IMG/VR virus record: IMGVR_UViG_3300025916_000008
Location: 40,845 to 104,844 of that record
DNA: 64,000 nt
From: a virus
Lineage: Duplodnaviria; Heunggongvirae; Uroviricota; Caudoviricetes
Strand: one strand, 5' to 3'
Shown: positions 1 through 64,000 of the stretch, one piece after another
How the letters are laid out: each line of letters opens with the position of its first letter
How positions within the stretch are numbered: position 1 is the stretch's first letter
Notes under the pieces: generated by a model
Databases searched by the model: none
What the model saw: the letters and a program-made list of their open reading frames with translations, nothing else
Told to the model about the DNA's origin: nothing
Made by a program: the position numbers and the translations under genes

Positions 1-78
1 GCCTCTTCCCGGGCCTCACGCGCCTCGCTCAGCACGGGAGAGCCCGGGAAGTACTTCGTGCGCCACCAGAACCGCATG

Positions 79-393
79 TCACCCAAGCTCCTTGACGTCC
101 CGGCCTGCTCCCGGGAACTCGTCGTGCAGGGCGCGGAGGACGTCCCTGGCCGTCTGCCCGGCCAGGACGCCGGCCTCGGCACGAGCGCCGTTGAGTTCTG
201 CCGTCCGCTTCCAGTCATCTCGCTCTGCCTTCACCTCGTCAAGCCTTCCCTTGGGAACGAGCTGCTCGGTCACCAGCAGGACGATGAAGACGATGATCGC
301 CCCGCCGTTCTCCAGCAGCGTGATGAGGTCGCCTGTCGTCACTCGCCTTTCCCCCGTCCCATCGCTCCCGGATAAGGCCGGCGTCTGTCTCAC
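79..393 (-). CDS. hypothetical protein with one hydrophobic segment
   Basis: 104-aa ORF with protein-like composition (IIVFIVLLV segment); overlaps ORF 239-586 in another frame, so boundaries are uncertain. Confidence 0.3.
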   Translation of the reverse strand: MRQTPALSGSDGTGERRVTTGDLITLLENGGAIIVFIVLLVTEQLVPKGRLDEVKAERDDWKRTAELNGARAEAGVLAGQTARDVLRALHDEFPGAGRDVKELG

Positions 394-586
394 TGCTTCC
401 GGGGTCGACCCAGACGCCTATGCCGCTCCAGGTAACGGCGGGCATCACCTTCCCCATCAGGAGGGCGAGGGTCCTGAGGATCTCGTCCCCTGGAACCCCG
501 TGAGCCTCAAGGAACACCCCCCGCCCCTGGAACGGGTCCTCGGCGGCCATCTCCTCCCGGGAGCGCTCCGTCCACCACGCGGTCAT
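239..586 (-). CDS. hypothetical protein (3' part doubtful)
   Basis: ATG overlaps the stop of the 583-4320 gene (ATGA coupling). The N-terminal ~70 aa are protein-like; the C-terminal Arg/Pro/His-rich tail looks like a wrong frame and overlaps 79-393. Confidence 0.3.
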   Translation of the reverse strand: MTAWWTERSREEMAAEDPFQGRGVFLEAHGVPGDEILRTLALLMGKVMPAVTWSGIGVWVDPGSSETDAGLIRERWDGGKASDDRRPHHAAGERRGDHRLHRPAGDRAARSQGKA

Positions 587-3500
587 GCGAACATCACGTC
601 GTCGTCGTAGTCGTCCAGGCTGATGCCCCGCTTGCCCAGGTCCTCGTCGGCGTCCTCGTAGTGGGTGCCCTCCAGGCGCAGCAGGTCCAGGTTCCGGGCG
701 CGGCTGCCCGCGCCCTCCCGGATCAGCTCCTCTGCCTCGGCCTGGGGCAGCACGTCAGCGGTCTTGGACAGGTGCGCCCGCGCCGCCGCCGCGATGTCCC
801 CGTCGGCTACCGCAGGCCGGGAGTCCCCGGCGTAGCCCCTCGCCGCCGCCGACCGCTGGAAGGCGGCCACGATGTCGTCGATCTGCCCCTGCGGCTGGCC
901 TGCCGGGACGGCCGTCTCGTCAGAGTCGGCCCCGCCGCCGGACCACTGCTGGTTGCCGACCGTCTGGATCGAGGGGTCACCCGGGCTCAGGTACTCGTCC
1001 CCCGACCCCATGCCCGGCTCCTGCCCGACCGGGGACGGCTGCTGCGCCTGCGGCCACGTCTCCCGCGCCAGGTCGCCCATCGGGGTGCCCGCCAGGTGGT
1101 GCAGGTACATCCGGCGCGCCGCGCCGAACTCGCCGAGTGCGGCGATGTCCTCCGCCGCCCCCTGGCCCTGCCCGGTCGCGGCGCTCCCGCCGCCGATCGT
1201 CCCGTCGGCCGCCGCCGTCGCCTCGATCTCCTCGTCCCCGGTCGTCGAGGGGAGGGCGGGCTCCGGCTCGTCGCGCAGCTCGGCGAGCGCGCCGTCAAGC
1301 TGCGGCACGGTGTCCCGGAACGGGTACGGGGTGCCCGAGGCCAGGGCCTCCTCCATCCGGATGCCCTCCGGGTCACGGGGGGTGATAGAGGTCGACGGGC
1401 CGGACGTGTTCGCCCGGTCGGTGTAGCCGAACGAGCCCTGGTCCTCCGGCTGCCATCCCTCCACGGCAGGCCAGTGCAGGTCCCCGGGCACCGGCCTGGG
1501 CGCGCCCGGCACCAGCACCTGGTGGGCGGCTGTGTTGGTCAGCGGCATCTGCATGGCGCTGTCGTCCTGGATGCCGCCCCAGTTGTCCGGGTCCGGCCCG
1601 GACAGGAAGCCGTAAGAGCCTGGGTCCATGTCCCAGTTGCGGGGGGACGTCGCCCCGTACGGCTTCTGGGTGGGGTGCTCTGACACGTTCTGGCTGCCCC
1701 AGGAGGAGTTCGCCTGGTCGGCGGTGGCGCGCAGCCCGGCCATCACCCGGAGCGCGCCGACCGCGCCAGGGTCCGCGCCGGCGCGCAGCAGCGCCACGGT
1801 GGCGCGGTCGGCCGGCGCGAGGCTGCTCCAGTGCGGCGGCAGCGGCTCAAGCGACACGCTGCGCTCCGCGCCAGGGAAGTCCCGGTGCGGCGTGCCTCCG
1901 TACGGGTCGACGGAGAACCCCTGCTCCGGGCGGAAGGCGGCGGGCCAGCGTGTCTCCCCTGCCAGCCCGGACGGCGCGTCGTGCTGGTGGTTGAAGGCGT
2001 GCTCCGTCTTGTTGCGGTGCTCCGCGTCGTGCCAGGCCCGCGCCCAGATGTCTCCCTTGGCCGGGTCGCCCATCCGGGTCAGGGCACGCGCCACCGATCC
2101 GGCGTCCAGCCCGTGATGGCCGATGATGTGCTGCGCCAGGTCCCGTGGCGCGACCGGCGGCACGTACGGCCACCCCTCGCGGTGCGCCAGGTGCGCCAGC
2201 GGGGCGCGCCACTGCTCGCGCCACTGGCCCGCGTGCGGGTCCCCCTCGTACGGCGGGTAGGACTTCACCACCACGGTCTGCGGCGACCAGGCCGGGGCCT
2301 CGGCGTCCGCGCCGAAGGAGCGGCCGAACATGCCCCGGCTCTGCGCCTCGAACTGGAGGGCCATCACGTGGGAGCACGGCCGGCCGGCGTACCGGGCCGC
2401 CGCCGCCTTGTCCTGGTGGAAGCTCGCCCAGGGGCAGCCGCAGGCCCAGTACTGGATCGTCATCCTCTTGCCGACCGGGCGCTGGATGCCGCTCTCGTAG
2501 GTGTCGTGGTCGCCCCGCACCTCGCCGATCACCATCCCCGCCGAGGCATGGGTGATCCGGACGTGGCCCTCGGCCCTGATCCGCTTCGCCTTCGCCACCA
2601 CGTCGTGCCAGGCGGCGGTGAACTCGAACCGGAAGGCGGGGCTCCCGGCGGCGGCGGTGAACATCGCCAGCGCGGCGTCCTTGGAGAACGGGGTGTCGTC
2701 GTCGTCCGGCTGGTCCCCGTCGTCCGGGTCGTCCCCCTGGTCCCCGCCCCCGCCGCTGTCCCCGTCGCCGGGAGAGAACGGGCCGGGTGCGGGAGCGCCG
2801 CGCTTCACCTTGCCGTCGTCCGACCCCTGGGTGTAGGCGCGGCCCGTCTCGCTGACGTCGGCCCCGGCCTGCGGCCAGTTGTCCGGGTGTCCGGGATCGT
2901 CCGGGGACAGTCCGGGATCGTCCGGATTCTTCCGGCCGTCCGGCGGAGTGACCGGCGGAGTGACCGGCAGCCCGCCCCCGCTGGCCTGGCCAGACGTGAT
3001 TTCCGGGCCGTTCTTGTCCGCCGGGTTGTCCGGCGCGTTGTCCGGAGTTGTCCGGGAATTGTCCAGCGAGTTGTCCGGGTCATCGTGCTCGTGCTGCTGC
3101 GGCTGCGGGTCCGGGCCGTCGTCGTCGTGGTCGTGCTTCAGCTCCTGGCCGTCGATCCGCACGTGCACGTTGAGCGCGGCGTCCCGGTGCACGCGCGGGA
3201 AGCCGTCATCGCCCTCGACCCCGCCCTGGTCGATCTCGCTGTCGTCGTCGTCATGCGGGTGAGGCAGGTCGAGCGCGGCCTCCGCCTCCCCCAGGCGCTC
3301 GCCCGGTTCCTCGTGGACGACGTGCTCTCCCGGCCCGAGCAGCGGGAAGTCGGCGGAGTTCACGAAGTCACCCCAGGTGCTGCTCGGCGGGCTCTCCTGC
3401 CAGGTGTGGAGGGTGCCGCGCTCCTTGTCGGTCCACGGCACCCGGGCTTCGTGGCGGGAGGCGATAAAGTCGTGATAGCCACCGTTACCCCCGTGGTCTT

Positions 3501-4320
3501 CCCAGTCGGGGTCAAACTCGTAGTCCTCCGGGTGATAGTGGTCGGCGCTGCCCTCGAAGTGCTCTTGCGAGTGCCGGTGGGGCAGCGAGATGCGCCAGAA
3601 GTCATTAGGAACGGAAGATCCGCTATACCCGTGCTCCTCCGCCATGTGATGGTGCAGCTCGGCGTAGTCCTCATCGCTTATCGCAGCAGTGAACGCCCCG
3701 ATCGGCAGTCCCGGCCCGTTGCCGCTGGAGATCCCCTCGGGGTACATCCCGACGGTGGCGGCGTTCTCGTTCTCCTTGTCGCCGCCCTGGTCCTTCGGGA
3801 GGGCCTGGTTCCACCTGTCGTCGCCCTGGCCCTCCTGCGACTCGTCATCGTAGGCGTTCGGGTCCTCGGCTCGGGGGACGGTGCCGTGCTCGGGGGCGTC
3901 GCCGGCGTCGTCCACGTGCGTGCCGTTGATGTCGGTGGCGTGGTGGAGCATGCCGAAGAAGCCCTGCGCCTCCTCGATGGCCGCCAGGCGGGCCAGGACG
4001 GGGCTCTGGCCCATCAGCGGGGGCGGTGCCTCCTCCTGGGGGCCGAGGTTGTCGCGTGCCCACTGCTGCTCTCCCGGCTCCGCCCAGTACATGCCGGTGT
4101 CGCCCTCGCCGCCGTTGTAGTCCCCGTTGCGGGCGTCGTGCTCCGCGTCGTACGCCTCGGCGGCCCGCCGCATCCCGATGACCGTGATCTGGCTGCCGGG
4201 GTCAGGCCGGTCGGTCAGGATGTCGCCCAGCTCGGGGTAGTCGGCGGAGGCAGTGCGGTGCTGCTCCTCCGGGTCCTCGTCGTGCTCCTGGGACAGCCGG
4301 GTTGAGTGCCTCGGGGTCAT
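583..4320 (-). CDS. large (1245 aa) acidic/His-rich protein with SWIM-type zinc finger (CxCx19CxH); possible virion or injected protein
   Basis: Long ORF with an AGGAGG SD upstream of the ATG at 4320. CGC...CSH motif at residues 627-651 (nt ~2368-2442). PDN-type low-complexity repeats at residues 413-440. The antisense ORF 1831-4305 is Arg/Val/Leu-rich, typical of a shadow frame. Confidence 0.6.
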   Translation of the reverse strand: MTPRHSTRLSQEHDEDPEEQHRTASADYPELGDILTDRPDPGSQITVIGMRRAAEAYDAEHDARNGDYNGGEGDTGMYWAEPGEQQWARDNLGPQEEAPPPLMGQSPVLARLAAIEEAQGFFGMLHHATDINGTHVDDAGDAPEHGTVPRAEDPNAYDDESQEGQGDDRWNQALPKDQGGDKENENAATVGMYPEGISSGNGPGLPIGAFTAAISDEDYAELHHHMAEEHGYSGSSVPNDFWRISLPHRHSQEHFEGSADHYHPEDYEFDPDWEDHGGNGGYHDFIASRHEARVPWTDKERGTLHTWQESPPSSTWGDFVNSADFPLLGPGEHVVHEEPGERLGEAEAALDLPHPHDDDDSEIDQGGVEGDDGFPRVHRDAALNVHVRIDGQELKHDHDDDGPDPQPQQHEHDDPDNSLDNSRTTPDNAPDNPADKNGPEITSGQASGGGLPVTPPVTPPDGRKNPDDPGLSPDDPGHPDNWPQAGADVSETGRAYTQGSDDGKVKRGAPAPGPFSPGDGDSGGGGDQGDDPDDGDQPDDDDTPFSKDAALAMFTAAAGSPAFRFEFTAAWHDVVAKAKRIRAEGHVRITHASAGMVIGEVRGDHDTYESGIQRPVGKRMTIQYWACGCPWASFHQDKAAAARYAGRPCSHVMALQFEAQSRGMFGRSFGADAEAPAWSPQTVVVKSYPPYEGDPHAGQWREQWRAPLAHLAHREGWPYVPPVAPRDLAQHIIGHHGLDAGSVARALTRMGDPAKGDIWARAWHDAEHRNKTEHAFNHQHDAPSGLAGETRWPAAFRPEQGFSVDPYGGTPHRDFPGAERSVSLEPLPPHWSSLAPADRATVALLRAGADPGAVGALRVMAGLRATADQANSSWGSQNVSEHPTQKPYGATSPRNWDMDPGSYGFLSGPDPDNWGGIQDDSAMQMPLTNTAAHQVLVPGAPRPVPGDLHWPAVEGWQPEDQGSFGYTDRANTSGPSTSITPRDPEGIRMEEALASGTPYPFRDTVPQLDGALAELRDEPEPALPSTTGDEEIEATAAADGTIGGGSAATGQGQGAAEDIAALGEFGAARRMYLHHLAGTPMGDLARETWPQAQQPSPVGQEPGMGSGDEYLSPGDPSIQTVGNQQWSGGGADSDETAVPAGQPQGQIDDIVAAFQRSAAARGYAGDSRPAVADGDIAAAARAHLSKTADVLPQAEAEELIREGAGSRARNLDLLRLEGTHYEDADEDLGKRGISLDDYDDDVMFA
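3000..3084 (-). repeat. short periodic repeat (ttgtccgg every ~11 nt) inside the 1245-aa gene
   Basis: Encodes a PDN/DNS low-complexity segment; an adjacent direct repeat of ggcggagtgaccggc encodes PVTPPVTPP. Confidence 0.5.
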
Positions 4321-4366
4321 GACGCCTCCTCAACCCTTCCCCGGTTCCCCAGGAAAGCATTGCTTA

Positions 4367-4385
4367 AATACAGGATTTCTTGATA
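4367..4385 (+). promoter_or_regulatory. 19-bp motif copy (aatacaggatttcttgata)
   Basis: 15 of 19 match to the consensus AATACAGCTTTTCTTGATA; 50 nt upstream of the 4435 ATG. Confidence 0.6.
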
Positions 4386-4434
4386 TTGTCTTGGCACGAA
4401 GACTTGCCTGTAACCCCGAGCCAGACGAGGAGCA

Positions 4435-4695
4435 GTGATCATGCCGCACCTGATGGGCCAGGTCCTGCCGCGCGACCTGAAGCCGGGCGACGAGATCATC
4501 CGCCCCTACGGCTCCAGCCCGGAGCGCGTGAGGCTGGTGGTCAAGCGCACCCAGAGGACGCACGGCGTTATCCGGGCCGGCCACGTCACCCGGTACAAGG
4601 TGATCACCGACCGCGCCGAGCACAACCGCTTCTGGGTCGCCCCGCACGTAAGGATCGATATCTGCCTCACCCACAAGAGGCCGGAGGAGTCATGA
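4435..4695 (+). CDS. hypothetical protein
   Basis: 86-aa ORF with a GAGGAG SD; its stop overlaps the ATG of the next gene (ATGA). Confidence 0.5.
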   Translation: MIMPHLMGQVLPRDLKPGDEIIRPYGSSPERVRLVVKRTQRTHGVIRAGHVTRYKVITDRAEHNRFWVAPHVRIDICLTHKRPEES

Positions 4696-5021
4696 GCGAG
4701 CCGCTGAAGCTAAGGATCTACATCAGGTTGATCGGCACCGATGAGCACCGGCTGCTCCGGGATGCCATCGCCGAGGCCCCCGCCGGCCACGTCACCTACG
4801 TTGACTCGCCAGAGGGCCAGGCAGCGATCGTCCCCGTGCAGGCCGCCCAGTGGTGGGAGGCATACCTCGCGGGGCTGTGCGCCATGTGCGGCCAGGGATC
4901 GCACGCTCACTGCTCCCGGTATTCCGGCACCGAGTGCAACTGCCTGAACACCGACGTCCACCATGAGATCGAGATGGAGCGGGCGGCCCGTGCCGGGCTG
5001 CTGAGCAGGAGGCATCGGTGA
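4692..5021 (+). CDS. hypothetical Cys/His-rich protein
   Basis: ATG at 4692 (residue 105 of ORF 4380-5021) coupled to the upstream stop; CAMCGQGSHAHCSRYSGTECNC cluster. Confidence 0.5.
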   Translation: MSEPLKLRIYIRLIGTDEHRLLRDAIAEAPAGHVTYVDSPEGQAAIVPVQAAQWWEAYLAGLCAMCGQGSHAHCSRYSGTECNCLNTDVHHEIEMERAARAGLLSRRHR

Positions 5022-5251
5022 CCCGGCAGTTTGAGTGGCCGCCTCTCACGGAGGAGGGCGACCGGGTGCGCAAGCACCTGATCACCGAGCACGGCGAGCT
5101 TGAGGCGGACGAGCTGAGCGATGTCCTGGCCTTCGCCGAGCACTACTCCCAGCATTTCTCCCCGGACGGGGGGATCACCCCGGCGAAGGGGACGCAGGAG
5201 CACTCATTCGCCGACCTGTCCTACAACGCGGACCTGGACGAGGAGGCGTAG
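5018..5251 (+). CDS. hypothetical acidic protein
   Basis: 77-aa ORF; its GTG start overlaps the previous stop (GTGA). Confidence 0.45.
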   Translation: MTRQFEWPPLTEEGDRVRKHLITEHGELEADELSDVLAFAEHYSQHFSPDGGITPAKGTQEHSFADLSYNADLDEEA

Positions 5252-5255
5252 GCCG

Positions 5256-5672
5256 GTGCCTTACGCGATTGCCGGCGTGGTCGTCTTCGTCCTGCTCGTG
5301 GCCGGGGGCGTCGAGCTTGACGACCTTATGCACGAGTACCCCGGCCAGTTCTACATGGGCGTCTTCGCCACACTGTTCATCGCCGTGGGCTGCGGCACCG
5401 CGCTGCTGCGCAGGGCCGCCAGGGGCGGGCACCAGGTGCCGCTCGTACGGGAGCTGCCTCCCCTGCCGAAGGCGATCCAGGCGGTGCCGGTCATGACCGC
5501 CGCCGCCGTGACGGCGGGGCCGCAGGAAGAGGTGGAGTGCGAGCGCCAGGACTGCGACCACAGGGTGGTCCCCAAGGCAGCCTGGGGCGTCCGGCTGGAG
5601 GGCGAGGCGAGGGAGCACCTGTTCTGCTCGGAGTGGTGCGCCCAGGCGTGGGACTCCGCCAGGGTGTCCTAG
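5256..5672 (+). CDS. membrane protein with C-terminal Cys cluster
   Basis: GTG at 5256 (residue 46 of ORF 5121-5672) 8 nt after a GGAGG; two hydrophobic helices; C-terminal ECERQDCDH...CSEWC. Its stop overlaps the stop of the convergent fibre gene. Confidence 0.5.
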   Translation: MPYAIAGVVVFVLLVAGGVELDDLMHEYPGQFYMGVFATLFIAVGCGTALLRRAARGGHQVPLVRELPPLPKAIQAVPVMTAAAVTAGPQEEVECERQDCDHRVVPKAAWGVRLEGEAREHLFCSEWCAQAWDSARVS

Positions 5673-8600
5673 CCGGGCGCTCCCGCGTAGACGCGGCGCT
5701 GTGCCTCCTGGAAGGCGGTGTAGGCGAGGTCGGCGTCGCGCTCGGCGTCGTAGGCCTGGGCGTAGAGGAAGCCCGCCGACCCGTCGGTGCCGCCGGCCTG
5801 CCGCATCATCTTGTAGTTCGACAGCTTCTGGTCGGCGATGATCTTCAGTGCCAGGTAGGAGGACCAGAGAGCCTCAAGGTCCGGGCCGGCCGTCGCCGAC
5901 GCGGCGAGCAGCGGCGTGCCGGACAGCGCGGCCTGGCCGAACCGGGTGAACGCGGTGGCGTACAGCACCGGGAGCGCGTGCAGGGAGGCCGCCCCCTGGA
6001 TGGGGATTTCCCCGGCGGCCGTCATCGTGCCCGGCGCGGCCAGGTGAGCTGTCCCGTTCTTCCCACGGGTCCCCTGGGCGTGCAGGATCGCGGCGGCAAG
6101 CAGCCCGGCAGTGAAGTGGAGGACACGGTGGCCGGCGGGGTGAAGCGCCCCCGAGCCGGACAGCGCGGCCGTGCCGGGCACCGTCCGGACGTGCCCGGCG
6201 AAGATCGTCCCGGACCCGGAGAGCGGCGCGACGGGGTTCTTGGCGACGGAGGGGGTGCCGCCGAAGGTCCCGATCCCCGACAGGGAGGCACCGGACGGGA
6301 TGTTCTTCCGGGAGACGGCGGCCAGGGTGCCCGACCCTGACAGCGGGGCGTGGCCCTCGTGCCCGATGACGGCGGCGGAAGCAAGGGAGCCGGGTGCCGA
6401 CATGGCGGCGGACGCGGCGTGCCCGTGGACCGGCGGGGCGGTCAGGGTCCCGGACCCGGAGAAGGCGACGACGCCCGGGACGAACTTCCTGCCGGCGGCG
6501 GTGAAGGTGCCGGACCCCGACAGCGGGGCGAACCCCGCGAAGGTCATGATGAAGACGGCCGTGAGGGAGCCCGAGCCCGACAGCGCCGCTGCACCGGGCG
6601 AGATGACCAGCGCAGCGCCCCCGATGGACCCCGAGCCCGACATCGCTGCGGTACCCGGGACCAGCTTCTGGCCGGTGCCGGAGGCGGTGCCCGAGCCGGA
6701 CAGGGAGACGGCGGCCTGGACCAGCACCAGGGCCTGGCCGCTGAGGGTCCCTGAGCCGTCCAGGGCGATGACGCGCGAGAAGGCGACCAGGGCGGCTGCG
6801 GTGATGGTGCCCTGGCCGTCGAGGGGAGCGGCCCCGGGGACCAGCTTCTGGCCCGCTGCGGTGAACGTGCCGGAGCCGTTAAGTGCCGCCGCGCCTGATA
6901 TGAACCCGCCCTCGACTGCCGTGATGCTGCCGGAGCCGTCCAGGGCTGCGGCACCGGGAACCGTCTTCTGCCCTGTGGCGGTGAAGCTCCCGGACCCCGA
7001 CAGGACGGCGGTGCCGCCCGGGATGATGATCGTCGGCGGTGCCGTCAGGGTGCCCGAGCCGGACATCGCCGACGCGCCCGGGACCTGCTTCTGCCCGGTC
7101 GCGGTGACCGTCCCCTGGCCGTCGAGGGCCGCCGCGCCGGGGACGCTCTTCTGGCCCGTTGAGGTGATGACGCCCGAGCCCGACATGGAGGACGCGCCGG
7201 GCACCTGCTTCTGCCCGGTCGCGGTGAAAGTGCCCGAGCCGGACATCGAGGACGCAGCCGGGACGATGACCGTCGGGGGTGCCGTGACGGTTCCGGAGCC
7301 GGAGAGGGCGGCTGCTCCGGGAACCTGCTTCTGGGCGGTGGCCGCGATGGTCCCCGAGCCCGACAGGGAGGCGGCCCCGGCGAGCACCCCGGCGGCGGTG
7401 AGCGTCCCCGAGCCCGACATCGCTGCGGTACCCGGGACCAGCTTCTGGCCGGTCGCGGTGAACGTCCCCGAGCCGGACAGGGCGGCCGAGCCGAAGGCGA
7501 AGATGGCGAAGGACCCGGTGAATGTCCCGATACCCGACAGGGAGGACGAGCCGGGAACCTGCTTCTGGGCGGTGGCAGTGATCGTGCCGGAGCCCGTGAG
7601 GGCTGCCGATCCCGCCAGGACCCCGGCAGCGGTGAAAGTGCCCGAGCCGGACATCGCCGACGCGCCGGGGACAGTCTTCTGGCCCGTAGCCGTGAAGGTG
7701 CCGGACCCTGCCAGGGCGGCGCTGCCCGCGAAGACCCCGGCCGCCGTGATAGTCCCTGACCCGGTGAGGGCGGCAGCACCGGGCACCGTCTTCTGGCCGG
7801 CGGCGGTGATAGCACCCGAGCCTGACAGGGAGGCCGTGCCGGCGTGCGTGACGGTTGCCTTGAACGTCGCGGCGACGGCAGTGTAGTCGGCGGCCGTCGT
7901 CTGCGTCCCGGAGTAGGTGACAGCCCCCGTGCTGGTCAGCACCTGGTAGCCGGCGACCAGGCCCATGACCCCGCCGGGCGAGTTCTGCTGCGCCAGGTTG
8001 AACCACGGGCTCGACGGCCCGCTGATCGTGCCGATGGACGGGCTGGCGAAGGCCCCCACCGCCCCGATGGCGACCTCGGAGGCCTGGGTGGTCGCCGCCG
8101 TCGCCCCGGAGGACCAGGAGGTAACCGTGGTGTCGCTGATCCCGCTGGAGGTCTTGTCGGGGGTAGCGGTGTTGGCCAAGCCGAACCACTCCATGACCGT
8201 GACCATGAGGGCGGCCCCGGTGCCCGAGGACGTGAAGGTAATGGAGAGCGCCGTCTGGCCGCCGGCGCAGTTGGGGTCAGCCCAGATCGCCGTCGTCATG
8301 AAATCAGAGGAGACGTTCCCGGCGGTGAGCGACTGCGCGAAGTTGTCGGCGCTGCCGCCGAGGGTGATCCCGGTGACGCTCGGGTTGTTGGTGCCCGCGT
8401 CCCCGGTGACGCACACGATCAGGCAGTTGCCGGAGGTCGTCGTCCAGGGCAGGGTTATGGATACCGGCGATGCAGCGCCGTTGCCCGTCACCGACTGGAC
8501 GAGCGACGGCTTCCCCTGGATGCCCCCGGTCGCCCTGATCGTGCCGGAGCCCGACAGGGAGGCGGTACCGCTGTGAGTGGTGCCCACGGCTTTGAACGTG

Positions 8601-9241
8601 GCGATGAGGGCCGCACCGTCAGATGACGAGGCGAACGTTCCCGCGTAGGACGGCGTGCCCGTCGCGGAAAGCACGTTGTAGCCGACGAGCAGGCCCACGT
8701 GCGTGCTGGCGCTGGTGACCTGGGTGAGGTTGGTCCACGGGGACGACGGCCCGGTGATGGTCCCGACGCCGCTGCCGTTGAAGGTGCCGACCGCGCCGAT
8801 CGCGACCTCGGACGCCTGGGTGGTCGTTGCCGTGGTACCCGACGACCAGGAGGTGATAGCCGATGCGACGTTCCCGGCTGTCTTATCCACGGGCGTCGTG
8901 GTGGCGATCCCCGACCATTCCATGACGATCACGTCGACCGACCCGGAGGCGGCGCTGACCGTGACCACGACGGAGGTCTGCCCGCCGGCGCAGTTCGGGT
9001 CGGACCAGAGGTACACCGACTCGCTGTCAACGGACGGGTTCCCGGCCGTGGCCGACTGCGCGAAGTTGCCGGCCGAGCCGCCGAGGGTGATCCCGCTGAC
9101 CGTGGGGTTCGTCGGAGACGACGAGGTGACGACGGCAACGACCAGGCAGTTACCTGCCGTCGTGCTCGACGTCAGGGTAACGGTCACCGTTGTCACGGAG
9201 GCCGCTGTCGCTGACTTCGACTGGACAAGCGACGGGGCCAC
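5669..9241 (-). CDS. tail-fibre-like repeat protein (structural, putative receptor-binding)
   Basis: 1190 aa with AGGAGGGAGG SD before the GTG at 9241. Two similar ~230-aa N-terminal domains. About 25 tandem 19-aa repeats (GSGTxTAxGQKxVPGxAAL). The internal + ORF 6171-7886 is the antisense shadow of the repeats, with third codon positions coinciding. Confidence 0.55.
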   Translation of the reverse strand: MAPSLVQSKSATAASVTTVTVTLTSSTTAGNCLVVAVVTSSSPTNPTVSGITLGGSAGNFAQSATAGNPSVDSESVYLWSDPNCAGGQTSVVVTVSAASGSVDVIVMEWSGIATTTPVDKTAGNVASAITSWSSGTTATTTQASEVAIGAVGTFNGSGVGTITGPSSPWTNLTQVTSASTHVGLLVGYNVLSATGTPSYAGTFASSSDGAALIATFKAVGTTHSGTASLSGSGTIRATGGIQGKPSLVQSVTGNGAASPVSITLPWTTTSGNCLIVCVTGDAGTNNPSVTGITLGGSADNFAQSLTAGNVSSDFMTTAIWADPNCAGGQTALSITFTSSGTGAALMVTVMEWFGLANTATPDKTSSGISDTTVTSWSSGATAATTQASEVAIGAVGAFASPSIGTISGPSSPWFNLAQQNSPGGVMGLVAGYQVLTSTGAVTYSGTQTTAADYTAVAATFKATVTHAGTASLSGSGAITAAGQKTVPGAAALTGSGTITAAGVFAGSAALAGSGTFTATGQKTVPGASAMSGSGTFTAAGVLAGSAALTGSGTITATAQKQVPGSSSLSGIGTFTGSFAIFAFGSAALSGSGTFTATGQKLVPGTAAMSGSGTLTAAGVLAGAASLSGSGTIAATAQKQVPGAAALSGSGTVTAPPTVIVPAASSMSGSGTFTATGQKQVPGASSMSGSGVITSTGQKSVPGAAALDGQGTVTATGQKQVPGASAMSGSGTLTAPPTIIIPGGTAVLSGSGSFTATGQKTVPGAAALDGSGSITAVEGGFISGAAALNGSGTFTAAGQKLVPGAAPLDGQGTITAAALVAFSRVIALDGSGTLSGQALVLVQAAVSLSGSGTASGTGQKLVPGTAAMSGSGSIGGAALVISPGAAALSGSGSLTAVFIMTFAGFAPLSGSGTFTAAGRKFVPGVVAFSGSGTLTAPPVHGHAASAAMSAPGSLASAAVIGHEGHAPLSGSGTLAAVSRKNIPSGASLSGIGTFGGTPSVAKNPVAPLSGSGTIFAGHVRTVPGTAALSGSGALHPAGHRVLHFTAGLLAAAILHAQGTRGKNGTAHLAAPGTMTAAGEIPIQGAASLHALPVLYATAFTRFGQAALSGTPLLAASATAGPDLEALWSSYLALKIIADQKLSNYKMMRQAGGTDGSAGFLYAQAYDAERDADLAYTAFQEAQRRVYAGAPG
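6100..7830 (-). repeat. in-frame tandem 57-bp repeat array inside fibre gene (~25 units)
   Basis: Protein-level 19-aa repeats; exact DNA duplicates of at least 45 bp, e.g. cgagcccgacatcgctgcggtacccgggaccagcttctggccggt, occur near 6640 and 7420. Confidence 0.6.
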
Positions 9242-9317
9242 GGGCGCGCCTCCCTCCTATGAGGCCCGCGTGCGGCCGGGCGGTCCTAGCGCCGCGCCGC
9301 GTTCCTGGGCGACGCGG

Positions 9318-9731
9318 TTACCAGACGCTTGCGTCGCAGGTCACGGCCCCGGAGGCGAACTGAACCGTGTCACCGTTCGCGACCCCGGTGATATTGGCGG
9401 TCAGAGCGCCCTGGAACCAGCGGAGCGGGGTGCCTGCGGTGTCCCAGATCTCGACTGAGGTGATGGTCGTCCAGGAGCCGGTCGCCGTCCACGACGGGGT
9501 GTTAGACGAGGTGGACACGCCGGAGGAGTTCGCGCCAAAGGTGATCGCTACGCCGCCGGCGGTGTAGCCGGGGCAGTTACCTGAGGTGGCCTCGGTGCCG
9601 TTGGAGGTGTTGGACCCCTGGGCGGTCATCAGCCGCAGGTGCAGGGCGGTCGGGTAGGTCGGGGCGGACCCGCCGTGCAGGATCGCGTCCATGATGGACG
9701 CGGCGCGGGTCCGGTCGGTCATCGATGCCAT
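9318..9731 (-). CDS. small Thr/Ser/Gly-rich structural-module protein
   Basis: 137-aa ORF immediately upstream of the fibre gene on the same strand. Confidence 0.45.
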   Translation of the reverse strand: MASMTDRTRAASIMDAILHGGSAPTYPTALHLRLMTAQGSNTSNGTEATSGNCPGYTAGGVAITFGANSSGVSTSSNTPSWTATGSWTTITSVEIWDTAGTPLRWFQGALTANITGVANGDTVQFASGAVTCDASVW

Positions 9732-9732
9732 G

Positions 9733-9939
9733 TCAGGAAACCTCCGCGCTGAAGCCGGCCAGGATGATGGTCACGGGGCGGCAGGGGATTCCGGTTTCCC
9801 TGTTCGCCTGCCCGTGGTTGTGGGGCTGCGTGCAGCACTTGCAGCCCGCCGCGTCCAGCGCGTCGTGGATGTCCACGTCATCGGAGGTGACGGCGGCGAC
9901 CGCCGTGCACTCCTTGTTCACGCACTGCACCAGGTGCAT
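9733..9939 (-). CDS. small Cys-rich protein
   Basis: 68 aa (residue 283 onward of ORF 9733-10785); ATG at 9939 preceded by GAGGAGGA; C..C...CKCC..H.H. Confidence 0.4.
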   Translation of the reverse strand: MHLVQCVNKECTAVAAVTSDDVDIHDALDAAGCKCCTQPHNHGQANRETGIPCRPVTIILAGFSAEVS

Positions 9940-9950
9940 GCCGGTCCTCC

Positions 9951-12227
9951 TCACCCCCGCGCGGGGGCGTAGCTCTCGTAATCCACCAGGTCGCCGTCGT
10001 CCTCGGTCACGCCGAGGCGCGAGCGGATTCCGACGTGCGGCGGGTCCTGGTAGCCCCGGATCGACGGGCCGGAGAACCAGGTGCCCTGTCCCTTCTGGGC
10101 CTGCGCCTCGCTTTCTGCCTGGTGCGCCGCGAGGACGGGCAGGCCGTCGCTCCCGGAGGCGGCGATATCCCCCTCCAGGGCGGCCTCGTTGACGGCACGG
10201 GCCAGGGCTGCCATGCGGCGCACCCGGTCGGAGCGGCGCATCAGCGCCCCCTGCTTCGGCATGCCGCGCTTGCCGGCCTTCGGCATCGGGCCGCGCTGCT
10301 CGGAGGACTCCGGCGGTACCTGCGGCATGCCGCCCGCGTCCTCTCCGGCGATCTCGCCCTCGCTCGGGGCGTTGACCGGGCCGCCCGCCTGGGCCTCCAT
10401 CTCCTCGGCCATCTGCTGGTCCTCGGGGGTGGGCGCGAGGTCCGGCAGGGGCAGCGGCTGGACGCCCATCCGGTCGATCATCATCTGCTGGGCGGCCAGG
10501 GCCGGGGGAACGCCCTCCACCTGGGCGACGGGGGAGAAGTCGGCCATGAGGTCCGGCGGGACGGGCAGGCCCTGGTTGCGCAGCTCGACGAACGCCTGGC
10601 GGCGGGTGCGGGCCTGGGCGATGATGTCGGCGACCGCCTCGTCCTGGCTCTGCTCGCGCTCCTCGTCCAGGTCGACCCCGAGCCCCCGCGTGCGCGTGCG
10701 AGCGGAGATCGGGATGCCGGAGGCGCGCAGCGCCTCGGTGAACTGGCGGGTGATGTCCTCGTCCCGGAAGTTGAGGACCTGGCACTTGAGGTCGGGCACC
10801 AGGAGCTTGGGCTGCTCGGTGATCCGCTTCTCGCCGGTCTCCTCGTCGGTCTCCAGGACCTCCTCCATGATCACGAAGCGGCGGCCGGAGCGCTCCTCGT
10901 AGTCATAGTGTTCCTGCGCTTCAGCAACAATGAGCATCCGCTTGCGCATGTGCCTCATGAGCATCTGCTGGTAGGTGGTCATGAGCTGCTCGACGAGCTG
11001 CTTGTTGAGCGCGTCGGCGGCGTACGTCTGCCCCTCGCCCGCCCCGGTGAGGAACGTCCTGGACAGGCCGAACACCTGGAGAACCCGGTCCTCGATCCGC
11101 TCGAAGTCCATGCTCAGGTCAGGCATGTTCTCCCGGCCGAACACCGGCTCGATCTCCACCGCGAAGTTGTGGATCAGCGCCCGGAAGTCGCCCGCGAGGG
11201 CGGCGTCCAGCGCCATCTCGAAGTTCTCCAGGTCATCGTCGGTGGGAATCCACGGGACGCTGGTGCCGAGGTCGGTGGCGGACGCGCCGAGCTTGCACAG
11301 GATCAGCGGGGTGTAGAGCCGGTCGGCGATCGAGTCGAGCGCGGTGTTGAGCATCTCCTGCTGGAGCATGGAGCGCATCGCCCGGGTGAGCAGCGGCAGG
11401 CCCCGCAGGCTGAAGGTGTCGCCCTTGAACCGGAGCTGGCGCAGCAGGATGTTGCTGACCGGCATGAATGCGTTCTCGGCGGTGTAGGCGGCCAGCTCCG
11501 GGTACTCCTGGACCAGCCGGTTGTACTCCCAGGCCGGCTGGCGGGTGGTGAGGATCTGCCGGATCGTCCACGGCAGCCGGGTGAAGTACCGGGGCTCCTT
11601 CAGGAACGGGCTGCGCTCCACCTTGATGTCGTCGGCGTTGAGCAGCTCCTCGTCGTCCCAGATGCCCAGGTCCTCGTTGAACGTGGCGAACGGCCACGCC
11701 TCCCCGGTGATGTAGTACTCGCGGCCGATGTCGACGAGGAACTCGCCGTAGTCAAGGCCGTCGTCGCCGAAGAACAGGTCCTGGTAGAAGTCGGTGAGCC
11801 GCTGGTCCTTGCACTCCAGGTGCGCCCCGACGACAGGGAACTTGCTGAAGATGTCGACGCAGGAGCCGACGATCGGGTCGGTCTGGTAGAGCAGCCGGCA
11901 GAACGCCCGGACCTTCGCCAGCTCCTCGTTCTGGGAGAAGTCGTAGGGGAGGTTGTTCTGCCGCCAGTAGAACAGCGGGTCCCTGGGCCGTCCGGTGGCG
12001 AACTGGATGTCGGAGAAGCCAGACCCCCCGGCTCCCCCGGCCGTGTAGGCGGTGCGGCGGCCGACGGACGCCTGCCGGGCGTTGATCCGCCGGTTCTTGC
12101 GGGCCTCGGCGACCTCGGGGCTCATCTGCTCGGAGCTGAGCGCACCGACGCCCATCGTCCGGCCGAGCTGCCTGGCTACTGACGCCTGCCGGGCGGTGCC
12201 CGACCCCGGCCTGTACGCGACTCGCAT
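9951..12227 (-). CDS. large (758 aa) structural-module protein, function unassigned (portal or connector-like or tail component candidate)
   Basis: Long ORF with an AGGAGGT SD; globular N-terminal 550 aa then an acidic Pro/Gln/Ala-rich C-terminal tail; position next to the fibre genes. Confidence 0.5.
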   Translation of the reverse strand: MRVAYRPGSGTARQASVARQLGRTMGVGALSSEQMSPEVAEARKNRRINARQASVGRRTAYTAGGAGGSGFSDIQFATGRPRDPLFYWRQNNLPYDFSQNEELAKVRAFCRLLYQTDPIVGSCVDIFSKFPVVGAHLECKDQRLTDFYQDLFFGDDGLDYGEFLVDIGREYYITGEAWPFATFNEDLGIWDDEELLNADDIKVERSPFLKEPRYFTRLPWTIRQILTTRQPAWEYNRLVQEYPELAAYTAENAFMPVSNILLRQLRFKGDTFSLRGLPLLTRAMRSMLQQEMLNTALDSIADRLYTPLILCKLGASATDLGTSVPWIPTDDDLENFEMALDAALAGDFRALIHNFAVEIEPVFGRENMPDLSMDFERIEDRVLQVFGLSRTFLTGAGEGQTYAADALNKQLVEQLMTTYQQMLMRHMRKRMLIVAEAQEHYDYEERSGRRFVIMEEVLETDEETGEKRITEQPKLLVPDLKCQVLNFRDEDITRQFTEALRASGIPISARTRTRGLGVDLDEEREQSQDEAVADIIAQARTRRQAFVELRNQGLPVPPDLMADFSPVAQVEGVPPALAAQQMMIDRMGVQPLPLPDLAPTPEDQQMAEEMEAQAGGPVNAPSEGEIAGEDAGGMPQVPPESSEQRGPMPKAGKRGMPKQGALMRRSDRVRRMAALARAVNEAALEGDIAASGSDGLPVLAAHQAESEAQAQKGQGTWFSGPSIRGYQDPPHVGIRSRLGVTEDDGDLVDYESYAPARG

Positions 12228-12279
12228 CTGACCTCCTACCCCTTCCGGGGAGGAGGTCAGGAGGTCAGGTCAACTGCCT

Positions 12280-12741
12280 CTACTCGTAGTGGCTGAAGCG
12301 GGCGTCGTACGGGTTGTCCGCGATCCACCGCTTCGCCGTCCCTGCGGTGCCCTCCGGGTCGCCCGCCGCAGCCGCGCGCTGCCACTGCTCGCCCATCGCC
12401 CGCACCACGTGCGGGTGCCGCAGCTCCCTGAAGGCGTTAGCGGCGACGCTGTGGTCATGGGGGCCGAGGTCGGACCAGACAGCCCCGCCCGTCGGGTCAC
12501 CGGGGTGGAGGGCCATCATGTGCCACCTGTTGCTCTCGGCGTCCAGGTGGAAGCCGATCTTGTGCCCGGTTTCCAGGCGCAGGTTGTCATCGGGCCAGTA
12601 CTCCCTGCCCGGGTGCAGGCCGTGCGCCTGGAGCTGCTCCTCCACCCGGTTGGTGCGCTCCTGCAACTCGCCGAACGGGATAGCCCACGTCCCCCGGTGC
12701 CCCCGGTAGTGGTACGGGTAAGCGTTCTCGCCGTAAATCAT
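12280..12741 (-). CDS. member 1 of tandem paralog family (RLETGHK ... LRHPHVVRAMGEQWQRA)
   Basis: ATG at 12741 (residue 50 of ORF 12280-12888) with a GGAGGA SD. Shares N- and C-terminal motifs with genes 12915-13367, 13367-13777 and 13777-14427. Confidence 0.5.
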   Translation of the reverse strand: MIYGENAYPYHYRGHRGTWAIPFGELQERTNRVEEQLQAHGLHPGREYWPDDNLRLETGHKIGFHLDAESNRWHMMALHPGDPTGGAVWSDLGPHDHSVAANAFRELRHPHVVRAMGEQWQRAAAAGDPEGTAGTAKRWIADNPYDARFSHYE

Positions 12742-12914
12742 CAGGGTCCTCCGCGTCGAGGATCGCCTGCGCCAGCTCGCGCCACCCGGCCCAGGTGCGA
12801 GCGGGGTGGAGGATGATCCACTGGCCGTCGCAGTGGCTGGTGAACTCGGGGATGCCGTCAGCGCCGAGGAGGCGGCGGCCGGAATCACCGGATGGCTGGA
12901 GGCTGCTCACGCTG

Positions 12915-13367
12915 TCATCCTTCCGGTTCCTGCTCGGGGTAGTGGGCGAAGACGTGGGAGGTGACCTGCGGGTAGGGCCGCCTCTGGTCACTGATCCCGT
13001 GCGGGGTGCCGTTGGCGTAGGCGCGCTGCATCTGCTCGCCCATCGCCCGCACCACATCCCGGTGGTGCAGCTCCTGAATCGCCCGGTGCTGGACCAGGTG
13101 ATCGGTCATGCCCAGGTCCGACTCGATCATCGTGTTGTCCGGGTCACCGTGGTGGTGGACCTCCATCCTCCAGCGGCCCGTTTGCGGGCTCAACTGGAAG
13201 TGGGCGAAGTGCCCGGTCTCCATCGGCATGACGAAGGGCCAGTCCTTGTCGGTCATCCCGGAGTCCTGCATGCCGCCGAGCACTGTCCCGTTGCGCCGCT
13301 TCAGCTCCCCGTGGGAGAGGTTCTCGCCTGGGCGCACGTAGTCGTCGGGGGGTTCCTGCCAGGGCAT
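12915..13367 (-). CDS. member 2 of tandem paralog family
   Basis: ATG at 13367 overlaps the upstream stop (TGATG); motifs ETGHF...LHHRDVVRAMGEQMQRA. Confidence 0.5.
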   Translation of the reverse strand: MPWQEPPDDYVRPGENLSHGELKRRNGTVLGGMQDSGMTDKDWPFVMPMETGHFAHFQLSPQTGRWRMEVHHHGDPDNTMIESDLGMTDHLVQHRAIQELHHRDVVRAMGEQMQRAYANGTPHGISDQRRPYPQVTSHVFAHYPEQEPEG

Positions 13368-13777
13368 CAGACCTCGAACTTCCTGTACCAGCGGGGCTCC
13401 GGCTGGCCACGGTGCTGCATCATCTCGCGCATCGAGGCCATGACCCCCGGGTGGCGCAGCATGGCGTGGACGGACTCGCCGAGCCGGGAGTGGTCGCCGC
13501 CGAGGTCGCCGTGCTCGACCTGGAGGATGCGCGAGAGGGCGGGCCGGTCGTCCTCGTGGGTGACGTACGACGTCCACTGGCCGTCCTCGCCGCCGAGCAG
13601 CGTCTCGACGTGGTGGCCGGTGTCGTAGGTGGCCCCGGGCTGCTCGTTCTCGGGGTGGCTGCGGGGGAGCAGGCCGTGCGCCTTCATTGAGCGCACGCCC
13701 TCGGCGATGCCCTGCACGTGCTCGTCCTCGCCCATCCACCGGCCGGCAGCGCGCCGTACCGCCTCGAAGGCTCCCAT
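13367..13777 (-). CDS. member 3 of tandem paralog family
   Basis: 136 aa; LRHPGVMASMREMMQHRG C-terminal motif; start overlaps the upstream stop. Confidence 0.5.
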   Translation of the reverse strand: MGAFEAVRRAAGRWMGEDEHVQGIAEGVRSMKAHGLLPRSHPENEQPGATYDTGHHVETLLGGEDGQWTSYVTHEDDRPALSRILQVEHGDLGGDHSRLGESVHAMLRHPGVMASMREMMQHRGQPEPRWYRKFEV

Positions 13778-14427
13778 CAGCGCCCCCGCGTCATGTCGAG
13801 GAGCAGCCGGTTCCCCGTCTGGGCCGGGCCGCGCCCCTGCGCCCGGTCCATCTGGTCGCGCATGTGGCCCAGGACGTCCGGCCGCCTGAACATGCCGTGC
13901 AGCAGCGGGCCGACGTGCTCAGGAACCTCGCCGAGGTGCGCCTCCACGACGTGGCCCTGGTCCCCTTGCGGGTGCCAAACCTGGACGTGGAAGCCAGGCC
14001 GGGGGTCCGCGCCGAACAGCCCCTCGTTCTCCTCGCGGCCTCGTGGCCCCACGTGGTACAGCCACATCTTGTGCCCGGTGTCGAGTCGCATCTGGGAGTC
14101 GGGGAAGCCGTGCTCGGCGAGCGAGTCCTTCATCCGGTCCCAGTCCCCACCGTCGCCGAAGACGTCCCTCGGGTCGTCTATGTTCCTCACTGCGGTGAAC
14201 CTGGGGCTGCGGGAAGCGTCTGGCGAACCGCGCCATTCTGGCTCATGGTCACGGTGGTCCTCCTCGTGCATGTGCATCAGCACGTGCAGCGGGAGCATCC
14301 CCGCCACCCCGAGCTGGTGGGTGCCGTCCATGTGGGCGCGCAGCTCCGCCAGGTCCCGCAGGGGCTCGTGCCCCTCGGGGACCGCCGTGCGGATGAACGC
14401 CTCCGCCAGGCGAAGGCTAGTAGTCAT
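13777..14427 (-). CDS. member 4 of tandem paralog family
   Basis: 216 aa; RLDTGHKMWLYH and GMFRRPDVLGHMRDQMDRAQ motifs. Confidence 0.5.
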   Translation of the reverse strand: MTTSLRLAEAFIRTAVPEGHEPLRDLAELRAHMDGTHQLGVAGMLPLHVLMHMHEEDHRDHEPEWRGSPDASRSPRFTAVRNIDDPRDVFGDGGDWDRMKDSLAEHGFPDSQMRLDTGHKMWLYHVGPRGREENEGLFGADPRPGFHVQVWHPQGDQGHVVEAHLGEVPEHVGPLLHGMFRRPDVLGHMRDQMDRAQGRGPAQTGNRLLLDMTRGR

Positions 14428-15592
14428 CGCCGATCCCGTGCTGGCGCAGCCAGTCCTGGTCGCCGAGGTGGATGTCCTCGCCGTACTCGCCCTCCAGGTC
14501 GGGGTGCACGTGCTCCAGGCGGGCGTCGGCGTGCTCGTTGCGGTGCGTGTCGTCGATCACCCAGTCCGGGTCGTCAGGCGTATCGACGAACCCGTGCCGG
14601 TCCCTCATGTGCCGCCGCAGCTCGCCCTCGCTCATTTCATCGTGGCTGGGATCTACGCGCACGGCGGCCCTACCGAAAGGGCGGCGGCCCCTGGAAGCCT
14701 GGCGGGACGGGGTGCCCTGAAGGCGCTGCGGGGCAGCGTTCCACCACTCGCCGGGAGCATCCTGGGGCATGCCCGGCTGGCCGCCCGCGTGGCCCGGGGT
14801 GGTGGAGTCGATGAACGACCTGGCGAGGCCGGTGCCGAGCTGGCGCTCCGCCTCGGCGTGCGGGTCGCTGCCCTGGCCGAGGTGCATGTAGTGGACCTGC
14901 TGGTAGGCAGGGTGGCGGATGACGCCGTACCAGTCGCCGCCCATGCGCCCGACCGACACCTGGTGCCCGGTGGGCAGGGTGCGGTAAACGGCCTCCCCGG
15001 TCGCCGCAGCGCGCCGGGTGCCCCCCTCGGCGCGCAGCCGGGCCATGACCCGGGGGTCAGCGCCGGACAGCCGGACGGCCAGGTGGCGGACAAGCTGCGC
15101 TTCGGTGAGAGACTGCCCCTCAAGGCCACGGAAACGAGCAGATTCCTTCTTGTTCTTCCCCTTACCGGACTTCTCGTCCTTCTTCGGGGGAAACGGCGTA
15201 TCGTCGTCACCGCCATCATCGCCAGGCGGAAGTTCCTCACCGTCCGGCGGGATACCCTCAGGCCCGCCTTCCGCTGCGGCATCACCGGGAGGCGGGCCTT
15301 CCCCGTCTGCGGGCATGCCGTCAGGCCCGACCATGGCGGGGTCGAGCAGCCCGCCGTCCGGGCCGGTGTCGGAGGGGGCTCCGGGACCCATCGGCATCTG
15401 GGGCATCCCGGGGAACGCCGGCTGGACGCGGACGATGTAGTTCTGCCCGCAGAAGTCGCAGCCGATCGTGCCGTCGGAGCGGCCGACCACCTGGCCAGAG
15501 CCGCAGAACGGGCAGTGGCTGGTGACCAGCGGGTCGCCGGGGTCATGGGCTGTCCTGCGGCCGACGCCGCGCGGCCGGGTGCTCGTGTTCAT
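14417..15592 (-). CDS. Zn-ribbon protein with Pro/Gly/Asp low-complexity linker and paralog-family-like C-terminal region
   Basis: 391 aa; N-terminal CPFCGSG...CDFCGQ; C-terminal ELRRHMRDRHGF resembles the family motif. Confidence 0.5.
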   Translation of the reverse strand: MNTSTRPRGVGRRTAHDPGDPLVTSHCPFCGSGQVVGRSDGTIGCDFCGQNYIVRVQPAFPGMPQMPMGPGAPSDTGPDGGLLDPAMVGPDGMPADGEGPPPGDAAAEGGPEGIPPDGEELPPGDDGGDDDTPFPPKKDEKSGKGKNKKESARFRGLEGQSLTEAQLVRHLAVRLSGADPRVMARLRAEGGTRRAAATGEAVYRTLPTGHQVSVGRMGGDWYGVIRHPAYQQVHYMHLGQGSDPHAEAERQLGTGLARSFIDSTTPGHAGGQPGMPQDAPGEWWNAAPQRLQGTPSRQASRGRRPFGRAAVRVDPSHDEMSEGELRRHMRDRHGFVDTPDDPDWVIDDTHRNEHADARLEHVHPDLEGEYGEDIHLGDQDWLRQHGIGDDY

Positions 15593-15616
15593 GGGGCCTC
15601 CTGCCCCTTCCGAGCG

Positions 15617-15832
15617 TCACAGCGCGACCTCCCCGCCGGCCATGTCCGAAAGGCGGAGCCCCTTGGCGTTGCGGTACCCCTCGGCCCACGTCATCGCCTC
15701 CTGGCCGAGGTGGTCAGCGAGCGCCTTCCTCGCCCCGGCGAACGTGCCGAAGACGCGCTCGCCGTCTACCGGGTCCTCGGTTTCCGCGATCCCGCCCGTG
15801 GCATTCGACCCGGACCACCACCTGTAGTTCAT
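15617..15832 (-). CDS. hypothetical protein (first gene of leftward block)
   Basis: 71-aa ORF just left of the divergent control region. Confidence 0.4.
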   Translation of the reverse strand: MNYRWWSGSNATGGIAETEDPVDGERVFGTFAGARKALADHLGQEAMTWAEGYRNAKGLRLSDMAGGEVAL

Positions 15833-15861
15833 GCCCCGATTCTATGCTGCTCTCTTGGAAA

Positions 15862-15880
15862 TATACAGCTTTTCTTGATA
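15862..15880 (+). promoter_or_regulatory. 19-bp motif copy (tatacagcttttcttgata) in divergent control region
   Basis: 18 of 19 match; between leftward gene 15617-15832 and rightward gene 15891. Confidence 0.7.
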
Positions 15881-15890
15881 AGCTGCGGGA

Positions 15891-16274
15891 ATGAGCGTGA
15901 AGAGCAGGAACGGCTCATGGAAGGGGCCTACGAGCATGAGTGAGACTAGCCAGGAGCCGGGCGGGTTCAGCGTCGCGGTGGTCACCGGCTTCAGCCCGGT
16001 CGAGATCTCGATCCAGCACCTCGTCCTGGACATCGACCCGGACGACTTCTTCACCACCGACAACATGCCGCGCGGACGGGACTACGGGTTCGACGCGGTA
16101 GACGTCGGCTACGCCATCGAGGACGCCGGGTACGAGCCGACCTCCGACCTCCAGTGGACAGGCACCCACTGGGCCTACGTCGTGCAGCCGAAGACAGACC
16201 CGGCCGGTGACCCGCGCTACCACCCCGGGAAGCTCCCGCCGCTCAGGGCGTGGGAGCAGGGCGGCTACGAGTGA
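15891..16274 (+). CDS. hypothetical acidic protein (first gene of rightward block)
   Basis: 127-aa ORF; an alternative ATG at 15936 would give the usual ~55-nt spacing from the motif copy. Confidence 0.45.
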   Translation: MSVKSRNGSWKGPTSMSETSQEPGGFSVAVVTGFSPVEISIQHLVLDIDPDDFFTTDNMPRGRDYGFDAVDVGYAIEDAGYEPTSDLQWTGTHWAYVVQPKTDPAGDPRYHPGKLPPLRAWEQGGYE

Positions 16275-16558
16275 CTAGCCGGCAGCCGGAGCGCACGCTC
16301 GTCTTCAGGTACGACGGTGACGGGCGCTGCTGGTTCTCCGCCCCTCAGGCGGACGTGACGGGCATGCGGTACCCGGCCCGCTGCACCCGGTGCGGGCACG
16401 TCTACGACCTGGCCGCGCTGCGGAACGTCCTGCGGTACGCCGAGTGCGACGTCTGGAGCTGCCCAGGCTGCCGGGTCACCGTCAGCGACCGCACCGGGTC
16501 GCCCGATCATCACTACACCGAACTCGGTGCCGACGGTTACGAGAAGAGGCCATCATGA
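16271..16558 (+). CDS. Zn-ribbon protein
   Basis: GTG at 16271 overlapping the upstream stop (GTGA); CTRCGH...CPGCRV. Confidence 0.45.
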   Translation: MTSRQPERTLVFRYDGDGRCWFSAPQADVTGMRYPARCTRCGHVYDLAALRNVLRYAECDVWSCPGCRVTVSDRTGSPDHHYTELGADGYEKRPS

Positions 16559-17181
16559 AGCCCAGGACCGTGCAGGAGAGGCTGGACGCGGCGGGCGGCC
16601 TGCCGGCGCTCGAAGAGGCCGTCGGCATCCCGGCGGCGCAGTGGGGCGGCAACTGCCACGGGATCTCCCTGGCGGTGCTGAAGAGCGGTCTGCTCGGCTC
16701 GGGGCGGGTAGCGCGCGGCACAGCGCGCGGGGTGACCAGCCAGCACTCGTGGATCATCCTCGGGGACGAGCCGCTGCCCAGCGTTTACAGCGAGGAGTCG
16801 GTGATCGCCGACCCGACGATCTTCAGCTACGAGCGACGGGACCCGTACGTCCTGGTCAAGCAGAACCTGATGCACACCCACTGGCCGCACGGGGCCGGGG
16901 ACATCTGGACGCAGGGCGGCCCGCCTCCCGAGCCGACGGGGAAGCTGATCGAGCTGGAAGGCTACGAGGGCCTGTCCGAGCTGGCCAGGTCCTTCCTGGA
17001 GCTGTGCGGCTACCCGCTGGACTACCGGGGCTGGGCGCACCTCGTGCACGGCCCGGCCGAGGGGTGGCCCTGCGGGGAGATCGTCACCGCCATGTGCGCC
17101 ACGAAGGAGCTGGCCGTCGTCACGCCGATCGACGTCATCGGCATGACCACCGAACTCAACCCGAAGGGGCTGTACTGGTGA
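16555..17181 (+). CDS. hypothetical protein, possible papain-like cysteine peptidase (QWGGNCHG ... H)
   Basis: ATG at 16555 (residue 56 of ORF 16390-17181) after a GAGAAGAGG; Gln 5 residues before Cys as in papain-like folds. Weak. Confidence 0.45.
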   Translation: MKPRTVQERLDAAGGLPALEEAVGIPAAQWGGNCHGISLAVLKSGLLGSGRVARGTARGVTSQHSWIILGDEPLPSVYSEESVIADPTIFSYERRDPYVLVKQNLMHTHWPHGAGDIWTQGGPPPEPTGKLIELEGYEGLSELARSFLELCGYPLDYRGWAHLVHGPAEGWPCGEIVTAMCATKELAVVTPIDVIGMTTELNPKGLYW

Positions 17182-17321
17182 CCCGGTGGGACTCGGCGGT
17201 CAGCGCCGAGGCGTGGAACGACCTGGTGAAGCGCTACCGGGAAGCCGGGGGAGCGAACGCCAGCGACTTCGACCTGGCGGAGATAGTGCGGCAGAAGGTG
17301 GAGGAGGTGGAAGGCGAGTGA
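17178..17321 (+). CDS. small hypothetical protein
   Basis: 47 aa; GTGA-coupled start. Confidence 0.35.
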   Translation: MTRWDSAVSAEAWNDLVKRYREAGGANASDFDLAEIVRQKVEEVEGE

Positions 17322-17704
17322 GCGGGACCGAGGACGAGCTGAAGGGCCTCGTCGAGGAGGCCATGCACCTGTGCGTCAACGGGGAGCGCGCCCCCGGGGG
17401 GAACGAGACCTGGGCGGCATGGCACCTGAAGGCCGAGCGGCTCCTGCGCAGCCTCCAGCCGCTGGCGCGCGAGGAGCAGCGGCTGCTGACTGTCGACGAG
17501 CGCCTGATGGCCCGGCACTACCTCCAGGAGCTGAAGGAAGGCGTGCCCGGGGTACGCGACGCCATGGAGCCGTACACCGGGGTCGTGAGGATCACCGACG
17601 AGGCCTGGTACGGCCAGTGGGCGGCCCTGACCAGGAACCTCGACTACTTCACTGAGGAGGTCGTCCGGAAGAGGCGGCCCGCAACCCCCTACGGGAGGAT
17701 CTGA
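17318..17704 (+). CDS. hypothetical protein
   Basis: GTG at 17318 (residue 45 of ORF 17186-17704); GTGA coupling. Confidence 0.45.
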   Translation: MSGTEDELKGLVEEAMHLCVNGERAPGGNETWAAWHLKAERLLRSLQPLAREEQRLLTVDERLMARHYLQELKEGVPGVRDAMEPYTGVVRITDEAWYGQWAALTRNLDYFTEEVVRKRRPATPYGRI

Positions 17705-18003
17705 TGCCCAAGGTAATTCCCCCGTGCCCGGCGGCCGAGGACGCCCTGTGCCAGGCGATGGTCCGGGCGGTGGAGACGCTGGGCGAGCCCGGGGTACTCA
17801 CCGGGGCCTCGTTCGGCCGGTTCACCGACCCGGCCGAGGGCTGGCACTGGGAGCTGGAGGTCAGCCGCCGGATCACCTCCGACCACCCGCACCTGAGGCG
17901 CGACAGCGACAACCTGGACCGCCGCACCAGGATGATCATCACGGCGTGGCAGCGTGACGTGGCCCGGTACCGGCAGGACTTCACGCCGGCCGAGGCAGGG
18001 TAA
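17704..18003 (+). CDS. hypothetical protein
   Basis: 99-aa ORF; TGATG coupling. Confidence 0.45.
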   Translation: MPKVIPPCPAAEDALCQAMVRAVETLGEPGVLTGASFGRFTDPAEGWHWELEVSRRITSDHPHLRRDSDNLDRRTRMIITAWQRDVARYRQDFTPAEAG

Positions 18004-18816
18004 ATGACCCGCAGGAGGATTATCGCCGGGTGCGAGTGCTCCGGGATGGTGGCGAACGCCTTCGCCGAGCTGCTCGGCTGGGAGGCATACTCCTGGGACA
18101 CCGAGCCGGGCGAGATGCCGGACCGGGACTACCCGAATGGCGGAACCTACCGGCATGTCCAGGGCAACATCCTCGACGACCCGGAGGCGGGCACGCTCGG
18201 GGCGTTCAACTGGTATCACCCGGTGAACCGCCAGCGGGCGCAGGAGGCTGACGAGGCCGAGAGCGCACGCGGCGAGAGCATCCCGCTGTGGGACTTCGGG
18301 GCATTCTTCCCGCCGTGCACCCACCTGAGCCAGGCGGGCGCGGTGTGGTGGAAGCACAAGGACGCCACCCGGGGCGGCGACGGCCGGATGCAGGAGGGCG
18401 CGGCGTTCTTCATGCAGATGGTGAAGCTGGGCCGCGCCACGTGCACGTACTCCGCCGTGGAGAACCCGGTCGGGGTGATGGGCCTGCCCAGCCAGTCGTG
18501 CTACTACCGGCGGCCCGACCAGGTGGTGCAGCCGCACATGTTCGGCGACCCGCTGATCAAGGCGACGTGCTTCTGGCTGGAAGGGCTGCCCCTCCTGACC
18601 GCCGACAGGCCGGTCGAGCCGACCGGACGGGTGGCGACCGGCGGCGGGAGCTGGCGCACCGACCAGCGTCACGGGCGCGGGGCGAACAACGGCCACGAGG
18701 ACGCCAAGGGCCGCAGGTTCCGGCAGCGCGAGCGCAACCGGACCCTGCCCGGCCTGGCCAGGGTGATGGCCGAGCAGTGGGGCACGTGGATCGAGTCGCA
18801 GGAGCGCGCCGCGTGA
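18004..18816 (+). CDS. DNA cytosine-5 methyltransferase-like protein (degenerate motifs)
   Basis: FPPCTHLSQAG resembles motif IV (PCQxFSxAG) but with Thr in place of Gln; AVENPVGV resembles the ENV motif; N-terminal IAGCECSGMV resembles motif I. Confidence 0.5.
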   Translation: MTRRRIIAGCECSGMVANAFAELLGWEAYSWDTEPGEMPDRDYPNGGTYRHVQGNILDDPEAGTLGAFNWYHPVNRQRAQEADEAESARGESIPLWDFGAFFPPCTHLSQAGAVWWKHKDATRGGDGRMQEGAAFFMQMVKLGRATCTYSAVENPVGVMGLPSQSCYYRRPDQVVQPHMFGDPLIKATCFWLEGLPLLTADRPVEPTGRVATGGGSWRTDQRHGRGANNGHEDAKGRRFRQRERNRTLPGLARVMAEQWGTWIESQERAA

Positions 18817-19052
18817 GCGCCGGGGTGTTCAAGGACTGCCATCTCACCTGCGACAGGTGCGGCCGGAGGGTATTCGGCTCTCAGGTCGGGCTCGGCGACG
18901 GGATGACCGTGACCGACCTGCGCAAGGTCCTGAAGCGGTCAGGGTGGCTGACCGGGGTGGAGAACGCCGAGCCTCAGGAGGACGGGTCGGTGCTGCGCGG
19001 CCCGCGCCTCGACTACTGCGGCCCGTGCAAGCAAGAGGAGGCAAGGACGTGA
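18813..19052 (+). CDS. small Zn-ribbon protein
   Basis: GTG at 18813 (GTGA coupling); CHLTCDRCG...CGPC. Confidence 0.4.
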   Translation: MSAGVFKDCHLTCDRCGRRVFGSQVGLGDGMTVTDLRKVLKRSGWLTGVENAEPQEDGSVLRGPRLDYCGPCKQEEART

Positions 19053-19054
19053 CG

Positions 19055-19588
19055 ATGCAGGACAACCCACGGAAGCCGAGCCGGCTGCTGATGCTGGCGG
19101 GGCACTACACCCCGGTGGCGTTCATCGCGCTGGCTGCGATGGCGCTCGCGGACGAGGCGACGGGCAGGCACCCCGGGCTGCTGCGCGACATCACCTACGT
19201 GGCGGGGGCCGCGTGGCTGCTCTCGTTCTACGCAGACGAGGGGTACCACTCGCGCGGGCTGTGCTGGCGGTGCGCGAGGCACGCCCCCGCTAACCCGGAT
19301 GCGTCGGTGGCCAGGTGGCGGCGTGCCCTGTGGCTGCACCACAAGCCGGGGCTGGTTCTCCTGGCCGGGGCGCTCCCGGTGGCCGTCCTCCTGCTGGGCA
19401 GTCACTTCCCCCGGTGGCTGAGCGTAGCGTCCGACGTCTGCATCCTCGTCGTGGCGGGCTCGGCGTTCTGGTCGGGCATCATGCACCGCCGGCTGCGGCC
19501 GTGGTGCCCGTGGTGCAAGCCGTGGGACGAGGGCGGCGACAGCGAGGCCGTGCCGGACCCGGAGCCTGACCCGGCGGTGGCGCGGTGA
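19055..19588 (+). CDS. membrane protein
   Basis: ATG at 19055 after an AGGAGG; four hydrophobic segments; CWRCARH and CPWCKPW. Confidence 0.45.
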   Translation: MQDNPRKPSRLLMLAGHYTPVAFIALAAMALADEATGRHPGLLRDITYVAGAAWLLSFYADEGYHSRGLCWRCARHAPANPDASVARWRRALWLHHKPGLVLLAGALPVAVLLLGSHFPRWLSVASDVCILVVAGSAFWSGIMHRRLRPWCPWCKPWDEGGDSEAVPDPEPDPAVAR

Positions 19589-19893
19589 GGGCCTGGGCGC
19601 TGCTGCGCTACGACAGGACCCAGGCGCAGATGGACCTCTCCGGGACGTACCTGGGTCCCGGCGAGGCGGCCGACGCGGCGGACGGGTTCGGCGCGAAGGC
19701 GAAGTGGGGCTCCTGGCGCGAGCGCGAGGAGACCGACCTGGTGACAGCCGACTGGGTACTGGACCGCGAGGGCGTCACCTGGTACATCGTCCCCACCGAG
19801 GTGCACCCCGCTCGCGGCTGGTGGGCGGTGCAGCGCGCCATGAACCTGGCACGGGACTGCCTGCGGGCCATCGTGAAGGGCGGTACGCGGTGA
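19585..19893 (+). CDS. hypothetical protein
   Basis: 102 aa; coupled start. Confidence 0.4.
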   Translation: MRAWALLRYDRTQAQMDLSGTYLGPGEAADAADGFGAKAKWGSWREREETDLVTADWVLDREGVTWYIVPTEVHPARGWWAVQRAMNLARDCLRAIVKGGTR

Positions 19894-20231
19894 GGAGGAG
19901 GGACCTGAAGGGCGAGCGCGGGAAGCGCGACCCGGCCGTGGAGACGGCGGTGGGGCTCCTCGGCCACGTGGCCGACCTTCCGGCAGGCGAGCAGCTCAGG
20001 GCCGCAGTCGAGCTGCTCCAGATGATGGGGTTCGTCCCGACGCCGGAGGCGGAGGCCAGGAAGCGGGTGCCCGCTCCCCAGGTGGTGCCGGGCAAGCGGA
20101 CGACCATGCTCCGGGGGCTCAGGGAGCCGGTGTCGGCCTGCTGCGGCGCGGAGATGGAGACGGCGGGGACCGTGACCCGGTACTACGTGTGCACCCGGTG
20201 CGACATGCCCTGTGACGCAAAGGCTTCCTAA
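19890..20231 (+). CDS. hypothetical protein with C-terminal Cys cluster
   Basis: GTG at 19890 (residue 63 of ORF 19704-20231). Confidence 0.4.
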   Translation: MRRRDLKGERGKRDPAVETAVGLLGHVADLPAGEQLRAAVELLQMMGFVPTPEAEARKRVPAPQVVPGKRTTMLRGLREPVSACCGAEMETAGTVTRYYVCTRCDMPCDAKAS

Positions 20232-20250
20232 AATACAGCTTTCCTTGATA
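20232..20250 (+). promoter_or_regulatory. 19-bp motif copy (aatacagctttccttgata) followed by inverted 9-mer agctgtatt
   Basis: 18 of 19 match; 20251-20259 is the reverse complement of motif positions 2-10. Confidence 0.7.
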
Positions 20251-20284
20251 AGCTGTATTCAGCAACCCCAGGGAGGGCCAGGAC

Positions 20285-20617
20285 GTGAACGCGAAGATGC
20301 GGGAGCTGGTGCACCGGGCGGTGGTCGACGCGCTCATCGCGGGCGGCTCCCCGGTCGACCAGGGCAGGCACTCCTACGGCTGGATCGACGGCCGGTACGC
20401 GGAGCTGCGCATCCACATGGCCCACTGCCCCCCGGTCTACGAGGCGTGCACCTGGTACGACTCCTCGTGGAGCGAGTTCCAGGGCACCTTCGACCCGCCC
20501 GCCGACATGAAGGGCATCGACCTGAAGCTGGCCTGCCGGTGCGGGCTGCTGACCGGGCGGACATGGCGGTACTCCGGCGGCTACGCGGACCTGATCCGCG
20601 CGATCACGGGAGAGTGA
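20285..20617 (+). CDS. hypothetical protein
   Basis: 110-aa ORF 35 nt downstream of the motif copy at 20232-20250. Confidence 0.45.
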   Translation: MNAKMRELVHRAVVDALIAGGSPVDQGRHSYGWIDGRYAELRIHMAHCPPVYEACTWYDSSWSEFQGTFDPPADMKGIDLKLACRCGLLTGRTWRYSGGYADLIRAITGE

Positions 20618-20618
20618 C

Positions 20619-20873
20619 GTGCCTGGCTCCCGGGCGGACCGCGAGGTCCCGTGGCACCGCTGGTCCTACGAGGAGGAGCCGCGCCGGGCGACTGAGCGGT
20701 ACTGCCTGTTCTGCGGTATCGAGTGCCGCCGGGGGTCAGCCGCCGCTTCGTGGAAGAAGGACGTCGAGGTGAGGCCGCGCGGCGGGGAGTGGACCCAGGT
20801 CCCGTCCCTGCCGCCGTGCACGTCGCAGGGGGAGTCCATCCGGTACTACCGATGGGAGGAGAGGGCACAGTGA
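20619..20873 (+). CDS. hypothetical Cys-containing protein
   Basis: 84-aa ORF. Confidence 0.4.
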   Translation: MPGSRADREVPWHRWSYEEEPRRATERYCLFCGIECRRGSAAASWKKDVEVRPRGGEWTQVPSLPPCTSQGESIRYYRWEERAQ

Positions 20874-21067
20874 ACGACCGGCTGGCGAGGGTGATCGAGG
20901 AGAACGCGGAGCGGGTCCGCAGGCTGGTGCCACCGCCTTACCGGGCGGGGCGCACGCGCGTCGTCTACGACACCGCCCGGTACATGCACGAGCAGGACAG
21001 CGGCCTGACCGACGAGCAGATCGTGCTCGTCTTCACGGCGCTGGCCTGGGCGTCAGAGCAGCAGTAA
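20870..21067 (+). CDS. small hypothetical protein
   Basis: GTG at 20870; GTGA coupling. Confidence 0.35.
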   Translation: MNDRLARVIEENAERVRRLVPPPYRAGRTRVVYDTARYMHEQDSGLTDEQIVLVFTALAWASEQQ

Positions 21068-21108
21068 GCCGCCCGTCCGGGCGGGACGATCAATCACAGG
21101 AGGACGCA

Positions 21109-21405
21109 GTGAGCAGGTTCTACGGGACGATGACGAACAGCCGGGGCCGTGACGTGACGGCCATGAGCCCGGACTTCGCCCATCTCTGCGGGTGGAACGC
21201 CGGGGTCAAGGTCATGCCGTTCGAGGCGGGCGACAAGAAGCACCCGGTCGACGGGTTCCAGGTCTGGATGACCTACGGCAGCAACGGCAACGGGTCAGCG
21301 AAGCTGCTCGGCGTCGTCTACGACACCGCCGACGGGCCGCAGTTCGTGGCCGCCGGCGACGAGATGACGGAGGACGCCTACGACAGCGCCGAGGTGCCCG
21401 GGTGA
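21109..21405 (+). CDS. hypothetical protein
   Basis: 98 aa; GGAGGA SD. Confidence 0.45.
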   Translation: MSRFYGTMTNSRGRDVTAMSPDFAHLCGWNAGVKVMPFEAGDKKHPVDGFQVWMTYGSNGNGSAKLLGVVYDTADGPQFVAAGDEMTEDAYDSAEVPG

Positions 21406-21725
21406 CCAGGCTGGTCCGGGCTGTCGACGACTCCGACGAGTCCGAGACCGTGATGGTCCTCGGCGGGGAGCACGGCGTGGTCACCCTGCACGTCTCGCTG
21501 TGCGGGATACCGCAGGCCATGGTGCTGCACTCGCCCCGGGAGTTCCGGGGGTGGACGAAGGCGGTGCGGTGCCTGCGCATGGAGGTGCCCTGCTGGTCGC
21601 TGTCCAGCGTCACGGGCGGGGAGATGACCGAGCTGCTGGCGCAGTACTCGATCTCAGGCGAGGAGGCGCTGTGGCGGCTGATGGAGAACGACTACAGCCT
21701 CTACCTGAGGGGTGGGCAGCGGTGA
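21402..21725 (+). CDS. hypothetical protein
   Basis: GTG at 21402; coupled. Confidence 0.4.
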   Translation: MTRLVRAVDDSDESETVMVLGGEHGVVTLHVSLCGIPQAMVLHSPREFRGWTKAVRCLRMEVPCWSLSSVTGGEMTELLAQYSISGEEALWRLMENDYSLYLRGGQR

Positions 21726-21934
21726 GCGGAGACATCGGCCAGGAGGACCCGCAGGGCCTGTACGACGCCGGCTGGGCGGAAGACGGCCAGGTGACGCACG
21801 TCTGGATCGAGGAGGAGCACGAGGCGATCGTCATCGACCTCAAGTCCGAAGAAGGACAGGCGCTCCTGGCGGAGCAGCGCAGGGCGATGCTGGAGCGGGT
21901 GCGGCAGATCCTGATCGGCGGGCGCTATGGGTAG
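21722..21934 (+). CDS. small acidic hypothetical protein
   Basis: GTG at 21722; coupled. Confidence 0.35.
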   Translation: MSGDIGQEDPQGLYDAGWAEDGQVTHVWIEEEHEAIVIDLKSEEGQALLAEQRRAMLERVRQILIGGRYG

Positions 21935-22196
21935 GACCTTCCGGGGACGGCCGCCGGGGGAGCCGGGTTCGGGAGACGGGACGAGGGCCGCCTGGCGGGA
22001 CGCCTCCTGGTACAGGAAGCCCGGGACGGCATCGAAGTACCACGTGGTGGGCGATGACAGCGGGTCGGCGTGCTCGGGGATGCCGCTGGTCCTGGAGAGC
22101 GTGAGCATCCCCGTCCGGGACCAGACGGTCTCAGCGGGGTCGGTGGAGGAGCGCCTGCGGTGCAGGCGGCCCGGGTGCAGGGAGAGGTGGCCGTGA
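21927..22196 (+). CDS. hypothetical protein
   Basis: 89-aa ORF. Confidence 0.35.
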   Translation: MGRTFRGRPPGEPGSGDGTRAAWRDASWYRKPGTASKYHVVGDDSGSACSGMPLVLESVSIPVRDQTVSAGSVEERLRCRRPGCRERWP

Positions 22197-22543
22197 GCAG
22201 GCTGGTCCGGGGCGAGATGCGCGATGGCGAGGGCCGGGGCTTTGTCGTCGCCGGGGAGCGCGGGGCGGTCGAGATGCGGGAGTACCCGGGGTACTACTGG
22301 CGCTTCTACGTGCACTCGCCGGTCAACCGGCCTGAGGTGGCACTACGGTGCGTGCAGGCCACCTGGCGGGGCGGCAGGGAACTGCCGGGGCTGTCCCCGC
22401 ACCGCTGCCGCATCCTGGAGGGCGACTGCTGGACCGGGCTGACCTACTGCGGGACCTACGACTTCGAGCGGCCCGACGTGGAGGAGGTCGTCCAGTGGGA
22501 AGCGCTGGAGGACCTCTACCGGAAGAGGCTGGAGGCCCGGTGA
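22193..22543 (+). CDS. hypothetical protein
   Basis: GTG at 22193; coupled. Confidence 0.4.
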   Translation: MSRLVRGEMRDGEGRGFVVAGERGAVEMREYPGYYWRFYVHSPVNRPEVALRCVQATWRGGRELPGLSPHRCRILEGDCWTGLTYCGTYDFERPDVEEVVQWEALEDLYRKRLEAR

Positions 22544-22941
22544 GCAGCGACCCGGCGGTGCTGCTGGACGTGGACGGGGTGTTCAACCTTGCCCGGTTCC
22601 GGTCGTCGAGGAACAGGGACCGGCTGATCCGGGAGGGCTGGTTCCACCGCAGGCCCTCCGACCCGTTCGCGGGCGACCGGCTGCTGATGAACCTGCCCCG
22701 GGCGCGGGCGGCGGCGCGGGCCCTCGTGGAGACGGGAGCGGAGCTGATCTGGGGGACCACCTGGGGCGCTGCGGCCAACGACTACTTCGTGCCGCTGCTC
22801 GGGCTGCCTAAGGTGCTGCGGGTGGCCCCGGTGAACTTCGAGCTGAGCCGCAAGGCGTACACGGTGATCCCGTGGCTGGAGGGCAGGCCCTGGGCATGGC
22901 TGGAGACCAGGAGGGCGAGCTGGCGGCGGCGCACGCGATGA
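22540..22941 (+). CDS. small protein with HAD-like motif I (LLDVDGVFN), possible phosphatase
   Basis: GTG at 22540; the DxDG[TV] signature sits at the N-terminus as in HAD phosphatases and PNK phosphatase domains; the rest is weak. Confidence 0.4.
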   Translation: MSSDPAVLLDVDGVFNLARFRSSRNRDRLIREGWFHRRPSDPFAGDRLLMNLPRARAAARALVETGAELIWGTTWGAAANDYFVPLLGLPKVLRVAPVNFELSRKAYTVIPWLEGRPWAWLETRRASWRRRTR

Positions 22942-23041
22942 CGGGGCACGGGGTGCCGCACTGCCCTGTCCTGGTCAGCCCGGAGACCGGGGCGGGCGAG
23001 GAGCACGTCGCGGTGGTGGCGCAGTGGCTGGGGAGCCTGTG

Positions 23042-23224
23042 ATGCAGAGGGTGCTGCTGGCGGTCGAGGCGTTCGCGCCTGACGGCATGAGCGAGGGCGA
23101 GGCCTCGCAGGACGTGTACCTGGCGCTGCGGGCGGCGTTCGCTTCCAGGGACATGCTGGTCGAGGTCAGTCACGTCAAGACAATGATGATTGCTTCCGAT
23201 TTATCAAGAAAAGCTGTATCCTGA
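23042..23224 (+). CDS. small hypothetical protein (doubtful)
   Basis: 60-aa ORF whose last codons run through the reverse-oriented motif copy. Confidence 0.25.
   Translation: MQRVLLAVEAFAPDGMSEGEASQDVYLALRAAFASRDMLVEVSHVKTMMIASDLSRKAVS
23202..23220 (-). promoter_or_regulatory. 19-bp motif copy in reverse orientation (tatcaagaaaagctgtatc)
   Basis: 18 of 19 match to the reverse complement; 10 nt upstream of the 23230 ATG. Confidence 0.65.
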
Positions 23225-23229
23225 CTGAC

Positions 23230-23490
23230 ATGAATACCGAAGAGGCGCAGGCGGTCCTCGACGCGAGGGCCGACGCCGAGAAGCACTTGCTGGAGCACGA
23301 CGAGACACCGGAGATGTACCTCTCTAGCTCCCGTCTGGCGAGCATGGCGTCTTACGCGCGCAAGCAGACCGGGACCCCCGAGCCGGCAAAGCCGCAGAAC
23401 GAGCGGGAGGCCGTGGACGACATCCTGGAGGCCATGTTCCCGCAGACCGGCGAGGCCCTTGAGGTCCTTGCTCGGGCGGAGCTGGGATGA
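23230..23490 (+). CDS. hypothetical protein
   Basis: 86 aa. Confidence 0.45.
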   Translation: MNTEEAQAVLDARADAEKHLLEHDETPEMYLSSSRLASMASYARKQTGTPEPAKPQNEREAVDDILEAMFPQTGEALEVLARAELG

Positions 23491-23834
23491 CCTCCGTCAG
23501 GTTCGGGAAGAACGGCACCTCCGTGCCCGCCATGCTCGACTGCTGGGACAACGTGATCATCGCCCAGGTGGTCACCTGCGACACCGGGGCCGAGCTAATG
23601 GCCCTCGCCGAGAGCCGCGTGGGCGGGAAGATCTGGCTGCTGACCGGGGACGAGCGCGACGCCGAGGCCATCCTGGTCAAGGTCGACGCCGGCCTCTGGG
23701 AGCTGACCTGCGTGCTGCCCGACGGGAACTGCCCCTGGTGCGGCACCCCGCTTAACGCCGACGACCAGCACGAGAACGCCGTCATCGGCTCAGCGTGCGA
23801 CAGGAACCACCCGAAGCCGCAGGAGGACGAGTGA
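23487..23834 (+). CDS. hypothetical protein with CPWCG motif
   Basis: 115 aa; coupled. Confidence 0.45.
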   Translation: MTSVRFGKNGTSVPAMLDCWDNVIIAQVVTCDTGAELMALAESRVGGKIWLLTGDERDAEAILVKVDAGLWELTCVLPDGNCPWCGTPLNADDQHENAVIGSACDRNHPKPQEDE

Positions 23835-24064
23835 AGCTCGCAGTCAGCTCCGCCGAGGCGGCGGTCGCCGTCATCGACTGGGAAGGCCCGCTCCCCCGCA
23901 AGGGCGATTACATCGAGGTGCCGGGGTCCGACGGGCACGACCCGCTGGTCCCCGGTCACCTGCGCGCCGTGCTGTACGTCGTGTGGCACTTCCTGGGCGA
24001 GAAGCCGGAGGGCGGGCTCTACGGCCCGGCCCAGGAGCCGTACGCCGAGGTGATGATCTCGTGA
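23831..24064 (+). CDS. small protein, tandem paralog A
   Basis: GTG at 23831; similar to the next gene (I/VDxxxGPxPRxGDxI..P...G..L.G......V.W....EPYAEV). Confidence 0.4.
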   Translation: MKLAVSSAEAAVAVIDWEGPLPRKGDYIEVPGSDGHDPLVPGHLRAVLYVVWHFLGEKPEGGLYGPAQEPYAEVMIS

Positions 24065-24309
24065 GGCTGATCATCAGCACAGGCAACGGGGAGCACCCCG
24101 TCGCGGTGGTCGACGACTACCAGGGGCCGGTGCCCCGCGCCGGCGACTCGATCCACTACCCGCAGGACGGCGAACCCTCTCCGGGCGTGTGCCTCGACGG
24201 CTTCATGACGGTGCGCGCCGTGATGTGGGGAATCGTCGCGCGGGACCCGTGCAGGGTGCGGGGCTGGATGGTCGGGGCCGAGGAGCCGTTCGTCGAGGTG
24301 ATCGTGTGA
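24061..24309 (+). CDS. small protein, tandem paralog B
   Basis: GTG at 24061; paralog of 23831-24064. Confidence 0.4.
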   Translation: MRLIISTGNGEHPVAVVDDYQGPVPRAGDSIHYPQDGEPSPGVCLDGFMTVRAVMWGIVARDPCRVRGWMVGAEEPFVEVIV

Positions 24310-24548
24310 GCAAGTGGCACGAGGGCCAGAAGGTCCGGGTGGTCGAGTGCGTGGACGCCACCAGGAAGCCGAAGGAAGGCGGGGAAGCGTACCCGGCCGA
24401 GGTGCTGCGGGTCGTCGGCCCGTACGTGATCGCCGACATCCCCGCCCTCGGCGAGGTCGCCTCGTTCTGGGTGCAGTCCGGGTGGACCGCCTGGGACGCG
24501 ATGTTCAGGTGGCGGCTCATGCCGCTTGAGGAGAAGGGGCAGGGATAA
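24306..24548 (+). CDS. hypothetical protein
   Basis: GTG at 24306; coupled. Confidence 0.4.
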   Translation: MSKWHEGQKVRVVECVDATRKPKEGGEAYPAEVLRVVGPYVIADIPALGEVASFWVQSGWTAWDAMFRWRLMPLEEKGQG

Positions 24549-24796
24549 TGGGCATCTTCAGGCAGGAGTACCCGGCGGGTCACCCCAACGGGAAGGTCTA
24601 CTCGCTGGTCTACGAGGACGGCGAGCCTTACACCTTCCGGCAGGCAGGCCAGGACCCGATCCGGGAGTGGAACCTGGCCTCGGCCGTCATGTGGGCCAAC
24701 CACGTGACGAGCGACGGCGGGGGAACGCTCAGCGTCGTCGACCCCGACACCCGGGCAGTGCTGTGGGTCGGCGAGATGAGCACGAGGTCCCGATGA
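24548..24796 (+). CDS. hypothetical protein
   Basis: 82 aa. Confidence 0.4.
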   Translation: MGIFRQEYPAGHPNGKVYSLVYEDGEPYTFRQAGQDPIREWNLASAVMWANHVTSDGGGTLSVVDPDTRAVLWVGEMSTRSR

Positions 24797-25122
24797 CCCT
24801 CCCGGCGATGGCAGGCGACAGGTGCCTGGTGGTGCAGACGGACCCTGGCAGCGGCGAGCCCGTGGAGGGCGGCCACGTGATCGAGGCGACGTGCGCCCGG
24901 TTCCTACTCAACGGCGACGTCGAGGTCACCCACGGCCACATGGACGAGGCGCTGCGAGGCACCTGGATTCCGATGCGCTTCGACGGGTCGGACGGCTACA
25001 ACACGGCCGGCTGGGAGCGCTCCTGGCGGCTGATGATCCCCGGGGACCCCGGGGCATGGCGGCCGGGCGACCCGGTGCCGGACGCGCCGGGGCACGGCTA
25101 CTGGGAGAAGGGGGACTACTGA
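24793..25122 (+). CDS. hypothetical protein
   Basis: ATG at 24793 (residue 90 of ORF 24526-25122). Confidence 0.4.
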   Translation: MTLPAMAGDRCLVVQTDPGSGEPVEGGHVIEATCARFLLNGDVEVTHGHMDEALRGTWIPMRFDGSDGYNTAGWERSWRLMIPGDPGAWRPGDPVPDAPGHGYWEKGDY

Positions 25123-25460
25123 TGATGACGCTGCTCGTCATCGCGGCTTCGTGGATCGCCGCAGACCTCGTTCACAGCGTGGCCACCCTCGGGAAGACCG
25201 TGAGGATCACCCGGAGGTACGCGGTCGTCAGCGTGACGGAGGACCTCGGCCTGGCCGCCGTCTACGCCGTCACGGCCCAAGCCGCGCACCAGTGGTGGCT
25301 GTACCTGGCCACCGGGCTCCTCGCGGTATCCGCCCCGGTCATGATCCTCGGTTACGGCAAGGCGTTCACGAGGACGCGCCTCCTGGTTGCAAGTCAGGTG
25401 GCCCTCGACGTCGTGCTGATCGCCCTGCTGGCCGGCGCGGCTGACCACCTGGGGCACTAA
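25122..25460 (+). CDS. membrane protein (3-4 TM)
   Basis: ATG at 25122; hydrophobic helices. Confidence 0.45.
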   Translation: MMTLLVIAASWIAADLVHSVATLGKTVRITRRYAVVSVTEDLGLAAVYAVTAQAAHQWWLYLATGLLAVSAPVMILGYGKAFTRTRLLVASQVALDVVLIALLAGAADHLGH

Positions 25461-25714
25461 TGGACGCCACCGAGTTCAGCGCCCAGATGCGGCGGGGCTA
25501 CTCCTCCAAGGCGGACGCCTGCCGGGACAAGACCCACCGCTCGTCGTGGGGCGTCATGGTCCGCCTCGGCAACTACAGCGCGTTCAACGGCTACCACTTC
25601 ACCCCCAGCGATTACTCGCTGGTCAGGTGCGGGCACCCAGGATGCGGGCGGATGTGGCGGACGAAGGCGTCCTATGTGAGCGAGCTGCCGGACCTGACCA
25701 GGGAGAGAGGGTGA
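25460..25714 (+). CDS. hypothetical protein
   Basis: 84 aa. Confidence 0.4.
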   Translation: MDATEFSAQMRRGYSSKADACRDKTHRSSWGVMVRLGNYSAFNGYHFTPSDYSLVRCGHPGCGRMWRTKASYVSELPDLTRERG

Positions 25715-26088
25715 GCGGCATGACGGACACTGAGGCCCGGACCGTGCTGCGCGCCGTCGCCGGGTACGAGTGGCCGGTCACCGCAGCCGAGACCGCGCGG
25801 ATGACCGGGCTGTCCCGGCAGACGACAGCCGGGATGATGGCCGAGCTGGCGCGCCAGGGGCTGCTGAGCAGGGCCAGGCAGGAGTCGCGCTCCTCCTACA
25901 CCGTCACCGAGACGGGGCGGGCCGAGCTGGAGCAGAACAAGACGACGGTCCTGGCGGTGGAGGTGGACGACCGGCTGGCCGCTGAGGTCATGGCCTACCT
26001 CCAGTCCGTCAACGGGGTGGAGATGGTCTACGAGCACGGCAACGGCTGCTGCTGCAAGAACTGCCCCTGGCGGGGGAACCACGGGTGA
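25711..26088 (+). CDS. winged helix-turn-helix transcriptional regulator (MarR/PadR-like)
   Basis: ETARMTGLSRQTTAGMMAELARQGLLSR...YTVTETGRAEL helix-turn-helix plus wing; C-terminal Cys cluster. Confidence 0.5.
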   Translation: MSGMTDTEARTVLRAVAGYEWPVTAAETARMTGLSRQTTAGMMAELARQGLLSRARQESRSSYTVTETGRAELEQNKTTVLAVEVDDRLAAEVMAYLQSVNGVEMVYEHGNGCCCKNCPWRGNHG

Positions 26089-26303
26089 GCACCGCCGACC
26101 TGGCCAGGGAGAAGGCCCTCAGCGCGCTCAGGCTCAACCGGGAGGCGGAAGACCTGATCGCCATGGCCCGCAGGCTGCCCTGGTGGCGGCCGGGCACCCG
26201 GCTGGCCCTTGTCAACGAGGCTGAGGACCTCCTCCTGGAGGCCGACTCGCTGACCGCCGAGAGCTTCCTGCTGACCGCCATCGCCCTGCGAGGCCAGCGG
26301 TAA
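26085..26303 (+). CDS. small hypothetical protein
   Basis: 72 aa; coupled. Confidence 0.35.
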   Translation: MSTADLAREKALSALRLNREAEDLIAMARRLPWWRPGTRLALVNEAEDLLLEADSLTAESFLLTAIALRGQR

Positions 26304-26524
26304 TGGCGGGCGGCGTGGCGAGGAACGTCACCCCCGGCGACGTGCGCGAGCAGGTGCGCCGGATCGGGGCGTACTCGGCGCACGCCGGGGCGACGGCGCA
26401 CGCCATGGAGGACCAGCTCTACCTGGCGGTGCTCGCCGCCATCGCCCAGGGAGCGCCGCAGGCGGCGGAGCTGGCCCAGGCGGCGCTGATGACCAGGGGC
26501 TACGAGTTCGAGAGGTACACGTAA
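26303..26524 (+). CDS. small hypothetical protein
   Basis: 73 aa. Confidence 0.35.
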   Translation: MAGGVARNVTPGDVREQVRRIGAYSAHAGATAHAMEDQLYLAVLAAIAQGAPQAAELAQAALMTRGYEFERYT

Positions 26525-26526
26525 CG

Positions 26527-26709
26527 ATGGACAGGTGCCAGGGATGCGGGGCCGGGGACCCGGAGTTCTCGCTGGAGCCCGATGACGGCGCGGAGGTCCT
26601 ATCATGCGCGGGGTGCCTCGCCGCGATCGTCACCAGGCTGTTCGACGACGGCTCCGTCATCGCTCCCGCCTGGGGGATGAAGGTCTACGACGTCAGGCCG
26701 CACACGTGA
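26527..26709 (+). CDS. small Cys-containing protein
   Basis: 60 aa; CQGCG...CAGC. Confidence 0.3.
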   Translation: MDRCQGCGAGDPEFSLEPDDGAEVLSCAGCLAAIVTRLFDDGSVIAPAWGMKVYDVRPHT

Positions 26710-26900
26710 TGACGGGCGAGGACGGCGCGCAGGAGACTGCGGAGGCGGACCCGGCCGCGAAGCGCCGCGAGATCAACCGGCGCTACAACACCAGCCGCAA
26801 GGGGCAGAAGCGCAACAAGCGCTACGAGGACAAGCACCCTGAGCGGGCGCTTCGGTGGGAGAAGGCGCGCAACGCAATGAGGCCGGGAGGAGCGCCGTGA
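26706..26900 (+). CDS. small basic protein
   Basis: GTG at 26706; Lys/Arg-rich. Confidence 0.35.
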   Translation: MMTGEDGAQETAEADPAAKRREINRRYNTSRKGQKRNKRYEDKHPERALRWEKARNAMRPGGAP

Positions 26901-27106
26901 GCGCAGTAGAGTCAGCGACCGCCGGGGACGGCTACGAGGTCCGGGCGGGCACCGAGGTGGTGGCCGACGGCCCGGACCACTACGGGGTCGTCGCCGGCCT
27001 GGCGGAGGAGGACGGCCGCGTCGTGGCGGCGGTCATGTGCGAGGACGACGTGCTGCGCGGCTACGACGTGGAGGACCTGAGCGTCTTCACTGTGCAGCAC
27101 GGCTGA
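26897..27106 (+). CDS. small acidic protein
   Basis: GTG at 26897. Confidence 0.35.
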   Translation: MSAVESATAGDGYEVRAGTEVVADGPDHYGVVAGLAEEDGRVVAAVMCEDDVLRGYDVEDLSVFTVQHG

Positions 27107-27280
27107 CGGGGTGCTCCGTTACCTGGTTTCATTGGCAACGTGAAGCCGAGCGAGGACCTCCGGGAGTGCGGCCGGGCCGGGTGCGGCCACCAGCGCCGCG
27201 TCCATGACCACTACACGCACTCGACCTATTGCAGCACGACCGGGTGCCTGTGCCGGAAATGGCACCGGCCCCGTAGAGGA

Positions 27281-27299
27281 AATACAGGCTTTGTTGATA
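27281..27299 (+). promoter_or_regulatory. 19-bp motif copy (aatacaggctttgttgata)
   Basis: 16 of 19 match; 42 nt upstream of the 27341 ATG. Confidence 0.6.
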
Positions 27300-27340
27300 T
27301 CCTCTTGCTGATATCGGGGCACGAGGAAGGGAGCCTGAGC

Positions 27341-27580
27341 ATGACGAGGAAGTGGCGGGTCATCATCGCGGGATGGGCCAGGGGGCCGGGAATCAACGCG
27401 ATGTACGAGCTGTGGCTCGGCCTGACGTACGAGCCGTGGCGGCTGGTGCCGCACCTGCGGAGCCCGAGGAGGATTCCGGCAGGCGACGGGTACGAGTGCT
27501 CCTTCTGCGGGTCGCGCTCGGCGCGGGTCCAGGCCAAGGGACAGCGCAAGGCCGAGGCGATCCGGAGGCAGTTCGCATGA
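27341..27580 (+). CDS. hypothetical protein with C-terminal CSFCG Zn-ribbon half
   Basis: ATG at 27341, 42 nt after the motif copy with GAGGAAGGGAG SD. The longer ORF 27140-27580 would read through the motif and adds an N-terminal C/H-rich 67 aa; structure ambiguous. Confidence 0.4.
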   Translation: MTRKWRVIIAGWARGPGINAMYELWLGLTYEPWRLVPHLRSPRRIPAGDGYECSFCGSRSARVQAKGQRKAEAIRRQFA

Positions 27581-28509
27581 GCGAGGAACCAGGCAGGTAC
27601 GCGGCACCCCAGGTGCAGGCGTCCCTGAGGGAAGACCCCGACCGGGGCGGCCTGGTCGTCGGGGTGCACACCGAGTACCCGAACAGCAAGGGCATGCCGT
27701 ACGAGCGGCACGTGCCGAACCTGGAGGCGGCCCTCGGCTACATCGGGACGTTCTGGCGCAACTCGGCCCCCGGCCGGGACGCGGCCGTGCCGCCCGCCGA
27801 GGGCATCGAGTGGGGCTACAGGTACAAGGCCCCCAGGACGCGCCAGGTCAGGGAGTACCAGTCGGACAACAGGGCCGAGGCCGAGCGCACCGTCCGCGAG
27901 TTCGCCGAGGACGGCGAGAAGAACCGCTGCGACTGGGAGGCCGGGGTCATCTGGCGAACGGCGGCGGTGAAGCCCGGCGAGTGGCACAGCCTGAAGCTGA
28001 CGGTCACCGACACCCTGGAGAAGGTCGCGGAGGCCGGGGAGGACGGCGAGGCCGTCACCCCGCAGGTGCTGTCCGACCTGATGTCCCTGGCCGGCGGCAC
28101 GGTCATCCCGCCGGAGGTGATCGCCACCTGGACGGACGGGGAGCGCGAGCAGGCGGCCCAGTGGGCTGCGGCCGAGCACCTGAGCGCCTCCGACAACCCG
28201 GTGATCCGGGTGCCGCAGCCGGAGGTGGTGCGGCGCGCCGCCGAGATCTGCGCCAGCCCGGCCCTCGCCCAGCTCGCCGTCGAGTCGTGGCGCGATGCGG
28301 GACGGCGGCTGGAGGAGTCCGGGTTCACGTTCGACGACGAGAGCGCGCACGCCCTGGCGGTAGCCGGGCAGGACGCCATCACCGGGCTGCTGGTGCTGCT
28401 GAGGACCGCAGGGGGACCGGGGCAGTTCACCAGCGAGCAGATGGCGGCCACCTACCGCGCCGGGTACGTCAAGGCCCGCCAGGACGCGGTGACCGAGGAG
28501 CCGCTGTGA
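27577..28509 (+). CDS. hypothetical protein (310 aa)
   Basis: ATG at 27577 (residue 76 of ORF 27352-28509) with ATGA coupling. Confidence 0.5.
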   Translation: MSEEPGRYAAPQVQASLREDPDRGGLVVGVHTEYPNSKGMPYERHVPNLEAALGYIGTFWRNSAPGRDAAVPPAEGIEWGYRYKAPRTRQVREYQSDNRAEAERTVREFAEDGEKNRCDWEAGVIWRTAAVKPGEWHSLKLTVTDTLEKVAEAGEDGEAVTPQVLSDLMSLAGGTVIPPEVIATWTDGEREQAAQWAAAEHLSASDNPVIRVPQPEVVRRAAEICASPALAQLAVESWRDAGRRLEESGFTFDDESAHALAVAGQDAITGLLVLLRTAGGPGQFTSEQMAATYRAGYVKARQDAVTEEPL

Positions 28510-28868
28510 GCACGATGACCCTGGAGGAGATCCTCGACGTGATCGTCCTGATGGACGCGCACCTGGACAGCGCCGCCAGCCCGGACTATCAGGCGCAGCC
28601 GCTCGCCCAGGACTGGGCGCGGGTCACCAAGCCGTGCGAGGAGGCCGGGGAGGCGTGGCAGGCGTTCAGCCGGCTCACCGGGGAGAACCCCCGCAAGGGG
28701 AAGTGCGGCACCCTGGACGAGGTGCTCGGCGAGCTGGGCGACACGGCCGCGTCCGCGCTGATGGCGGTCCAGCACCTGGTGAAGGACCGGCAGCGGGTAC
28801 TGGAGGTCCTGTCCGCCGCGATGGAGAAGGCGCGTGCACGCGCCCTGGCCGGCGGGATAGCGCCGTGA
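28506..28868 (+). CDS. MazG-like nucleotide pyrophosphohydrolase (all-alpha NTP-PPase) candidate
   Basis: EEAGEAWQAF and DEVLGELGDTAASALMAVQHL match the EExxE/ExxD helix motifs of MazG/HisE-like proteins. Confidence 0.45.
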   Translation: MSTMTLEEILDVIVLMDAHLDSAASPDYQAQPLAQDWARVTKPCEEAGEAWQAFSRLTGENPRKGKCGTLDEVLGELGDTAASALMAVQHLVKDRQRVLEVLSAAMEKARARALAGGIAP

Positions 28869-29080
28869 TCAGCCGGGCGGCGCTGTGGTACACCGCCCCC
28901 GTGCTGCTGACCGGCATGGCGGCGGCCCTGGCCTCGGAGCTGTTCGCAGGCTGGCTGGGGGACACGCTGCTGATCGCCGGGTGCGCCCTGCTGCTTCCCT
29001 GCTGCGCCGCGATGGCGGTGGCGTGCGGCCTGGACGCCGTGACCGGGTGGCGCAGGGAGCGCGAGAGGAGCAGGCAGTGA
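28865..29080 (+). CDS. small membrane protein
   Basis: GTG at 28865; two hydrophobic helices. Confidence 0.4.
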   Translation: MISRAALWYTAPVLLTGMAAALASELFAGWLGDTLLIAGCALLLPCCAAMAVACGLDAVTGWRRERERSRQ

Positions 29081-29283
29081 AGACAACAGCCACGCACAAG
29101 TGCCCCGGGCCGGGGTGCGAGGAGCAGATCGCCGTCGGCAAGCTGATGTGCGGGCCGCACTGGGACGAGGTGCCTGCCCCCTTGCAGGCGGAGGTGTACG
29201 CGGCCTGGGACCGGGGACGGGGCCGGGGCTCGCTGCGGCACCTGCAAGCTGTCCGGGCGGCGATCGAGGCGGTGCGTCCCTGA
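29077..29283 (+). CDS. small Zn-ribbon-like protein
   Basis: GTG at 29077 (GTGA); CPGPGCEE...CGPHW. Confidence 0.4.
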   Translation: MKTTATHKCPGPGCEEQIAVGKLMCGPHWDEVPAPLQAEVYAAWDRGRGRGSLRHLQAVRAAIEAVRP

Positions 29284-30071
29284 TGCGCGGCCGGGCGATG
29301 GTGAAGCCGGCCCTCAAAGGGCTCGCGGTGTCGGCGGCGACCATCCCGCCGCTGATGCTGCCCGAGCCAGGCTGGGCGATCTGGGCGCTGAACTTCATCG
29401 GGGCCGGGGCGTTCTACATGAGCGCCGTCACCCTGGCGGTGCTGTTCCTGTGGAACGTCCTGCACCCCGACACCGAGGAGCGCGACGCGCGGCTGGAGGC
29501 GGCGCGGGAGCACCAGCGGATGATCATGGAGCACGCCAGTCCCCGGGCGGCCAGGACGCAGTGGGAGCGCGCGGTCCTGGAGGCGCGGCGGGCCGGGACG
29601 TTCAGCCTCAACGGGGTGCGGCAGCCGGGGACGACGCTGCGCTATCCCGGGCGCGACGTGACCTGGACCTACGATGAGATCGTCACGGCGGCGGGACGGG
29701 AGTGGGAGGCCAGGCACTACGGGCCGCAGCCGCCGGGGTCGGTGCTGCGCTACCCCGGGCCGCCTCCCGTCTACACGCCGCCCGGCGGGTTCGAGGTGGT
29801 GATCCACGTCGAGCTGCGGGCCGAGCCGAAGATGATCCACGGCAGGGGCGGGCCGCTGAGCCCGGACCACGGCTGGACCTGCGAGGAGTGCGGCGAGCCG
29901 GTCACCGAGGGCCGTCGCTTCTGCCGGCCGTGTCTCACTCACGGGATGCCCGGGTACAACGCGCCCGAGCCGCACTCCGGGACCTGCGACCGCTGCGGGA
30001 AGCAGACCGGCATGTGCATGCGGGCCGGGGAGGGCCACCTGCACTACTGCTACGGCTGCGCGTACGGCTGA
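29283..30071 (+). CDS. membrane protein with C-terminal tandem zinc ribbons
   Basis: ATG at 29283; two TM helices; CEECGE...CRPC, CDRCGK, YCYGC. Confidence 0.5.
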   Translation: MRGRAMVKPALKGLAVSAATIPPLMLPEPGWAIWALNFIGAGAFYMSAVTLAVLFLWNVLHPDTEERDARLEAAREHQRMIMEHASPRAARTQWERAVLEARRAGTFSLNGVRQPGTTLRYPGRDVTWTYDEIVTAAGREWEARHYGPQPPGSVLRYPGPPPVYTPPGGFEVVIHVELRAEPKMIHGRGGPLSPDHGWTCEECGEPVTEGRRFCRPCLTHGMPGYNAPEPHSGTCDRCGKQTGMCMRAGEGHLHYCYGCAYG

Positions 30072-30164
30072 CCGCAGGATCTTCACTTCACCTTCGAACC
30101 ACCTCAACACTTCATCCTGCTCAATCCGCTTTAAACAGGAAAACCTTCACTGGAGGAGAGAGAA

Positions 30165-30431
30165 ATGACCGCAGTCGCCGACGAGATCACCGTCCCCGAG
30201 GGCCACGGGCTCATGCACGAGCTGGACAAGACCGGGGACACCCGCGTCATGTGGGACCGGGGCAACAGCGACGAGGTGGCCGCCGCCCGCAGGCAGTTCG
30301 ACGACCTGACCGGCAAGGGGTACCTCGCTTACAAGGCCGAGGGCAAGGACGGCCACCAGGGGAGGCAGATCCGCAGGTTCGACCCCGAGGCCGAGCGGAT
30401 CATCCTGGTCAAGCAGCTCGTCGGCGGCTGA
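30165..30431 (+). CDS. hypothetical protein
   Basis: 88 aa; GGAGGAGAGAGAA SD; preceded by an unusually AT-rich 90-nt spacer. Confidence 0.5.
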   Translation: MTAVADEITVPEGHGLMHELDKTGDTRVMWDRGNSDEVAAARRQFDDLTGKGYLAYKAEGKDGHQGRQIRRFDPEAERIILVKQLVGG

Positions 30432-30432
30432 C

Positions 30433-31224
30433 GTGCCAGCCGCGATGGCAGCGCTGACCAGTGACGAGGTGGTCAGCGCCATCGAGCGGGCCAGGACGCT
30501 GGCGCATGCACGGGAGCTGGCCCTAGCCGAGTCGCCCACGGCCGAGGAGATGGCGGCGCACCTCAGCATCCTGCCGTTCAAGGAGCAGGCGTTCCAAGCT
30601 TGGTCACCGGGCCAGACCTGGTTCGCCTGGTGCTCGACGACGAGCACCACCGTGACGATGAGCGACAGCACGTGGACGGCGTGGAACAACGGCGTTACCA
30701 CCACCAGCGGCTCGCTGGCGCTCAACTACACCAGCGGCACCGCCTACGTCAGCACCGGCACGCAGTGGGTCTCGTGGAACACCAGCTACGCGGAGATGAC
30801 CGAGGAGCAGCAGGCGGCCGTCGCCGAGGCGCACCGGGCCGCTGAGGAGCGCAGGGCCGCCCAGGAGGCCGAGTGGGCGGTCGAGCGGGCCGAGCGCGAG
30901 AAGGCGTCCGAGCGGGCCGCAGGGCTGCTCCTGAGCCTGCTGAGCCCCGGGCAGGCCGCGACGTACCGCGAGCACGGCTGGTTCGAGGTACGGGGCTCCT
31001 CGGGCCGCAGGTGGCGCATCAGGAACCGTGGCCAGTCCGGCAACGTCGACCTGATGCCGGAGATCGGCGAGGAGCGCGACGCCAGCTTCTGCGCGCACCC
31101 GCCGGGCCACCTGCCGGACGCCGACGCGCACGTGGCGCAGATGCTCGCCCTGGTCACCGACGACGAGGCGTTCGAGCGGACGGCGAACGTGCACTACCGC
31201 AGGCCCGCCTTGCGGGCGGCTTAG
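30433..31224 (+). CDS. hypothetical protein (263 aa) with Thr/Ser/Trp-rich central segment
   Basis: ORF; start GTG at 30433 or ATG at 30445. Confidence 0.5.
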   Translation: MPAAMAALTSDEVVSAIERARTLAHARELALAESPTAEEMAAHLSILPFKEQAFQAWSPGQTWFAWCSTTSTTVTMSDSTWTAWNNGVTTTSGSLALNYTSGTAYVSTGTQWVSWNTSYAEMTEEQQAAVAEAHRAAEERRAAQEAEWAVERAEREKASERAAGLLLSLLSPGQAATYREHGWFEVRGSSGRRWRIRNRGQSGNVDLMPEIGEERDASFCAHPPGHLPDADAHVAQMLALVTDDEAFERTANVHYRRPALRAA

Positions 31225-31240
31225 CAAGAAAAGCTGTAAG
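31222..31240 (-). promoter_or_regulatory. degenerate reverse-oriented half of a palindromic motif pair (tagcaagaaaagctgtaag)
   Basis: 15 of 19 match to the reverse complement; paired with the forward copy 12 nt downstream. Confidence 0.45.
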
Positions 31241-31251
31241 GATCTTCCACC

Positions 31252-31270
31252 GATACAGCCTTTATTGATA
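31252..31270 (+). promoter_or_regulatory. 19-bp motif copy (gatacagcctttattgata)
   Basis: 16 of 19 match; 37 nt upstream of the 31307 ATG. Confidence 0.6.
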
Positions 31271-31306
31271 AGCTCCGAGGAGCAGTAACTCGGAAGGGAG
31301 GCCGGG

Positions 31307-31534
31307 ATGGCATCGGACATACCGCTGCTGTTCGTCGCAGCTTTCATCGCCGCCGCCGGGATAGGAGCGCTGATCCTGATGGTCCCGGCCGCCCGCCGGA
31401 GGCAGGCCCTCCGCTCCGAGGCCAGGGACCGGCGGCTCATGAAGAGCCCCGCTGACCTGGAGGACTACCTCGCGCGGCTCGACCAGGCTGAGACCGACGC
31501 GGACATCGACAGCCTGGGAGGGGAAGGAAAGTAG
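31307..31534 (+). CDS. small single-pass membrane protein (possible SPFH partner)
   Basis: 75 aa; one TM helix then a charged tail; immediately upstream of the SPFH-like gene. Confidence 0.45.
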   Translation: MASDIPLLFVAAFIAAAGIGALILMVPAARRRQALRSEARDRRLMKSPADLEDYLARLDQAETDADIDSLGGEGK

Positions 31535-31540
31535 ACCTCA

Positions 31541-32470
31541 GTGACTCAGTTCATCTTCGCGGTCATCTTCTGGGTGATCATGATCATCTGCGGCTTCGTC
31601 GGCGTGTTCCTCGCGCAGAACCGCAAGGACCGGGCGGGGGCCATCACGGCAGCCGTGCTCCTCGGGGCCATCGGCTTCGGGCTGTTCGCATGGGGCGGGG
31701 TCAAGAACATCCCGCTCAAGAACATCGGCGTCCCCACGGCCCTCGGCAACGTGAACGGCACCGTCTACCAGAGCGGCACCTACGAGACGTGGACGCCGTG
31801 GCAGAGCTTCACCAACATCGACGAGACCGTCCAGTCCGTCACCTGGGAGGCCGGGCCGAAGAACAACGGCATCAACTGCGACGGCGGCCTCGCGATCCGC
31901 ATCGGCGGCCAGCAGAGTGCCTGCGCGAACGTCACCATCCAGTTCCAGGTCCGGCCGTCGGCCGCGATCAGCCTCCTGGAGGACTACGCCAACCACGGGC
32001 CGCTGATCCCCGAGATCAAGCAGGCCGTGGTCATCCGCGAGTTCGAGACCGTCGTCAACCAGGTGCTGGGCGACTACGACCCGATCACCGACCAGCAGAA
32101 CGTCAGCGACGCCAAGGTCACCACCAGCCAGTTCACGAAGTTCGCGCCGACCATCCTGGCCGACATGCGCAGCGACATCGGCGACAAGATCATCGTCCAG
32201 GCGGTCTACCTGCCGAAGGTGATCTTCGACCCGACCATCGAGGGCGCGCTCAACGCGATCCAGAAGGCGCACGCCGACTTCGCGGTCCAGACCGAGAACG
32301 AGCTGGTCAACTCCGCCCACAAGCAGGCGCTGACCAACCTCGGCAACCCGACCCTCAACCAGCTAATCGCCCAGTGCCTCGCCAACGCGGGCACCAGCAA
32401 CCCGGGGTCCTGCATCCCGGGTGCCAGCACCAAGCTCCAGCTCAGCGGAAGTGCGAACGCTGCGGGCTAG
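31541..32470 (+). CDS. SPFH/band-7 (stomatin/HflC-like) domain membrane protein candidate
   Basis: N-terminal TM helix followed by a ~250-aa domain whose alternating beta/alpha pattern and VQAVYLPKVIFDP...AIQKAHAD segment resemble SPFH domains. Confidence 0.45.
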   Translation: MTQFIFAVIFWVIMIICGFVGVFLAQNRKDRAGAITAAVLLGAIGFGLFAWGGVKNIPLKNIGVPTALGNVNGTVYQSGTYETWTPWQSFTNIDETVQSVTWEAGPKNNGINCDGGLAIRIGGQQSACANVTIQFQVRPSAAISLLEDYANHGPLIPEIKQAVVIREFETVVNQVLGDYDPITDQQNVSDAKVTTSQFTKFAPTILADMRSDIGDKIIVQAVYLPKVIFDPTIEGALNAIQKAHADFAVQTENELVNSAHKQALTNLGNPTLNQLIAQCLANAGTSNPGSCIPGASTKLQLSGSANAAG

Positions 32471-32543
32471 CCCAAGCCAGTCCCGGCCGGGTCGACTCCA
32501 CATCCCCGGCCGGGGCTGCACCGCAAGGAAAGGTACCCGGCAG

Positions 32544-32738
32544 ATGGCCCCCGTAGTCGCAGTCCACAGGTCAGCCTCGGCGATGGCCGTGGTGATGATC
32601 GCCCTGTGGACGCTCAGGGAGGACCCGGAGATGCTGGCCGTGCTCATGATGGTCTGCCAGGCCCCGGAGCTGATCGCCATGGCGCTGCTGATGATCGCGC
32701 TGGCCATGCCTGACCACACCGAGAGGACGACGACATGA
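32544..32738 (+). CDS. small membrane protein
   Basis: ATG at 32544 (residue 42 of ORF 32421-32738) after an AAGGAAAGG. Confidence 0.4.
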   Translation: MAPVVAVHRSASAMAVVMIALWTLREDPEMLAVLMMVCQAPELIAMALLMIALAMPDHTERTTT

Positions 32739-32905
32739 GCTGCCTGAACTGCGGCACCCATACCCCCGGCACGTACTGCCCCAACTGCACCGCCTACGCG
32801 CGGCAGGAGGGCGTGCTGCCGGTGGTGGACGACCCGGAGAGCCCCGACGCCAGGGAGCCCGGCACCGGGCTGTGGATCTTCAACTGGCGGAGCCGGGCGC
32901 GTTAG
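32735..32905 (+). CDS. small Zn-ribbon protein (56 aa)
   Basis: ATGA-coupled ATG at 32735; CLNCGTH...CPNC. Confidence 0.35.
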   Translation: MSCLNCGTHTPGTYCPNCTAYARQEGVLPVVDDPESPDAREPGTGLWIFNWRSRAR

Positions 32906-33036
32906 ACGTCCCGCGTGACCTGGTTTCCCAGGGACAAACCGCGCTTCATGGGACGAACCTCAGGAAAGCACCACTCAAGGACATAAGAAGGCATAAGGGC
33001 GTTGCGCACGCGCAACGGGAGCGAGCGGGAGACAGG

Positions 33037-33468
33037 ATGGCTGACTACGTGGGGTTCATACCGGCCGTAGGCTGGCGGGCTGCGGTGACCATGAAGGACG
33101 GCAGGTACCAGGACACCCCCCTGGTCGCCTGGGCGTTCGGGCAGCACGACCTGGGGGTCGCGTTCATCCCCGACCCGGACGGCGGCGGCACCGCCGTGGA
33201 ACTCTGCAAGGCGACCGCCCCCGGCCTCGGCATCGAGGAGTTCCGGGTGTACCACCCCGGCGCGAGGAAGACCAGGACCCGCAGGGAGCCGGCACCGGAC
33301 GCCCCCGTCGTGCACCTGATGCTGACCGACCCGGACGACCTGCCGTACAGCGACATCTTCACCGCCTGCTGCGGGATCAACTGGAGGTCGGTCTCCGGGG
33401 TCATCGCCAGGGACCGGACCCTGGCCACCTGCCCGGGACGGCCGAAGGGCACCGGGGACGCCCCGTGA
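33037..33468 (+). CDS. hypothetical protein
   Basis: ATG at 33037 after a GGGAGA; 143 aa. Confidence 0.45.
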   Translation: MADYVGFIPAVGWRAAVTMKDGRYQDTPLVAWAFGQHDLGVAFIPDPDGGGTAVELCKATAPGLGIEEFRVYHPGARKTRTRREPAPDAPVVHLMLTDPDDLPYSDIFTACCGINWRSVSGVIARDRTLATCPGRPKGTGDAP

Positions 33469-33692
33469 TCGCCATGAAGCCTCCCCGGGCAGGCAGGAAG
33501 ATCCTCCTCGCCTGGGCAGCGGCGATCACCGCCTACGCCGGGCTCTGGGCCTACCACGCCGCCGCCTACGGGCTCTGGTACAGCGGCCCGGTGTCCCCCT
33601 GGCTCCGCATCGGGCTGTCAGCGAGCCTCGCGGCGGCCCTGGCGCTCACCGTCCCCTACTGGCTGCGCGCCAGGAAGAAGGCCAGGAGGTGA
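33465..33692 (+). CDS. small membrane protein
   Basis: 75 aa; two hydrophobic helices. Confidence 0.4.
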   Translation: MIAMKPPRAGRKILLAWAAAITAYAGLWAYHAAAYGLWYSGPVSPWLRIGLSASLAAALALTVPYWLRARKKARR

Positions 33693-33910
33693 CCCTGTGG
33701 CCGTTCGACCCGCCGACCGAGCCCATCCGGGTACCGACGCTCCCCCTGGAGCCCGTCACCCGGGGCAGCGAGCCGCCGCACTGCCCCAGGTGCGGCCTGG
33801 CGACGGAGTTCCTGTCGGCCGGCCACTACCAGAACGGGTGCCTGCGCACCATGCAGGAGTCCGAGTACCACTTCTGCTGCCCTGGCCGGTGCGAGCTGGC
33901 CGCAGCGTGA
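33689..33910 (+). CDS. small Cys-rich protein
   Basis: CPRCG...CCPGRC. Confidence 0.4.
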   Translation: MTLWPFDPPTEPIRVPTLPLEPVTRGSEPPHCPRCGLATEFLSAGHYQNGCLRTMQESEYHFCCPGRCELAAA

Positions 33911-33914
33911 GACA

Positions 33915-33942
33915 GGCGGGTGCCTGCCGAAAGGCACCCGCC
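33915..33942 (+). terminator. terminator-like hairpin
   Basis: Perfect 11-bp stem ggcgggtgcct / aggcacccgcc with loop gccgaa; between gene 33689-33910 and the ParB-like gene. Confidence 0.5.
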
Positions 33943-33977
33943 CGGGAATCCCAACCAACCAGAAGGAGGCGAGCGCG

Positions 33978-34838
33978 ATGCGCAGCCAGTGGGAAATTAT
34001 CACAGTAGAGCAGGCGATGACGGTCCTTGAGACCGCCGACTGCGGCCGGAACCTGACCAAGGTCAGGGTGGAGAGGTACAAGCGCGACATGCTCGCGGGG
34101 TGCTGGTTCGAGATCCCCCAGGGCCTCGTGTACGACACCCGCGACGTCCTGCGCGACGGGCAGCACCGCCTCGCCGCGATGATCGCCGCAGCCCAGGAGA
34201 TGGAAGAGGCCGGGAAGATCGCCGACGCCTTCGAGTTCTCCATGCGGATGTGGGTCACCAGGGACTGGGAGGGCAGCCCCGAGGCGTTCCGGGTGATGGA
34301 CACCGGGGACAGCCGCAGCTACATCGACCTGCTGGTCATGGGCGGGTACGTCAACGCCGACCAGCTCCGCGCGGTGCTGCGGCGCATCGCCTCCTGGGAG
34401 GCGGGCAAGTCCTACACCCACAAGATGTCCCCCACCCACACCGAGCTGGACAAGATCCTCACCGCCCACCCCGAGGCGGTGGAGGCGGCCCGGTTCGGCA
34501 AGGCGTGGCGCGCCCCCGTGGTGCCCAAGAGCATCGCCGGCTTCTGCTGGTGGCTGTTCTCCTCGATCGACGCCGACGCCGCCCAGTTCTTCATGGACGG
34601 GCTCCGCACCGACATGGGCTTCGAGAGCAGCCCGGAGAGCCCGCACCCCATCCACGTGCTGCGCGAGCGGCTGATCCGCGACCAGAAGGTCAACCAGGGG
34701 CGCGGCAGCTTCACCCGGCCCGAGGTCGTCCTCTGGATGATCATCCGGGCCTGGAACATGTACCGGACCGGGGAGTGCAAGAAGAAGATCCAGCTCCCCG
34801 AGGAACTCAGCGACGAGGGCTTCATCAAGCCGGTCTAG
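33978..34838 (+). CDS. ParB-like nuclease domain protein
   Basis: N-terminal region with LRDGQHRLAAM matching the ParB/Srx-fold DGxHR motif; strong AGAAGGAGG SD; preceded by a terminator hairpin. Confidence 0.55.
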   Translation: MRSQWEIITVEQAMTVLETADCGRNLTKVRVERYKRDMLAGCWFEIPQGLVYDTRDVLRDGQHRLAAMIAAAQEMEEAGKIADAFEFSMRMWVTRDWEGSPEAFRVMDTGDSRSYIDLLVMGGYVNADQLRAVLRRIASWEAGKSYTHKMSPTHTELDKILTAHPEAVEAARFGKAWRAPVVPKSIAGFCWWLFSSIDADAAQFFMDGLRTDMGFESSPESPHPIHVLRERLIRDQKVNQGRGSFTRPEVVLWMIIRAWNMYRTGECKKKIQLPEELSDEGFIKPV

Positions 34839-34960
34839 GATGCCGGCAGGCGCGTCCCTCACGTGAGGGGAGGAGGCGCGCTGCGGGGCCTCGCGTACAC
34901 CGTGACCGAGGCCCCGCCCTATGCCCAGGACCTACCAGGACAGGAGAGGACTGCCCCGCC

Positions 34961-35248
34961 ATGGGACAGGAGAGCGGCGCGCCAGGGCGCGCCAGGACCG
35001 AGCCGGCACGCGCCGTGCCAGGGTACGGGCTGCGCTGGCGCGCCAGGGACTGGTGGCGCGCGGCGCGCTGGCGCGCCACCGAGAGGCCGCTGTGGGTCAT
35101 GGGGACGATCTGGTGCGCCGTCGGCGCGCTGATGATCCTGTCGTCCTTCACCGTGCCCGGCGCAGGGCCTGTGCCCGCGATCTTCGGGGCCGTGGTCCTT
35201 GTCCTCGGCGCGCTCGCCATGCAGGTCAAGGGGCGGTGGCGCAGGTGA
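34961..35248 (+). CDS. small membrane protein
   Basis: ATG at 34961; Arg/Trp-rich N-terminus then two TM helices. Confidence 0.4.
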   Translation: MGQESGAPGRARTEPARAVPGYGLRWRARDWWRAARWRATERPLWVMGTIWCAVGALMILSSFTVPGAGPVPAIFGAVVLVLGALAMQVKGRWRR

Positions 35249-35610
35249 GCGCGCCAGCAAGGGCAAAGCGGCCCGGCGCGGCGGTGCAGCGCAAGGCCCC
35301 CGTGCCGATGTGGCGCGCCCCTGACACGGTGGCGTGCCGCGACCAGGACACCAGCCTGTTCTACCCGGTGGAGGGACTGCGCGCCGACGAGCAGGAGGCG
35401 CGCTACTGGCGTGCCAAGGCGATGTGCGCCAGGTGCCCGTTCCAGGACGAGTGCCTGGAGCGCGCCATGGCCGAGGAGAAGACCGGCGGCCGGTACGGCA
35501 TCCGTGGAGGGATGACCCCCGAGGACCGCAAGCTCCTCGCCAGGAAGCAGTCCCGTAAGCCGAAGGGGAGACCAGGGCGGCCGAGGCGCACGCAGACCGT
35601 GGCCGCGTAG
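35245..35610 (+). CDS. whiB: WhiB-like (Wbl) iron-sulfur transcription factor
   Basis: Four Cys in C-x(n)-C-x2-C-x5-C spacing (CRDQ...CARCPFQDEC) plus the GIRGG turn and basic tail. GTG at 35245 is GTGA-coupled; an alternative ATG lies at 35308. Confidence 0.8.
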   Translation: MSAPARAKRPGAAVQRKAPVPMWRAPDTVACRDQDTSLFYPVEGLRADEQEARYWRAKAMCARCPFQDECLERAMAEEKTGGRYGIRGGMTPEDRKLLARKQSRKPKGRPGRPRRTQTVAA

Positions 35611-35620
35611 CCCTTTCCTC

Positions 35621-35639
35621 AATACGGCTTTTCTTGATA
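35621..35639 (+). promoter_or_regulatory. 19-bp motif copy (aatacggcttttcttgata)
   Basis: 18 of 19 match; 11 nt after the whiB-like stop and 58 nt upstream of the 35697 ATG. Confidence 0.7.
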
Positions 35640-35646
35640 ACCTCGG

Positions 35647-35671
35647 AGGGCGGCTCAGAACGGGCCGCCCT
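35647..35671 (+). other. stem-loop inside 5' leader (between motif copy and SD)
   Basis: agggcggc ... gccgccct, 8 bp with a 9-nt loop; unusual position downstream of the motif. Confidence 0.4.
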
Positions 35672-35696
35672 TCAGCCTCAGCAAGGAGGGGCAAGC

Positions 35697-36518
35697 ATGC
35701 CAGGACAGGACATCAGCACCAGGGACGGGCGCACGCTCCACGCCCGCAACACGGCCGGGAGCGGCGGCGAGGCGGCTGACGGCCCGGTCGCCGTGCTCGT
35801 CAAGGCCCCGGTGCTCGAAGCCGTCGTCATCATCAGCGACGGGGTGCGCAGTGCCTCCGCCGTCATCGGCGGGGACAAGGCCGATGAGGTACGCGCCCGG
35901 TGGGAGGGCGGCATCTGGCGGCTGGAGTGGCCGGAGGATGCCGGGGTCACCGTCATCAGCGGCGGGGTCCAGTTCGGGAACGGCAACGTCCAGTTCAACA
36001 GCTTCGGCGGCTCCGTCTTCGCCGGGCGCAACGTCACCGTCAACGGGGTACGTGTGGGCAGCGGCAGCATGCCGGCCGTCGAGACTCCCACCCTCCAGCT
36101 CTACCTGCCGTCCGGTTGCACCCTGATGATGGACACCCAGAGCGGCGACCTGCGCGTGCCCGCTCCCGTCAACGAGCGGCACGGCCTGACCGCGCTCAAC
36201 TTCAGCAGCCAGTCCGGGAGCGTCTCCTCTGACTGCGCCGTCGGCAGCCTGAGCGCGCAGACGGCAAGCGGCGACGTCACGGCCAGCGGGGTCACCGGGC
36301 AGGTCAGCGCCAGCTCGATGTCCGGGGACGTCACCATCAGGCAGGCAGCCGGCACTGTCCAGGCAAAGGCCATGAGCGGTGACGTCAAGGTGCACGCCAT
36401 CGAGGGCGTGATGGTCACCGCCTCCTCGATGTCCGGTGATGTCCGGGTCACCCAGGCACAGGGCGTCCGCGCGATGGTGAGCGCGTCCTCGATGTCGGGG
36501 CGCGTCAGCAAGCCCTAG
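35697..36518 (+). CDS. beta-helix repeat protein (DUF4097/adhesin-like SGDV repeats)
   Basis: ATG at 35697 after an AAGGAGGGG; repeated MSGDV(T/K/R)V motifs every ~20 aa. Confidence 0.45.
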   Translation: MPGQDISTRDGRTLHARNTAGSGGEAADGPVAVLVKAPVLEAVVIISDGVRSASAVIGGDKADEVRARWEGGIWRLEWPEDAGVTVISGGVQFGNGNVQFNSFGGSVFAGRNVTVNGVRVGSGSMPAVETPTLQLYLPSGCTLMMDTQSGDLRVPAPVNERHGLTALNFSSQSGSVSSDCAVGSLSAQTASGDVTASGVTGQVSASSMSGDVTIRQAAGTVQAKAMSGDVKVHAIEGVMVTASSMSGDVRVTQAQGVRAMVSASSMSGRVSKP

Positions 36519-36539
36519 CAGCAGGTGACCCTAACCGAG

Positions 36540-36566
36540 GAGGCCGGGAGAAGTTTTCCCGGCCTC
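36540..36566 (+). terminator. terminator hairpin preceding motif copy
   Basis: 9-bp stem gaggccggg / cccggcctc; loop rich in T. Confidence 0.5.
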
Positions 36567-36573
36567 TTCCGCT

Positions 36574-36592
36574 AATACAGCTTTTCTTGATA
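36574..36592 (+). promoter_or_regulatory. 19-bp motif copy, perfect consensus
   Basis: aatacagcttttcttgata; terminator hairpin upstream, conserved leader downstream. Confidence 0.75.
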
Positions 36593-36633
36593 TGTTGGCA
36601 GTGCAAGGGACGAGCAGCGAGGAGGAGCGCCAG

Positions 36634-37047
36634 ATGGGCAGCTACGACCAGCTTCCAGAGGACTACGACGGGCCTGCCCCCGAGCACGCGATCTTGTGCA
36701 ACTCCAGGTGGAGCCACAAGGGCCTGCGTCACGCGCACCCCAGCGTCGAGCTGGTAAGGCTGTGCTACGCCGCTGCCGCCGACGAGGCGAAGGGCATGGA
36801 GGTCTGGCCCTGCTCCTGGGGGATGCTGGCTTACAACGAGGACGGCGCTTACACCGTCGAGTGCGGGCTCCCCACCCGCTACACCGACCAGCGCGGCTCC
36901 TACGAGTGCGCAGGGGGACACGATCACGTCCCTGCCGACCTGCTCTACGAGCGGGGCCAGGCCTATACCGATGACCCGCTGGAGGCCGAGGGCCTGGCGC
37001 GCAACGGCGTCTTCCCGCTCCAGCCGAACGGGCAGGCGTGGTCCTGA
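36634..37047 (+). CDS. hypothetical protein
   Basis: ATG at 36634 after a conserved leader with a GAGGAGGAG SD. Confidence 0.5.
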   Translation: MGSYDQLPEDYDGPAPEHAILCNSRWSHKGLRHAHPSVELVRLCYAAAADEAKGMEVWPCSWGMLAYNEDGAYTVECGLPTRYTDQRGSYECAGGHDHVPADLLYERGQAYTDDPLEAEGLARNGVFPLQPNGQAWS

Positions 37048-37367
37048 TGCCCGCGTACAGGCTGATAGCCGTCAAGGCGGACGGGACAGGACTCGACCAC
37101 TCGTGGGGCGACTCCTACGAGGTTGAGCACGCCACCTACCCGGAGGCCGAGGCAGACGTCCTCGGCCGCGAGGGAGCAGACGGCGCGAAGCCCTACGACA
37201 GGATCGTGAAGGGCTGGGTGAAGGACGGCTGGCGCTGGGACCCGATCCCCGCCTGCCAGGGGTGCGGGAGCTTTCCCGCCGAAACCCAGTGGGCCGGGAC
37301 CGGCGAGCTGATCTGCTGGACGTGCTGCGAGGCCAGGCAGATGCCTGATGAAGGGAGAGAGCAGTGA
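37047..37367 (+). CDS. hypothetical protein with C-terminal CQGCG...CWTCC
   Basis: ATG at 37047 (or GTG at 37038). Confidence 0.45.
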   Translation: MPAYRLIAVKADGTGLDHSWGDSYEVEHATYPEAEADVLGREGADGAKPYDRIVKGWVKDGWRWDPIPACQGCGSFPAETQWAGTGELICWTCCEARQMPDEGREQ

Positions 37368-37543
37368 GCCAGGAAGAGCGGGCACTGACCCAGGAGGAGC
37401 GGGCGCTCAAGCGGTGCTGCCGCGCCTGCCGGGCAGGCGTCGGCGAGAAGTGCTTCGACCTGCGGCCCGGCTACAAGGGGCTGCGGAAGAAGCACCTCTG
37501 CTCCACGCGCGTCGTGGACGCGAGGCCGGGGGCGAGGCGGTGA
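37364..37543 (+). CDS. small Zn-ribbon protein
   Basis: GTG at 37364 (GTGA); CCRACRAG...CFDLRPGY, paralogous to the C-terminus of the next gene. Confidence 0.35.
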   Translation: MSQEERALTQEERALKRCCRACRAGVGEKCFDLRPGYKGLRKKHLCSTRVVDARPGARR

Positions 37544-37974
37544 CCGACGGGATTCTCAGGGAGCACGGCGTCACCCCCAGCGCCGAGAGCATCTTCGCCA
37601 GGTGGGGCATGTGGCCCAGCTCCCCGGCGGTCAGCGAGATCGCCCGTCGCGAGCAGGCTAAGCGGCTGCTCGTGTACCTCGCCCTCAAGGGCTACGGCGT
37701 GCCCGCCTGGGACCGCCTCACCAAGGGCGAGCAGGACGCCCTGTCCGAGGAGCTGGCCAGGGTGTTCCGGGACACCGAGGCCGAGGTGCGCAAGCTGGCC
37801 CTCGCTGAGCTGGCCGAGTACGAGCGCAGGGCGCTGGCCCTCCAGTGCGAGAAGTGCCGTGCCCAGGAGGGCACCCAGTGCTGGGACATGCGTCCGGGCT
37901 TCCAGAGGAGGCACGTCAGCCACCCGCACAAGGAGCGGATGGAAGCGCTGGCAGAGGCGGAGGCGGAAGCGTGA
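37540..37974 (+). CDS. hypothetical protein with C-terminal Zn ribbon
   Basis: GTG at 37540 (GTGA); CEKCRAQEGTQCWDMRPGF. Confidence 0.45.
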   Translation: MTDGILREHGVTPSAESIFARWGMWPSSPAVSEIARREQAKRLLVYLALKGYGVPAWDRLTKGEQDALSEELARVFRDTEAEVRKLALAELAEYERRALALQCEKCRAQEGTQCWDMRPGFQRRHVSHPHKERMEALAEAEAEA

Positions 37975-38498
37975 GGTTCTTCGAGGAGTACAGGGTGAGG
38001 CTCGCCGACCCGGTGTTCGACTGGGATGCCCTGTCGTGGCTGCGCGCCGCCGTCGAGGCGCGCCTGGTGGACATGCACGAGCGGGCGGGCGAGGTGCTGC
38101 CCACCGACCTGGCGCGGGGCCTGGACCGGATGGCCGGCTACGCGGGCCGCGACCAGATGTACCTGGTGCTGCACGGCCAGAACCTGATCGCCTGCCACGC
38201 GCTCACCCCCGACGGCGACCCTGTGTTCTGGACGCCCGGGGAGCTGCGCCAGGAGGCGCTGTACCTCGACAACGCGATGGTGCACCCGACCAAGGCCCAC
38301 ATGGGGCTCGGCGCGCTGATCACCAGGCACGCCCTCGAAGAGGCCAGGGAGCGGCGCATGGACTTCGTGCGCCTGGACTGCCAGCGCTCCAACCCGAGGC
38401 TGCGCTCCCACTGGGAGAACCTCGGCTTCACCCACCTGCGCGACGTGGAGGTACCCGGCCGCGCGTCCGGCACCCTGATGGAGGCGAAGGTCTCGTAA
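37971..38498 (+). CDS. GNAT family N-acetyltransferase
   Basis: Motif A-like segment VHPTKAHMGLGALITRHALEEARERRMDFVRLDCQRSNPRLRSHWENLGF. Confidence 0.55.
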   Translation: MRFFEEYRVRLADPVFDWDALSWLRAAVEARLVDMHERAGEVLPTDLARGLDRMAGYAGRDQMYLVLHGQNLIACHALTPDGDPVFWTPGELRQEALYLDNAMVHPTKAHMGLGALITRHALEEARERRMDFVRLDCQRSNPRLRSHWENLGFTHLRDVEVPGRASGTLMEAKVS

Positions 38499-39025
38499 TG
38501 GCACAACAGGACAAGTACGGCAACTGGTGGCCCGATTACTTCTTCACCAACCCGTCGCCGGAAGAGCAGGAACGACTCGACAACCTCGCCCGGGGAGCGT
38601 TCGCCGCAGGCAATGCCTCGGTCGCCGCCAACCCGTCCGATCCCGCGTTCTGGATGCTCCTCGACAAGCACGTCAGCATCCCTGTGGTGCACCGGGACGG
38701 CTGCTACATCTGCGAGGACCCCGAGTTCGCCGCGATGGGGCTGCCGCTGTGCTCCCCCTGCCCGAACTGCGTGCGGCAGATGGAGATCTGCCCGACGTGC
38801 GGCGGGCGCGGCGGGATGGCCGACAACACCCCCTGCACCGACTGCCTGAAGACCGGCATCATCGGCACCCTCGGCCACATCGCCGCCGACGACACCACGT
38901 GCGACGAGTGCGACTACGAGCACGGCCCCGACGACTACGGGGAGGACGGGCTGCTCACCGGGATGCCCAGGGAGAAGGCCGTGTTCGTCTACAACCTGAA
39001 GCACCCCCAGGACCCCAGGTCATGA
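38498..39025 (+). CDS. Cys-rich protein (multiple CxxC)
   Basis: ATG at 38498; CYIC, CSPCPNC, CPTCG, CTDC, CDEC. Confidence 0.5.
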   Translation: MAQQDKYGNWWPDYFFTNPSPEEQERLDNLARGAFAAGNASVAANPSDPAFWMLLDKHVSIPVVHRDGCYICEDPEFAAMGLPLCSPCPNCVRQMEICPTCGGRGGMADNTPCTDCLKTGIIGTLGHIAADDTTCDECDYEHGPDDYGEDGLLTGMPREKAVFVYNLKHPQDPRS

Positions 39026-39348
39026 CTCGCGACGAGCTGGTAGCGCGAGACGAGGCGTACCTGGAGGAGGCCAGGCAGGCGGCCGAGGCCGTGATCGACG
39101 GCATCATCCCTGCGGTCTACCTCCCCGCCTGGCCCCGGAACTACAACCCGTACCTCCTGCTGGGCAGCACCACCGACCCGGCCGTCTTCCGGCTCACCCT
39201 GGTCAACATCAGGCTGGCCATCCGGACGGAGGAGGCCTGGTCGAAGTGCGTCAACTGCGAGCGGCTGTACCTGTGCGGCGCTTACGGTAACACCTGCTCG
39301 GCCGAGTGCTTCGCCGCCCGCTCGAACTTCCTCGACAACCCGAAGTAA
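39022..39348 (+). CDS. hypothetical protein with C-terminal CVNC...CSAEC
   Basis: ATG at 39022; coupled. Confidence 0.45.
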   Translation: MTRDELVARDEAYLEEARQAAEAVIDGIIPAVYLPAWPRNYNPYLLLGSTTDPAVFRLTLVNIRLAIRTEEAWSKCVNCERLYLCGAYGNTCSAECFAARSNFLDNPK

Positions 39349-39369
39349 ATCCGTCACAGAAGGGAAATC

Positions 39370-39846
39370 ATGAACATCCCACGGTTCCTCGCCGTCGCCG
39401 CCGTCGCGGCAGGCGTCATCACGGTCGCCGCGTGCGGCCCGTCCAGCGGGAACGGGGCCGCGTCGCACGTCCCCACCGCGTTCACGCCCTCGGCTATCGC
39501 CAGCGCCACCCAGGCGCAGGCCGCCGAGTCCGCTGTCGCCCAGGTGGCCGACAAGTGCCTCCCCCAGGGCACCAGCGTCAACCTCTGGATCGTCGAGCTG
39601 CTCGCCAAGAAGAGCACCCGCCAGGCGTTCGTCACGTGCGAGAAGATCCCTCCGGGCGACGGCGACAAGGTGGCCGCGTGCATCCTCACCGCCGCCCAGG
39701 CCTACCACGCCAGCAGCGCGGACAAGGCCGCGAAGCAGGCGGCGTTCATCACGAGCGCCGGCACCTGCGTCAACAGCCTCGGCGCTACCCCCTCGGGCAG
39801 CCCGTCCGCCGCGTCGCTCGCCCCTAGCACCGCGAGCAGCACGTGA
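39370..39846 (+). CDS. secreted lipoprotein
   Basis: Signal peptide with lipobox VAAC at residues 19-22; Ala/Ser-rich mature part. Confidence 0.55.
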   Translation: MNIPRFLAVAAVAAGVITVAACGPSSGNGAASHVPTAFTPSAIASATQAQAAESAVAQVADKCLPQGTSVNLWIVELLAKKSTRQAFVTCEKIPPGDGDKVAACILTAAQAYHASSADKAAKQAAFITSAGTCVNSLGATPSGSPSAASLAPSTASST

Positions 39847-40868
39847 GCGTCATCTCGCACCTGCTCCCCCACCGCAAGCTCGCCGGGCAGGTGAACGCAG
39901 GCATCAGCGACGGCATCACCGCCCTCGGCCAGTCCCAGGGCACTCTGCTCACCGGGCAGAAGGTCAAGGCCCGCTTCATCCAGTCCGCGATCTGGGGCAT
40001 CGTCGCCGGCCTCTGCGGCGCGGCCGTCGTCGCCGGCTTCTACGACGGCCTGTTCCAGGTGAACTGGTACGTCCACGTCGGCGACGTCCACTTCGAGATC
40101 TTCTGGCTGAAGAGCTGGTGGGACAACCTGGTCGGCTACCCCTGGTGGACCTTGTACCGGCACGGGATACGCGACTATGGCGAGCCTGCCTTCGCCACCC
40201 TCGCGGTCAAGACCCTGATGGCGAACCGCAAGTACTGGGGCGTCCGGGTCAGTGGCGTGGAGGTGGCCGTGCGAGCGGCGGCGGTCATCGTCCTCACCAT
40301 CGTCCTGGCGGTCCTCGGGATCTGGCTGGTCGACTTCAGCCTCCCCTGGGCATGGGCGCACGTCGCGTCCTCCGTCGGCCACCCCGGCTACAAGGTGAGC
40401 GCTCACTTCCTCGGCAAGCTCAGCGTCCCGCAGCTCGCCTTCGGGCTGCTCGTCATGGGCCAGGTCATCCACCGCGTGTGGGCTCCGGCCGGGGCGACGC
40501 TCCAGGGCGCGCTGATGGACCGGGCGGTCGATCGCAAGCAGTCGGTCGTGCAGAAGGCCAGCGCGCACCTGGCAGCCAGCATCCCGGGCTACGGCAAGTC
40601 CATCTCGATGGACGAGGCCGTGGTGATCGACCACGCCGGGTGGCACATCATCCCTGCCTGGGTCCGGCTGCCGCTGTCGCCGCCCGTCATCCGGGAGCGC
40701 TTCTCCGAGATGTGGCGCGGCAACCAGGCGGTGAAGACCCGCAAGGGCCACCGCACGGCCATCATGATCCTGGCCTTCTTCCTGTTCCTGGTCATGTGCC
40801 TCGGCCTGGTGGGGGCGCACTGGGCGGCGCTGGGGCACACGGTGCCGTACCTGTTCCCGGGGCACTAG
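39843..40868 (+). CDS. polytopic membrane protein (341 aa)
   Basis: GTG at 39843 coupled to the lipoprotein gene; at least 6 hydrophobic helices. Confidence 0.5.
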   Translation: MSVISHLLPHRKLAGQVNAGISDGITALGQSQGTLLTGQKVKARFIQSAIWGIVAGLCGAAVVAGFYDGLFQVNWYVHVGDVHFEIFWLKSWWDNLVGYPWWTLYRHGIRDYGEPAFATLAVKTLMANRKYWGVRVSGVEVAVRAAAVIVLTIVLAVLGIWLVDFSLPWAWAHVASSVGHPGYKVSAHFLGKLSVPQLAFGLLVMGQVIHRVWAPAGATLQGALMDRAVDRKQSVVQKASAHLAASIPGYGKSISMDEAVVIDHAGWHIIPAWVRLPLSPPVIRERFSEMWRGNQAVKTRKGHRTAIMILAFFLFLVMCLGLVGAHWAALGHTVPYLFPGH

Positions 40869-40883
40869 CACCAGGGAACCCAG

Positions 40884-40918
40884 GGGGCCGCAGGAGTGAT
40901 AATCACCCCTGCGGCCCC
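40884..40918 (+). terminator. terminator hairpin preceding motif copy
   Basis: 11-bp perfect stem ggggccgcagg / cctgcggcccc extended by a partly palindromic loop. Confidence 0.55.
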
Positions 40919-40925
40919 TTCCATG

Positions 40926-40944
40926 AATACAGCTTTTCTTGATA
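40926..40944 (+). promoter_or_regulatory. 19-bp motif copy, perfect consensus
   Basis: Preceded by hairpin 40884-40918; ATG 10 nt downstream. Confidence 0.75.
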
Positions 40945-40954
40945 ATATTCTCTC

Positions 40955-41299
40955 ATGAGCCTCACCCAGTTGATGATCCGCCCGGAGATCCTCGCCGCCC
41001 ACAAGGCCACCTGGTTCGTGGTGGCCGGACGCCAGCGGATACGCCGCACCAGCAGGATGCGCGGCACCTGGGGCTACGACGTCACCTGCTCGTGCGGCTG
41101 GGACAGCAAGACCGGCGGCGCGACCAGGGGCAGCGTGGAGGACGCGCTGTTCGACCACCGCATGGACGCCCAGATCGACGCTGACGCGCTCGCCCAGGCC
41201 TGCCCCGACTGCAAGGCCGAGCCCGGCACCGGGTGCAGCGACTGGAGCCGCCTGGTCAGCTACATGCACGCCGGGCGTTACCAGGCCATCCCCGACTGA
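40955..41299 (+). CDS. hypothetical protein with CSCG...CPDC
   Basis: ATG 10 nt after the motif copy. Confidence 0.45.
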   Translation: MSLTQLMIRPEILAAHKATWFVVAGRQRIRRTSRMRGTWGYDVTCSCGWDSKTGGATRGSVEDALFDHRMDAQIDADALAQACPDCKAEPGTGCSDWSRLVSYMHAGRYQAIPD

Positions 41300-41341
41300 G
41301 GACTTTCTTCCCGCAAGGAACCAGCAACCGAAAGAGGGAAC

Positions 41342-42079
41342 ATGCCAGACAACAACGACCTGCTCGACCGGGTGCGCAAGCTGCTCGCCAAGGCCGAGGA
41401 CGAGGGCTGCCCGCCGACCGAGGCCGAGGCGCTGACCGCCAAGGCGGCCGAGCTGATGGCCCGCTACGGCATCGACCGGGCGCTGCTCGGCGCGCTGCGC
41501 CCGGAAACCGACAAGCCGACCAGCAGGGCGTTCACCCTCGACAACCCCTGGGGCGACGTGAAGCGTCACCTGCTGGCCGGCCTGGCGAGCGTGATGCGCT
41601 GCCAGTGCGTGCAGACCAAGAGCGGCCGGGGCGCGGCAGAGACCACCGTCCTGCGCGTCTTCGGTTACCAGTCGGACATCGACCGGGCCGAGCTGCTGTT
41701 CACCTCGCTGCTCGTGCAGCAGGCCAGGGCGCTCGCCAGCCAGGCGGTGCCCGGCTACGGCAGCGAGGCGCGGACGTGGCGGCGCTCCTGGATGCTCGGG
41801 TTCAACTCGGCCGTGGTAGCGCGGGTCCGCGCGGCCGAGGAAGCTGCCGCCAAGTCCTCGGAGGACTCCGGCGAGGAGGCCGGGGGGATGTCCTCCGCCC
41901 TGGTCCTGGCCGACCGATCGCTGGTTGTCCGGTCCCTGGTGAGCAGCCAGTACCCCCGGCTCCGCAAGGCGCGGGTCACCTACTCGGGCGACGGTTACGG
42001 CGACGGGTACCGCGAGGGGCAGAAGGCCGACATCGGCACCACCCGGATCGGCGGAGGGCAGCGGGCGCTCAGCCGCTAG
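41342..42079 (+). CDS. DUF2786-like protein
   Basis: N-terminal LLDRVRKLLAKAEDEGCPPTEAEALTAKAAELMARYGI matches the DUF2786 signature; GAAAGAGGGAA SD. Confidence 0.5.
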   Translation: MPDNNDLLDRVRKLLAKAEDEGCPPTEAEALTAKAAELMARYGIDRALLGALRPETDKPTSRAFTLDNPWGDVKRHLLAGLASVMRCQCVQTKSGRGAAETTVLRVFGYQSDIDRAELLFTSLLVQQARALASQAVPGYGSEARTWRRSWMLGFNSAVVARVRAAEEAAAKSSEDSGEEAGGMSSALVLADRSLVVRSLVSSQYPRLRKARVTYSGDGYGDGYREGQKADIGTTRIGGGQRALSR

Positions 42080-42095
42080 CCCGGTGCGGAGAGGG

Positions 42096-42122
42096 CGCAG
42101 GGGAAGCCCTGCGTCCTTTTCG
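42096..42122 (+). terminator. intrinsic terminator with T-tract
   Basis: 7-bp stem cgcaggg / ccctgcg with loop gaag, then tccttttcg. Confidence 0.55.
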
Positions 42123-42138
42123 CGTTCCCCATTGCGTC

Positions 42139-42157
42139 AATACAGCTTTTCTTGATA
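42139..42157 (+). promoter_or_regulatory. 19-bp motif copy, perfect consensus, start of 60-nt cassette
   Basis: Followed by leader atgttggtcttgcaagggacgagcggccaggaggacccc ATG. Confidence 0.75.
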
Positions 42158-42196
42158 ATGTTGGTCTTGCAAGGGACGAGCGGCCAGGAGGACCCC

Positions 42197-42502
42197 ATGG
42201 GATACCAGATGACCCCCACGACCAGGACGGCGATCCGGGCGCTGACGGCGGCCGGCCTCCGGCACCGTGGCCCCGACAAGGACTTCAAGGTCTGCAAGGA
42301 GACGAAGAACGGCGAGGTCCAGTACACCTACGTCGTCTTCCTCACCGAGCGCGGCGCGAAGCTCGCCCTCACCGAGGCCCGCTACATCGAGGCCGTCTGC
42401 CGCGACTACGGCTACCCGTTCCACGTGGTGCCGACCAGGAACCGCGCCGGCGGGGCGATCATGCACAACAGCACCGCGCCGAGCACGCAGGGGGAGCAGT
42501 GA
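42197..42502 (+). CDS. hypothetical protein
   Basis: ATG at 42197 after the conserved motif-leader cassette (CCAGGAGGA SD). Confidence 0.5.
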   Translation: MGYQMTPTTRTAIRALTAAGLRHRGPDKDFKVCKETKNGEVQYTYVVFLTERGAKLALTEARYIEAVCRDYGYPFHVVPTRNRAGGAIMHNSTAPSTQGEQ

Positions 42503-42939
42503 GCATCAGGTGGCACCGGATGACGATGACCGTGGACGGGCACGACAGCCCGCTCCTGGTCTACGTCAACGACGAGCGCGACTGGGCCGGCTGGACGATC
42601 GACCGGGTGCCCCAGGGCTCCCGGTTCGAGTACCAGGTGCGGTACCACAGCGACAAGATGGGCGGCCTCCAGCCCGGCCTCGCCGAGGCCAGGGCCGTCG
42701 TCGAGCGCGGCGGCCGGGACGCCTACGACCCGCCGCGCATGAGCGGCCGGGTGCAGGTCGAGTACGAGTACGCCGTCACCAGCGGGATCGTGAAGCAGGA
42801 CAACGGCGGCAGCCGCGTCCTGGTCCGCATGAAGACCCCGGACGGCCCCCAGGTCGGCCGCAACGTGGTGGCTTACCACGGGCACCCGTACGAGCGCTGG
42901 ATCGAGCGATCGAAGCTGAAGGAGTACAGGCGCTGGTAA
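42499..42939 (+). CDS. hypothetical protein
   Basis: GTG at 42499 (residue 423 of ORF 41233-42939). Confidence 0.45.
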   Translation: MSIRWHRMTMTVDGHDSPLLVYVNDERDWAGWTIDRVPQGSRFEYQVRYHSDKMGGLQPGLAEARAVVERGGRDAYDPPRMSGRVQVEYEYAVTSGIVKQDNGGSRVLVRMKTPDGPQVGRNVVAYHGHPYERWIERSKLKEYRRW

Positions 42940-42952
42940 TTCCTCCTTCCTA

Positions 42953-42971
42953 AATACAGCTTTTCTTGATA
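42953..42971 (+). promoter_or_regulatory. 19-bp motif copy, perfect consensus, second copy of 60-nt cassette
   Basis: Leader nearly identical to the 42158-42196 leader. Confidence 0.75.
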
Positions 42972-43010
42972 ATGTTGGTCTTGCAAGGGACAAGCGACCA
43001 GGAGGACCTG

Positions 43011-43991
43011 ATGACCCAGATGACCCGCCAGCAGATGACCGAGTTCGACGCCCGCGAGCTGGAGTACATCACCCGGCGCGACGAGGTAATGCTCCGCCTG
43101 GCCAGCTTCCAGGACCGCGTGCACCCCATGGTGCGCGACAAGCGCCAGCGCTTCGGCTCCAGGACCTGGGAACTCACCGACCAGCAGGCCGAGGAGCTGC
43201 TGGAGCAGCACGCGGCCGGGGACGACGCCTGGGACGCGCGCATCTCGATGCGGCCCTCGGAGATGATCATCCTCCTCGCTCAGACCCGCGACCTGATCAG
43301 CGTCCTGAACGGCTCCATCGAGGCGATGGAGAACGAGTACCGCAAGGCTCCCTGGCAGCGGTACTTTCCCTGCCTGAACGCCGACGGCCACATCCACGCC
43401 ACGCTGCGAGCCTGCCCTACCGTCCGCCTGGACACCTCGATGGGATGGGCCGTCCAGTACTCCGGCCTCACCGCCGACGAGGCCATCCATGGGGTACCCG
43501 GTGAGTTCGAGGGCCTCGGCGAGACGCTGTGCTCGGTCTGCTTCCCCGGTGCCCCCGCCGAGTGGTGCCGGACCCGCAGCGAGATCACCCGCGCCGAGCG
43601 CGAGGCGGCCAAGGCAGTGAAGGACGCCGAGCGGGATGCCGTCAAGGCCGCCAAGAACCTGGCCGAGCCGTTCAGGGCCTGGGACGGGGACCGCATCACC
43701 ACGGTGGCCGCCGCCAAGGCAGCCGTCCGCAGGCCGGCCGAGACCCAGGTCGAGCTGGAGTGGAACAAGACCCTGGAGGCCTCCAGCCGGTGGGAGGACC
43801 AGGAGAGCTACCAGGCGTTCATCGCCCGCATGGAGCGCCGCCTGGAGATGGAGCGGGCGGACGCGGTTCAGCTCAGCTACATCCTGATCGCCCGCGAGGC
43901 CGCTGCCCCCGGCACCGGCTGGAGCCGGGCCGACCAGGACAAGGCCTTCGCCGACGCGCTGAAGCGCAACCGCAGGGCCTGGTTCAAGTAA
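43011..43991 (+). CDS. hypothetical protein (326 aa)
   Basis: ATG at 43011 after the second copy of the motif-leader cassette. Confidence 0.5.
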   Translation: MTQMTRQQMTEFDARELEYITRRDEVMLRLASFQDRVHPMVRDKRQRFGSRTWELTDQQAEELLEQHAAGDDAWDARISMRPSEMIILLAQTRDLISVLNGSIEAMENEYRKAPWQRYFPCLNADGHIHATLRACPTVRLDTSMGWAVQYSGLTADEAIHGVPGEFEGLGETLCSVCFPGAPAEWCRTRSEITRAEREAAKAVKDAERDAVKAAKNLAEPFRAWDGDRITTVAAAKAAVRRPAETQVELEWNKTLEASSRWEDQESYQAFIARMERRLEMERADAVQLSYILIAREAAAPGTGWSRADQDKAFADALKRNRRAWFK

Positions 43992-43995
43992 GACC

Positions 43996-44031
43996 AGAGG
44001 CCCGGCCCCCGTCACTAGGGGCCGGGCCTCT
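43996..44031 (+). terminator. terminator hairpin
   Basis: 14-bp stem agaggcccggcccc / ggggccgggcctct with loop cgtcacta, then ttaac. Confidence 0.6.
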
Positions 44032-44043
44032 TTAACATCCGTA

Positions 44044-44062
44044 TATCAAGAAAACCTGTATC
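44044..44062 (-). promoter_or_regulatory. 19-bp motif copy in reverse orientation (tatcaagaaaacctgtatc)
   Basis: 17 of 19 match to the reverse complement; between terminator 43996-44031 and the 44074 ATG. Confidence 0.6.
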
Positions 44063-44073
44063 ATGGAGGAACT

Positions 44074-44382
44074 ATGAGCGACCACTACCATCACGTCGGC
44101 GACGTCCAGGGGGCAGCCCCAGAGGGGCACAGCCACACGCCCCGTGAGATCGGCGCGGCCGAGGAGCACGACCTGGAAATGCTCAGGCGCGACGTCCAGC
44201 GGCTCGAATCCCAGCTCACCGAGGCGCTGCGCCAGCATGCCGAGCTGGTGCGCCAGCACCAGGAGATGGCGAAGGACCAGACCGAGCTGGTGGAGCTGGT
44301 CCAGACACTCACCAGGGCTACCCAGTCAATCGGCCAGAGCGTGGCCGACCTGTCCTCAACGATCCAGGGAGTACTCTCATGA
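44074..44382 (+). CDS. hypothetical coiled-coil protein
   Basis: GGAGGAA SD; His-rich N-terminus then a Leu/Gln/Glu heptad-like segment. Confidence 0.45.
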   Translation: MSDHYHHVGDVQGAAPEGHSHTPREIGAAEEHDLEMLRRDVQRLESQLTEALRQHAELVRQHQEMAKDQTELVELVQTLTRATQSIGQSVADLSSTIQGVLS

Positions 44383-44555
44383 CCCTCTTCGGGTGGGAAC
44401 TGAGCCGCATCCTCAAGTGGCTCCTGATCCTCGCCGTCATCGTGTTCATCTTCAAGAACCCGGTCGGCGCGGCAGCGGAGTTCCACCGCTTCCTCGCCTT
44501 CCTCGACCACATCATGAACAGCATCATCACGTTCGTGAACTCGGCCGCCTCCTAG
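44379..44555 (+). CDS. small membrane protein (58 aa)
   Basis: ATGA-coupled ATG; two hydrophobic helices. Confidence 0.35.
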   Translation: MTLFGWELSRILKWLLILAVIVFIFKNPVGAAAEFHRFLAFLDHIMNSIITFVNSAAS

Positions 44556-44557
44556 CC

Positions 44558-45124
44558 ATGGCCAGGGGGAAGCGCCGCTACGGGCGCAAGCTGAGCCGCT
44601 GGGGCCTCCCGGCGGCTACAGTCTTCACCCTGTGGCTGGCCGACAACGACCCGTTCGGGCCGTCCGGCCTCCTGGCATTCCTCGGGCTGGCCCTGCTGCT
44701 GTCCGTCTTCTGGCCGGTCGCCCTGATCATGCTCGTGCAAGCCCCAGGCAGCCTTGTGCCGAACTCCTGGCGCATCTGGTGGCGCGGCGGTGACCCGGGC
44801 AGGCCGCACATCCCCAACTGGCTCAGGCGGGCCGTGTACGCCGCCGACGGGCGGCGCTGCTGCTACTGCGGCTACGCCGGCTCCCTCCAGCTCGACCACG
44901 TGCGCCCCTGGTCGCGCGGCGGGCGCTCCTCGCTGTGGAACCTGATGACGCTGTGCGAGCCGTGCAACCTGGTCAAGTCGAACTACTGGCAGGACCGGGA
45001 CTACCGCTGGTACCGGCCGTTTGCCGGGCACGACAACATCCGCACGGCGGCGGCCATCCTCTCGTTCGAGCGCAGGCACCGCTGGAGCCCTCTGCGTCTC
45101 ATTCGGGCAGCAATGGCACTTTAA
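44558..45124 (+). CDS. HNH endonuclease with N-terminal membrane-anchor region
   Basis: CCYCGYAGSLQLDHVRPWSRGG...NLMTLCEPCNLVKSN is a canonical HNH motif (C-x2-C...DH...N...C-x2-C-N). Confidence 0.75.
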   Translation: MARGKRRYGRKLSRWGLPAATVFTLWLADNDPFGPSGLLAFLGLALLLSVFWPVALIMLVQAPGSLVPNSWRIWWRGGDPGRPHIPNWLRRAVYAADGRRCCYCGYAGSLQLDHVRPWSRGGRSSLWNLMTLCEPCNLVKSNYWQDRDYRWYRPFAGHDNIRTAAAILSFERRHRWSPLRLIRAAMAL

Positions 45125-45191
45125 GGCTGCGGGGCAACGCGCTCCCGTACTATCTTTCCCTGGTAATCCTGACCCAGGAAGGAAGTTTGCC

Positions 45192-46184
45192 TTGAAGCTA
45201 AAGCCAAGGTTTGCCCTGCCGGCCGCGTTGCTGCTGGCCGTAGGGATCGGGGCGGGTGCCTTCGCGGCGACCAGCGCCCCGGTCGTTAACCCCAACGTCG
45301 ACACCGTGGGCATCGTGGGCTACTCAGCCCTCCAGAACGGCAACGACACCTACTTCACCCACATGGGCGGCCAGTTCGGGCTCGGTGACCCGCAGTACAA
45401 CGTGGACAACCCGCAGATCCCGTTCCACCCGTTCATCGGCTCGCTGGTGGACAGCCTGTCCGGTCACTCCTGGACCAGATTCACCAACCCGCTCGGGATC
45501 ACCGTCTCGGCGGCCCGCGAGCAGCTCTGCGGCGGCTTGCACTCCTTCGACCGTGGCAAGGCGATCGAGGAGGTGATCGTCCCCGACTCCGCCACCACGG
45601 TCGCGGTCGTGGCGATCGTCGGCCAGTACGCCCCCAACGGCGGCGACCCGTGCATGTCGGCCGTCCTCCCCTCCGGCGTGGCCGAGGCCGTCCTGAAGCA
45701 CATCCCTGACCGCGACACCATCAAGCTGGACCTGCTGTTCGACGGCGAGCACGCGCACAACGGCACCACGGCCGGGAACGCCTCGTTCATCGCCACCGAC
45801 CTGAGCCACCCCACGGCGAACCAGGTGAACACCGACACCCCGGTCTTCGGCGGCGAGAGCATGGACGCGACCAGCGAGTTCTACGAGGCCCAGAACGGGC
45901 TGATCGGCGTCAAGGGCGGCACCCCCACCGCCAGCCTCCCGTCGGAGATCGTGCCTGACGTGAACTTCCCGGGGCTGGTGGCCAAGGAGGCGCACGGCGC
46001 GCTCAACGGCAACAGCCTCAACGGCGAGGTCTTCGGGTCCTTCCAGTCTGGTCAGGCCTGGACCGTGACCCCGGACGTGACCGAGCAGGGCGGCAACGTC
46101 ATCACCGGGGCCGTCTCCCAGTACCGGAGCGACCACTTCTCGATGTATACGGCTCCGGGCGTTTTCCCGGCAGCCCTGAGCTAG
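45192..46184 (+). CDS. secreted protein (signal peptide, 330 aa)
   Basis: TTG start at 45192 after an AGGAAGG; KLKPRFALPAALLLAVGIGAGAFAA signal peptide; lower-GC upstream spacer. Confidence 0.5.
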   Translation: MKLKPRFALPAALLLAVGIGAGAFAATSAPVVNPNVDTVGIVGYSALQNGNDTYFTHMGGQFGLGDPQYNVDNPQIPFHPFIGSLVDSLSGHSWTRFTNPLGITVSAAREQLCGGLHSFDRGKAIEEVIVPDSATTVAVVAIVGQYAPNGGDPCMSAVLPSGVAEAVLKHIPDRDTIKLDLLFDGEHAHNGTTAGNASFIATDLSHPTANQVNTDTPVFGGESMDATSEFYEAQNGLIGVKGGTPTASLPSEIVPDVNFPGLVAKEAHGALNGNSLNGEVFGSFQSGQAWTVTPDVTEQGGNVITGAVSQYRSDHFSMYTAPGVFPAALS

Positions 46185-46221
46185 TTCCAGTAGGCTGGGC
46201 CTGCCGCAAATGGTCCGTTAA

Positions 46222-46253
46222 GAGGCCCCCTCCCACCGCCGGGAGGGGGCCTC
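46222..46253 (+). terminator. terminator hairpin
   Basis: Perfect 13-bp stem gaggccccctccc / gggagggggcctc with loop accgcc. Confidence 0.6.
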
Positions 46254-46277
46254 GCGGCTTCCCGGGGTCCTTGTGCG

Positions 46278-46296
46278 AATACAGCTTTTCTTGATA
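46278..46296 (+). promoter_or_regulatory. 19-bp motif copy, perfect consensus
   Basis: Terminator 46222-46253 upstream; leader with CCAGGAGGG SD downstream. Confidence 0.75.
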
Positions 46297-46339
46297 TCCT
46301 CCTGGTGCAGAGAACAAGACGCCGAGCCAGGAGGGCATC

Positions 46340-46819
46340 ATGAGGTACTTCGCGCTGGTAGGGACCGACGACAGCGTGGTCGCAGGCGAGGTCTGCGACC
46401 TGATCATCGTGGACGAGGACTCCCCCGGCGCGTCCGGGCTATCGCTTCCGCTGTTCGTCAAGGTCACCGACCCCGACAAGCTGGGCAAGGCCCAGGCCGC
46501 CGCCGAGGGCGTGCTCCGTGAGCTGGACTGGCGCGTCACCGGGCCATGGGAGATCGCCGACACGCACCTGCGCGCCCCGGTGGAGATGAGGGGGCCAGGT
46601 ACGGCCGGGGCAGCGCCGCGCGAGGCCGACGAGTGGCCCGCCGGGAAGTCCTTCGGCGAGCTGAGCCCGGGGCAGAAGGTCGTCCAGGCGAGGAAGGCCG
46701 GGCGGAGGCTGGAGGCGGAGCTGAACTCCCCTGCGGTGCAGGCCGCGATCAGCGCGCTCCTGGACTCGGACCTGGACGAGCAGGACGCGGCAGCCGTCGA
46801 GCGGCACCTCGGCCTGTAG
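46340..46819 (+). CDS. hypothetical protein
   Basis: ATG at 46340 after terminator + motif + leader. Confidence 0.5.
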   Translation: MRYFALVGTDDSVVAGEVCDLIIVDEDSPGASGLSLPLFVKVTDPDKLGKAQAAAEGVLRELDWRVTGPWEIADTHLRAPVEMRGPGTAGAAPREADEWPAGKSFGELSPGQKVVQARKAGRRLEAELNSPAVQAAISALLDSDLDEQDAAAVERHLGL

Positions 46820-46826
46820 CCGGAAG

Positions 46827-46862
46827 CAAGAGCCCGGACCGGACAGTCGGTCCGGGCTCTTG
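46827..46862 (+). terminator. terminator hairpin
   Basis: Perfect 15-bp stem caagagcccggaccg / cggtccgggctcttg with loop gacagt. Confidence 0.65.
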
Positions 46863-46866
46863 CGTG

Positions 46867-46885
46867 AATACAGCTTTTCTTGATA
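46867..46885 (+). promoter_or_regulatory. 19-bp motif copy, perfect consensus
   Basis: 15-bp-stem terminator 46827-46862 immediately upstream. Confidence 0.75.
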
Positions 46886-46924
46886 TTCTCCTAGTGCAAG
46901 GACACGAGCAGCCAGGAGGACGCC

Positions 46925-47443
46925 ATGAGCAGGACCAAGCGCCAGTTCGCCGCCTACGTGCGCTCAACCGGGGCCAGCCCCGAGATCGAGATCACCGTCG
47001 AGCACTCCAGCGAGAAGTACGACCTCGTGGGCGTCGTGCTCGACCAGCAGAACCAGATTCACCCCGTCGCCTACGGCGTCTCGCGCAACTCGGTCGTCTC
47101 GCGCACCCGGACCATCTGCCGCAAGCAGGGCTACTGGTACAGCACCCACGACGTGTTCATCAACACCTGCGTCGCCACCCTGTGGGAGGTCACCGCCCCC
47201 GTCGTGCGCGAGTACTTCGGCAGCCACAAGGTGGTCATCACCCAGGGCTTCCTCCCCGGCTCCGGCTGGGTCGACCTGAGGATCGGCGAGCACGGCCGCA
47301 AGGCAGGCAAGGGCCGCATCCGGGCGCTGCTCCGCGAGGGCTACACCGCGCTCGGCTTCAGCCAGGGCGGCCGGACCGCCGACTTCCAGGCAGACGAGCT
47401 GGTCAAGTCGATGAACCTCCGGCCGAAGGCCCAGCCGTGCTAG
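46925..47443 (+). CDS. hypothetical protein
   Basis: ATG at 46925 after terminator + motif + leader. Confidence 0.5.
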   Translation: MSRTKRQFAAYVRSTGASPEIEITVEHSSEKYDLVGVVLDQQNQIHPVAYGVSRNSVVSRTRTICRKQGYWYSTHDVFINTCVATLWEVTAPVVREYFGSHKVVITQGFLPGSGWVDLRIGEHGRKAGKGRIRALLREGYTALGFSQGGRTADFQADELVKSMNLRPKAQPC

Positions 47444-47763
47444 AGCGCCAGCGGTACAAGCGCGACAGCGGCATCTCCCTCGTCCTGCTGGGCGAGGGAG
47501 GCGCGGTCGCCCTGGAGTCCTGGACCGACCCGGACGGGGACCCTCACGGGGTCATCGTGCTCCACCAGAAGGCCGAGGCAGGCGACAGCCGACCGGCCGG
47601 AGCGTGCGAGTACATCCCCGGCGGCCGGTGCCTCCCTGACGAGTCCTACATCGCCGGCCACGAGCTGGCCCCCGACGTCCTGGCCGGCTACGAGGAGCGC
47701 GCCTGGGTCGAGCTGTACCAGTGGTTCACCAGCCGCCTCGGCGGCGGAGAGGAACAGGAGTGA
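47437..47763 (+). CDS. hypothetical protein
   Basis: GTG at 47437 (residue 298 of ORF 46546-47763). Confidence 0.4.
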   Translation: MLERQRYKRDSGISLVLLGEGGAVALESWTDPDGDPHGVIVLHQKAEAGDSRPAGACEYIPGGRCLPDESYIAGHELAPDVLAGYEERAWVELYQWFTSRLGGGEEQE

Positions 47764-48140
47764 GCACGGACGAAAACACGCTCCCCGGCGCGGACCCCGC
47801 ACCGGGTCCGGACGCGGTGTTCGAGTGGATGTCCGCAGTCATCGCGGTAGCCGCCCGCCGGCTCGGCGTCCCCGCCGTGCCGAGCGAGGTGACCAGCGAG
47901 GAGCGCCGCCACCATGCCTTCTGGGAGTGGCCCACGGCCGGGCGGAGCGTCACCCTCGTGGAGACGCTCCCCCACCGACGGCAGATCCTCGGCGTCCGCA
48001 GCAACGGCACGACCGCCTGGTACGAGGGGCGGGCGCTGCGGTGGTTCCCCGGCATGGAGAACATGATCCTGCGCGACCTGGGAGTGCCCGTGCTGCGACT
48101 GGGAAGCCCGGACACCCCGGGGTACCCGCCGCTACCATAA
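47760..48140 (+). CDS. hypothetical protein (last gene of rightward block)
   Basis: GTG at 47760 (GTGA); followed by a bidirectional terminator. Confidence 0.4.
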   Translation: MSTDENTLPGADPAPGPDAVFEWMSAVIAVAARRLGVPAVPSEVTSEERRHHAFWEWPTAGRSVTLVETLPHRRQILGVRSNGTTAWYEGRALRWFPGMENMILRDLGVPVLRLGSPDTPGYPPLP

Positions 48141-48187
48141 GGCGAGGGGCGCACTCCCCCCAGATCTTCCCGCGCCCCGGCAGCACG

Positions 48188-48220
48188 GAGCCCGTCACGA
48201 ACCACAGCCGTGACGGGCTC
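48188..48220. terminator. bidirectional rho-independent-type terminator at convergence of rightward and leftward blocks
   Basis: Perfect 12-bp stem gagcccgtcacg / cgtgacgggctc with a 9-nt loop; cgccgtttct follows on the plus strand. Confidence 0.6.
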
Positions 48221-48228
48221 CGCCGTTT

Positions 48229-49230
48229 CTACAGGGCCAGCAGCGGGGCCAGCTCAGCCAGCTCCCCCGCGCCCGCCGCGCCTCCCGTAGCCTCTCCCGC
48301 CCCGGCACCCGCGCCGCCCGGCAGCATCGAGCGCAGCCCCTGGCCCGCCAGCATGTCCTTGACGGCTCCCCCGTGCCCGCCGCCGCTGCCGCCGTCCCCG
48401 CCGGAGCCGCCGCCGCCCATCGGGGCGTTGCTGATCGCCGAGTCGGAGAGGTCAGCCTCGCGCAGGTAGCCCGACACCACCTTGCGGGCCACCCGCTCGC
48501 ACTCCTCGCGGGGCAGCCCCGGGTTGGCCTGGGCGATGGCCGCCGTCGCCTGGAGGACCCTGGAGCGCACCGGGTCGCGGCTGGAGGTGACCTGGCCGAC
48601 AGGGGCGGCCGACCCGCCCGGCATGCCGGCGGGGATGCTGGGGGTCATCCCGCCGCTGCCGGGGGAGGCCACGCCGATGTCCAGGGAGCCGTCCCCGGTG
48701 CCCAGGTCCGGCGGGGTGTACTGGTTCGTCATCATCCCCTGCGGGCTGGCGTCCGCCGTCCTGCGCAGCGACCCGGTGGCCTCCTGGACCGGGGCGGCGG
48801 CCTCCGGGCGGGGGCGGGTCACCTGCGGGCTGGGGCCGGACAGGGGACCGGGCGGCACCTCGGAGTAGGACCCGCTGAAGTCCGGCCCCTCGCTGTGCTG
48901 GTCGGGCTTCTCCCCACCGCCGCCCTCCCCGCCGTTCAGCAGCGGGATCAGCGACACCAGCGGGTCGGTGCCCTCCGCGAGCGCCTCCCGGTACAGGGCG
49001 TACCGCTGGGTGGCCACCTCGGTCATCGACCCGGCCTCAAGCCCGTGGCGGGCCTCCACCGTGGCGAGGGACTCCCCGGCCACTGCCAGGCGGTGGAAGA
49101 ACTCCTGGTCCGAGCGGGCCGCGTACAGGAACGGCAGGATGCCCTCCAGGTCGGCGTCCGCCCTGGCGAGCGCCGCCTGGCGGGCGATGCCCTCGTGGTC
49201 GTCCGAGGCGATCGTCCACAGGTCGTCCAT
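48229..49230 (-). CDS. Gly/Pro/Ser-rich hypothetical protein (333 aa)
   Basis: ORF; TGATG-coupled to the upstream 902-aa gene. Confidence 0.5.
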   Translation of the reverse strand: MDDLWTIASDDHEGIARQAALARADADLEGILPFLYAARSDQEFFHRLAVAGESLATVEARHGLEAGSMTEVATQRYALYREALAEGTDPLVSLIPLLNGGEGGGGEKPDQHSEGPDFSGSYSEVPPGPLSGPSPQVTRPRPEAAAPVQEATGSLRRTADASPQGMMTNQYTPPDLGTGDGSLDIGVASPGSGGMTPSIPAGMPGGSAAPVGQVTSSRDPVRSRVLQATAAIAQANPGLPREECERVARKVVSGYLREADLSDSAISNAPMGGGGSGGDGGSGGGHGGAVKDMLAGQGLRSMLPGGAGAGAGEATGGAAGAGELAELAPLLAL

Positions 49231-51938
49231 CAGTAACCCCCTGGCTCGTGGTGGTGCGGGACCGAGCGGGCCACCACGTCGGGGTGGTCGCGGTACTGGC
49301 CGTAGTGCATCTCGTTGTGCAGCCCCTGGAGGAAGGCGGAGCCCGGCTGCTTGGTGCTGTCCGGGCTGTGAGTCACGCCGTGGTGCATCATCATGTGCTC
49401 GTACAGCTCAGGGGCGCTGCGGGGCGGGTCGACGTACTCGGGCACGGACCCGGAGGCGTCCCCGGTGCGGGGGTCCTCCCAGTCGTCTTCGTCATCGTCG
49501 CCGTCGCCGGCGTACCACTCTGCGGTCACCCTTGCGAGGTTAGCCGCCACGCGGCCCCTGAAAGCCTCCAGGAGCGCCGTGCGCCCCTGGCCCGGCGGGT
49601 AGGCGTCCGTGTTGCTGTAGCCGCTAGAGTCGGCCTTGTTGGGCGCTACGGGGGCCAGCACGGCGTTCTCCGGGTGGTTGCCGGAGAAGGTGTTGGTGAA
49701 CGGACCGTCCGGCTGCGCGGGCTCCTGGGGCTTGCCCATCACGTCGTCGGGCACCACCGGCCCGCCGGGGAGCGGCGGGGCACCCTGGTACGGCGGCGCT
49801 CCCCCGGGCGCGGCGGGCATCGACAGGCCGCCCATCGGCGGCGGGGTGCCCGGCCCGTTCAGCGGCGTCGACCCCATCGGGTCGGCGGAGGACCCCGGCC
49901 CGTCGGTGATCAGGTCCGTGGAGACGCCCGCCTCGCGGGTCAGGTAGACGTTCCTCGACCCGTGCTTGCGGGTGAACGAGTGGTGCAGGCTGATACGCCG
50001 TCCCAGCGCAGGGTGGTCGCCGGACCTCAGCCAGTGGGCGGTGATCCACTCCCCGTGCATTTCGGGCCGGTCGGTGACGCCCGCGTACAGGCCGGCCTCG
50101 AACCTCGCCGACCCGGTGGAGACCAGCCGCTGGCCCGGCTGCCACTTGCTGGCGAACAGGTAGCCCTTGCGGAACTCCGGGTCGGCCATCAGGGAATCAG
50201 GGGCGAAAACCGCCGAAACCCGGCGAAGCCCGGCAACATGCCGCGAGGCACGCGCCACCTGGAAGGACTGCGCCGCCTGCTGGGCGTTCACCGCCTGGCC
50301 GGAGTCGCCGCCCATCGACAGGGGCACGTCCTGCTGCCCCTGCGGGCTCTGCGCCGCCCCGTAGCCCTCGGCATAGCCCTTCACGTACGGGCTGACCCCC
50401 GAGGAGTTGTCCGCGAACAGCGGGCGCTCCCCCGCCGATCGGTCGGACCGGCCCGCCGCCTGCCCGGCCGCGAAGTCGGAGGCCTCCGGGGAGGCGTTCT
50501 GCGACCACGGGTCCGGGGAGGTCTCCGCCGAGTTGTACGGCGGGTTGATGTCGTCGGTGCTCTGGTGCGGCTGGCTCCAGGTGTCGGCCTGCCGGGTGAT
50601 CGCGGCGGTGACCTGGCCCCCGTCGTCGGCGCGGGGCTGCGTGCGGCCCTGGGCGTACCCCTGGGCGTAGGCCGCCAGGTAGTGAGGGTGCAGGTCGGGC
50701 CGGCCGGTCGCCCTCGCGTACTCGGCCTTGCTCAGGGCAGGGCGGCCGGTCAGCCCGTGCGTCAGGCCGGCCAGGTTGTTCCACGCGCGCAGGTACTTGC
50801 CGTGCTGGATCTTGTTGGACCCGAAGTCGTCCTGGTGGCGGGCACCGCGCCCGTTGGCGGCGTCCGCCTCCCCCAGCGCCTCGGCGTGCCCACGGTCCAT
50901 CGCCAGCGCGATGCACCGGACCAGCGCGCCCTTGGTCACCCAGCCGAACACCGGGTCGTACTCGGTCTGCTCCTCCGGGGGACGGCCGCCGCGCGAGGGG
51001 TTGGTGAATCCCTCGCCGTAGGGGTCGTAGTGGGTGCCCTCGTCGCTGAGCCCTGACTCGGTGCCCGGGTCGAGGCCCCGGGCGAAGGAGGGAGCCTCCC
51101 GCCGGGGGGCGGACGGCTCGTAGCTGCGGGTCGGCCGGGGCTGCCGGGGGCGCTGCGGCCGTGCCTGGCCGGGCTCGTCACCGTGTACCCACTTGTGGAA
51201 GCGGTCGGAGTCGAAGTTGCGGTTGCCGTTGGGGGTGAAGCCCGCTCCGGCGTGCATCGTATCGGCGATGGCCGGGTAGACGTGGTGCTGGAAGTCCTCC
51301 TCCGACACCTCGCCCCGGTGCCGGACGTTGCGGAGCATGTCGGCGACTGCCTGGTAGTGACCGCGCGAGTAGCTGGTCTGCCGCCCACGGCTGCGCCAGG
51401 AGTAACCGGACGGGTCGGTGGCGGCGCGCTCGAACAGGTCCCGGTCCACCCCTCCCATGCCGCTGGTCGCCTGCGGCAGGTCACGGGCGAAGGAGCGGGC
51501 CACCGGGCCGCGCACGTGCTCGGGCATCCCGGAGATCGCCGAGGCGAGGTCCTCGTAGTGACGGCGGCCCCAGGCGACGGCCTCCACCTGGAAGGCCCCT
51601 GTGCGCGGCTGCGGGCCGCCCGGACCCGTCGACCACTGCTGCCCGAAGGTGGAGGACGGGGCGTTGTCGCCGAGCGGGAACGCCACTCCCTCGGGGAGGT
51701 CGTCGTCCTGGGGGACGGGCTGGTTGTTGGGGTCGACGACCTGCTGGATCTGCGGCAGGCCGGAGGCGGCGGTGCGCGCCATGCCCTCCACCTGGTGCTT
51801 GATCTCGCCGCAGTAGGCGTCGGGGTCGCGCTTGTCCGAGTTCTCGCTGGTGCAGTCGCTGAAGTCCTCGTACCCGGCGAAGGGCGCGCCCTTGCGCATC
51901 GCCAGGAAGTGGCCCGGCGGCAGGAAGCTGGTCGTCAC
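49230..51938 (-). CDS. large (902 aa) low-complexity His/Asp/Pro-rich protein, paralogous region with next gene
   Basis: Shares SGLPQIQQVVDPNNQPVP with SGLPQIDQTIDPNNAPAP of gene 51948-53510; possible virion internal protein. Confidence 0.55.
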   Translation of the reverse strand: MTTSFLPPGHFLAMRKGAPFAGYEDFSDCTSENSDKRDPDAYCGEIKHQVEGMARTAASGLPQIQQVVDPNNQPVPQDDDLPEGVAFPLGDNAPSSTFGQQWSTGPGGPQPRTGAFQVEAVAWGRRHYEDLASAISGMPEHVRGPVARSFARDLPQATSGMGGVDRDLFERAATDPSGYSWRSRGRQTSYSRGHYQAVADMLRNVRHRGEVSEEDFQHHVYPAIADTMHAGAGFTPNGNRNFDSDRFHKWVHGDEPGQARPQRPRQPRPTRSYEPSAPRREAPSFARGLDPGTESGLSDEGTHYDPYGEGFTNPSRGGRPPEEQTEYDPVFGWVTKGALVRCIALAMDRGHAEALGEADAANGRGARHQDDFGSNKIQHGKYLRAWNNLAGLTHGLTGRPALSKAEYARATGRPDLHPHYLAAYAQGYAQGRTQPRADDGGQVTAAITRQADTWSQPHQSTDDINPPYNSAETSPDPWSQNASPEASDFAAGQAAGRSDRSAGERPLFADNSSGVSPYVKGYAEGYGAAQSPQGQQDVPLSMGGDSGQAVNAQQAAQSFQVARASRHVAGLRRVSAVFAPDSLMADPEFRKGYLFASKWQPGQRLVSTGSARFEAGLYAGVTDRPEMHGEWITAHWLRSGDHPALGRRISLHHSFTRKHGSRNVYLTREAGVSTDLITDGPGSSADPMGSTPLNGPGTPPPMGGLSMPAAPGGAPPYQGAPPLPGGPVVPDDVMGKPQEPAQPDGPFTNTFSGNHPENAVLAPVAPNKADSSGYSNTDAYPPGQGRTALLEAFRGRVAANLARVTAEWYAGDGDDDEDDWEDPRTGDASGSVPEYVDPPRSAPELYEHMMMHHGVTHSPDSTKQPGSAFLQGLHNEMHYGQYRDHPDVVARSVPHHHEPGGY

Positions 51939-51947
51939 GTTCCCCTC

Positions 51948-53510
51948 CTACTTGCCGACGGGGGCGACGTGGTACTCCCTCGCCATCTCGTTGATGTAGT
52001 TGACCACCTTGTCGTGCGGCTCGTTCGTCCGGCCGATGTCGTGCTTGGCGTTCCTCACGTCGGCAGCGCTGCCGACCGGGAACTTGTCGCCGGGACCGGG
52101 CAGGTGGTGAGGCGCGCTCTCCCGCTCGTGCTCGGTGACGCCGCCCGCCGCCAGTCCCCTGGCCCCTGTCCGGGCGTGGCCCCTCGGGTGCTTGGCGCAC
52201 GCGCAGTCCGGGTTGGTGCAGTCACCGCAGGGAACCCCCTTGCAGGCGGTGCAGGACATCTCGGCGAGGACCGGGCGCACCACGGCCATGAACCCGTGCA
52301 GCACGGCGGTGTCGTCCAGGGTGCGGTCGCTGCTCCCCCAGGCGGCGGTGAAGCGGTTGTGCGCCTCGCCAAGCTCGGCGGCCGAGTGAGACGCGGTGAT
52401 CGCCCGCAGGCCCTCCCGGACGCCTACCGCCTCGCACTGGGCGGCGCGGCGCGCCTGGTCGATGTCCATCGTGTAGCCGACGGCCACCGAGGCGGTGTGG
52501 GAGAAGTCGCCGCACGCCTCGTCCGGCCAGTGGGCCGAGCCGCACTTCTGGTGGAACGGGTGCATCACCTCGGCGCTCGCCATCCCCCAGCGGTACCCGA
52601 ACGGGTCGGGGGCGGAGTAGCCGGCGACGGCCTGCCGGCGGTCGGCCCCGGCGTCCTGCATGGTGCCGGCCACCGGGTTGGGGTGGCTGGAGGCCATCGA
52701 GTCGGTCGCGGCCGGGGTGGTCGGCAGGGTGCCGGGCGGTCCCAGCGGCACCTCCGCGTAGCTGTCGGCCGTGTCGAACATGGTGGTGTGGCTGTCCGGG
52801 CGCTCCGGGCCGGTGCCGAAGCCGGAGCCGCCGTTCTGCTGCTGCATCACCTGCTGGATCAGCGGGGCTCGCTGGGAGGAGGCCTGCGAGTCGTGGTCGA
52901 ACCCCTCCACCTGGTTGAACGGGTCCTGGTCCGCGCCGAAGGTGGGGAACACCTCGGTGGGGTACGGCGTCGGCGCGGGGGCGTTGTTCGGGTCGATCGT
53001 CTGGTCGATCTGCGGCAGGCCGCTGGCTCCCTCGCGGGCGTCCAGGTAGGAGACCACCGAGATGAACTCGTCGGCCGCCTGGCCTGACCGGCTGCCGTAG
53101 GCGGAGGCGAGGGTGCGTGCCCGGCCGTACGCCTGGGCGGCCAGCTCCTCGCGGTCAGCGCGCAGCTCGGGGGGCAGGCCCCGGTACCAGGTGGACGCCT
53201 CGGCGATCATCGCGGTGCGGTAGTCCAGGGAAGGCTCCCGGACCTCGGCCAGCCAGTCGGTGGCGGCGGTGTGGTGCTCGTGGACGGGGACCGGGGTGAG
53301 GCGCTGGCCGGCGATGCGCGCCCCCAGGTCGGTCTCCCGGTCCAGGGCGGCCCGGTGGCGCTGGCTGCTGTCGAAGTCCTCCAGGGCGGCGATGGCCCGC
53401 GCCAGGGGCTGCCCTCCTGCGTCCGATGCCTCGCGGATCGTCCGCATGAGGTCGCTGCGGTCTGTCATGAGCCCTCCCGTGGGTTCCTGCCCCTTCTGCG
53501 GCCAGGTCAC
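51948..53510 (-). CDS. 520-aa protein with C-terminal Cys-rich region, N-terminal paralog of the 902-aa protein
   Basis: ORF; Cys cluster CTACKGVPCGDCTNPDCAC. Confidence 0.55.
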   Translation of the reverse strand: MTWPQKGQEPTGGLMTDRSDLMRTIREASDAGGQPLARAIAALEDFDSSQRHRAALDRETDLGARIAGQRLTPVPVHEHHTAATDWLAEVREPSLDYRTAMIAEASTWYRGLPPELRADREELAAQAYGRARTLASAYGSRSGQAADEFISVVSYLDAREGASGLPQIDQTIDPNNAPAPTPYPTEVFPTFGADQDPFNQVEGFDHDSQASSQRAPLIQQVMQQQNGGSGFGTGPERPDSHTTMFDTADSYAEVPLGPPGTLPTTPAATDSMASSHPNPVAGTMQDAGADRRQAVAGYSAPDPFGYRWGMASAEVMHPFHQKCGSAHWPDEACGDFSHTASVAVGYTMDIDQARRAAQCEAVGVREGLRAITASHSAAELGEAHNRFTAAWGSSDRTLDDTAVLHGFMAVVRPVLAEMSCTACKGVPCGDCTNPDCACAKHPRGHARTGARGLAAGGVTEHERESAPHHLPGPGDKFPVGSAADVRNAKHDIGRTNEPHDKVVNYINEMAREYHVAPVGK

Positions 53511-54007
53511 GGGATGGGGTCAAAGGGCGGTAACGGAGAGGTAACGATGCTGGCAGACGACTCGATAACGTCCATGATCACGGAAAGGTCACAGCCGCGA
53601 AGGGGCGGCATCCGCCCGGCGTCCACGAAGTCGAGCCACATGCCGGCCACCTCGGAGGCCGCCAGGCCGCCCTTCACCCGGTCAGCGGCCCAGCCGGGCA
53701 TACGCCCGTACCACTGCTTCCTGCCGGAGTCGGGCTTGCGCACCGGCTCCAGGCCCAGCTCGACCGCCCTGGCGACCAGGGCGCGGATCTGGGACCGGGT
53801 GAGGATCACCCGGGTGCCCGCGTCGAGGATCTCCCGGGCGACCGCCACCGGGTCGTTGCCGTCGTCGCGGCGGGCCGCCGCGTCCGCGCTGGCGCACCCC
53901 TGGTGCAGCTTGCGCCCGTAGAAGTAGAAGTACTCGTCCCCGAGGACGAACTCACCCTTGCACTCGTCGCAGGTGATCCCCGGTTCCCTTGCCGTCGCCG
54001 TCGCCAC
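53507..54007 (-). CDS. hypothetical protein with N-terminal Zn ribbon (CDEC...HQGC)
   Basis: 166 aa; its start overlaps the 3' end of the next gene by 56 nt. Confidence 0.45.
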   Translation of the reverse strand: MATATAREPGITCDECKGEFVLGDEYFYFYGRKLHQGCASADAAARRDDGNDPVAVAREILDAGTRVILTRSQIRALVARAVELGLEPVRKPDSGRKQWYGRMPGWAADRVKGGLAASEVAGMWLDFVDAGRMPPLRGCDLSVIMDVIESSASIVTSPLPPFDPIP

Positions 54008-54305
54008 TGAAGCCTCCCAAGGCTTCCGTGGCGAACTGGCCCTCCTCGTCCGGGTAGATCCCGTAAGCGGCCAGGATCGCGGCCGAGAGCTTGTCGGCGG
54101 CGGTGGCGGACAGCCGCCGCAGGAAGGCCCGCGCCTCGTCGAAGGCCGGGGACACGCCGTCCCGGGCCACCTTCCCGTCGAGCAGCTCCAGCATCGCGTC
54201 CGCCTGGCGCAGGTCCTCCGCGAGCGGCCAGATGTCTTCCCGGCCAGGCCACTTGCGCGGGTCCGGTCCCTCGTGGACCGGGACCTCCTCCGGGTTCGCG
54301 CTCAC
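53952..54305 (-). CDS. hypothetical protein
   Basis: GTG at 54305 is GTGA-coupled to the UDG stop; 117 aa. Confidence 0.4.
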   Translation of the reverse strand: MSANPEEVPVHEGPDPRKWPGREDIWPLAEDLRQADAMLELLDGKVARDGVSPAFDEARAFLRRLSATAADKLSAAILAAYGIYPDEEGQFATEALGGFSGDGDGKGTGDHLRRVQG

Positions 54306-54874
54306 GCGGCCGGGACCTTATATACCGAGGCGAGGGCTTCGATGGCCGCGTTCTTCCACTCGGGGACCTCGCGAGCTGAAAGCCGCATGATGTAGCTCGG
54401 GTGAGGCAGCGCCAGGAGCCTGCGGCCGTTCAGCTCGTGCCAGTGGAAGCGAGACTCCTCGAACCGGCCGATGGAGTCAGCGCCCAGGCCGCGCCAGGCG
54501 ACCGACCCGGCGGCGACGACCACGACGGGATTGACGGCATCCAGCTCGGCGGCGAGGCGCGGCTGCGACGCGGTGACCTCGAACGGGTAGGGAGTGCGGT
54601 TCCCGGGCGGACGCCACAGGACCACGTTGGTGACGTAGCACAGCTCCCAGGGGACCTCGGCCCTGGCGAAGATGTCCTGGAGGAGCTTCCCGGCGGGGCC
54701 GGTGAACGGCCTCCCGGTGCGTTCCTCCGTAGCGCCCGGGGCCTCGCCGACGACGGCGAGCGCGCCGTGCGGGCCGTGCCCGCGCACCATCTCCCGCCCC
54801 TCGGCCAGCCGGGCGAAGAGGGGATTGCCCGCGTACGCCTCGTACAGCGCGTCCAGTGACTGCTGCTCGCTCAT
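54302..54874 (-). CDS. udg: uracil-DNA glycosylase, family 4
   Basis: GEAPGATEERTGRPFTGPAGKLL (family-4 motif A) and LALPHPSYI (HPS motif B) at correct spacing. Confidence 0.85.
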   Translation of the reverse strand: MSEQQSLDALYEAYAGNPLFARLAEGREMVRGHGPHGALAVVGEAPGATEERTGRPFTGPAGKLLQDIFARAEVPWELCYVTNVVLWRPPGNRTPYPFEVTASQPRLAAELDAVNPVVVVAAGSVAWRGLGADSIGRFEESRFHWHELNGRRLLALPHPSYIMRLSAREVPEWKNAAIEALASVYKVPAA

Positions 54875-54896
54875 GTGTCTCCTCCCGGGAACCAGC

Positions 54897-55001
54897 GGGC
54901 CGGGCGGCTCGTGAGAGCGCCCGGCCCGGGGCGGCGGTCATCGGGACCGCCGCTGCAAGGAACAAGCAGCCGTCCCTCCCCGCGTACGCCCGTGGGGAGG
55001 G
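54897..55001. other. two GC-rich hairpins in 179-nt intergenic spacer upstream of udg
   Basis: 10-bp stem gggccgggcg / cgcccggccc (54897-54927) and 8-bp stem ccctcccc / ggggaggg (54974-55001). Confidence 0.45.
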
Positions 55002-55024
55002 GGGACTACCAGGAACTCCAGGAT

Positions 55025-55043
55025 AATACAGCTTTTCTTGACA
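55025..55043 (+). promoter_or_regulatory. 19-bp motif copy (aatacagcttttcttgaca) between two leftward genes
   Basis: 18 of 19 match; plus-strand orientation although both flanking genes are on the minus strand. Confidence 0.65.
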
Positions 55044-55053
55044 GCACAAGGGG

Positions 55054-55800
55054 TCAGGCGAGGCTCGTCAGTTCCTTGTAGCCCTCCTGCGGGAAGTCGC
55101 CCTCGCGCCGCGCGGTCCGGGCCGTCGGGTGACCCTTGGTGGCCTTGCGCCACTCCGGGTACCGCTCGCCCCACTGGCTGGTAACGGTGCCCCCGGTCAT
55201 CACGATGACGTAGCCGTCGGGCTGCACCTCGAATGGGGAGCTGAGCAGGTCCATGTGGTCGTACGGGGCTCCGGCGGCGTCCGGGTCGAACCAGGCCGGG
55301 AACACGAAGTCGGACACCGTGCCGGTCACCTCGGTGCCCTCCTCGGTCCGCACGGTCATCTGGTAGGAATCGCTCTCCACCGGGTCGCCCACCTCGCGGG
55401 CAACCAGGGAGCCGTCGGCCCGCTGCGCCCAGCCGTTGCAGGCGGCGTCGCCGAGCGTCTCCAGCACCTCGTGCGACAGCACCGAGCACACCGACAGCTT
55501 GCCGGCGAGGATGCCGCCGCCGTTCTCCAGCACCGGCTTGGCGAACACCCGTCCGTAGACGCTGGCGTCCGGTCCCTCGGTGTGCCAGCCGAGGTCCCCC
55601 GCCTGGTCGGCGTTGTCGAGGATGCCGATCATCGCGTCGTAGTGCAGCACCGAGGGCTGCTTCAGGAAAGTCACCATGGACGGCTGCACCCCCCACGCGG
55701 GAGCGAAGTGGTCGCGCGCCTGGCGGTCGACCAGGAGCGTCATGGCGTAAGCGTCCTGGTCGGTGACCGAGGTGCTCAGGTTCTGGACGGCGATGATCAA
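55054..55800 (-). CDS. hypothetical protein (248 aa)
   Basis: ORF; ATGA-coupled. Confidence 0.5.
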   Translation of the reverse strand: MIIAVQNLSTSVTDQDAYAMTLLVDRQARDHFAPAWGVQPSMVTFLKQPSVLHYDAMIGILDNADQAGDLGWHTEGPDASVYGRVFAKPVLENGGGILAGKLSVCSVLSHEVLETLGDAACNGWAQRADGSLVAREVGDPVESDSYQMTVRTEEGTEVTGTVSDFVFPAWFDPDAAGAPYDHMDLLSSPFEVQPDGYVIVMTGGTVTSQWGERYPEWRKATKGHPTARTARREGDFPQEGYKELTSLA

Positions 55801-56111
55801 GGCTCCTCCGTGACAACAGGGCGGTCGGGGGCGTTGCTCGCCCAGCGCCAGCGGTGCTCGTCCACCAGCCGGTGGTCCTCGGCGATCCTCGCCGGGTCGT
55901 TCGTCTTCACGTTCAGCAGCTCGATGATGACGTTGCCGCGCTCCAGGAACGTGCAGTCCTTCACCGGCTCGCTGGACCAGCCGTCGGCCAGCTCGATGAA
56001 GTCGCCGGGGCGCGGCACGGCGTGCACCGAGCGGGTGGTCTCCATGCAGTAGATCCCCGCAGGGGCGGGGGCGCTGACGTACAGGTGCCGCCGGACGGTG
56101 ACCGGGATCAC
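55797..56111 (-). CDS. hypothetical protein
   Basis: Val65 of ORF 55797-56303 lies exactly at the GTGA overlap with the upstream stop (GTG at 56111); alternatively ATG at 56045. Confidence 0.4.
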   Translation of the reverse strand: MIPVTVRRHLYVSAPAPAGIYCMETTRSVHAVPRPGDFIELADGWSSEPVKDCTFLERGNVIIELLNVKTNDPARIAEDHRLVDEHRWRWASNAPDRPVVTEEP

Positions 56112-56401
56112 CCGGCCGCCCTCCGCGCCTCGTCCTTCCAGTTGATGGAGTGGCCGCCGGCCCACTGCATCATGACGCCGACGAACCGCTTCGCGGCGTC
56201 GCTCCACCGGGACTCGTCGCCCTCGGCGATCAGGCGGCCGTCCTCCTCCCGGAGGATCAGCAGCATGGTGCTGCCGTCGGCGGAGGGGATCTCGATCCGC
56301 CACGGCGGCGGGGCCAGGTTCGCGGGGGCGATGTTGCCCTGCATGACCGGGCCGGACGGCGTGAGGCGCTTGCGCATCTCCTCGGGGTACTGGGAGGTCA
56401 C
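56108..56401 (-). CDS. hypothetical protein
   Basis: Val55 of ORF 56108-56563 falls on the GTGA overlap (GTG at 56401). Confidence 0.4.
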   Translation of the reverse strand: MTSQYPEEMRKRLTPSGPVMQGNIAPANLAPPPWRIEIPSADGSTMLLILREEDGRLIAEGDESRWSDAAKRFVGVMMQWAGGHSINWKDEARRAAG

Positions 56402-56655
56402 GGCGTCACTCCTGGGATCTTGGTGAAGTCGGCGAACGGGTCGGGGTCGCGGGCCATCTTCTCCCAGCCGGGGTTGTCCTTCTCCCACCGGGCTCGGCGG
56501 CGGATCGCCTCCGGGAGGGTCCTCGGGCAGTGCGGGCCGGGGTGCAGCTCGGCCAGGGAGCACCAGTGGTCGATGAGGCCGTCGGGGGTCTGCTGTTCCC
56601 GGCAGGTGCGCTGCGGGAACTCGGCGAACTTCACCTCGGGCAAGTCGTCGCTCAT
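56398..56655 (-). CDS. hypothetical Cys-containing protein
   Basis: Met111 of ORF 56398-56985 falls on the ATGA overlap with the giant gene stop; GGAGGG SD. Confidence 0.4.
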   Translation of the reverse strand: MSDDLPEVKFAEFPQRTCREQQTPDGLIDHWCSLAELHPGPHCPRTLPEAIRRRARWEKDNPGWEKMARDPDPFADFTKIPGVTP

Positions 56656-59600
56656 GCAGCCCTCCCTGTCAGCGGGAAACTTACCACGTCGTCCCCTCGC
56701 TTCACGTGCAGGTGAGTGAACCTCAGCGGCACCGCCGGGTGCGGCTCCGGCAGCTCGTCGCCCTCCTGCATGTAGGTCAGCGTGATGTGCGGCTTCCAGT
56801 CCTTGTGCTCGCTGGCGGAGAGGTCCTCCAGCAGGCGGCGCAGGCGGCCTACCCCGCCGATGTAGGCCGGGACGTAGGCGGGGACCTTGCCGTCGCTGCT
56901 CGCGCTGGGCGGGAAGATGCCGATCCCCCTCAGCACCCCCTCCAGCGGCGGGCACTGGGCGGCGGCGGCCCTGGCGCGCCTGCACGCCTCCTCGAACGCC
57001 TTGTCGCTGAGACCGGACCCGAGGTAGACGATGGTGACGTGGTGGTCGTCCACCCCGCCGGGCACCGGCCGCACAGTGCCCGGCGGGAGATCGAGGTAGA
57101 TCATCCCGCTGCGGGGCTTCAGGTCATAGCCTGCGGCGGCAGTCCGGCCAGGGCGCGCCTCCCGGCAGCCGGGGCACCCCAGCTCGTGCGCGAGGCCCAG
57201 GTCGTGCCGCTCGCGCACGACGCGCAGCGGGTGAGCTGAGCGCCTGTCCCCCTCGAACTCGCCCTGGGGGTCGTCCTCGTGCGGCCCGGTCGGCTCTACC
57301 TCGTACACGTGCGGGTAGGTCGTCCAGCCGGGAGAGTCCTCCTCGTTCAGGTACCTGGAGCCTTCCTCTGCCCACCTGGCCGCGTCATGCGGGGACCTGG
57401 TGAAGAAGACGTGCGGCAGCGGCCCGTCGTCCGCGTTCACCGGGTCATGGCCGGGCTCAATGAGGTCGTCCTCGGCGAGCCGGAACGGCGAGCCGTGGTA
57501 CCAGCGCTCCACGGCCCCGCCGCGCGCCCACGGCTTCAGGGTGGCCTCCTCGTTCCTGCGGAACTCGTCTTCGCGGTCGAGGCGCTCCTGCTCGAAACGC
57601 CTCTCCATGTCGGCCCGCTCGTGAGCCTTGCGCCGCTCGGGGTGCCGGGCGTACTCGGAAGCCTGCGTGGCGCGCTCGGCCGGGGACAGGCCGGTCAGCG
57701 GGAAGCTGTGCACCTCGTCGCCCCGGCGCACGTGCACGTGGGTGAACGACACCCCTACCTGCGGGTGCGGCCCCGGGTCGGGGTCGTTGCCGGTGAGCTG
57801 CGCCCTGGTGACGTGCGGGGTGTACTGCTCGTAGTGCGCCCGGTCGAACTCGCCGAACTCCTGCTGGAGCCGGTGCACGCCGGGGATGCGGGCCGGGACC
57901 ACCGCGACGCGGCGCTTGTCCGACGGAGCGCCCGGCGGGAACGTCAGGTGGCCGCCGAGCGTGCCCCGCAGCGGCGGGTACCGGGTGGCCGCCTCCCTGG
58001 CCCGGTCGACCACCTTGGCGAAGTCTTCATCGCCGATCGCCCTTGGCAGGTAGGCCAGCGCGATGTGGTGGCCGCCCTCCTGCCCCTGGTACGGCTCGAC
58101 CGTCCCGTGGGGAACGTCGAGGTACACCATCGCGTTGCCCGGGGTCCTCCTCGGGCGCTGCTGGCCGCCGGAGGGGGCTGCCGCCTCGCGGCGGATGCCG
58201 ACGTCGGAGTAGTCGGTGGCCCCGCTGCCCCGGTAGGCGACCGGGACGTGGCGGCCGACCGGGTGCCAGGTCCATCCCGGCCCGTTGCGCTCCGGGTGCA
58301 GCGGGGCGATGGCCCCGCGCTCGTCGGCGTCCGGCTCGCCTACCCAGGCTCCCTCCACGTGCACGGTCTTCCCAGGATGCAGCCGGACCTCCTTCTCCGA
58401 CGGCATCGACTCGTGCTTCCCGCTCCACATCGGGTGGGACCGGGGGATCGCCTGCGCCTGCGGGTGCTCGACGCGGGCCTGCCAGATCACCGGGTAGCGG
58501 CCCTCGTGCTGCTGGCCGGTGATCACCTGGTGCGGGACCACCGACCAGTGGATGCCCACCGAGTCAGGGTCGTGCGGCGAGTCGTCCTCGAAGTCGCGCC
58601 GCTCGCCGCGCCAGATCCGGGTGCCGGGCACCGGGTTCCTGGCCAGGTCGAGCTGCGGGTCCCGGTGGCGGCTGTACGGGGCGGCGACGGCCTCCTCCTG
58701 CTCGGGCGGCATCGGCGGCAGGTGCGACTGGTCCGGGGGCATGTGCGGGCTCCGGCCGCTCCCCGGAAAGTCGCGGGACAGCCCGGTGGCGTGGCGGTGG
58801 TGCGCCACCTGCGTCACCGCGTCGGGGTAGCGGTCGCGCATCTCCTGCGCCGCGTCCCCGTGGCCCGCGCCGTCCAGCATCAGCGCCTGGTGCCAGACGA
58901 AGCCCCCGCCGTGATCACGGTCGTCGGGGTCCATCTGCGCCGGGTCGGGGTCCCGGTGGCCGCCGGCCTGGCTGGCACGCGCCGCCGCCTGGAGGGCGTG
59001 CCGACGGATGGTGACGTGGTGCGCCGCCTCGTGCGCCAGGGTCAGCGCGTTGTCCTGCTCCGGGTGCAGCATGACGCCCAGGCTCCCGTCCTCGCCGGTC
59101 GCCGGCTGGGACACCCGCTGCTCCGGGTGCGGGTGCGGAGCCGCCCACGCCCGGCCGCCTTCCTCGTCGGGGATGATGAAGGACGCCCGGTGCAGCATCT
59201 GCCGCAGCACTGGGGTGCGCTCCTCCCCCAGCGGCCGGGTCAGGTCCGGGTAGGCGCTGCGGAGGTGATCCTGGAGGATGGACACCACGGCCCGGTTCGG
59301 CTCGCGCTCGGCCTGCTGCTGCCACTGCGGTGCGGCGGCGGCGGCGGTGCGGCGGCCGGACGGCGGCGTCTCGTCCGGTTCCTCGTAGTCCTCGTCCAGC
59401 GGGTGGCGGGCGAGGCGGTGCGGCTGCGCGCCGGGGATGAACAGGTGCCGGTGGTCAATCCAGTCGCCGACGCGCCGGACCTTTTGCAGCAGCGGCTCCC
59501 CGTCGTAGCCGACGCCGGACATCTCGCCTCGCACCAGGTGGCCGGTCTCCCCGGGCCGGTCGTTCCCCTGGCGGCGGTTCTTCTCGGCCTTCAGGACGCG

Positions 59601-62129
59601 CCCCCGCATCTCCTCCTGCGGGTCGTTGCCGTACTCTTCGGTAGGGATGTCGCAGTCCTCGTCGCAGCTCTCGTCGTGCTCGTGGTCCCGGTCCAGCCCG
59701 TGGCCGATCACCGGCTCCCCGTGCCGGTCCAGGTCGTAGGCGCTGACTCCCCACTCGTGGTAGCCCCCCGCCGGGCTGAACGACCGCTCGTTCTCCGGCC
59801 AGTGACCGAACCGCAGGTAGACACCGCTGGTTTCGGAGCCGCTGGTGTCGGGCTGCCAGGAGGCCGTCTTCGGCTCTGCGGCTGCTGTCGTACCGGGCAG
59901 CTCGCCGCCGTGCTGGCGGTGGTAGTCCAGCACCCGGTCGCGCACCTCGTCGGGCTCGTCGTGCTCGCTGGCGTCCTCCCAGGTGCGCTGGTGAGGCTCC
60001 GGCTCAGCCCGCCACGGGGCGATGTGCTCGACGTGGGTGACCTCGATGTCGTCGGGGTCGGCGATGGCCGAGATGCTCTTCGGCGCGCCCCTCGGCCAGT
60101 CCTGGTGCTTCTGGATGGCCTTCGTGGATGCCTCGCCGCCCCGGGTGGCGTCGGTGTCGTACGGTCCCTCCACGCCGTTGCCGTAGGTGATCCCGTGGTG
60201 CCCCTGCTCGCGCAGGTGCGCCTTGAAGCCCGCGAGGATCTCCGGCATGTGCGGGTGCCACTGGAGGAGCGACTGCGCCTTCTGCCCCAGTCGCCAGCGC
60301 TGTCCCGGGTCACCGGGAACCTGGGAGAAGTCGCGGTGCGTGCCCTCCTGGTCGGAGTAGTTCCACGCCATGGTCCCGTTGAGCTTGTCGTCGTGCCAGT
60401 GCGGGTAGTGCCCTGAGGCCCAGTCCGCCATCGCGATGTTGAGGTGGTCCTCGGTCGGGAAGTGAGCAGGGCTGCCGCCGCGCAGCCGGGCGTGCACGAT
60501 CGCGGCGGAGGTACTGGAGATGCCGCCCCCGGCGAACTTGTGGCCCACCTCGTGCAGAGGGCTGAAGTGGACGCCCAGGTGCTGGTTCGGCTGCGTCCAC
60601 CCGGAGTTCATCACCCGCTGGTCCGGCGGGAGGGCCGCCCGCTGCGCCTCGTCGGAGTACTTGCGACGGCCGCTGAAGTCCGGCTCGCCCCGGGTCCCGT
60701 GGAACCAGATGTACGCCCAGTCGTCCCGCCCGCCGAACTGCGGGTCTCCGTGGTAGGGGTTGCGCAGGTACCCCTGGGCCGCCGTCCTGGTCAGCGCCAG
60801 CTCCCTGATGTGGTCCAGGACGTGGCGCGGGGCGTAGGCCAGCCACTTCTCGGTCAGGTTGGCAGGGTCGTCCCAGCCGGTGCCCTCCGGGGAGAACGCC
60901 TGCGAGCGCCCGGCGTGCAGCCGGTCCCACAGCGCCCTGGCCTCGCGGGTGCGGGCCGGCTCGGGCATCCGCAGGATCGCGCGGGCCTCGGCCGCGACTG
61001 CCCTCGCCTGGGCGAGGAAGGCCGGGTCGAAGTCGGCGATCGTGTGCCCCGGCAGGTGCGGCGGCTGCACCGACCAGCGGCCGTGCGTCAGGTCGTAGGC
61101 GGCGTACGGGCGGATCTGGGTGACGTCCCAGGCCCGCTGGTTGCAGAACCCGGTCAGCGCCCACGTGCCGCCGAACGACGGCCGCCAGTGGTCGTCGTTG
61201 AAGTGCCGGTGGAACGCCGCGTTCAGCACTGAGGCCGCCGTCCCGGCGTCCGTCCCCTCGAAGGCGCTGTGCCGCTGCGCCTCGCGCAGGTCGATCGCGA
61301 CGATGACGTCCAGGTCGCGGGCGGTGCCGTTCGGCCGGGGGCCGGCCCACTCCGACACCGCGCCGCCGAGCAGGTACACCCGCGTCCAGTCCTGCCAGTC
61401 GCTTCCGGCCAGGCCGGAGTCGGTCCGGATGCACTGGTCGAGGCGCGTCATCACGCAGTGACGCACGTCCGGCCGGAGACGGCCGTGCTCGTCGAACAGG
61501 TCCTGGTCCAGCCCGGTGGTCGGGCCGAAGATGCCCGAGCTGGGCTGCCACCGCACGGCCTCCCTCGGCGGGTGCACCCGCTCCAGGTGGGCGGCCGACG
61601 GGACGACGGCGGAGATCGAGCCGTAGTCCTCCCCGTCGTTCCGGTAGAAGTAGCCGCGCCGGGCCTGCCCCCGGGTGATCTGGGCGCGCATCCGGCCGTT
61701 GGCGTGCGCGTCGTCCATCGGGATGGCGGGGTGGTTGGTCATCGGGCCGGTGATCCGCACCGGGAAGATGCCCGGCCGCGCGTCCATCGGCACCTGGTGT
61801 CCGGTCGAGTACGTCGCCCGGCCCGACGGGTAGCGCGGTGCCTCCAGCTCCCGCTCGGCCCCGGTGACGGTGTAAGGCTTCAGGAGGGTCTTGCCGTACT
61901 CGCGGGTGCCGTCCCAGTCGCCTTCCAGGGGGGTCCCGATGCGGGCGTTCAGCGCCTGCCGGGCGGACTCCTCGGTGCCGACGTGAAGGCCGTAAGCCTG
62001 CCTACTCTGCTGGTCCCAGGTTCGCTCGTCCGGTGTCCCGTGGTAGAAGATCCAGTCGCTCTGCCCGGCCGTCACCGCCCTGGCGGCAGGGCGGGACGGC
62101 GCTAGCGATTTGGGCGGTGATCCTCGCAC
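56652..62129 (-). CDS. giant (1825 aa) polyvalent protein: ART-fold-like modules, HExxH zincin motif, two 2H phosphoesterase domains
   Basis: Three [FWY]HG[ST] modules at residues ~28, ~476 and ~1544. HEAAH at residues 1033-1037 (nt 59019-59033). Two tandem domains each with two H-x-T/S-x motifs at residues 1334-1480 and 1676-1825. Possible GG..S-x13-DLDV NTase motif at residues 253-275. Confidence 0.65.
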   Translation of the reverse strand: MRGSPPKSLAPSRPAARAVTAGQSDWIFYHGTPDERTWDQQSRQAYGLHVGTEESARQALNARIGTPLEGDWDGTREYGKTLLKPYTVTGAERELEAPRYPSGRATYSTGHQVPMDARPGIFPVRITGPMTNHPAIPMDDAHANGRMRAQITRGQARRGYFYRNDGEDYGSISAVVPSAAHLERVHPPREAVRWQPSSGIFGPTTGLDQDLFDEHGRLRPDVRHCVMTRLDQCIRTDSGLAGSDWQDWTRVYLLGGAVSEWAGPRPNGTARDLDVIVAIDLREAQRHSAFEGTDAGTAASVLNAAFHRHFNDDHWRPSFGGTWALTGFCNQRAWDVTQIRPYAAYDLTHGRWSVQPPHLPGHTIADFDPAFLAQARAVAAEARAILRMPEPARTREARALWDRLHAGRSQAFSPEGTGWDDPANLTEKWLAYAPRHVLDHIRELALTRTAAQGYLRNPYHGDPQFGGRDDWAYIWFHGTRGEPDFSGRRKYSDEAQRAALPPDQRVMNSGWTQPNQHLGVHFSPLHEVGHKFAGGGISSTSAAIVHARLRGGSPAHFPTEDHLNIAMADWASGHYPHWHDDKLNGTMAWNYSDQEGTHRDFSQVPGDPGQRWRLGQKAQSLLQWHPHMPEILAGFKAHLREQGHHGITYGNGVEGPYDTDATRGGEASTKAIQKHQDWPRGAPKSISAIADPDDIEVTHVEHIAPWRAEPEPHQRTWEDASEHDEPDEVRDRVLDYHRQHGGELPGTTAAAEPKTASWQPDTSGSETSGVYLRFGHWPENERSFSPAGGYHEWGVSAYDLDRHGEPVIGHGLDRDHEHDESCDEDCDIPTEEYGNDPQEEMRGRVLKAEKNRRQGNDRPGETGHLVRGEMSGVGYDGEPLLQKVRRVGDWIDHRHLFIPGAQPHRLARHPLDEDYEEPDETPPSGRRTAAAAAPQWQQQAEREPNRAVVSILQDHLRSAYPDLTRPLGEERTPVLRQMLHRASFIIPDEEGGRAWAAPHPHPEQRVSQPATGEDGSLGVMLHPEQDNALTLAHEAAHHVTIRRHALQAAARASQAGGHRDPDPAQMDPDDRDHGGGFVWHQALMLDGAGHGDAAQEMRDRYPDAVTQVAHHRHATGLSRDFPGSGRSPHMPPDQSHLPPMPPEQEEAVAAPYSRHRDPQLDLARNPVPGTRIWRGERRDFEDDSPHDPDSVGIHWSVVPHQVITGQQHEGRYPVIWQARVEHPQAQAIPRSHPMWSGKHESMPSEKEVRLHPGKTVHVEGAWVGEPDADERGAIAPLHPERNGPGWTWHPVGRHVPVAYRGSGATDYSDVGIRREAAAPSGGQQRPRRTPGNAMVYLDVPHGTVEPYQGQEGGHHIALAYLPRAIGDEDFAKVVDRAREAATRYPPLRGTLGGHLTFPPGAPSDKRRVAVVPARIPGVHRLQQEFGEFDRAHYEQYTPHVTRAQLTGNDPDPGPHPQVGVSFTHVHVRRGDEVHSFPLTGLSPAERATQASEYARHPERRKAHERADMERRFEQERLDREDEFRRNEEATLKPWARGGAVERWYHGSPFRLAEDDLIEPGHDPVNADDGPLPHVFFTRSPHDAARWAEEGSRYLNEEDSPGWTTYPHVYEVEPTGPHEDDPQGEFEGDRRSAHPLRVVRERHDLGLAHELGCPGCREARPGRTAAAGYDLKPRSGMIYLDLPPGTVRPVPGGVDDHHVTIVYLGSGLSDKAFEEACRRARAAAAQCPPLEGVLRGIGIFPPSASSDGKVPAYVPAYIGGVGRLRRLLEDLSASEHKDWKPHITLTYMQEGDELPEPHPAVPLRFTHLHVKRGDDVVSFPLTGRAA

Positions 62130-63994
62130 GATGCTTCCGGGGGCAGCCGCCTCACCAGGTCCTCTGCGTCCTGCGCGGCCCTGGACGCCTGGGCTGCCAG
62201 GTCGTGCACCGCGTCGCGCACCGCCGGGTGCAGCGGCATCTCCGACAGCATCTCCGACATGGCCGCCAGGCCGTCGCGGAGGGCCAGGAACAGGTAGGGC
62301 AGCGCCCGTGCCATGCCGGCCGCGTCCCCGGGCTCCTCAGGCTCCCAGGCGGCCAGCAGGTCGCGCACGTCGGCCGCCGCGCCCAGGGCAGGCGGCGGGG
62401 CCACGTCGTAGACCGGGATCAGGGCGGCCCTGGGCGCGGCGAAGTGGGAGACCACCGGGTGGGAGCCGAACACCGGGTCGTGCCCCTCGGGGTAGTCGTG
62501 CTGGTGCTCTGCCCACTCGCTGTCGTGCATGCTGGCGTGCAGCTCGCTCGGGCTGCCGCCGTACCCGGCCGAGGATGACCCGTGCTGGGTCCTGATGTGC
62601 TCCTCCAGCTCCTCGCGGGAGCGCGGCGGGGCGGCGTAGGGGACGTGCTGCCAGGTGGCGGCGGTGCCGGCGTCCACGCCGTGCTCGTTGGGCGGCTGCT
62701 GGAAGCCCATCTGCGGCTCCCACTGCGGGTGCCCGGCGGGCATCGTGTACTGGCGGCGCGGCGGCACGACGGGAGCCCGGTTCACCCCGTGGACCTCCTC
62801 GTCGGGGTGCTCCTCCTCGTGCATGTCCTGCGCGTGGTCCTCGTCCTCGGCGTGGTAGACGCGGGTGTGCTGGCCCCCTTCGTCGTCGTGCGAGTGCACC
62901 TCGAAGTGGTGCTCCGGGTCGCCCTCCCGCAGCTCCTCCGCGTCGGGTCCCTGGTAGCCCTGGTGGCCGGGCAGGTGGCCCTCCGGGTCCATCACCGTGT
63001 AGAGGTGATGGTCGAGGTACCGGCGGTTCTGCTCGTGGTCGCGCTCGTGCTCCGCCTCCAGGTCGGGCTCGTCGTGCCGCAGCTCGTTGATGTCGTACCC
63101 GTGGTGCTCCACCAGGTGGTGCTCGGCGTCGAAGTCGGTTCGCGGCCCCCAGTGCATCGTGACGTACTGGCCGTGCGGGGTGTGGCGGTAGCTGCCTGTG
63201 TCGGGGAGGGTGTGCTCCCCGTGGTGCTGCTCGTGCGCCTCCTCCAGGGCCTGGGCGTAGGGGTCGTGTCCGTGGGTGTACGTCGGCAGCTCGTACTCCG
63301 GCATCGCGTGCTGGGGGAAGCCGTGGTCCTCCCGCAGGTGGCGCTCGGCGTCGGCGAAGTCGACGCTCCTCCCGTGGAAGTGCGCCGAGCCGTTCTCCCG
63401 GTGCTCGGCTACCGCGTCGTCGTGCGCCTGCCGCTCCTCGTTCTCCGCCTGCCACTCGGGGTGGTGGGCGGTGTCGGACAGCATCCGCTTGTGGTCGGCC
63501 CACCCGGCGGGAGCGCCGTGCTGCTCGGCCGAGCGGGCGCGCTCGTCCTCCTGCTCGTGCACCCGGCGGTGCAGTGCGTCCATGCCAGCGTAGAGCTGCC
63601 GGTCATGGTGCGGGTGGTCCCACGGCACTGAGTCGCGCACCTCCTGGAGGCCGCGCCGTACCCCGCCGCTGCCGGCGTGGAACCCGGTGAGGTGCTCCTC
63701 CAGCGAGTTCAGGCGCGGCTGGGTGTTTTCCCGGTCCAGGCCCCGGTAGAAGTCGAAGTGCCCCGGCGGCTGGTGCTCCCCGCGTTCCTCGAAGTGCGCG
63801 ACCACGGCTGCTGTCACCTGGGTTCCCTCCTCGTCGTCCGGCACGCGGCGGATGACCCGCAGCGGATGCTCCGACTTCCACTCGTCGCCGTTGTAGCCCA
63901 TCGTCACGTCGCCGGTCGGCTCTACCTCGTACACGTGCCCCCCGGCGTCACGGGCGTACGTCCGTGCACCTGCCAGGCTCGTCGTGAAGTGCAC
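62102..63994 (-). CDS. His/Asp/Glu-rich large protein, 5' end beyond window (partial)
   Basis: ORF open to the window edge; its N-terminal HVYEVEPTGD...HPLRV matches the end of the third ART-like module of the giant protein. Confidence 0.5.
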   Translation of the reverse strand: MHFTTSLAGARTYARDAGGHVYEVEPTGDVTMGYNGDEWKSEHPLRVIRRVPDDEEGTQVTAAVVAHFEERGEHQPPGHFDFYRGLDRENTQPRLNSLEEHLTGFHAGSGGVRRGLQEVRDSVPWDHPHHDRQLYAGMDALHRRVHEQEDERARSAEQHGAPAGWADHKRMLSDTAHHPEWQAENEERQAHDDAVAEHRENGSAHFHGRSVDFADAERHLREDHGFPQHAMPEYELPTYTHGHDPYAQALEEAHEQHHGEHTLPDTGSYRHTPHGQYVTMHWGPRTDFDAEHHLVEHHGYDINELRHDEPDLEAEHERDHEQNRRYLDHHLYTVMDPEGHLPGHQGYQGPDAEELREGDPEHHFEVHSHDDEGGQHTRVYHAEDEDHAQDMHEEEHPDEEVHGVNRAPVVPPRRQYTMPAGHPQWEPQMGFQQPPNEHGVDAGTAATWQHVPYAAPPRSREELEEHIRTQHGSSSAGYGGSPSELHASMHDSEWAEHQHDYPEGHDPVFGSHPVVSHFAAPRAALIPVYDVAPPPALGAAADVRDLLAAWEPEEPGDAAGMARALPYLFLALRDGLAAMSEMLSEMPLHPAVRDAVHDLAAQASRAAQDAEDLVRRLPPEASCEDHRPNR

Positions 63995-64000
63995 CCGCTG

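Follow-up and report, generated by a model that had tools for sequence, protein, structure and literature searches.

We may ask what 16 copies of a single 19-bp motif are doing in the gaps between the small genes of a phage. The window, which is the whole 64,000-nucleotide stretch of DNA analysed here, corresponds to about 40% of the genome (approximately 160 kb) of a large, uncultured actinobacterial phage that is distantly related to the Cluster C mycobacteriophages. The original prediction proposed that the motif is either a promoter for a non-canonical or phage-specific polymerase or sigma factor, or an array of repressor operators. Our analysis favours, with a probability of roughly 0.7, a reading in which the copies are the cores of host-type principal-sigma promoters that drive blocks of small genes, with the promoter spacer as a predicted operator.

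Scanning the window with up to three mismatches recovered exactly 16 sites, at the coordinates originally listed, whereas none is expected by chance (no match in the dinucleotide-shuffled window). Six copies are perfect (36574, 40926, 42139, 42953, 46278 and 46867), that at 55025 having one mismatch, and the imperfect copies carry one to three mismatches, i.e. 16–18 and not 15–18 matching positions of 19. Loosening the threshold to six mismatches added a single site, an overlapping half-copy at 20241(-). A GC3-based gene model assigns 5.8% of the window to intergenic DNA, yet 15 of the 16 copies are intergenic or at a gene end. The exception to this intergenic punctuation, at 27281, lies within the conserved ORF 27140-27580 and is kept in two relatives by means of rare A/T-ending codons, with motif position 17 left free (an Asp/Ala/Gly codon). 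The three copies described as inverted (23202, 31222 and 44044) were all found on the minus strand. Thirteen plus-oriented copies had been placed 10–58 nt upstream of a plus-strand start; 12 of them do precede a real one (at 10–57 nt), and that at 55025 lies between two minus-strand genes.

It had been stated that no -35/-10 pair could be fitted to these sites. This holds for the strict Escherichia coli consensus, for which a promoter scan of the window gave no site, but not for the actinobacterial TAnnnT/TGnTAnnnT consensus. Indeed, the motif ends in TA, which opens a TAnnnT -10 hexamer, and its bases 15 and 16 supply the TG of an extended -10 (TGnTAnnnT). In a set of 59 non-redundant copies from the window and at least six related IMG/VR contigs, gathered by similarity to the consensus (up to three mismatches) and thus with an inflated apparent conservation, TAnnnT occupies motif positions 18–23 in 39 copies; 16 of the other 20 have an opposite-strand TAnnnT made from the left end of the motif, and four have neither. 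Outside the seed, position 20 is A or T in 15 of the 16 window copies, position 23 is T in 12 of the 16 (for a T frequency of about 0.15), and TT is found at -6/-5 in 11 of the 16. T15 and G16 show no variation; position 17 may be A, C or G in the relatives, in keeping with the free base (n) of TGn. This TG at -15/-14 applies to the direct copies only; in reversed copies the TG directly abuts the hexamer. As for the -35 element, the 39 direct copies comprise 18 with TTG at 17–18 bp, ten with TTn and 11 with none, and the opposite-strand copies have their own TTG 16–17 bp upstream, followed after the hexamer by 5/6 nt and the same TGCAAGG leader as in direct copies. Purines are enriched at positions 30 and 33. 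For 13 copies, in the window and relatives, an ATG or GTG lies 6–7 nt past the hexamer and opens an ORF of 54–127 codons, mostly with a GC3 of at least 0.85. Finally, TGNTANNNT occurs 15 times in the whole window, and 12 of these occurrences are part of motif copies.

These features can be compared with transcription start sites mapped in Mycobacterium tuberculosis and Streptomyces coelicolor, 73–80% of which have TANNNT as the -10 element, whereas TGNTANNNT is rare (7%) yet defines the strongest promoter class; the actinobacterial -35 is known to be weak, and in S. coelicolor about 21% of primary start sites give leaderless mRNAs, UTRs of 30–39 nt being typical (PMC3898074, PMC4895711). The hexamer, the extended -10, the TTG and the leaderless-type start spacing together therefore point to actinobacterial promoters of the principal sigma (SigA/HrdB type).

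Host RNA polymerase carrying this sigma factor would thus read the promoter at each copy, which would consist of TTGnnn (the -35, often present), 0–2 nt, the 19-mer as spacer with TG at -15/-14, and its terminal TA opening TAnnnT. Transcription is predicted to start about 7 nt past the hexamer. The start would fall on the A/G of the start codon at the leaderless genes 15891, 40955 and 23230, and elsewhere on a conserved 5' leader, GCAAGG(G/A)AC...AGGAGG, some 30–35 nt before the start codon. We infer both the start sites and their timing from the sequence. The individual sites are given in Table 1.

Table 1. Copies of the 19-bp motif with their predicted promoter elements, and candidate regulatory genes, in the window.
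Positions	Strand	Feature	Predicted -10 and downstream gene; remarks
4367..4389	+	Copy, 2 mismatches	-10 TATTGT (4384-4389); rightward promoter for 4441-5672, divergent gap
15860..15884	+	Copy, 1 mismatch	-10 TAAGCT (15879-15884); ATG 15891 6 nt on, leaderless
15860-15865	-	Second hexamer, TATATT, at copy 15860	Faces leftward block 15832->9951
20232..20259	+	Copy, 1 mismatch	-10 TAAGCT; serves gene 20285
23202..23222	-	Inverted copy, 1 mismatch	Left end builds + strand -10 TATCCT (23217-23222); ATG 23230 7 nt on, leaderless, 86 codons
25711..26088	+	MarR-like winged-helix protein	Weak candidate regulator
27281..27303	+	Copy, 3 mismatches, within conserved ORF 27140-27580	-10 TATCCT; ahead of internal SD and ATG 27341
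31222..31240	-	Degenerate inverted copy, 3 mismatches	No -10 on either strand; inverted repeat with 31252, 11 nt apart
31252..31274	+	Copy, 3 mismatches	-10 TAAGCT; serves gene 31307
35236..35610	+	WhiB-like protein, AT-hook-like C-terminus	
35621..35643	+	Copy, 1 mismatch	-10 TAACCT; serves gene 35697 (DUF4097); directly 3' of WhiB-like gene
36541..36596	+	Hairpin (36541-36565), then perfect copy (36574-36592)	-10 TATGTT, then GCAAGGGAC leader; gene 36634
40885..40957	+	Strong hairpin, then perfect copy (40926-40944)	-10 TAATAT (40943-40948), 6 nt, ATG 40955; leaderless, 114 codons
42083..42196	+	Strong hairpin, then perfect copy (42139-42157)	-10 TAATGT, leader TGCAAGGGAC..AGGAGG; gene 42197
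42953..43010	+	Perfect copy	-10 TAATGT, leader as at 42139; gene 43011; kept at orthologous position in relatives
43996..44073	-	Hairpin (43996-44031), then inverted copy (44044-44062, 2 mismatches)	+ strand -10 TATCAT (44059-44064); ATG 44074 9 nt on
46222..46339	+	Strong hairpin, then perfect copy (46278-46296)	-10 TATCCT, leader; gene 46340
46831..46924	+	Strong hairpin, -35 TTGCGT, perfect copy (46867-46885)	-10 TATTCT, leader; gene 46925
55023..55043	+	Copy, 1 mismatch, TTGACA, between two minus-strand genes	No + strand -10; minus-strand TATTAT (55023-55028) faces gene 54874->54302

Strong hairpins (in the lowest 2% of random windows) lie upstream of five of the 15 promoter-oriented copies, with a weaker one at 36574. 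Terminator, promoter and leader would then form a cassette that punctuates a small-gene block of about 45 kb in the phage, several copies following a strong hairpin. A reading of the U-rich motif itself as a terminator tail was rejected because it begins about 10–15 nt past the hairpins. Promoter and leader can be near-identical over about 57 nt, as at 42139 and 42953. In orthologous intergenic regions the TTG of the -35, the 19-mer, the T of the -10 and the leader are kept and the flanks diverge, the gene content between cassettes being markedly different in the window compared with relatives such as L001. The block at 43996..44073 is the best conserved across four genomes; a short leftward RNA from 44044(-) was considered there and rejected, since the leftward hexamer lacks its final T in all five genomes and the rightward one is conserved. 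A clear phylogenetic footprint is seen across relatives at 46831..46924, and sites orthologous to 55023..55043 are partly decayed. The copy at 31222 is possibly an auxiliary site or a decayed copy. Searches against Rfam gave no match, and a tRNA search found none.

The spacer is where these promoters depart from the ordinary. Conservation of the 19-mer is base for base across at least six related metagenomic phages with proteins of only 40–75% identity, and it is sharply bounded, covering 19 bp and ending at about -11. Moreover, the 19-mer is equally conserved when reversed: the 'inverted' copies take their -10 from the opposite end of the motif and nevertheless face the downstream gene. In the clade of the window its dyad is imperfect (half-sites ATACAG and ATCAAG, matching at four of six positions), although site 20232..20259 forms a 28-bp near-palindrome, AATACAGCTT-N8-AAGCTGTATT. 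Two clades besides this one have promoters of the same layout but with different spacers, TATCAAGGTTTATTGATATTCT ahead of 6 nt and ATG in one and CTCCTCTAAGGAAACCTGCTAAcGT ahead of 6–7 nt and ATG in the other; the sister-clade version, TATCAA-N6-TTGATA (TATCAAGGTTTATTGATA), is palindromic. Since the 19-mer is conserved in either orientation, whichever end provides the -10, and since distant clades have different spacers, the most likely role of the spacer is that of an operator for a predicted phage-specific DNA-binding regulator. A conserved spacer that works in either orientation suggests that this putative regulator binds there.

Such a regulator would control all promoters of the class together, in the simplest case by repression, occluding the spacer and the -10. 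We tentatively propose a clade-specific phage factor acting on this extended -10 class of host SigA/HrdB polymerase promoters: either a global early-gene repressor in a large, apparently lytic actinophage, or one component of a sigma takeover, in which the WhiB-like protein of the phage would block region 4 of sigma and leave active only those phage promoters that have an extended -10. The spacer changes between clades would then reflect co-evolution of regulator and operator and would amount to a form of immunity specificity among phages of a group without known lysogeny. Two window proteins had been named as candidates (Table 1). The MarR-like one was given less weight, since its alignment in one motif-bearing relative (L055/L208) is confined to the C-terminal half. 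For the WhiB-like one, an analogy with WhiB7 was rejected: WhiB7-activated promoters have an AT-rich AT-hook site immediately upstream of the -35 (PMC3905903), whereas the motif occupies the spacer, on the other side of the -35, and upstream of the -35 there is no AT-rich tract. Pfam and PHROGs scans of the window proteins revealed no sigma factor, RNA polymerase, integrase or repressor, and no homologues of AsiA/MotA or gp39/gp76; 'Serglycin' matches proved to be artefacts of GS linkers in the query.

Could these be plain strong promoters with no dedicated regulator, their spacer being kept by RNA polymerase binding (extended -10, T-tract and AT-rich melting region) and by homogenisation of the cassettes through recombination? 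The hairpins preceding about six of the 15 copies, the near-identical promoters and leaders, and a gene content that differs between cassettes, as at the PeSLs of T4-like phages, would all fit; homogenisation by recombination has been proposed for PeSL cassettes (PMC4122927), and gene conversion of this kind could add to the uniformity of the motif. However, polymerase contacts are directional and would not account for a reversed 19-mer that is equally conserved, nor for a 19-bp boundary that remains sharp at 40–75% protein identity and within a coding region. An optimum for a conserved host polymerase also does not predict the other spacers found in the same architecture in distant clades. 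We consider this explanation rather unlikely.

The phage-specific polymerase or sigma factor of the original prediction appears improbable. Its gene could lie in the approximately 60% of the genome outside the scanned window, and the motif is long, asymmetric and phage-specific; but the canonical TGnTAnnnT, the TTG at 17–18 bp and the start codons 6–7 nt past the hexamer are those of an actinobacterial principal sigma, and the use of both orientations, with a -10 from either end, is incompatible with a directional -35-like or T7-type element. T7-class promoters, to which a weak resemblance had been noted, have a directional consensus of about 23 bp spanning the start site, whereas conservation here ends before the predicted start; the absence of a single-subunit RNA polymerase gene from the window, already noted in the original prediction, was borne out by the Pfam and PHROGs scans. 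A stoperator-like array, in which immunity-repressor sites block elongation in intergenic gaps and need no promoter function, is more improbable still. The sites are indeed dispersed, asymmetric, intergenic and mostly co-oriented with transcription, like those of L5 (PMC9283540). Yet 55 of the 59 copies have a correctly placed -10, leaderless starts lie at a fixed 6–7 nt, one leader type follows both orientations, and the window yielded no integrase, no immunity repressor and no other gene for lysogeny. The proposed promoter/operator role is thus supported, though not in its stoperator form, the sites being inside promoter spacers and hence putative operators rather than stoperators.

Relatives of the locus were found by alignment-based searches; single-protein searches for related loci found none. 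Megablast of 20 kb against GenBank phages returned nothing, exact-protein look-ups of the portal and of an 1807-aa protein gave no match (the called start codons probably differ), and no paper emerged from our literature search for the motif sequences. Judged by the portal protein, the nearest cultured relative is Rhodococcus phage Finch, whose stretches 1-50000 and 89000-138896 contain no such motif family. When viral contigs were scanned with a degenerate motif, AT-rich chance matches swamped the output, and matches in genome contigs were likewise due to chance in AT-rich genomes, except for one Streptosporangiaceae MAG contig. The outcome is a precise, testable map of predicted starts, leaderless genes and terminator–promoter cassettes for an uncultured group of actinobacterial phages of about 160 kb with almost no gene of known function. 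If a factor binds the spacer, it would offer a simple handle on the timing of gene expression in these phages, and the promoters would become parts for use in high-GC actinobacteria that are compact, strong and possibly switchable; if none does, these would be an ordinary family of strong phage promoters.

Promoters with a strictly conserved, orientation-independent and clade-specific spacer are unusual, and several known systems resemble them in part. The conserved inverted repeats of phiC31, an actinophage, are sites of about 17 bp repeated at early promoters. These are true inverted repeats, and the analogy first drawn with them fails on the dyad in the clade of the window, where the half-sites match at only four of six positions; the sister-clade version is palindromic. 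Thermus phage P23-45 relies on extended -10 promoters while the host polymerase is modified. Dispersed repressor operators are known in the C1 operators of P1 and in the gp71 sites of L5/Cluster A phages (PMC9283540): one asymmetric site of 13–17 bp occurs in many copies genome-wide, some overlapping promoters, with clade-specific variants. Unlike our case, these phages are temperate and have an identified repressor, and stoperators lie outside promoters and depend on orientation, whereas the present sites lie in promoter spacers in both orientations. The T4 middle promoters likewise combine a phage-specific element with a host-type -10, but their MotA box at -30 replaces the -35 in a fixed orientation (PMC2988021), whereas the present element often comes with a -35 TTG and is used in either orientation. 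Extended -10 promoters of host SigA/HrdB share the hexamer, the TG at -15/-14 and, as predicted here, the start distance, the leaderless mRNAs and the UTRs of about 30–40 nt, but they have no conserved spacer, whereas 17 spacer positions are nearly invariant here (PMC3898074, PMC4895711). The PeSL cassettes of T4-like myoviruses are similar in layout, with a stem-loop directly 5' of a sigma70-type promoter followed by an SD sequence and a start codon (Arbiol 2010; Comeau 2014, PMC4122927), and they too are repeated in the gaps of small ORFan genes of a large myovirus, with a gene content between cassettes that varies among relatives (PMC4122927). Unlike PeSLs, only about six of the 15 copies have a hairpin and many predicted transcripts are leaderless; and whereas PeSLs conserve the -35 and -10 boxes together with an AT-rich region further upstream (PMC4122927), in the present family it is the spacer that is conserved, in both orientations.

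Searching the window for the 19-mer with at most three mismatches returned exactly the 16 sites listed in the original prediction, of which six, and not seven, are perfect. No such site is expected in shuffled sequence, and relaxing the search to six mismatches adds one overlapping half-copy at 20241(-). As 13 of the 19 motif positions are A/T while the G+C content of the window is 70%, a chance origin is very unlikely; the repeat is real and highly non-random. Intergenic DNA makes up 5.8% of the window in a gene model built from third-position GC content, and 15 of the 16 copies are intergenic or lie at a gene end. The remaining copy (27281) is found within an ORF, 27140-27580(+), which two related phages share along its whole length. 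Twelve plus copies precede a genuine plus-strand start by 10-57 nt; the thirteenth originally placed in this class, at 55025, is flanked by two minus-strand genes. A further perfect copy is located about 1.5 kb past the left end of the window (8159-8177 of locus L216), where it precedes a DUF6011 gene in a divergent gap, and the genome therefore holds more than 16 copies. A perfect 19-mer with a degenerate second copy also occurs in a Streptosporangiaceae MAG (JAICYD010000103.1; positions 6429-6565 of locus L156), in a lower-GC, approximately 900 bp non-coding stretch of bacterial chromosome that adjoins a gene for an Ltp-type lipoprotein and has purA, ogt and a methyltransferase gene in its vicinity. 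This stretch may be phage-derived DNA or a clue to the host.

Alignment of the flanks of the 16 copies showed that the information runs past base 19. A or T follows directly, at position 20, in 15/16 copies, T stands at position 23 in 12/16 and TT occupies -6/-5 in 11/16. Motif bases 15-23 thereby read as an extended -10 element, T-G-n-T-A-W-n-n-T, with TT(G/C) 17-18 bp upstream of the hexamer, at the -35 position. The original prediction held that no sigma-70-type -35/-10 pair with 17-bp spacing could be fitted consistently; this is explained by the strict E. coli-type consensus, for which our scan was indeed empty. The string TGNTANNNT occurs 15 times on both strands of the window, 12 times within motif copies. 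The commonest -10 hexamer is TAAGCT, which together with a following G forms an inverted repeat with motif bases 5-10 (CAGCTT/AAGCTG). The copy at 20232-20259 is a 28-bp near-palindrome, AATACAGCTT-N8-AAGCTGTATT. Two copies of the window have exactly 6 nt between the hexamer and the ATG (15891 and 40955) that opens a long ORF of high GC3. Counting the relatives as well, 13 copies have hexamer-to-start distances of 6-7 nt ahead of ORFs of 54-127 codons, the geometry needed for a predicted leaderless mRNA beginning on its own start codon. At the same distance the remaining copies have a conserved leader, TGCAAGG(G/A)AC, a strong AGGAGG and a start codon approximately 30-35 nt past the predicted transcription start. 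These features agree with published start maps (PMC3898074, PMC4895711). In M. tuberculosis 73% of primary start sites have TANNNT ahead of them, as have 80% of the start sites in S. coelicolor; TGNTANNNT forms the rare (7%) and strongest class, and the -35 is absent or only weak. Leaderless transcripts arise from about 21% of the primary start sites of S. coelicolor, and UTRs are typically 30-39 nt.

We then considered 59 non-redundant copies (at most three mismatches) from the window and syntenic IMG/VR loci. The final T of the hexamer is missing in the motif direction in 20 of them, and in 16 of these 20 the left end of the motif supplies the opposite strand with a TAnnnT (CTG-TAT[T/C]nT), compared with only 7/39 direct copies. 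The reversed copies have their own TTG 16-17 bp upstream, past the other end of the motif, and their hexamer is followed after 5/6 nt by the common TGCAAGG leader or a start codon. With these opposite-strand elements, every copy in the window except 31222(-) faces a downstream gene. That copy lacks a -10 on both strands; it is the left member of two degenerate copies (31222-31270) arranged back to back, 11 nt apart, as an imperfect inverted repeat just past a hairpin. The general layout thus reads as TTGnnn, the 19-mer either way round as spacer, and TAnnnT. Both halves of the 19-mer are conserved regardless of which end supplies the -10, among copies ascertained by their likeness to the consensus.

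The exact 18-mer is present in several high-GC IMG/VR contigs syntenic with the window, whose proteins are 40-75% identical to those of the window and whose conserved genes share approximately 70-80% nucleotide identity. A clear footprint emerges from orthologous intergenic regions: hairpin sequences and flanks diverge around a retained -35 TTG, 19-mer, last T of the hexamer, GCAAGG leader and SD. The variable motif position is 17 (A/C/G), the n of TGn. The 27281 copy within the ORF is the most telling case. It keeps AAT ACA GGn TTT nTT GnT ATn in three phages by means of A/T-ending codons that are rare in the genome of the window, and the codon across G16-n17-T18 varies between Asp, Ala and Gly with G and T constant. 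Since the rare codons are kept and the amino acid varies at the free position 17, selection here acts on the DNA and not on the protein. This ORF encodes a Cys/His-rich protein, and its conserved internal promoter copy has an SD and ATG 27341 behind it. In the metagenome annotation the gene call covers no more than the C-terminal 79 aa, and two protein isoforms are possible.

The 19-mer was not found in loci whose conserved structural protein is 44-52% identical. These carry TATCAAGGTTTATTGATATTCT instead, a palindrome (TATCAA-N6-TTGATA); 17-18 bp upstream there is a hexamer with TTG or TT, and an ATG comes 6 nt after. A still more distant clade has gacTTGC/TGGA-CTCCTCTAAGGAAACC-TGCTAAcGT, then 6-7 nt and ATG. 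In these more distant phages (loci L203-L205 and L194-L197) the repeated promoter motifs, CTCCTCTAAGGAAACCTGCTAAcGT and TATCAAGGTTTATTGATATTCT, share the architecture and are mostly leaderless. Because distant clades keep the layout with other spacers, the layout is a family trait: a -35, a spacer that is strictly conserved but specific to the clade, TGnTAnnnT and, in many cases, a leaderless start. Nothing comparable was found in positions 1-50000 and 89000-138896 of Rhodococcus phage Finch.

The exact window sequence was found in metagenome assemblies only (Logan SRR5456976, JGI 3300020125). Its 758-aa portal protein, 9951-12227(-), matches PHROGs family phrog_2833 (E = 1e-143), with Cluster C mycobacteriophages, Gordonia myoviruses and Finch as nearest cultured relatives (approximately 36% identity); most other proteins have no family. 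IMG/VR relatives measure 120-165 kb. Both ends of one 161.7-kb contig map to neighbouring parts of the window, so that this contig probably represents an entire genome in circularly permuted form, and the window therefore represents about 40% of an actinobacterial phage of approximately 160 kb. About 80 small plus-strand genes are packed at 15.9-48.1 kb, between minus-strand blocks of large genes. An 1807-aa protein encoded among the structural genes carries three domains toward its C-terminus and could be a virion-delivered modifier resembling T4 Alt. Upstream of 5/15 copies there are hairpins that rank within the lowest 2% of random windows, with a weaker one at 36574. Many copies, both here and in relatives, are followed by the leader TGCAAGG(G/A)AC-N8-12-AGGAGG, which may act as a standby site, as a stability element or as a second operator; it is also found without a promoter at 41300-41341, before gene 41342.

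Features of the window associated with the motif, candidate regulators and other genes
Feature	Position	Strand	Remarks
Reversed copy	23202	-	TATCCT, 7 nt, ATG 23230
Reversed copy	44044	-	TATCAT, 9 nt, ATG 44074; TATCAT or TATAAT in four aligned genomes
Copy with opposite-strand -10	55025	+	TATTAT on minus strand, toward minus-strand gene 54874->54302
Leader TGCAAGG(G/A)AC-N8-12-AGGAGG	36597-36633, 42162-42196, 42976-43010, 46890-46924		After motif copies
Candidate regulator, WhiB-like Fe-S protein	35236-35610	+	Pfam E = 1.6e-13
Candidate regulator, weak MarR-like winged helix	25711-26088		
Candidate regulators, two zinc-finger proteins	37540-37974; 40955-41299		
SPFH/Band-7 protein gene	31541-32470	+	Small-gene block
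HNH endonuclease gene	44558-45124	+	Small-gene block
Gene	46340-46819	+	Small-gene block; product C-terminus weakly matches zf-HC2 helix of anti-sigma factors
RNA-ligase-like region	56652-62075	-	Residues 1337-1463 of 1807-aa protein
Arr-like ADP-ribosyltransferase domain	56652-62075	-	Residues 1525-1626 of 1807-aa protein
LigT/2'-5' RNA ligase domain	56652-62075	-	Residues 1679-1782 of 1807-aa protein

It is well supported by sequence that the motif sites are promoters of host principal-sigma type, that transcription would start approximately 7 nt past the hexamers and that promoters and upstream hairpins would break up the run of small genes into short transcription units. The unusual spacer probably carries an operator, and binding by a separate protein specific to the clade is its best explanation. 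Whereas the polymerase makes directional contacts and does not differ much between hosts, the spacer is invariant both ways round, sharply bounded, kept across divergent genomes and within a gene, and swapped wholesale between clades. Bound between -35 and -10 elements at the optimal 17-18 bp spacing, such a protein would most simply repress the whole promoter class, as an early-gene shut-off or, if the phages are temperate, as an immunity-type repressor. Among the candidates, the WhiB-like protein ends in KPKGRPGRPRR, resembling the WhiB7 AT-hook, and a motif copy lies directly 3' of its gene; however, WhiB7 promoters have their AT-rich site upstream of the -35 (PMC3905903), whereas here the conserved element is in the spacer. 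The winged-helix half of the MarR-like protein has no alignment in one motif-bearing relative.

The original prediction left open a promoter or an operator array; host-type promoter geometry bears out the former, and the operator is argued from conservation of the spacer. The promoter it proposed was one for a non-canonical or phage-specific polymerase or sigma factor. Within the window we detected no sigma factor, RNA polymerase, integrase or repressor, as had been claimed for a single-subunit RNA polymerase. The canonical -10, the -35 and the flipped copies all contradict a promoter for a phage sigma factor or a T7-like polymerase. A stoperator-type roadblock is likewise contradicted, by promoter geometry at 55/59 copies. 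The motif is thus a promoter family of ordinary host type in an uncultured phage group, of moderate interest that would grow if a spacer-binding regulator were found. The serious alternative to an operator is a plain promoter whose spacer is upheld by selection for strength together with cassette recombination. In its favour, the hairpin-promoter-SD cassettes and the varying gene content between relatives are very similar to what is described for PeSL elements in T4-like phages (PMC4122927); it leaves the orientation independence and the clade-specific spacers unexplained.

Follow-up and report, generated by a model that had tools for sequence, protein, structure and literature searches.

The locus examined here raises the question of what kind of element is a 19-bp sequence that recurs between a GC-rich hairpin and a gene leader in a phage genome. 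The stretch of 64,000 nucleotides that was analysed (the window) has a GC content of ~70% and is part of a large uncultivated soil actinophage. Its portal gene (9951-12227, minus strand; phrog_2833 match, 1e-143) encodes a protein 35-38% identical to the portals of Cluster C, Gordonia and Rhodococcus myoviruses (~37% for those of Cluster C mycobacteriophages), and no near match to the window was found among sequenced phages. A preliminary description had placed six cassettes, each with a hairpin, the 19-bp motif and a leader, between 36.5 and 46.9 kb, and had read them as a duplicated, mobile expression unit that tightly insulates transcription. The motif, AATACAGCTTTTCTTGATA, is real and repeated, with 16 copies in the window (≤3 mismatches) against 0.00 expected from 100 shuffles, but it is not confined to that region, its copies spanning 4367 to 55025. 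All 16 are intergenic (one overlaps a weak ORF call), in a window of which ~5% is intergenic DNA. Six copies have no mismatch (36574, 40926, 42139, 42953, 46278, and 46867), and the one at 44044 lies on the minus strand with two mismatches. Alignments of orthologous intergenic regions show the 19-mer as an island of identity inside diverged flanks. Variants specific to single sites (C8 to G before g87, TTGCTA before UDG) have been passed on to the orthologues, which argues against simple homogenisation.

We consider it quite probable that a host-type (sigma-70 / SigA-HrdB-like) promoter family has the 19-mer as its near-invariant core, which also acts as a recombination site for cassettes; the preliminary description had not recognised this core of spacer plus extended -10. 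The -35 element would be TTGnnn, often weakened to TTCCnn, the spacer of 17-18 bp would be the motif itself (AATACAGCTTTTCTTGA), and the extended -10 would read TGA-TAnnnT, the final two motif bases providing the TA of the hexamer, with transcripts predicted to start 7 nt past it. These regularities were followed in 87 non-redundant copies from related contigs, 70 of them with a forward TAnnnT, and in a smaller set of 44 sites. The hexamer ends at motif position 23, which is T in 33 of the 44 sites; that it is T in 70/70 forward-hexamer sites is a product of selecting that set on TAnnnT. Among the 70, position 20 is always A or T, position 30 is a purine in 55, position -5 is a T in 62, and a TTG stands at 17-19 bp spacing in 40, compared to ~2.8% expected. 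The remaining 30 have no TTG and many -35 regions are weak, so that transcription may require an activator or a polymerase modified by the phage. A generic sigma-70 consensus scan detected no promoter at the motif sites, because their -35 and -10 deviate from TTGACA/TATAAT. The distance from hexamer to start codon is bimodal, with peaks at 6 nt (14 leaderless sites) and 35 nt (18 sites), and at 33 sites the start codon lies 33 to 39 nt past the hexamer. Such spacing regularities place the probable transcript start, and they point to two classes of mRNA, one leaderless, which would begin at the first base (A or G) of its start codon, and another with a purine-rich, unstructured leader of ~29 nt (GCAAGGGACGAGC...) that would end in a strong GGAGGA SD. 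From sequence alone we infer that the motif sites have promoter activity, make use of the host polymerase and act early.

Along the originally described region (plus strand unless stated), the first site follows the g72 stop (35697-36518) and a putative terminator, a GC-rich hairpin at 36537-36569 (dG -27.0 kcal/mol; the 60 nt upstream of the motif fold at -31.0, 3.7th percentile of random 60-mers, and the percentiles below likewise refer to 60-nt folds). The predicted g73 promoter and leader (36567-36633) comprise a -35-like TTCCGC (36567-36572), the core (36574-36592), the -10 TATGTT (36591-36596), a predicted +1 G at 36603, the leader GCAAGGGACGAGC, and the SD GAGGAGGA before the ATG at 36634; in relatives this predicted promoter would directly drive g74 (L215) or g75 (L186 and L217). 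Next, a hairpin and putative terminator (40875-40922; -33.2 kcal/mol, 1.1th percentile) lies 3' of the g81 stop (39843-40868) and precedes the predicted leaderless promoter of g82 (40919-40957; -35-like TTCCAT, core 40926-40944, -10 TAATAT 40943-40948). Transcripts are predicted to begin with the A of the start codon itself (ATG 40955), so the cassette order claimed for six sites does not hold at 40884-40957, where there is neither leader nor SD and the ATG falls exactly 10 nt past the motif, an arrangement that recurs at 15862 and, in relatives, at over 10 sites. After the g83 stop (41342-42079), a putative terminator with a T-run (42075-42135; -35.3 kcal/mol, 0.5th percentile; stem GGGCGCAGGG/CCCTGCGTCC, then TTTTCGCGTT) is followed by the predicted g84 promoter and leader (42132-42199; -35 TTGCGT, core 42139-42157, -10 TAATGT 42156-42161, +1 at 42168/42169, a GCAAGGGACGAGC leader, SD CCAGGAGGA, ATG 42197). 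Its part from 42139 to 42199 is the left copy of a direct repeat of ~60 nt, and the right copy, flanking the g84-g85 cassette on the other side, is the predicted g86 promoter and leader (42953-43013), which has no hairpin, its core (42953-42971) standing directly past the g85 stop (-10 TAATGT 42970-42975, +1 at 42982/42983, ATG 43011).

Downstream of the g86 stop (43011-43991) there is a hairpin with a 15-bp stem (43996-44031; 12 GC pairs of 15, -34.5 kcal/mol, 1.2th percentile) that is terminator-like on both strands, and beyond it (44044-44076) an inverted core, overlooked as such in the preliminary description together with the other inverted copies and the leaderless class. There the core (44044-44062) is on the minus strand, and a candidate plus-strand -10, TATCAT (44059-44064), faces g87 (ATG 44074), with GGAGGAA between hexamer and ATG; this arrangement is kept at the orthologous sites of L001 (TATAAT) and L002 (TATCAT). 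A putative terminator (46215-46257; -36.1 kcal/mol, 0.7th percentile) lies 3' of the g90 stop (45192-46184), before the predicted g91 promoter and leader (46271-46342; -35 TTGTGC, core 46278-46296, -10 TATCCT 46295-46300, +1 G 46307, diverged leader GCAGAGAACAAGAC, SD CCAGGAGGG, ATG 46340). The last one (46826-46863; -35.2 kcal/mol, 60-nt fold -43.0, 0.1th percentile), whose orthologues in L001, L002, and L007 differ in sequence, follows the g91 stop (46340-46819) and precedes the predicted g92 promoter and leader (46860-46927; -35 TTGCGT, core 46867-46885, -10 TATTCT 46884-46889, +1 G 46896, GCAAGGACACGAGC leader, SD CCAGGAGGA, ATG 46925).

Elsewhere in the window the same candidate signals recur in other contexts. 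Two copies sit between divergent genes: one between g3 and g4 (4367-4385, plus strand; -10 TATTGT, -35 TTGCTT) and another between g17 and g18 (15862-15880), in which a forward -10 TAAGCT would serve a leaderless ATG at 15891 while a reverse-strand TATATT (15865-15860) faces g17. The plus-strand copy directly past the g28 stop (20232-20250; -10 TAAGCT) is part of a perfect 10-bp inverted repeat, AATACAGCTT / AAGCTGTATT. An inverted core on the minus strand (23202-23220) offers a plus-strand TATCCT (23217-23222) with the g39 ATG (23230) 7 nt later, and in its orthologues in L037 and L057 a leader opening with GCAAGG or ACAAGG begins 7 nt past TATCCT. Plus-strand copies upstream of g54 (27281-27299, three mismatches) and of g72 (35621-35639, one mismatch, directly 3' of the WhiB-like gene g71) are preceded by hairpins at 27241-27273 and 35562-35617. 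Two inverted copies 11 bp apart occupy 31222-31270 (31222-31240 minus, 31252-31270 plus), with a TAnnnT (TAAGCT) in the plus-strand one only, facing g62. The copy at 55025-55043 is on the plus strand, inverted relative to the local minus-strand genes, and a candidate minus-strand -10, TATTAT (55028-55023), is directed at the UDG gene g99 (54302-54874), from which a leader of ~140 nt separates it; TATTAT is kept on the reverse strand in L002 and is TATTAC in L007, not a TAnnnT.

Some copies of the core stand reversed. Fourteen of the 17 sites without a forward TAnnnT carry one on the other strand, against 9 of the 70 with a forward hexamer (Fisher test, p=7e-8), the inverted copies amounting to no more than some 4-5 independent loci. 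Among the inspected IMG/VR relatives, as in the window, the reverse hexamer is followed after 7-9 nt by the neighbouring gene or by a GCAAGG leader. When reverse hexamers were compared automatically with reverse-direction genes over the full set of 87 sites, no significant association emerged (p=0.14). In a reversed core, the complement of its 5' end would give the TAT of the opposite-strand TAnnnT, and the core would still span roughly -27 to -13 in a promoter directed at the neighbouring gene. A core that functions reversed would be one selected as a spacer element working in both directions, which suggests a sequence-specific factor that binds the spacer and could turn all these promoters on or off together.

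It is quite possible, short of probable, that the motif is mainly the operator of such a phage regulator (an early shut-off repressor or an activator reading an asymmetric 17-19-bp site), the promoter signals being ordinary and the site merely overlapping them. This is compatible with the promoter-core reading and would explain the invariance of the core, as spacer conservation far exceeds what a sigma-70 promoter needs and is kept at orthologous sites with diverged flanks. Whichever way it points, the core also keeps its position with respect to the -10, two inverted copies adjoin at 31222/31252, and genes close by encode proteins that may bind DNA (a winged-HTH protein, three phage zinc-finger proteins, and a WhiB-like protein whose tail reads GRPGRPRR). 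There is precedent for a repressor that acts as a monomer on an asymmetric site recurring throughout a phage genome (PMC9283540), and the stoperators of Cluster A mycobacteriophages are alike in being repressor sites scattered through the genome. However, 84 of the 87 copies have a TAnnnT one way or the other, the promoter-detached copies typical of stoperators are almost absent, and motif orientation is not linked to the direction of transcription, to which that of stoperators is tied (PMC4351075). Moreover, neither an integrase nor an immunity repressor was seen in the window, and the candidate regulator is not tied to any protein.

Transcription from the motif could instead depend on an RNA polymerase or sigma factor of the phage's own (T7-, N4-, or phiKZ-like), the likeness of the motif to host promoters being accidental, which we regard as improbable. 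As with single-subunit polymerase promoters, a contiguous, almost invariant element of ~19 bp stands before many genes, and it begins AATAC, a start in common with the T7 promoter, TAATACGACTCACTATA; there are also large conserved proteins without a recognisable family (g3, g95-g97, and g104-g105). Yet the signals outside the motif are of sigma-70 type (TTG at 17-18 bp, T at -7, a purine 7 nt past the hexamer), the start deduced from the 14 leaderless sites is 11 nt past the motif and not at its end, and a polymerase-specific promoter should not function reversed. No sigma-factor or RNA-polymerase family was found among 106 proteins of the window and another 47 from relatives, searches that cover ~40% of a genome whose length is probably ~160 kb, and the DxDGD motif is absent from the large proteins there.

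Returning to the host-type promoter family, the hairpins and leaders around it have to be kept apart. Strong GC-rich hairpins do lie 5' of the motif, as had been described, at 36574, 40926, 42139, 44044, 46278, and 46867: the 60 nt upstream have folding energies (dG) between -31 and -43 kcal/mol, within the lowest 4% of 1500 60-mers drawn at random from the window (mean -21.8, sd 5.5). They share no sequence relationship with one another, so that the repeated unit is motif plus leader, without the hairpin that the preliminary description had included, and the copies at 42953 and 20232 have none. Where the upstream gene runs in the same direction, its terminator hairpin would often stand just 5' of the promoter, giving the order terminator-promoter-leader. 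Six copies following a strong hairpin is what tight insulation would predict, but most hairpins miss a U-tail and a simple terminator scan caught few of them; it is their strength that makes termination, and hence insulation, plausible.

As for the leaders, the ~60-nt segment 42139-42199 matches its counterpart 42953-43013 in 57 of 61 positions, and both downstream proteins begin M..QMT and are otherwise unrelated (BLASTP E=13). The five leaders described as shared are reduced by 46297-46339, which is only loosely similar to the others. The leader 14-mer is not enriched in the window (10 matches versus 10.05 expected, ≤3 mismatches), and what holds up is where it lies, at the predicted transcript start, and not how often it occurs. 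A structured RNA element (riboswitch, translational operator hairpin, or small RNA) that included the motif is very unlikely, a reading already disfavoured. A GCAAGGRA box does occur 25 times across phage loci versus 8.4 expected, 11 of the 25 at the predicted +1, one copy at 54954, away from any start, is conserved in three phages, and at some sites a pyrimidine stretch complementary to the SD lies upstream. This stretch, however, is upstream of the deduced start, the leaderless copies lack any leader, the proposed covariance check yielded no consensus pairs (RNAalifold, 12 leaders), folding of five leaders was no better than that of shuffles (z of +0.5 to +1.65 in four, -0.5 in the fifth), and no leader had an Rfam match.

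Repeated many times, motif plus leader would also act as a homologous recombination site. In close relatives (81-99% identity) the g82-g83 and g84-g85 cassettes are swapped in order or absent, with the junctions inside the motif or the leader. The window order g81 | g82-g83 | g84-g85 | g86 becomes g81 | g84-g85 | X-g82-g83 | g86 in L192 (94-99% identical), with upstream flanks exchanged at the motif; L207 and L186 miss g84-g85 exactly between the two 60-nt repeats, L002 misses 40926-42952, and the presence of g73 and g74 varies directly behind the predicted 36574 promoter (L186, L217, and L215). Motif zones, 2.6% of the window, hold 16 of 67 internal homology endpoints (p=1e-11, a statistic that counts related events several times and is affected by the tendency of Megablast alignments to end in intergenic DNA, recombination aside). 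No relatives of g85 and g91 were found in IMG/VR. The duplicated mobile cassette of the preliminary description thus stands insofar as motif plus leader is supported as a portable expression module before unrelated genes, in cassettes that vary in order and presence between close relatives, and mobile only by homologous recombination at repeated promoters. An autonomously spreading miniature element (MITE-like) or homing-endonuclease target, its link with gene starts secondary, would fit the many copies, the cassette-level rearrangements, and the HNH endonuclease gene g89 (44558-45124) inside the region, but is most improbable, with a unit of just 19 bp (up to ~60 bp with the leader), no terminal inverted repeats, target-site duplications or transposase, base-exact positions relative to start codons and leaders, and junctions as expected from homologous exchange within the repeat. 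Under the promoter-core reading, small orphan-gene cassettes would be inserted, deleted, and reordered at motif plus leader between related phages, much as in the PeSL cassettes of T4-type phages, where small gene cassettes are exchanged, gained, and lost at promoters. The shuffled promoter-terminator cassettes would be the actinophage analogue of this known T4-type kind.

The window has a GC content of ~70% along its whole length and is gene-dense, most of its genes being small and without a known family, and no tRNA genes were found in it. The structural genes (~5.6–15.8 kb, minus strand) are followed by a long series of small genes on the plus strand (15.9–48.1 kb) and, from 48.2 kb, by a leftward block of large genes on the minus strand in which no family is recognisable except for a UDG-family protein. 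The portal, a 758-aa product of 9951–12227 (minus strand; phrog_2833, E=1e-143), is 35–38% identical to those of Cluster C mycobacteriophages and of Gordonia and Rhodococcus myoviruses with genomes of 135–165 kb. Given these portal relatives, the lack of any DNA-level match to sequenced phages and the size of the related contigs in IMG/VR and soil metagenomes (up to 165 kb), the window is part of a large uncultivated actinophage.

Several gene groups deserve mention in their own right. Beside the portal gene, four neighbouring genes (12280–14427, minus strand) have the appearance of tandem paralogues, with common ..TGH.. and ..RHP.V..M..QM.. stretches in their translations, and the genes g41 and g42 (23831–24309, plus strand) also resemble tandem paralogues. 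A further small-gene duplication was noted at 37364–37974 (plus strand): a Phage_zn_bind_8 zinc-finger domain occurs in three proteins, among them g76 and probably g75. Adjoining the UDG-family gene are three conserved large proteins of 333, 902, and 506 aa (48229–53468, minus strand), 57–74% identical in relatives, which gave no Pfam, PHROG, PDB-sequence or phage-database match. Further along, an 1807-aa protein (56652–62075, minus strand) combines Arr-like ADP-ribosyltransferase and 2H/LigT phosphoesterase domains with an RNA-ligase-like region, and its gene is preceded by a large ORF without a family (62102 to beyond 64000).

The repeated motif of the preliminary description, AATACAGCTTTTCTTGATA, is real: 16 copies with up to three mismatches are found in the window and none in shuffled sequences. 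All six exact copies fall within 36.5–46.9 kb and every window copy is intergenic, in a sequence where intergenic DNA makes up ~5%, with one copy overlapping a weak 60-codon ORF call. A literature search did not find the exact motif sequence. It had been presented as an unexplained element between a terminator and a leader, and from its flanks we suggest that it should be read instead as a putative promoter core. A scan with generic promoter and terminator consensus sequences found no promoters and few hairpins and was judged too strict for this organism, and was replaced by flank statistics and by folding compared with random 60-mers. Non-redundant sites were gathered from related contigs, 44 in a first set and 87 in a second. 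As the IMG/VR scan with a 15-mer gave mostly chance matches in AT-rich contigs, only loci with >60% GC were kept. Flank positions were not part of the searched 19-mer, and ascertainment bias does not affect them.

In 33 of the 44 sites of the first set, a T four bases past the motif (position 23 from its start, outside the searched pattern) completes a TAnnnT hexamer with the final TA of the motif, and in the larger set 84 of 87 sites have TAnnnT in at least one direction. Forward copies, i.e., those with the hexamer completed in the motif direction (70 sites), display an extended −10, TGA-TAnnnT, contributed by motif positions 15–19. A TTG is located 17–19 bp before the hexamer in 40 of them (~2.8% expected by chance), the others having TTC or weaker versions, a T occupies position −5 in 62, and a purine stands 7 nt after the hexamer (position 30) in 55. 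The distance from hexamer to start codon shows two sharp peaks. The first is at 6 nt (14 sites), where the first base of the ATG or GTG is exactly the predicted +1, as at the start codons at 15891 and 40955 in the window; this is the pattern typical of leaderless mRNAs, which are common in actinobacteria. The second is at 35 nt (18 sites, 33 within 33–39 nt), and here a leader of ~29 nt begins with GCAAGG at the predicted +1 and ends with GGAGGA. Such spacing is hard to explain unless transcription starts at a predicted +1 7 nt after TAnnnT. With −10, TGn, and −35 signals all present, the motif would be the core of a sigma-70 or SigA(HrdB)-type promoter with an extended −10. The promoters may act early, judging only from gene content, namely the small orphan genes.

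A promoter for a single-subunit phage RNA polymerase would account for a long conserved block, and yet the inferred +1 lies 11 nt beyond the block and not at its end, reversed copies look functional (see below), and no polymerase is found in the sampled sequence, which is an incomplete genome. Specifically, neither a sigma factor nor an RNA polymerase was found among 106 window proteins and 47 proteins of relatives (again a partial genome), and the DxDGD motif is absent from the large proteins, of which g3, g96, and g97 obtained no identity from PDB sequences or phage tblastn and are uninformative on the polymerase question. Two other choices of −35 were rejected: ATACAG, paired with GATAAT as −10, leaves a spacing of just 8–10 bp, and TTGATA has no −10 17 bp further on and conflicts with an ATG at +10. 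As for symmetry, the copy at 20232–20259 (plus strand) sits within a perfect 10-bp inverted repeat, AATACAGCTT and AAGCTGTATT around TCCTTGAT, and a shorter AGCTT...AAGCT symmetry common to several other copies arises because their −10 is TAAGCT.

The leader itself had been described as conserved in five places; its 14-mer by itself is not enriched in the window. A structured cis-regulatory RNA could have explained a conserved 5′ UTR. The covariance analysis called for at the outset found no consensus structure, with no consensus pairs among 12 GCAAGG-type leaders from the window and its relatives. Folded one by one, the leaders are no more stable than their shuffled counterparts (z of +0.5 to +1.65 in four out of five, −0.5 in the fifth), and Rfam gave no match over the whole window. 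By appearance they are open 5′ UTRs, rich in purines and ending in a strong Shine–Dalgarno sequence, probably translation-efficient rather than riboswitches. The leader box GCAAGGAACAAGC is also conserved at orthologous sites in the window (54954–54967, plus strand) and in the related contigs L002 (~3355, minus strand) and L007 (8616, plus strand). None of these places is a predicted transcript start. In the window the box is ~70 nt away from the motif copy at 55025, beside a hairpin within the ~140-nt leader of the UDG operon, and its strand is not that of the surrounding genes.

Hairpin, motif, and leader were originally reported in that order at six places. The hairpin does precede the copies at 36574, 40926, 42139, 44044, 46278, and 46867, where the preceding 60 nt fold at −31 to −43 kcal/mol, within the lowest 4% of the values for random 60-mers drawn from the window, and none is present at 42953 and 20232. 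Strong hairpins accompany six of the seven copies within 36.5–46.9 kb, and weaker ones were detected at 35621, 27281, and 31252. Most of the motif-associated hairpins have no U-tail, and they are mutually unrelated in sequence. The succession of motif and leader fails at two of the places, the 40926 copy being leaderless and the 44044 copy inverted.

Among the 87 sites, TAnnnT is found in the motif direction only in 61, in both directions in 9, on the opposite strand only in 14, and in neither in 3, and sites that lack the forward hexamer tend to have a reverse one (Fisher p=7e-8). Where the copy is reversed, complementing the 5′ end of the motif gives CTG-TATnnT, with the TG one base nearer to the hexamer, and the extended −10 is not canonical there. 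The hexamer is TATCCT at 23217, TATCAT at 44059, and TATTAT at 55028–55023 (minus strand). The gene beside the reversed copies runs in the direction of the reverse hexamer, with an ATG or a GCAAGG/ACAAGG leader (orthologues in the contigs L037 and L057) 7–9 nt after it. An automated test of reverse hexamer against reverse gene over all 87 sites was not significant (p=0.14); the high GC3 of antisense frames is a confounder for the gene finder used. Both hexamers are present at 15862, where the neighbouring genes diverge. In either orientation the core spans about −27 to −13, and such an orientation-free invariant spacer is unusual for sigma-70-type promoters.

A reading of the inverted copies as promoters for antisense or small RNAs in the motif direction was rejected. 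The hairpin downstream of the 44044 copy is not conserved in the related contig L001, and in the 44-site set none of the 10 copies inverted with respect to their neighbouring gene keeps T(−7), counted from the predicted +1, in the motif direction. In alignments of orthologous intergenic regions the 19-mer is an island of identity amid diverged flanks, and site-specific variants are inherited by the orthologues, for which reasons the core appears to be maintained by selection site by site and not by homogenisation.

Soil-metagenome contigs 81–99% identical to the window allow the cassettes to be compared directly. In the window the order is g81, hairpin, motif, g82–g83, hairpin, motif with leader, g84–g85, motif with leader, and g86. 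Contig L192, 94–99% identical, begins with g81, a small extra ORF, hairpin, motif with leader, and g84–g85, and continues with motif with leader, a new ORF, g82–g83, hairpin, motif with leader, and g86, its junctions lying inside the motif, with what precedes one copy in the window now fused to what follows a different copy. Two further contigs (L207 and L186) are without g84–g85, exactly between the two direct repeats of ~60 nt, and L002 is without 40926–42952. The first gene behind the predicted promoter at 36574 also varies: the window has g73, L215 has g74, and both L186 and L217 have g75. Overall, motif zones account for 2.6% of the window and contain 16 of 67 internal endpoints of homology (p=1e-11), a count that includes related events, is biased toward intergenic DNA, and is supportive rather than exact. 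Most genes downstream of motif copies have no Pfam family, and no IMG/VR relatives were found for the cassette genes g85 and g91. The orphan g91 (46340–46819, plus strand) has a C-terminus that weakly matches the anti-sigma family zf-HC2 (E=4e-5) and ends before the cysteines. An HNH endonuclease gene (44558–45124, plus strand) is also located within the cassette region and is conserved in L001, L002, and L007.

The near-identical pair singled out in the preliminary description (42139–42199 and 42953–43013) agrees at 57 of 61 positions. A recent duplication of two genes would have explained this identity, and is ruled out by the unrelated proteins downstream of 42139 and 42953. The proposal of a duplicated and exchanged expression cassette was right in outline, with cassettes swapped or lost between relatives at the motifs. 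The term mobile needs a narrower sense. A MITE or other transposable element does not fit, there being no terminal inverted repeats or target-site duplications; aligned copies have in common just the 19-mer, with or without the leader, and unrelated flanks. Mobility here is apparently homologous exchange at repeated promoters.

Sigma-70-type promoters do not require a fixed spacer sequence, and a promoter specific to one polymerase is not expected to work reversed, so the simplest reading would be a sequence-specific factor that binds the spacer. Candidates encoded in the window are a winged-HTH protein (g48, 25720–26088), the phage zinc-finger proteins g75 and g76, and a WhiB-like protein (g71, 35284–35610, plus strand) located immediately upstream of the 35621 copy, whose C-terminal tail, KPKGRPGRPRR, resembles the AT-hook of WhiB7. 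We regard it as possible, though not as the probable outcome, that the 17-bp core is the site of a phage global transcription factor that would act in the spacer, in either orientation, on the host sigma-A polymerase and would switch the promoters together. Equally tentative is the extension that at least 16 window promoters, probably several dozen genome-wide, are switched together and that the element doubles as the site of cassette recombination. If true, sigma appropriation or genome-wide early shut-off would have a counterpart in an actinophage. To our knowledge, an orientation-independent spacer element has not been described for any phage.

The element could also belong to a widespread host regulon. 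An exact 18-mer scan of 185,579 genomes, which would miss degenerate sites, gave one high-GC match, in a Streptosporangiaceae MAG, and leaves this idea unsupported. The matching contig (L145, JAICYD010000103.1) has the exact 19-mer at 6547–6565 (minus strand) and a degenerate inverted copy at ~6440, ~110 nt away. The contig looks chromosomal, with adenylosuccinate synthetase, Ogt, and NUDIX genes nearby, and both copies occupy an AT-rich gap ~480 nt upstream of a gene for an Ltp-like surface lipoprotein; Ltp proteins are known from phage exclusion. This copy may hint at the host family, or may be a captured phage cassette.

Of the systems already described, the promoter-early stem-loop (PeSL) cassettes of T4-type phages come closest. 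In these, a repeated strong sigma-70-like early promoter is combined with a terminator stem-loop and the Shine–Dalgarno sequence and start of the next, usually orphan, gene; recombination between PeSLs drives modular shuffling, and their encapsidated mini-circles and promoter and terminator activities were shown experimentally (PMC2839356; PMC4122927). All the features testable at the sequence level are in common: a repeated intergenic composite of putative host-type promoter, terminator-like stem-loop, and Shine–Dalgarno sequence with the start codon of the next gene, a concentration before small orphan genes, and ends of indels and replacements between related phages that fall in the cassettes. 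There are also clear differences. The lineage and host phylum are unrelated and sequence similarity is lacking, the stem-loop precedes the promoter without overlap and is missing at several copies, the spacer is also near-invariant and used in both orientations, and a third of the copies would give leaderless mRNAs. As the phage is an actinophage with a portal distantly related to Cluster C, the cassettes appear to be an analogue of PeSLs and not a member by descent.

T4 middle promoters, which depend on MotA and AsiA, join a host sigma-70 −10 (TAnnnT, often with TGn) to a phage-specific upstream box read by a phage protein, and this box replaces the −35 at about −30 in a fixed orientation. 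The combination of a sigma-70 −10 with a conserved phage-specific upstream block is similar here, whereas a TTG −35 is often present and the block covers −29 to −13 in either orientation. The stoperators of Cluster A are asymmetric 13–14 bp sites oriented with transcription and mostly outside promoters, where elongation is halted; the phages that have them are temperate and encode an immunity repressor, and one phage protein reads the site and controls early lytic promoters genome-wide (PMC9283540, PMC6550527). The present motif is likewise a short asymmetric site with many intergenic copies in an actinophage. Unlike a stoperator, nearly every copy is inside a predicted promoter (84 of 87 coincide with a −10 hexamer) and orientation is free, 17 of 87 being reversed relative to the forward promoter reading, which sets it apart from a stoperator system; searches of the window, which is part of a genome, gave no integrase or repressor family. 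Conserved short repeats near actinophage gene starts are also known as the SAS/ESAS of Cluster K, linked to the ribosome-binding site just ahead of the start codon (PMC3203893), and as the 17-bp palindromic repeats of Cluster O, a third of them inside genes, in phages where leaderless promoters were predicted with +1 coinciding with the start codon (PMC4351075). The motif described here is asymmetric unlike the Cluster O repeat, stands at two discrete distances from the start codon unlike either, and is tied to the −10 and +1, i.e., to the predicted transcript start and not to the ribosome site, by which an SAS is ruled out.

Viewed against these systems, the analysis provides a predicted promoter model that is precise to the base (−35, invariant spacer, extended −10, and +1) for a clade of large soil actinophages without a cultured member, and defines two predicted mRNA classes, leaderless and with a 29-nt leader. 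Together with the GCAAGG leader, the 19-mer is compact and a candidate part for expression work in high-GC actinomycetes, and the orientation-independent invariant spacer, which points to a putative regulator, is the part most worth experiment. Promoter–terminator cassettes as recombination joints would not be restricted to the T4-type phages that infect Gram-negative hosts: an unrelated high-GC lineage seems to have arrived at the same solution, and there a near-identical genome pair shows two cassettes in swapped order.

Follow-up and report, generated by a model that had tools for sequence, protein, structure and literature searches.

An inverted motif copy in the spacer upstream of udg lies within a predicted sense promoter, followed by a conserved structured leader, in an uncultured clade of actinophages

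Introduction

What does a near-perfect copy of a repeated motif do in a spacer between two genes that are both transcribed in the direction opposite to it? The question is raised by the 179-nt region (54875-55053) that precedes udg in a stretch of 64,000 nucleotides of phage DNA, hereafter the window. The first-pass annotation of this DNA had offered two answers: a promoter, which would drive antisense transcription into gene 55054-55800, or an operator, which would act as a control point separating udg and the genes downstream of it from the giant-protein genes. The analysis presented here leads to another reading, which we hold with somewhat more confidence than doubt, namely that the spacer carries a predicted sense promoter for udg with the operator-like core of the motif lying inverted between its hexamers, and that a structured leader follows downstream.

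Results

The window belongs to an uncultured clade of high-GC actinophages

The window has a G+C content of ~70% and comes from an uncultured clade of high-GC actinophages of roughly 150-165 kb, in which functions are assigned to almost no gene. Its gene map was drawn from the GC content of third codon positions (GC3) and is given in Table 1 together with the features discussed below. The portal protein is at best 35-37% identical to the portals of large Gordonia, Mycobacterium (cluster C) and Rhodococcus phages, and related contigs of 146-166 kb, analysed here as pieces of up to 21 kb, are present in IMG/VR and in soil metagenomes. Pfam and PHROGs yielded no match for most of the large proteins of the window, and the neighbouring 506-aa, 902-aa and 248-aa proteins had no match among PDB sequences; for the last of these, the product of the gene upstream of the spacer, no family match was found in Pfam or PHROG either. 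A scan of 185,579 genomes returned only chance matches in low-GC genomes and one contig of a Streptosporangiaceae MAG, which bears no protein similarity to the window, and so it gave no evidence of a prophage and no host assignment. In the searchable literature, the motif sequence met only unrelated primer matches.

A megablast search of positions 53000-57000 against 50,697 phage records gave zero matches at the nucleotide level, and so relatives could be reached via proteins and the motif only. Six relatives (L027-L031 and L033) were fetched via a homologue of the 506-aa protein, which is encoded ~1.5 kb from the cassette in the spacer; since they were retrieved by protein homology, the motif played no part in finding them. 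A metagenome scan with the pattern GAAAAGCTGTATTANCCT yielded ten more distinct cassettes and one identical to that of the window. This pattern fixed half of the core and TA.CCT, leaving the TTG, the box and the hairpins free, so that the -10 element is conserved in the ten pattern-retrieved cassettes by construction and seven sequences, the window and the six protein-retrieved relatives, are independent for it. The proteins of the cassette-bearing phages are only 40-77% identical among each other.

Table 1. Coordinates of the features discussed in the text (window positions; strand as + or -).
Feature	Position	Strand	Remarks
Leftward genes	79-4320 and 9733-15592	-	portal among them; from GC3
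Portal protein gene	9951-12227	-	PHROG 2833, 1e-143
Rightward block	15936-48140	+	mostly small genes; from GC3
Inverted motif copy	23202-23220	-	within plus-strand TTCCGA-17-TATCCT-N7-ATG, a full promoter by sequence
Inverted motif copy	31222-31240	-	no -10 on either strand; head-to-head with canonical 31252 copy, 12 nt away
WhiB-domain protein	34921-35610		candidate regulator; not tied to the core
Protein with phage zinc-finger DNA-binding domain (Phage_zn_bind_8)	37540-37974		candidate regulator; not tied to the core
Inverted motif copy	44044-44062	-	plus-strand TATCAT-N9-ATG (44074); no recognisable -35
zf-HC2 protein	46340-46819		candidate regulator; not tied to the core
Leftward block	48229-64000	-	contains udg and an 1825-aa protein; from GC3
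udg (190 aa)	54302-54874	-	heads the unit that the cassette serves; Pfam PF03167 (UDG), 7.5e-28; GC3 0.91
udg Shine-Dalgarno sequence	54879-54886	-	GGGAGGAG
Hairpin 1	54897-54927	-	long GC-rich stem, arms GGGCCGGGCGG / GCGCCCGGCCC; followed by GUUUCC, then ribosome-binding site
Hairpin 2	54931-54953	-	loop C(C/A)GAUG; arms GCGGCGGTC / GACCGCCGC
Box GTTCCTTGCA (54954-54963) with flank	54954-54971	-	box invariant in 15/16 cassettes
Hairpin 3, extended	54965-55010	-	core stem 54974-55001, arms CCCTCCCC / GGGGAGGG; terminator- or attenuator-like; followed by U-rich tail UGUUCCUU
Predicted transcription start	55011-55014	-	6-8 nt past the -10, by the spacing rule of the leaderless genes
Predicted -10, TATCCT	55025-55020	-	TA[T/C/A]CCT in 7/7 (window and 6 protein-retrieved relatives)
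Motif copy AATACAGCTTTTCTTGACA	55025-55043	+	1 mismatch to consensus AATACAGCTTTTCTTGATA
15-nt core of this copy	55026-55040	+	orientation opposite to udg transcription; occupies the 18-nt spacer of the predicted promoter
Predicted -35, TTGTGC	55049-55044	-	TTG precedes the -10 by 17 or 18 nt in 16/16 cassettes
Upstream gene (248 aa)	55054-55800	-	GC3 0.95

The cassette between udg and the upstream gene

The first-pass annotation had described the spacer as the longest of the leftward block, with a near-perfect motif copy facing two minus-strand genes and with two hairpins, and this description holds: the spacer is the longest, which requires accepting the long ORFs 48229-49230 and 56652-62129, the GC3 values of both flanking genes place them on the minus strand, the copy on the plus strand differs from the consensus at a single position, and both hairpins (hairpin 1 and the core stem of hairpin 3) are present. 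Overlooked at that stage were a third hairpin (hairpin 2), the 10-nt box and the minus-strand -35 and -10 hexamers around the motif. The motif is found 13 times in the window at up to 3 mismatches, versus 0.00 expected from 100 shuffles, and the udg copy keeps its position and orientation in all six protein-retrieved relatives. On either strand, the spacer folds far better than shuffled versions of it (z ~ -4.3).

The TGA stop of the upstream gene (55054-55056) is followed 4 nt further on by the predicted -35 hexamer. A homologue of this gene is present upstream of the cassette in L027, L031 and L033, and in L028-L030 an unrelated gene of 85-93 aa, the TAG stop of which belongs to the core, is found there instead; the attachment of the cassette to udg is kept whichever gene precedes it. 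In the more distant relatives L032 and L034-L036, udg is directly joined to the preceding gene and the spacer is absent, indicating that the cassette is a clade-specific insertion or loss.

Gene-proximal motif copies have the layout of sigma-A-type promoters

Read from their sequence, the gene-proximal copies of the motif are sigma-A-type promoters. Twelve plus-strand copies in the window precede plus-strand genes. With the motif as the anchor of the alignment, plus-strand copies show, in this order, TTGnnn or TTCCnn, a single base, AATACAGCTTTTCTTGA and TAnnnT, a -10 hexamer of actinobacterial type whose first two bases are the final two of the 19-mer. The spacer of 18 nt is the motif itself, and the TG of an extended -10 (TGn) occurs in all canonical copies. 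Consensus forms of the TAnnnT type are those of the start-site maps of Streptomyces and Mycobacterium. The register of the -10 is confirmed by leaderless genes: TAATAT-N6-ATG at 40955 opens an ORF of 114 aa with a GC3 of 0.96, the TAnnnT-N6-ATG layout being identical in three relatives, and TATCCT-N7-ATG opens another at 23230. In the strongest copies, another conserved box, GCAAGGRAC-RAGC, lies precisely where the +1 is predicted, and a ribosome-binding site comes after it.

Within the window, TAnnnT follows the core in 11/11 copies with a same-strand gene versus 0/4 of the others (Fisher p = 7e-4), and in the window and relatives together in 26/26 versus 4/21, these four being canonical sites in relatives with a gene that was overlooked by the crude gene caller. 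In the window, at least 11 rightward promoters have their spacer taken up by the core.

The udg copy is embedded in a predicted minus-strand promoter

The antisense promoter into the upstream gene that had been suggested for the udg copy found no support, and most likely the copy does not fire rightward: read on the plus strand, it shows CAGCAC where the gene-proximal copies have TAnnnT, and the position of their TTGnnn is taken by CCAGGA. The -10 position fails likewise in all 15 relatives (TAGACA, TAGTCA, CATACA, CAGACA, CAGTGC or CAGCGC), and no gene, ribosome-binding site or conserved element lies downstream of the copy on this strand.

The minus strand of the same DNA reads TGA-CCCC-TTGTGC-TGTCAAGAAAAGCTGTAT-TATCCT, that is, the stop codon of the upstream gene followed by the hexamers of a predicted promoter, P_udg. 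Its TTG is kept across the 16 cassettes whether it lies in coding or in non-coding sequence, and it was not imposed by any search pattern; the distance from TTG to the -10 is 18 nt in the window and 17 nt in the six protein-retrieved relatives. Thus, TTGnnn-17/18-TAnCCT surrounds the inverted core in 7/7 motif-independent sequences. Both hexamers recur elsewhere in the window: TTGTGC is found in the canonical promoter at 46278, and TATCCT is the -10 both in the leaderless promoter at 23217-23222 and in two canonical copies, those at 27281 and 46278. At the predicted start, a T-A is conserved in the relatives. As for the cassette as a whole, the TTG, the box and the hairpins are found in 16/16, with the place of hairpin 3 filled in most. 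As a host sigma-A-type promoter on the minus strand, P_udg would serve udg and the genes downstream of it (54874 to about 48229).

The -35 of P_udg matches TTGACA at 3/6 positions and, unlike all canonical copies, P_udg has no TGn extended -10. The invariance of CCT within its -10 exceeds what a -10 requires. A generic promoter and terminator scan of the spacer came back with zero promoters, and the one hairpin that it listed was trivial, on the plus strand and within the upstream gene; the missing promoter is a weak negative only, since the -35 threshold of the scan is too strict for the promoters of this phage. Three other arrangements were considered and rejected. An alternative -10, TATTAT (55027-55022), is a fit in the window, but the relatives have TATTAC or TATTAA there; if TTGCAG or TTGTTC of the box is taken as the -35 of a sense promoter, a TAnnnT 16-19 nt away is missing in every relative; and for a simple inversion of the canonical cassette, the order of core and box is wrong.

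The core is a predicted binding site that is kept in either orientation

A comparison of the udg copy with the other orientation-reversed copies had been proposed alongside the antisense promoter. At three sites, the udg spacer included, the core lies in or over the spacer of a promoter that points the opposite way, and the 31222 copy has no -10. At the 23202 copy, the TATCCT of the promoter around it is followed after 7 nt by a leaderless ORF of 86 aa (23230-23490, GC3 0.87). The -10 next to the 44044 copy reads TATCAT, TATAAT, TATTCT or TAAAGT in relatives. As the 31222 copy has no -10 and the 44044 copy no -35, the fit is not universal.

CAAG...GCTGTAT is kept in the inverted copies, although hardly any of it coincides with a hexamer there. 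With the predicted -10 as reference, canonical copies have the core at about -28 to -14, and the corresponding range is -27 to -13 for P_udg and -24 to -10 for 23230. The core is weakly dyad-like (AT..AG-N5-CT..AT), and its variation falls mostly in the central CTTTTC. Being kept where the hexamers do not need it, the core is an element in its own right, which suggests a binding site. In the simplest reading, it is a predicted binding site, in either orientation, for one putative regulator, which is probably encoded by the phage. A position between or over the hexamers contacted by RNA polymerase is the classic one for a repressor and, since the core sits there, we infer that the regulator is probably a repressor. 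By binding the core, the putative regulator would put initiation of the udg operon under the same control as the early promoters. A screen for candidate regulators that covered about 40 of roughly 100 genes pointed to three proteins (Table 1).

The proposal that the spacer is a control point thus stands in part only. The core is conserved beyond what a promoter needs and the spacer is a boundary between transcription units, but there is no free-standing roadblock, as the copy sits inside a conserved predicted sense promoter for udg and before a conserved structured leader.

A structured leader precedes udg

From the predicted start (~55013) to the udg ATG, the leader would measure ~140 nt. Its two start-codon-proximal hairpins are strongly supported by covariation. 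Hairpin 1 shows compensatory changes in 8/14 pairs, with 97.3% of cells paired and 15 G-U versus 3 A-C combinations, and hairpin 2 in 5/6 pairs, with 94.6% of cells paired. Taken jointly, 96.5% of cells are paired and compensatory double changes occur in 13/20 pairs; none of 500 column shuffles did as well, and sliding the partner by one column lowered pairing to ~50%. G-U combinations outnumber A-C combinations 25 to 5, and so the fold is selected on the minus-strand (sense) RNA rather than on an antisense RNA.

The place of hairpin 3 is occupied in most of the 16 cassettes by a hairpin of unrelated sequence, several of which have minus-strand GNRA loops, and all of these hairpins precede (U)UGUUCCUU. 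The extended hairpin 3 of the window runs into UGUUCCUU (5 U in 8) and hairpin 1 into CGUUUCC, and hairpins between genes elsewhere in the window have U tails as short as those of hairpins 1 and 3. A strict terminator scan of the minus strand of the spacer reported none, hairpins 1-3 included. The U-rich tail after hairpin 3 suggests that attenuation may take place here; should this terminator-like hairpin downstream of P_udg be an efficient terminator, expression of udg from P_udg would need antitermination.

The sole variant of the box that lies between hairpins 2 and 3 is that of L101, GTCCCTTGCA. Once reverse-complemented, the box exactly matches GCAAGGRAC, the +1 box that the strongest canonical promoters carry, and the L101 variant switches to the other canonical form, GGGAC. 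In the window, TGCAAGGRAC occurs only 4 times, 3 times at a canonical +1 and once in the udg leader. Many of the folds computed from single sequences pair the UUCCUU of the box with GAGGAG/GGAGGA of the udg ribosome-binding site and so close a three-way junction; this predicted pairing with the Shine-Dalgarno sequence suggests translational sequestration. The structured leader of ~140 nt would thus probably add attenuation or translational control to P_udg.

A search of Rfam 15 (E <= 1) with 54600-55300 on both strands gave no match. An upstream ORF starting from the AUG in the loop of hairpin 2 was rejected, as this AUG is absent in L064, L101 and L104.

The leader is complementary to predicted early mRNAs

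The leader segment CUGCUUGUUCCUUGCA pairs over 16-18 bp with the predicted 5' ends of the mRNAs from 36602, 42168, 42982 and 46868. The predicted duplexes reach -31 to -39 kcal/mol, none of 500 shuffled seeds was as good, and all mismatches are G-U compatible. When the flank of the box was tested for co-evolution with the early leaders, same-phage duplexes were not consistently better than cross-phage ones, and a phage's own early leader scored best only for the window and L031. The change in the L101 box matches its own early leader, whereas the box of the window does not follow its own in this way; the box and its partners show no covariation because both are invariant.

That the leader, or a short RNA ending at one of its hairpins, serves as an antisense regulator in which the invariant, single-stranded CUUGUUCCUUGCA pairs with the GCAAGGRAC-RAGC 5' ends of the most strongly promoted early mRNAs, as the duplex predictions would allow, is in our judgment improbable. 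If true, early messages would be titrated or silenced when P_udg is transcribed, or would themselves make the ribosome-binding site of udg accessible, and the shared operator core would link the leader and the early messages at the DNA level.

Discussion

The reading that we favour, a sense promoter for udg around an inverted core, has to be weighed against several others. The spacer might hold a pure operator or roadblock and no udg promoter at all, with a protein bound to the core modulating read-through from the giant-protein genes and with the hairpins terminating or processing the transcripts of the upstream operon. Polymerases reading on past the stop of 55054-55800 meet no terminator ahead of the core and so have to pass over the core, which is conserved as a unit and is followed by the terminator-like hairpins, and the weak -35 and the silence of the generic scan fit this as well. 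Yet TTG at 17-18 nt and TAnCCT are kept in every relative, even where the TTG lies in a different coding sequence, and a second inverted copy sits in a promoter whose leaderless ATG follows its -10 by 7 nt (23230). Moreover, stoperators need one orientation, as described for cluster A mycobacteriophages (PMC9283540), whereas the udg copy is inverted relative to the majority. We therefore regard the roadblock as unlikely. Rightward firing of the copy, yielding an RNA antisense to the 3' end of 55054-55800, has in its favour a perfect core, a weak promoter readable as TTGACA (55038-55043)-16-GAGGCT in the window only, and the thought that weak hexamers might do if the core recruits polymerase through an activator. 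However, TTGACA-16-GAGGCT is absent in the relatives, neither a TAnnnT nor a -35 TTG is found on the plus strand of the window and 15 relatives whereas every gene-preceding copy has a TAnnnT, the RNA fold belongs to the minus strand, and nothing downstream is conserved on the plus strand, all of which makes rightward firing hardly credible.

P_udg may also produce a short regulatory RNA that ends at hairpin 3 or hairpin 1 and whose CUUGUUCCUUGCA pairs with early mRNA 5' ends or with the udg Shine-Dalgarno sequence. The box's near-invariance, its exact complementarity to the canonical +1 box, the L101 switch to GGGAC, and the strength of the duplexes (unequalled by shuffled seeds) would suit such an RNA, as would the location of the box between hairpins and ahead of terminator-like stems. 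Against it, same-phage duplexes gave no co-evolution signal, the strict terminator definition was matched by none of the hairpins, and the box could just as well be a DNA site, the U-tract of hairpin 3 or a segment of anti-Shine-Dalgarno type; we consider a short RNA quite unlikely. Finally, the cassette might be an inert relic of recombined promoter and stem-loop cassettes, the core and box having no present function. The plus-strand order box-hairpin-core does look like two successive canonical units that have lost the gene between them, the tail of the first meeting the head of the second, gene content among relatives switches exactly at the cassette junction, and more distant relatives have no cassette, udg abutting the upstream gene. 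But the core, box, TTG and -10 are invariant and the stems re-pair by compensatory change in phages whose proteins are 40-77% identical; invariant elements and compensated stems with free variation between them indicate purifying selection, and a relic is accordingly very unlikely.

With a sense promoter, an inverted core and a structured leader as the preferred reading, the clade gains a regulatory grammar that can be read: host-type promoters are recognisable by TTGnnn-18-TGnTAnnnT, and start codons can be corrected where mRNAs are leaderless. The conserved spacer element marks a putative regulon of at least 12-14 promoters, the udg unit included. The 15-nt core can serve as bait for finding the regulator, and the leader adds a covariation-supported RNA that is absent from Rfam.

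Several known systems resemble parts of this arrangement. In 5' leaders that sequester ribosome-binding sites and in the leader-derived antisense RNA C4 of phage P1, a pyrimidine box pairs with a Shine-Dalgarno sequence or with other phage mRNAs. The udg leader likewise has a conserved pyrimidine box within a structured leader, with predicted pairing to a Shine-Dalgarno sequence and to early mRNAs, but unlike those systems it has no Rfam match, and its pairing is predicted, with no covariation between the box and its partners. In the pR'-QBE-tR' region of phage lambda, a protein-binding element lies between the -35 and -10 and a terminator follows shortly downstream, before the genes. An element in a promoter spacer with a terminator-like hairpin ahead of the genes is found here by analogy; unlike in lambda, the core also occurs at many promoters with no downstream terminator, and no pause-inducing element was identified. 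The PeSL units of phage T4, near-identical combinations of a terminator hairpin with a strong host-type promoter that recur in the gaps separating small early genes, offer another analogy, since repeated hairpin-promoter units with mosaic gene content at their borders are also seen here. In PeSL the promoter is the conserved part, whereas here the spacer is conserved most, even when inverted, which argues for a separate binding function.

The cluster A mycobacteriophages (L5, TipsytheTRex) carry more than 20 copies of an asymmetric 13-mer in promoters and short intergenic spaces; the orientation of these sites tracks the direction of transcription, and the stoperators among them lie away from promoters and are inactive when inverted (PMC9283540). 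Both are actinophage systems with a repeated asymmetric site. The udg copy, however, is conserved though inverted and is embedded between a -35 and a -10, so that the definition of a stoperator does not apply to it, and the core is longer than the 13-mer (15-19 nt) and weakly dyad-like.

The C1 operators of phage P1 are asymmetric sites of ~17 bp, dispersed in many copies over a large genome and overlapping the promoters of different operons, which lets a single protein coregulate scattered units. The window, too, has one specific site repeated far above chance that overlaps promoter elements of scattered units. The two differ in that the sequences are unrelated, no C1-like protein was identified here, and the present site lies in the spacer between -35 and -10 with near-fixed geometry; P1 is, moreover, a temperate phage, and in the present case neither an integrase nor a prophage copy nor an immunity region came to light. 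If the core is a repressor site that works in both orientations, the P1 C1 network would have its counterpart among actinophages here, in an apparently lytic phage.

The udg cassette and its relatives

The spacer upstream of udg (54875-55053, between two minus-strand genes) holds an inverted copy of the repeated core motif, three hairpins and a box. In the more distant relatives L032, L034, L035 and L036, udg comes directly after the preceding gene, with spacer, motif and hairpins all absent, and therefore the whole cassette was gained or lost inside the clade. The hairpin 2 loop (54940-54945) reads C(C/A)GA(U/C)(G/A) and is near-invariant across the window and the homologous positions in 15 relatives, with a covarying stem; neither a partner nor a function was found for it in this set. 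A reading of the loop as a start codon was rejected, as the start codon is not conserved across relatives. Outside the phage contigs, one exact core, ATACAGCTTTTCTTGATA, was found on the minus strand (offset ~1436) of L155, a high-GC actinobacterial Streptosporangiaceae MAG contig (JAICYD010000103.1) that has no protein similarity to the window. This lone core may be due to chance, or may be a remote host or phage clue.

Paired and inverted core copies, and features at predicted start sites

Two core copies, 31222-31240 (minus) and 31252-31270 (plus), lie head-to-head upstream of gene 31307, separated by 12 nt, and the canonical copy at 20232 is followed by AGCTGTATT, so that site 20232-20259 is partly palindromic; both arrangements may represent cooperative or double operators. 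Another inverted copy (44044-44062, minus strand, GATACAGGTTTTCTTGATA), kept in at least five relatives, directly adjoins a terminator hairpin on one side and the ribosome-binding site and ATG of gene 44074 on the other. Its plus strand carries TATCAT-N9-ATG but no -35, and because of this the copy fits the promoter rule only imperfectly.

At the strongest canonical promoters a conserved box, GCAAGGRAC-RAGC, coincides with the predicted +1; in a single case (41312-41321, inside a 42-nt intergenic gap) the box occurs without a promoter. It may signal the 5' end, enhance translation or serve as a second operator. Two genes are leaderless (promoter regions 40926-40957 and 23202-23232), and simple ORF rules set their starts too far downstream.

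Coordinates of genes and box copies in the window
Feature	Position	Strand	Remark
1825-aa protein	56652-62129	-	C-terminal domain matches
Leaderless ORF, 114 aa	40955-41299		start context TAATAT-N6-ATG
Leaderless ORF, 86 aa	23230-23490		start context TATCCT-N7-ATG
GCAAGGRAC-RAGC copies	36602-36611, 42168-42177, 42982-42991	+	
GCAAGGRAC-RAGC variants	46306, 46896		
229-aa protein	34921-35610	+	WhiB domain at C-terminus
144-aa protein	37540-37974	+	phage zinc-finger DNA-binding domain
159-aa protein	46340-46819	+	zf-HC2 zinc finger (anti-sigma-type)

Gene content

Two long stretches, 39026-40268 (1243 nt) and 44556-45191 (636 nt), are gene-free in the GC3-based calls; ORFs do exist there, for example 39843-40868 (plus strand), and the gaps probably reflect a limit of the GC3-based gene caller. 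The whole 64,000-nt window contains no tRNA genes. The C-terminal part of the 1825-aa protein carries a rifampin-ADP-ribosyltransferase-like domain (Arr-ms) at residues 1543-1644 and 2'-5' RNA ligase / LigT phosphoesterase domains at residues 1694-1800; residues 1 to ~1350 are without any match; the other giant proteins (583-4320, 5669-9241, 49230-51938 and 62102-end) gave zero Pfam matches. The rightward block encodes three candidate transcription-related proteins, which carry the WhiB and zinc-finger domains listed in the table.
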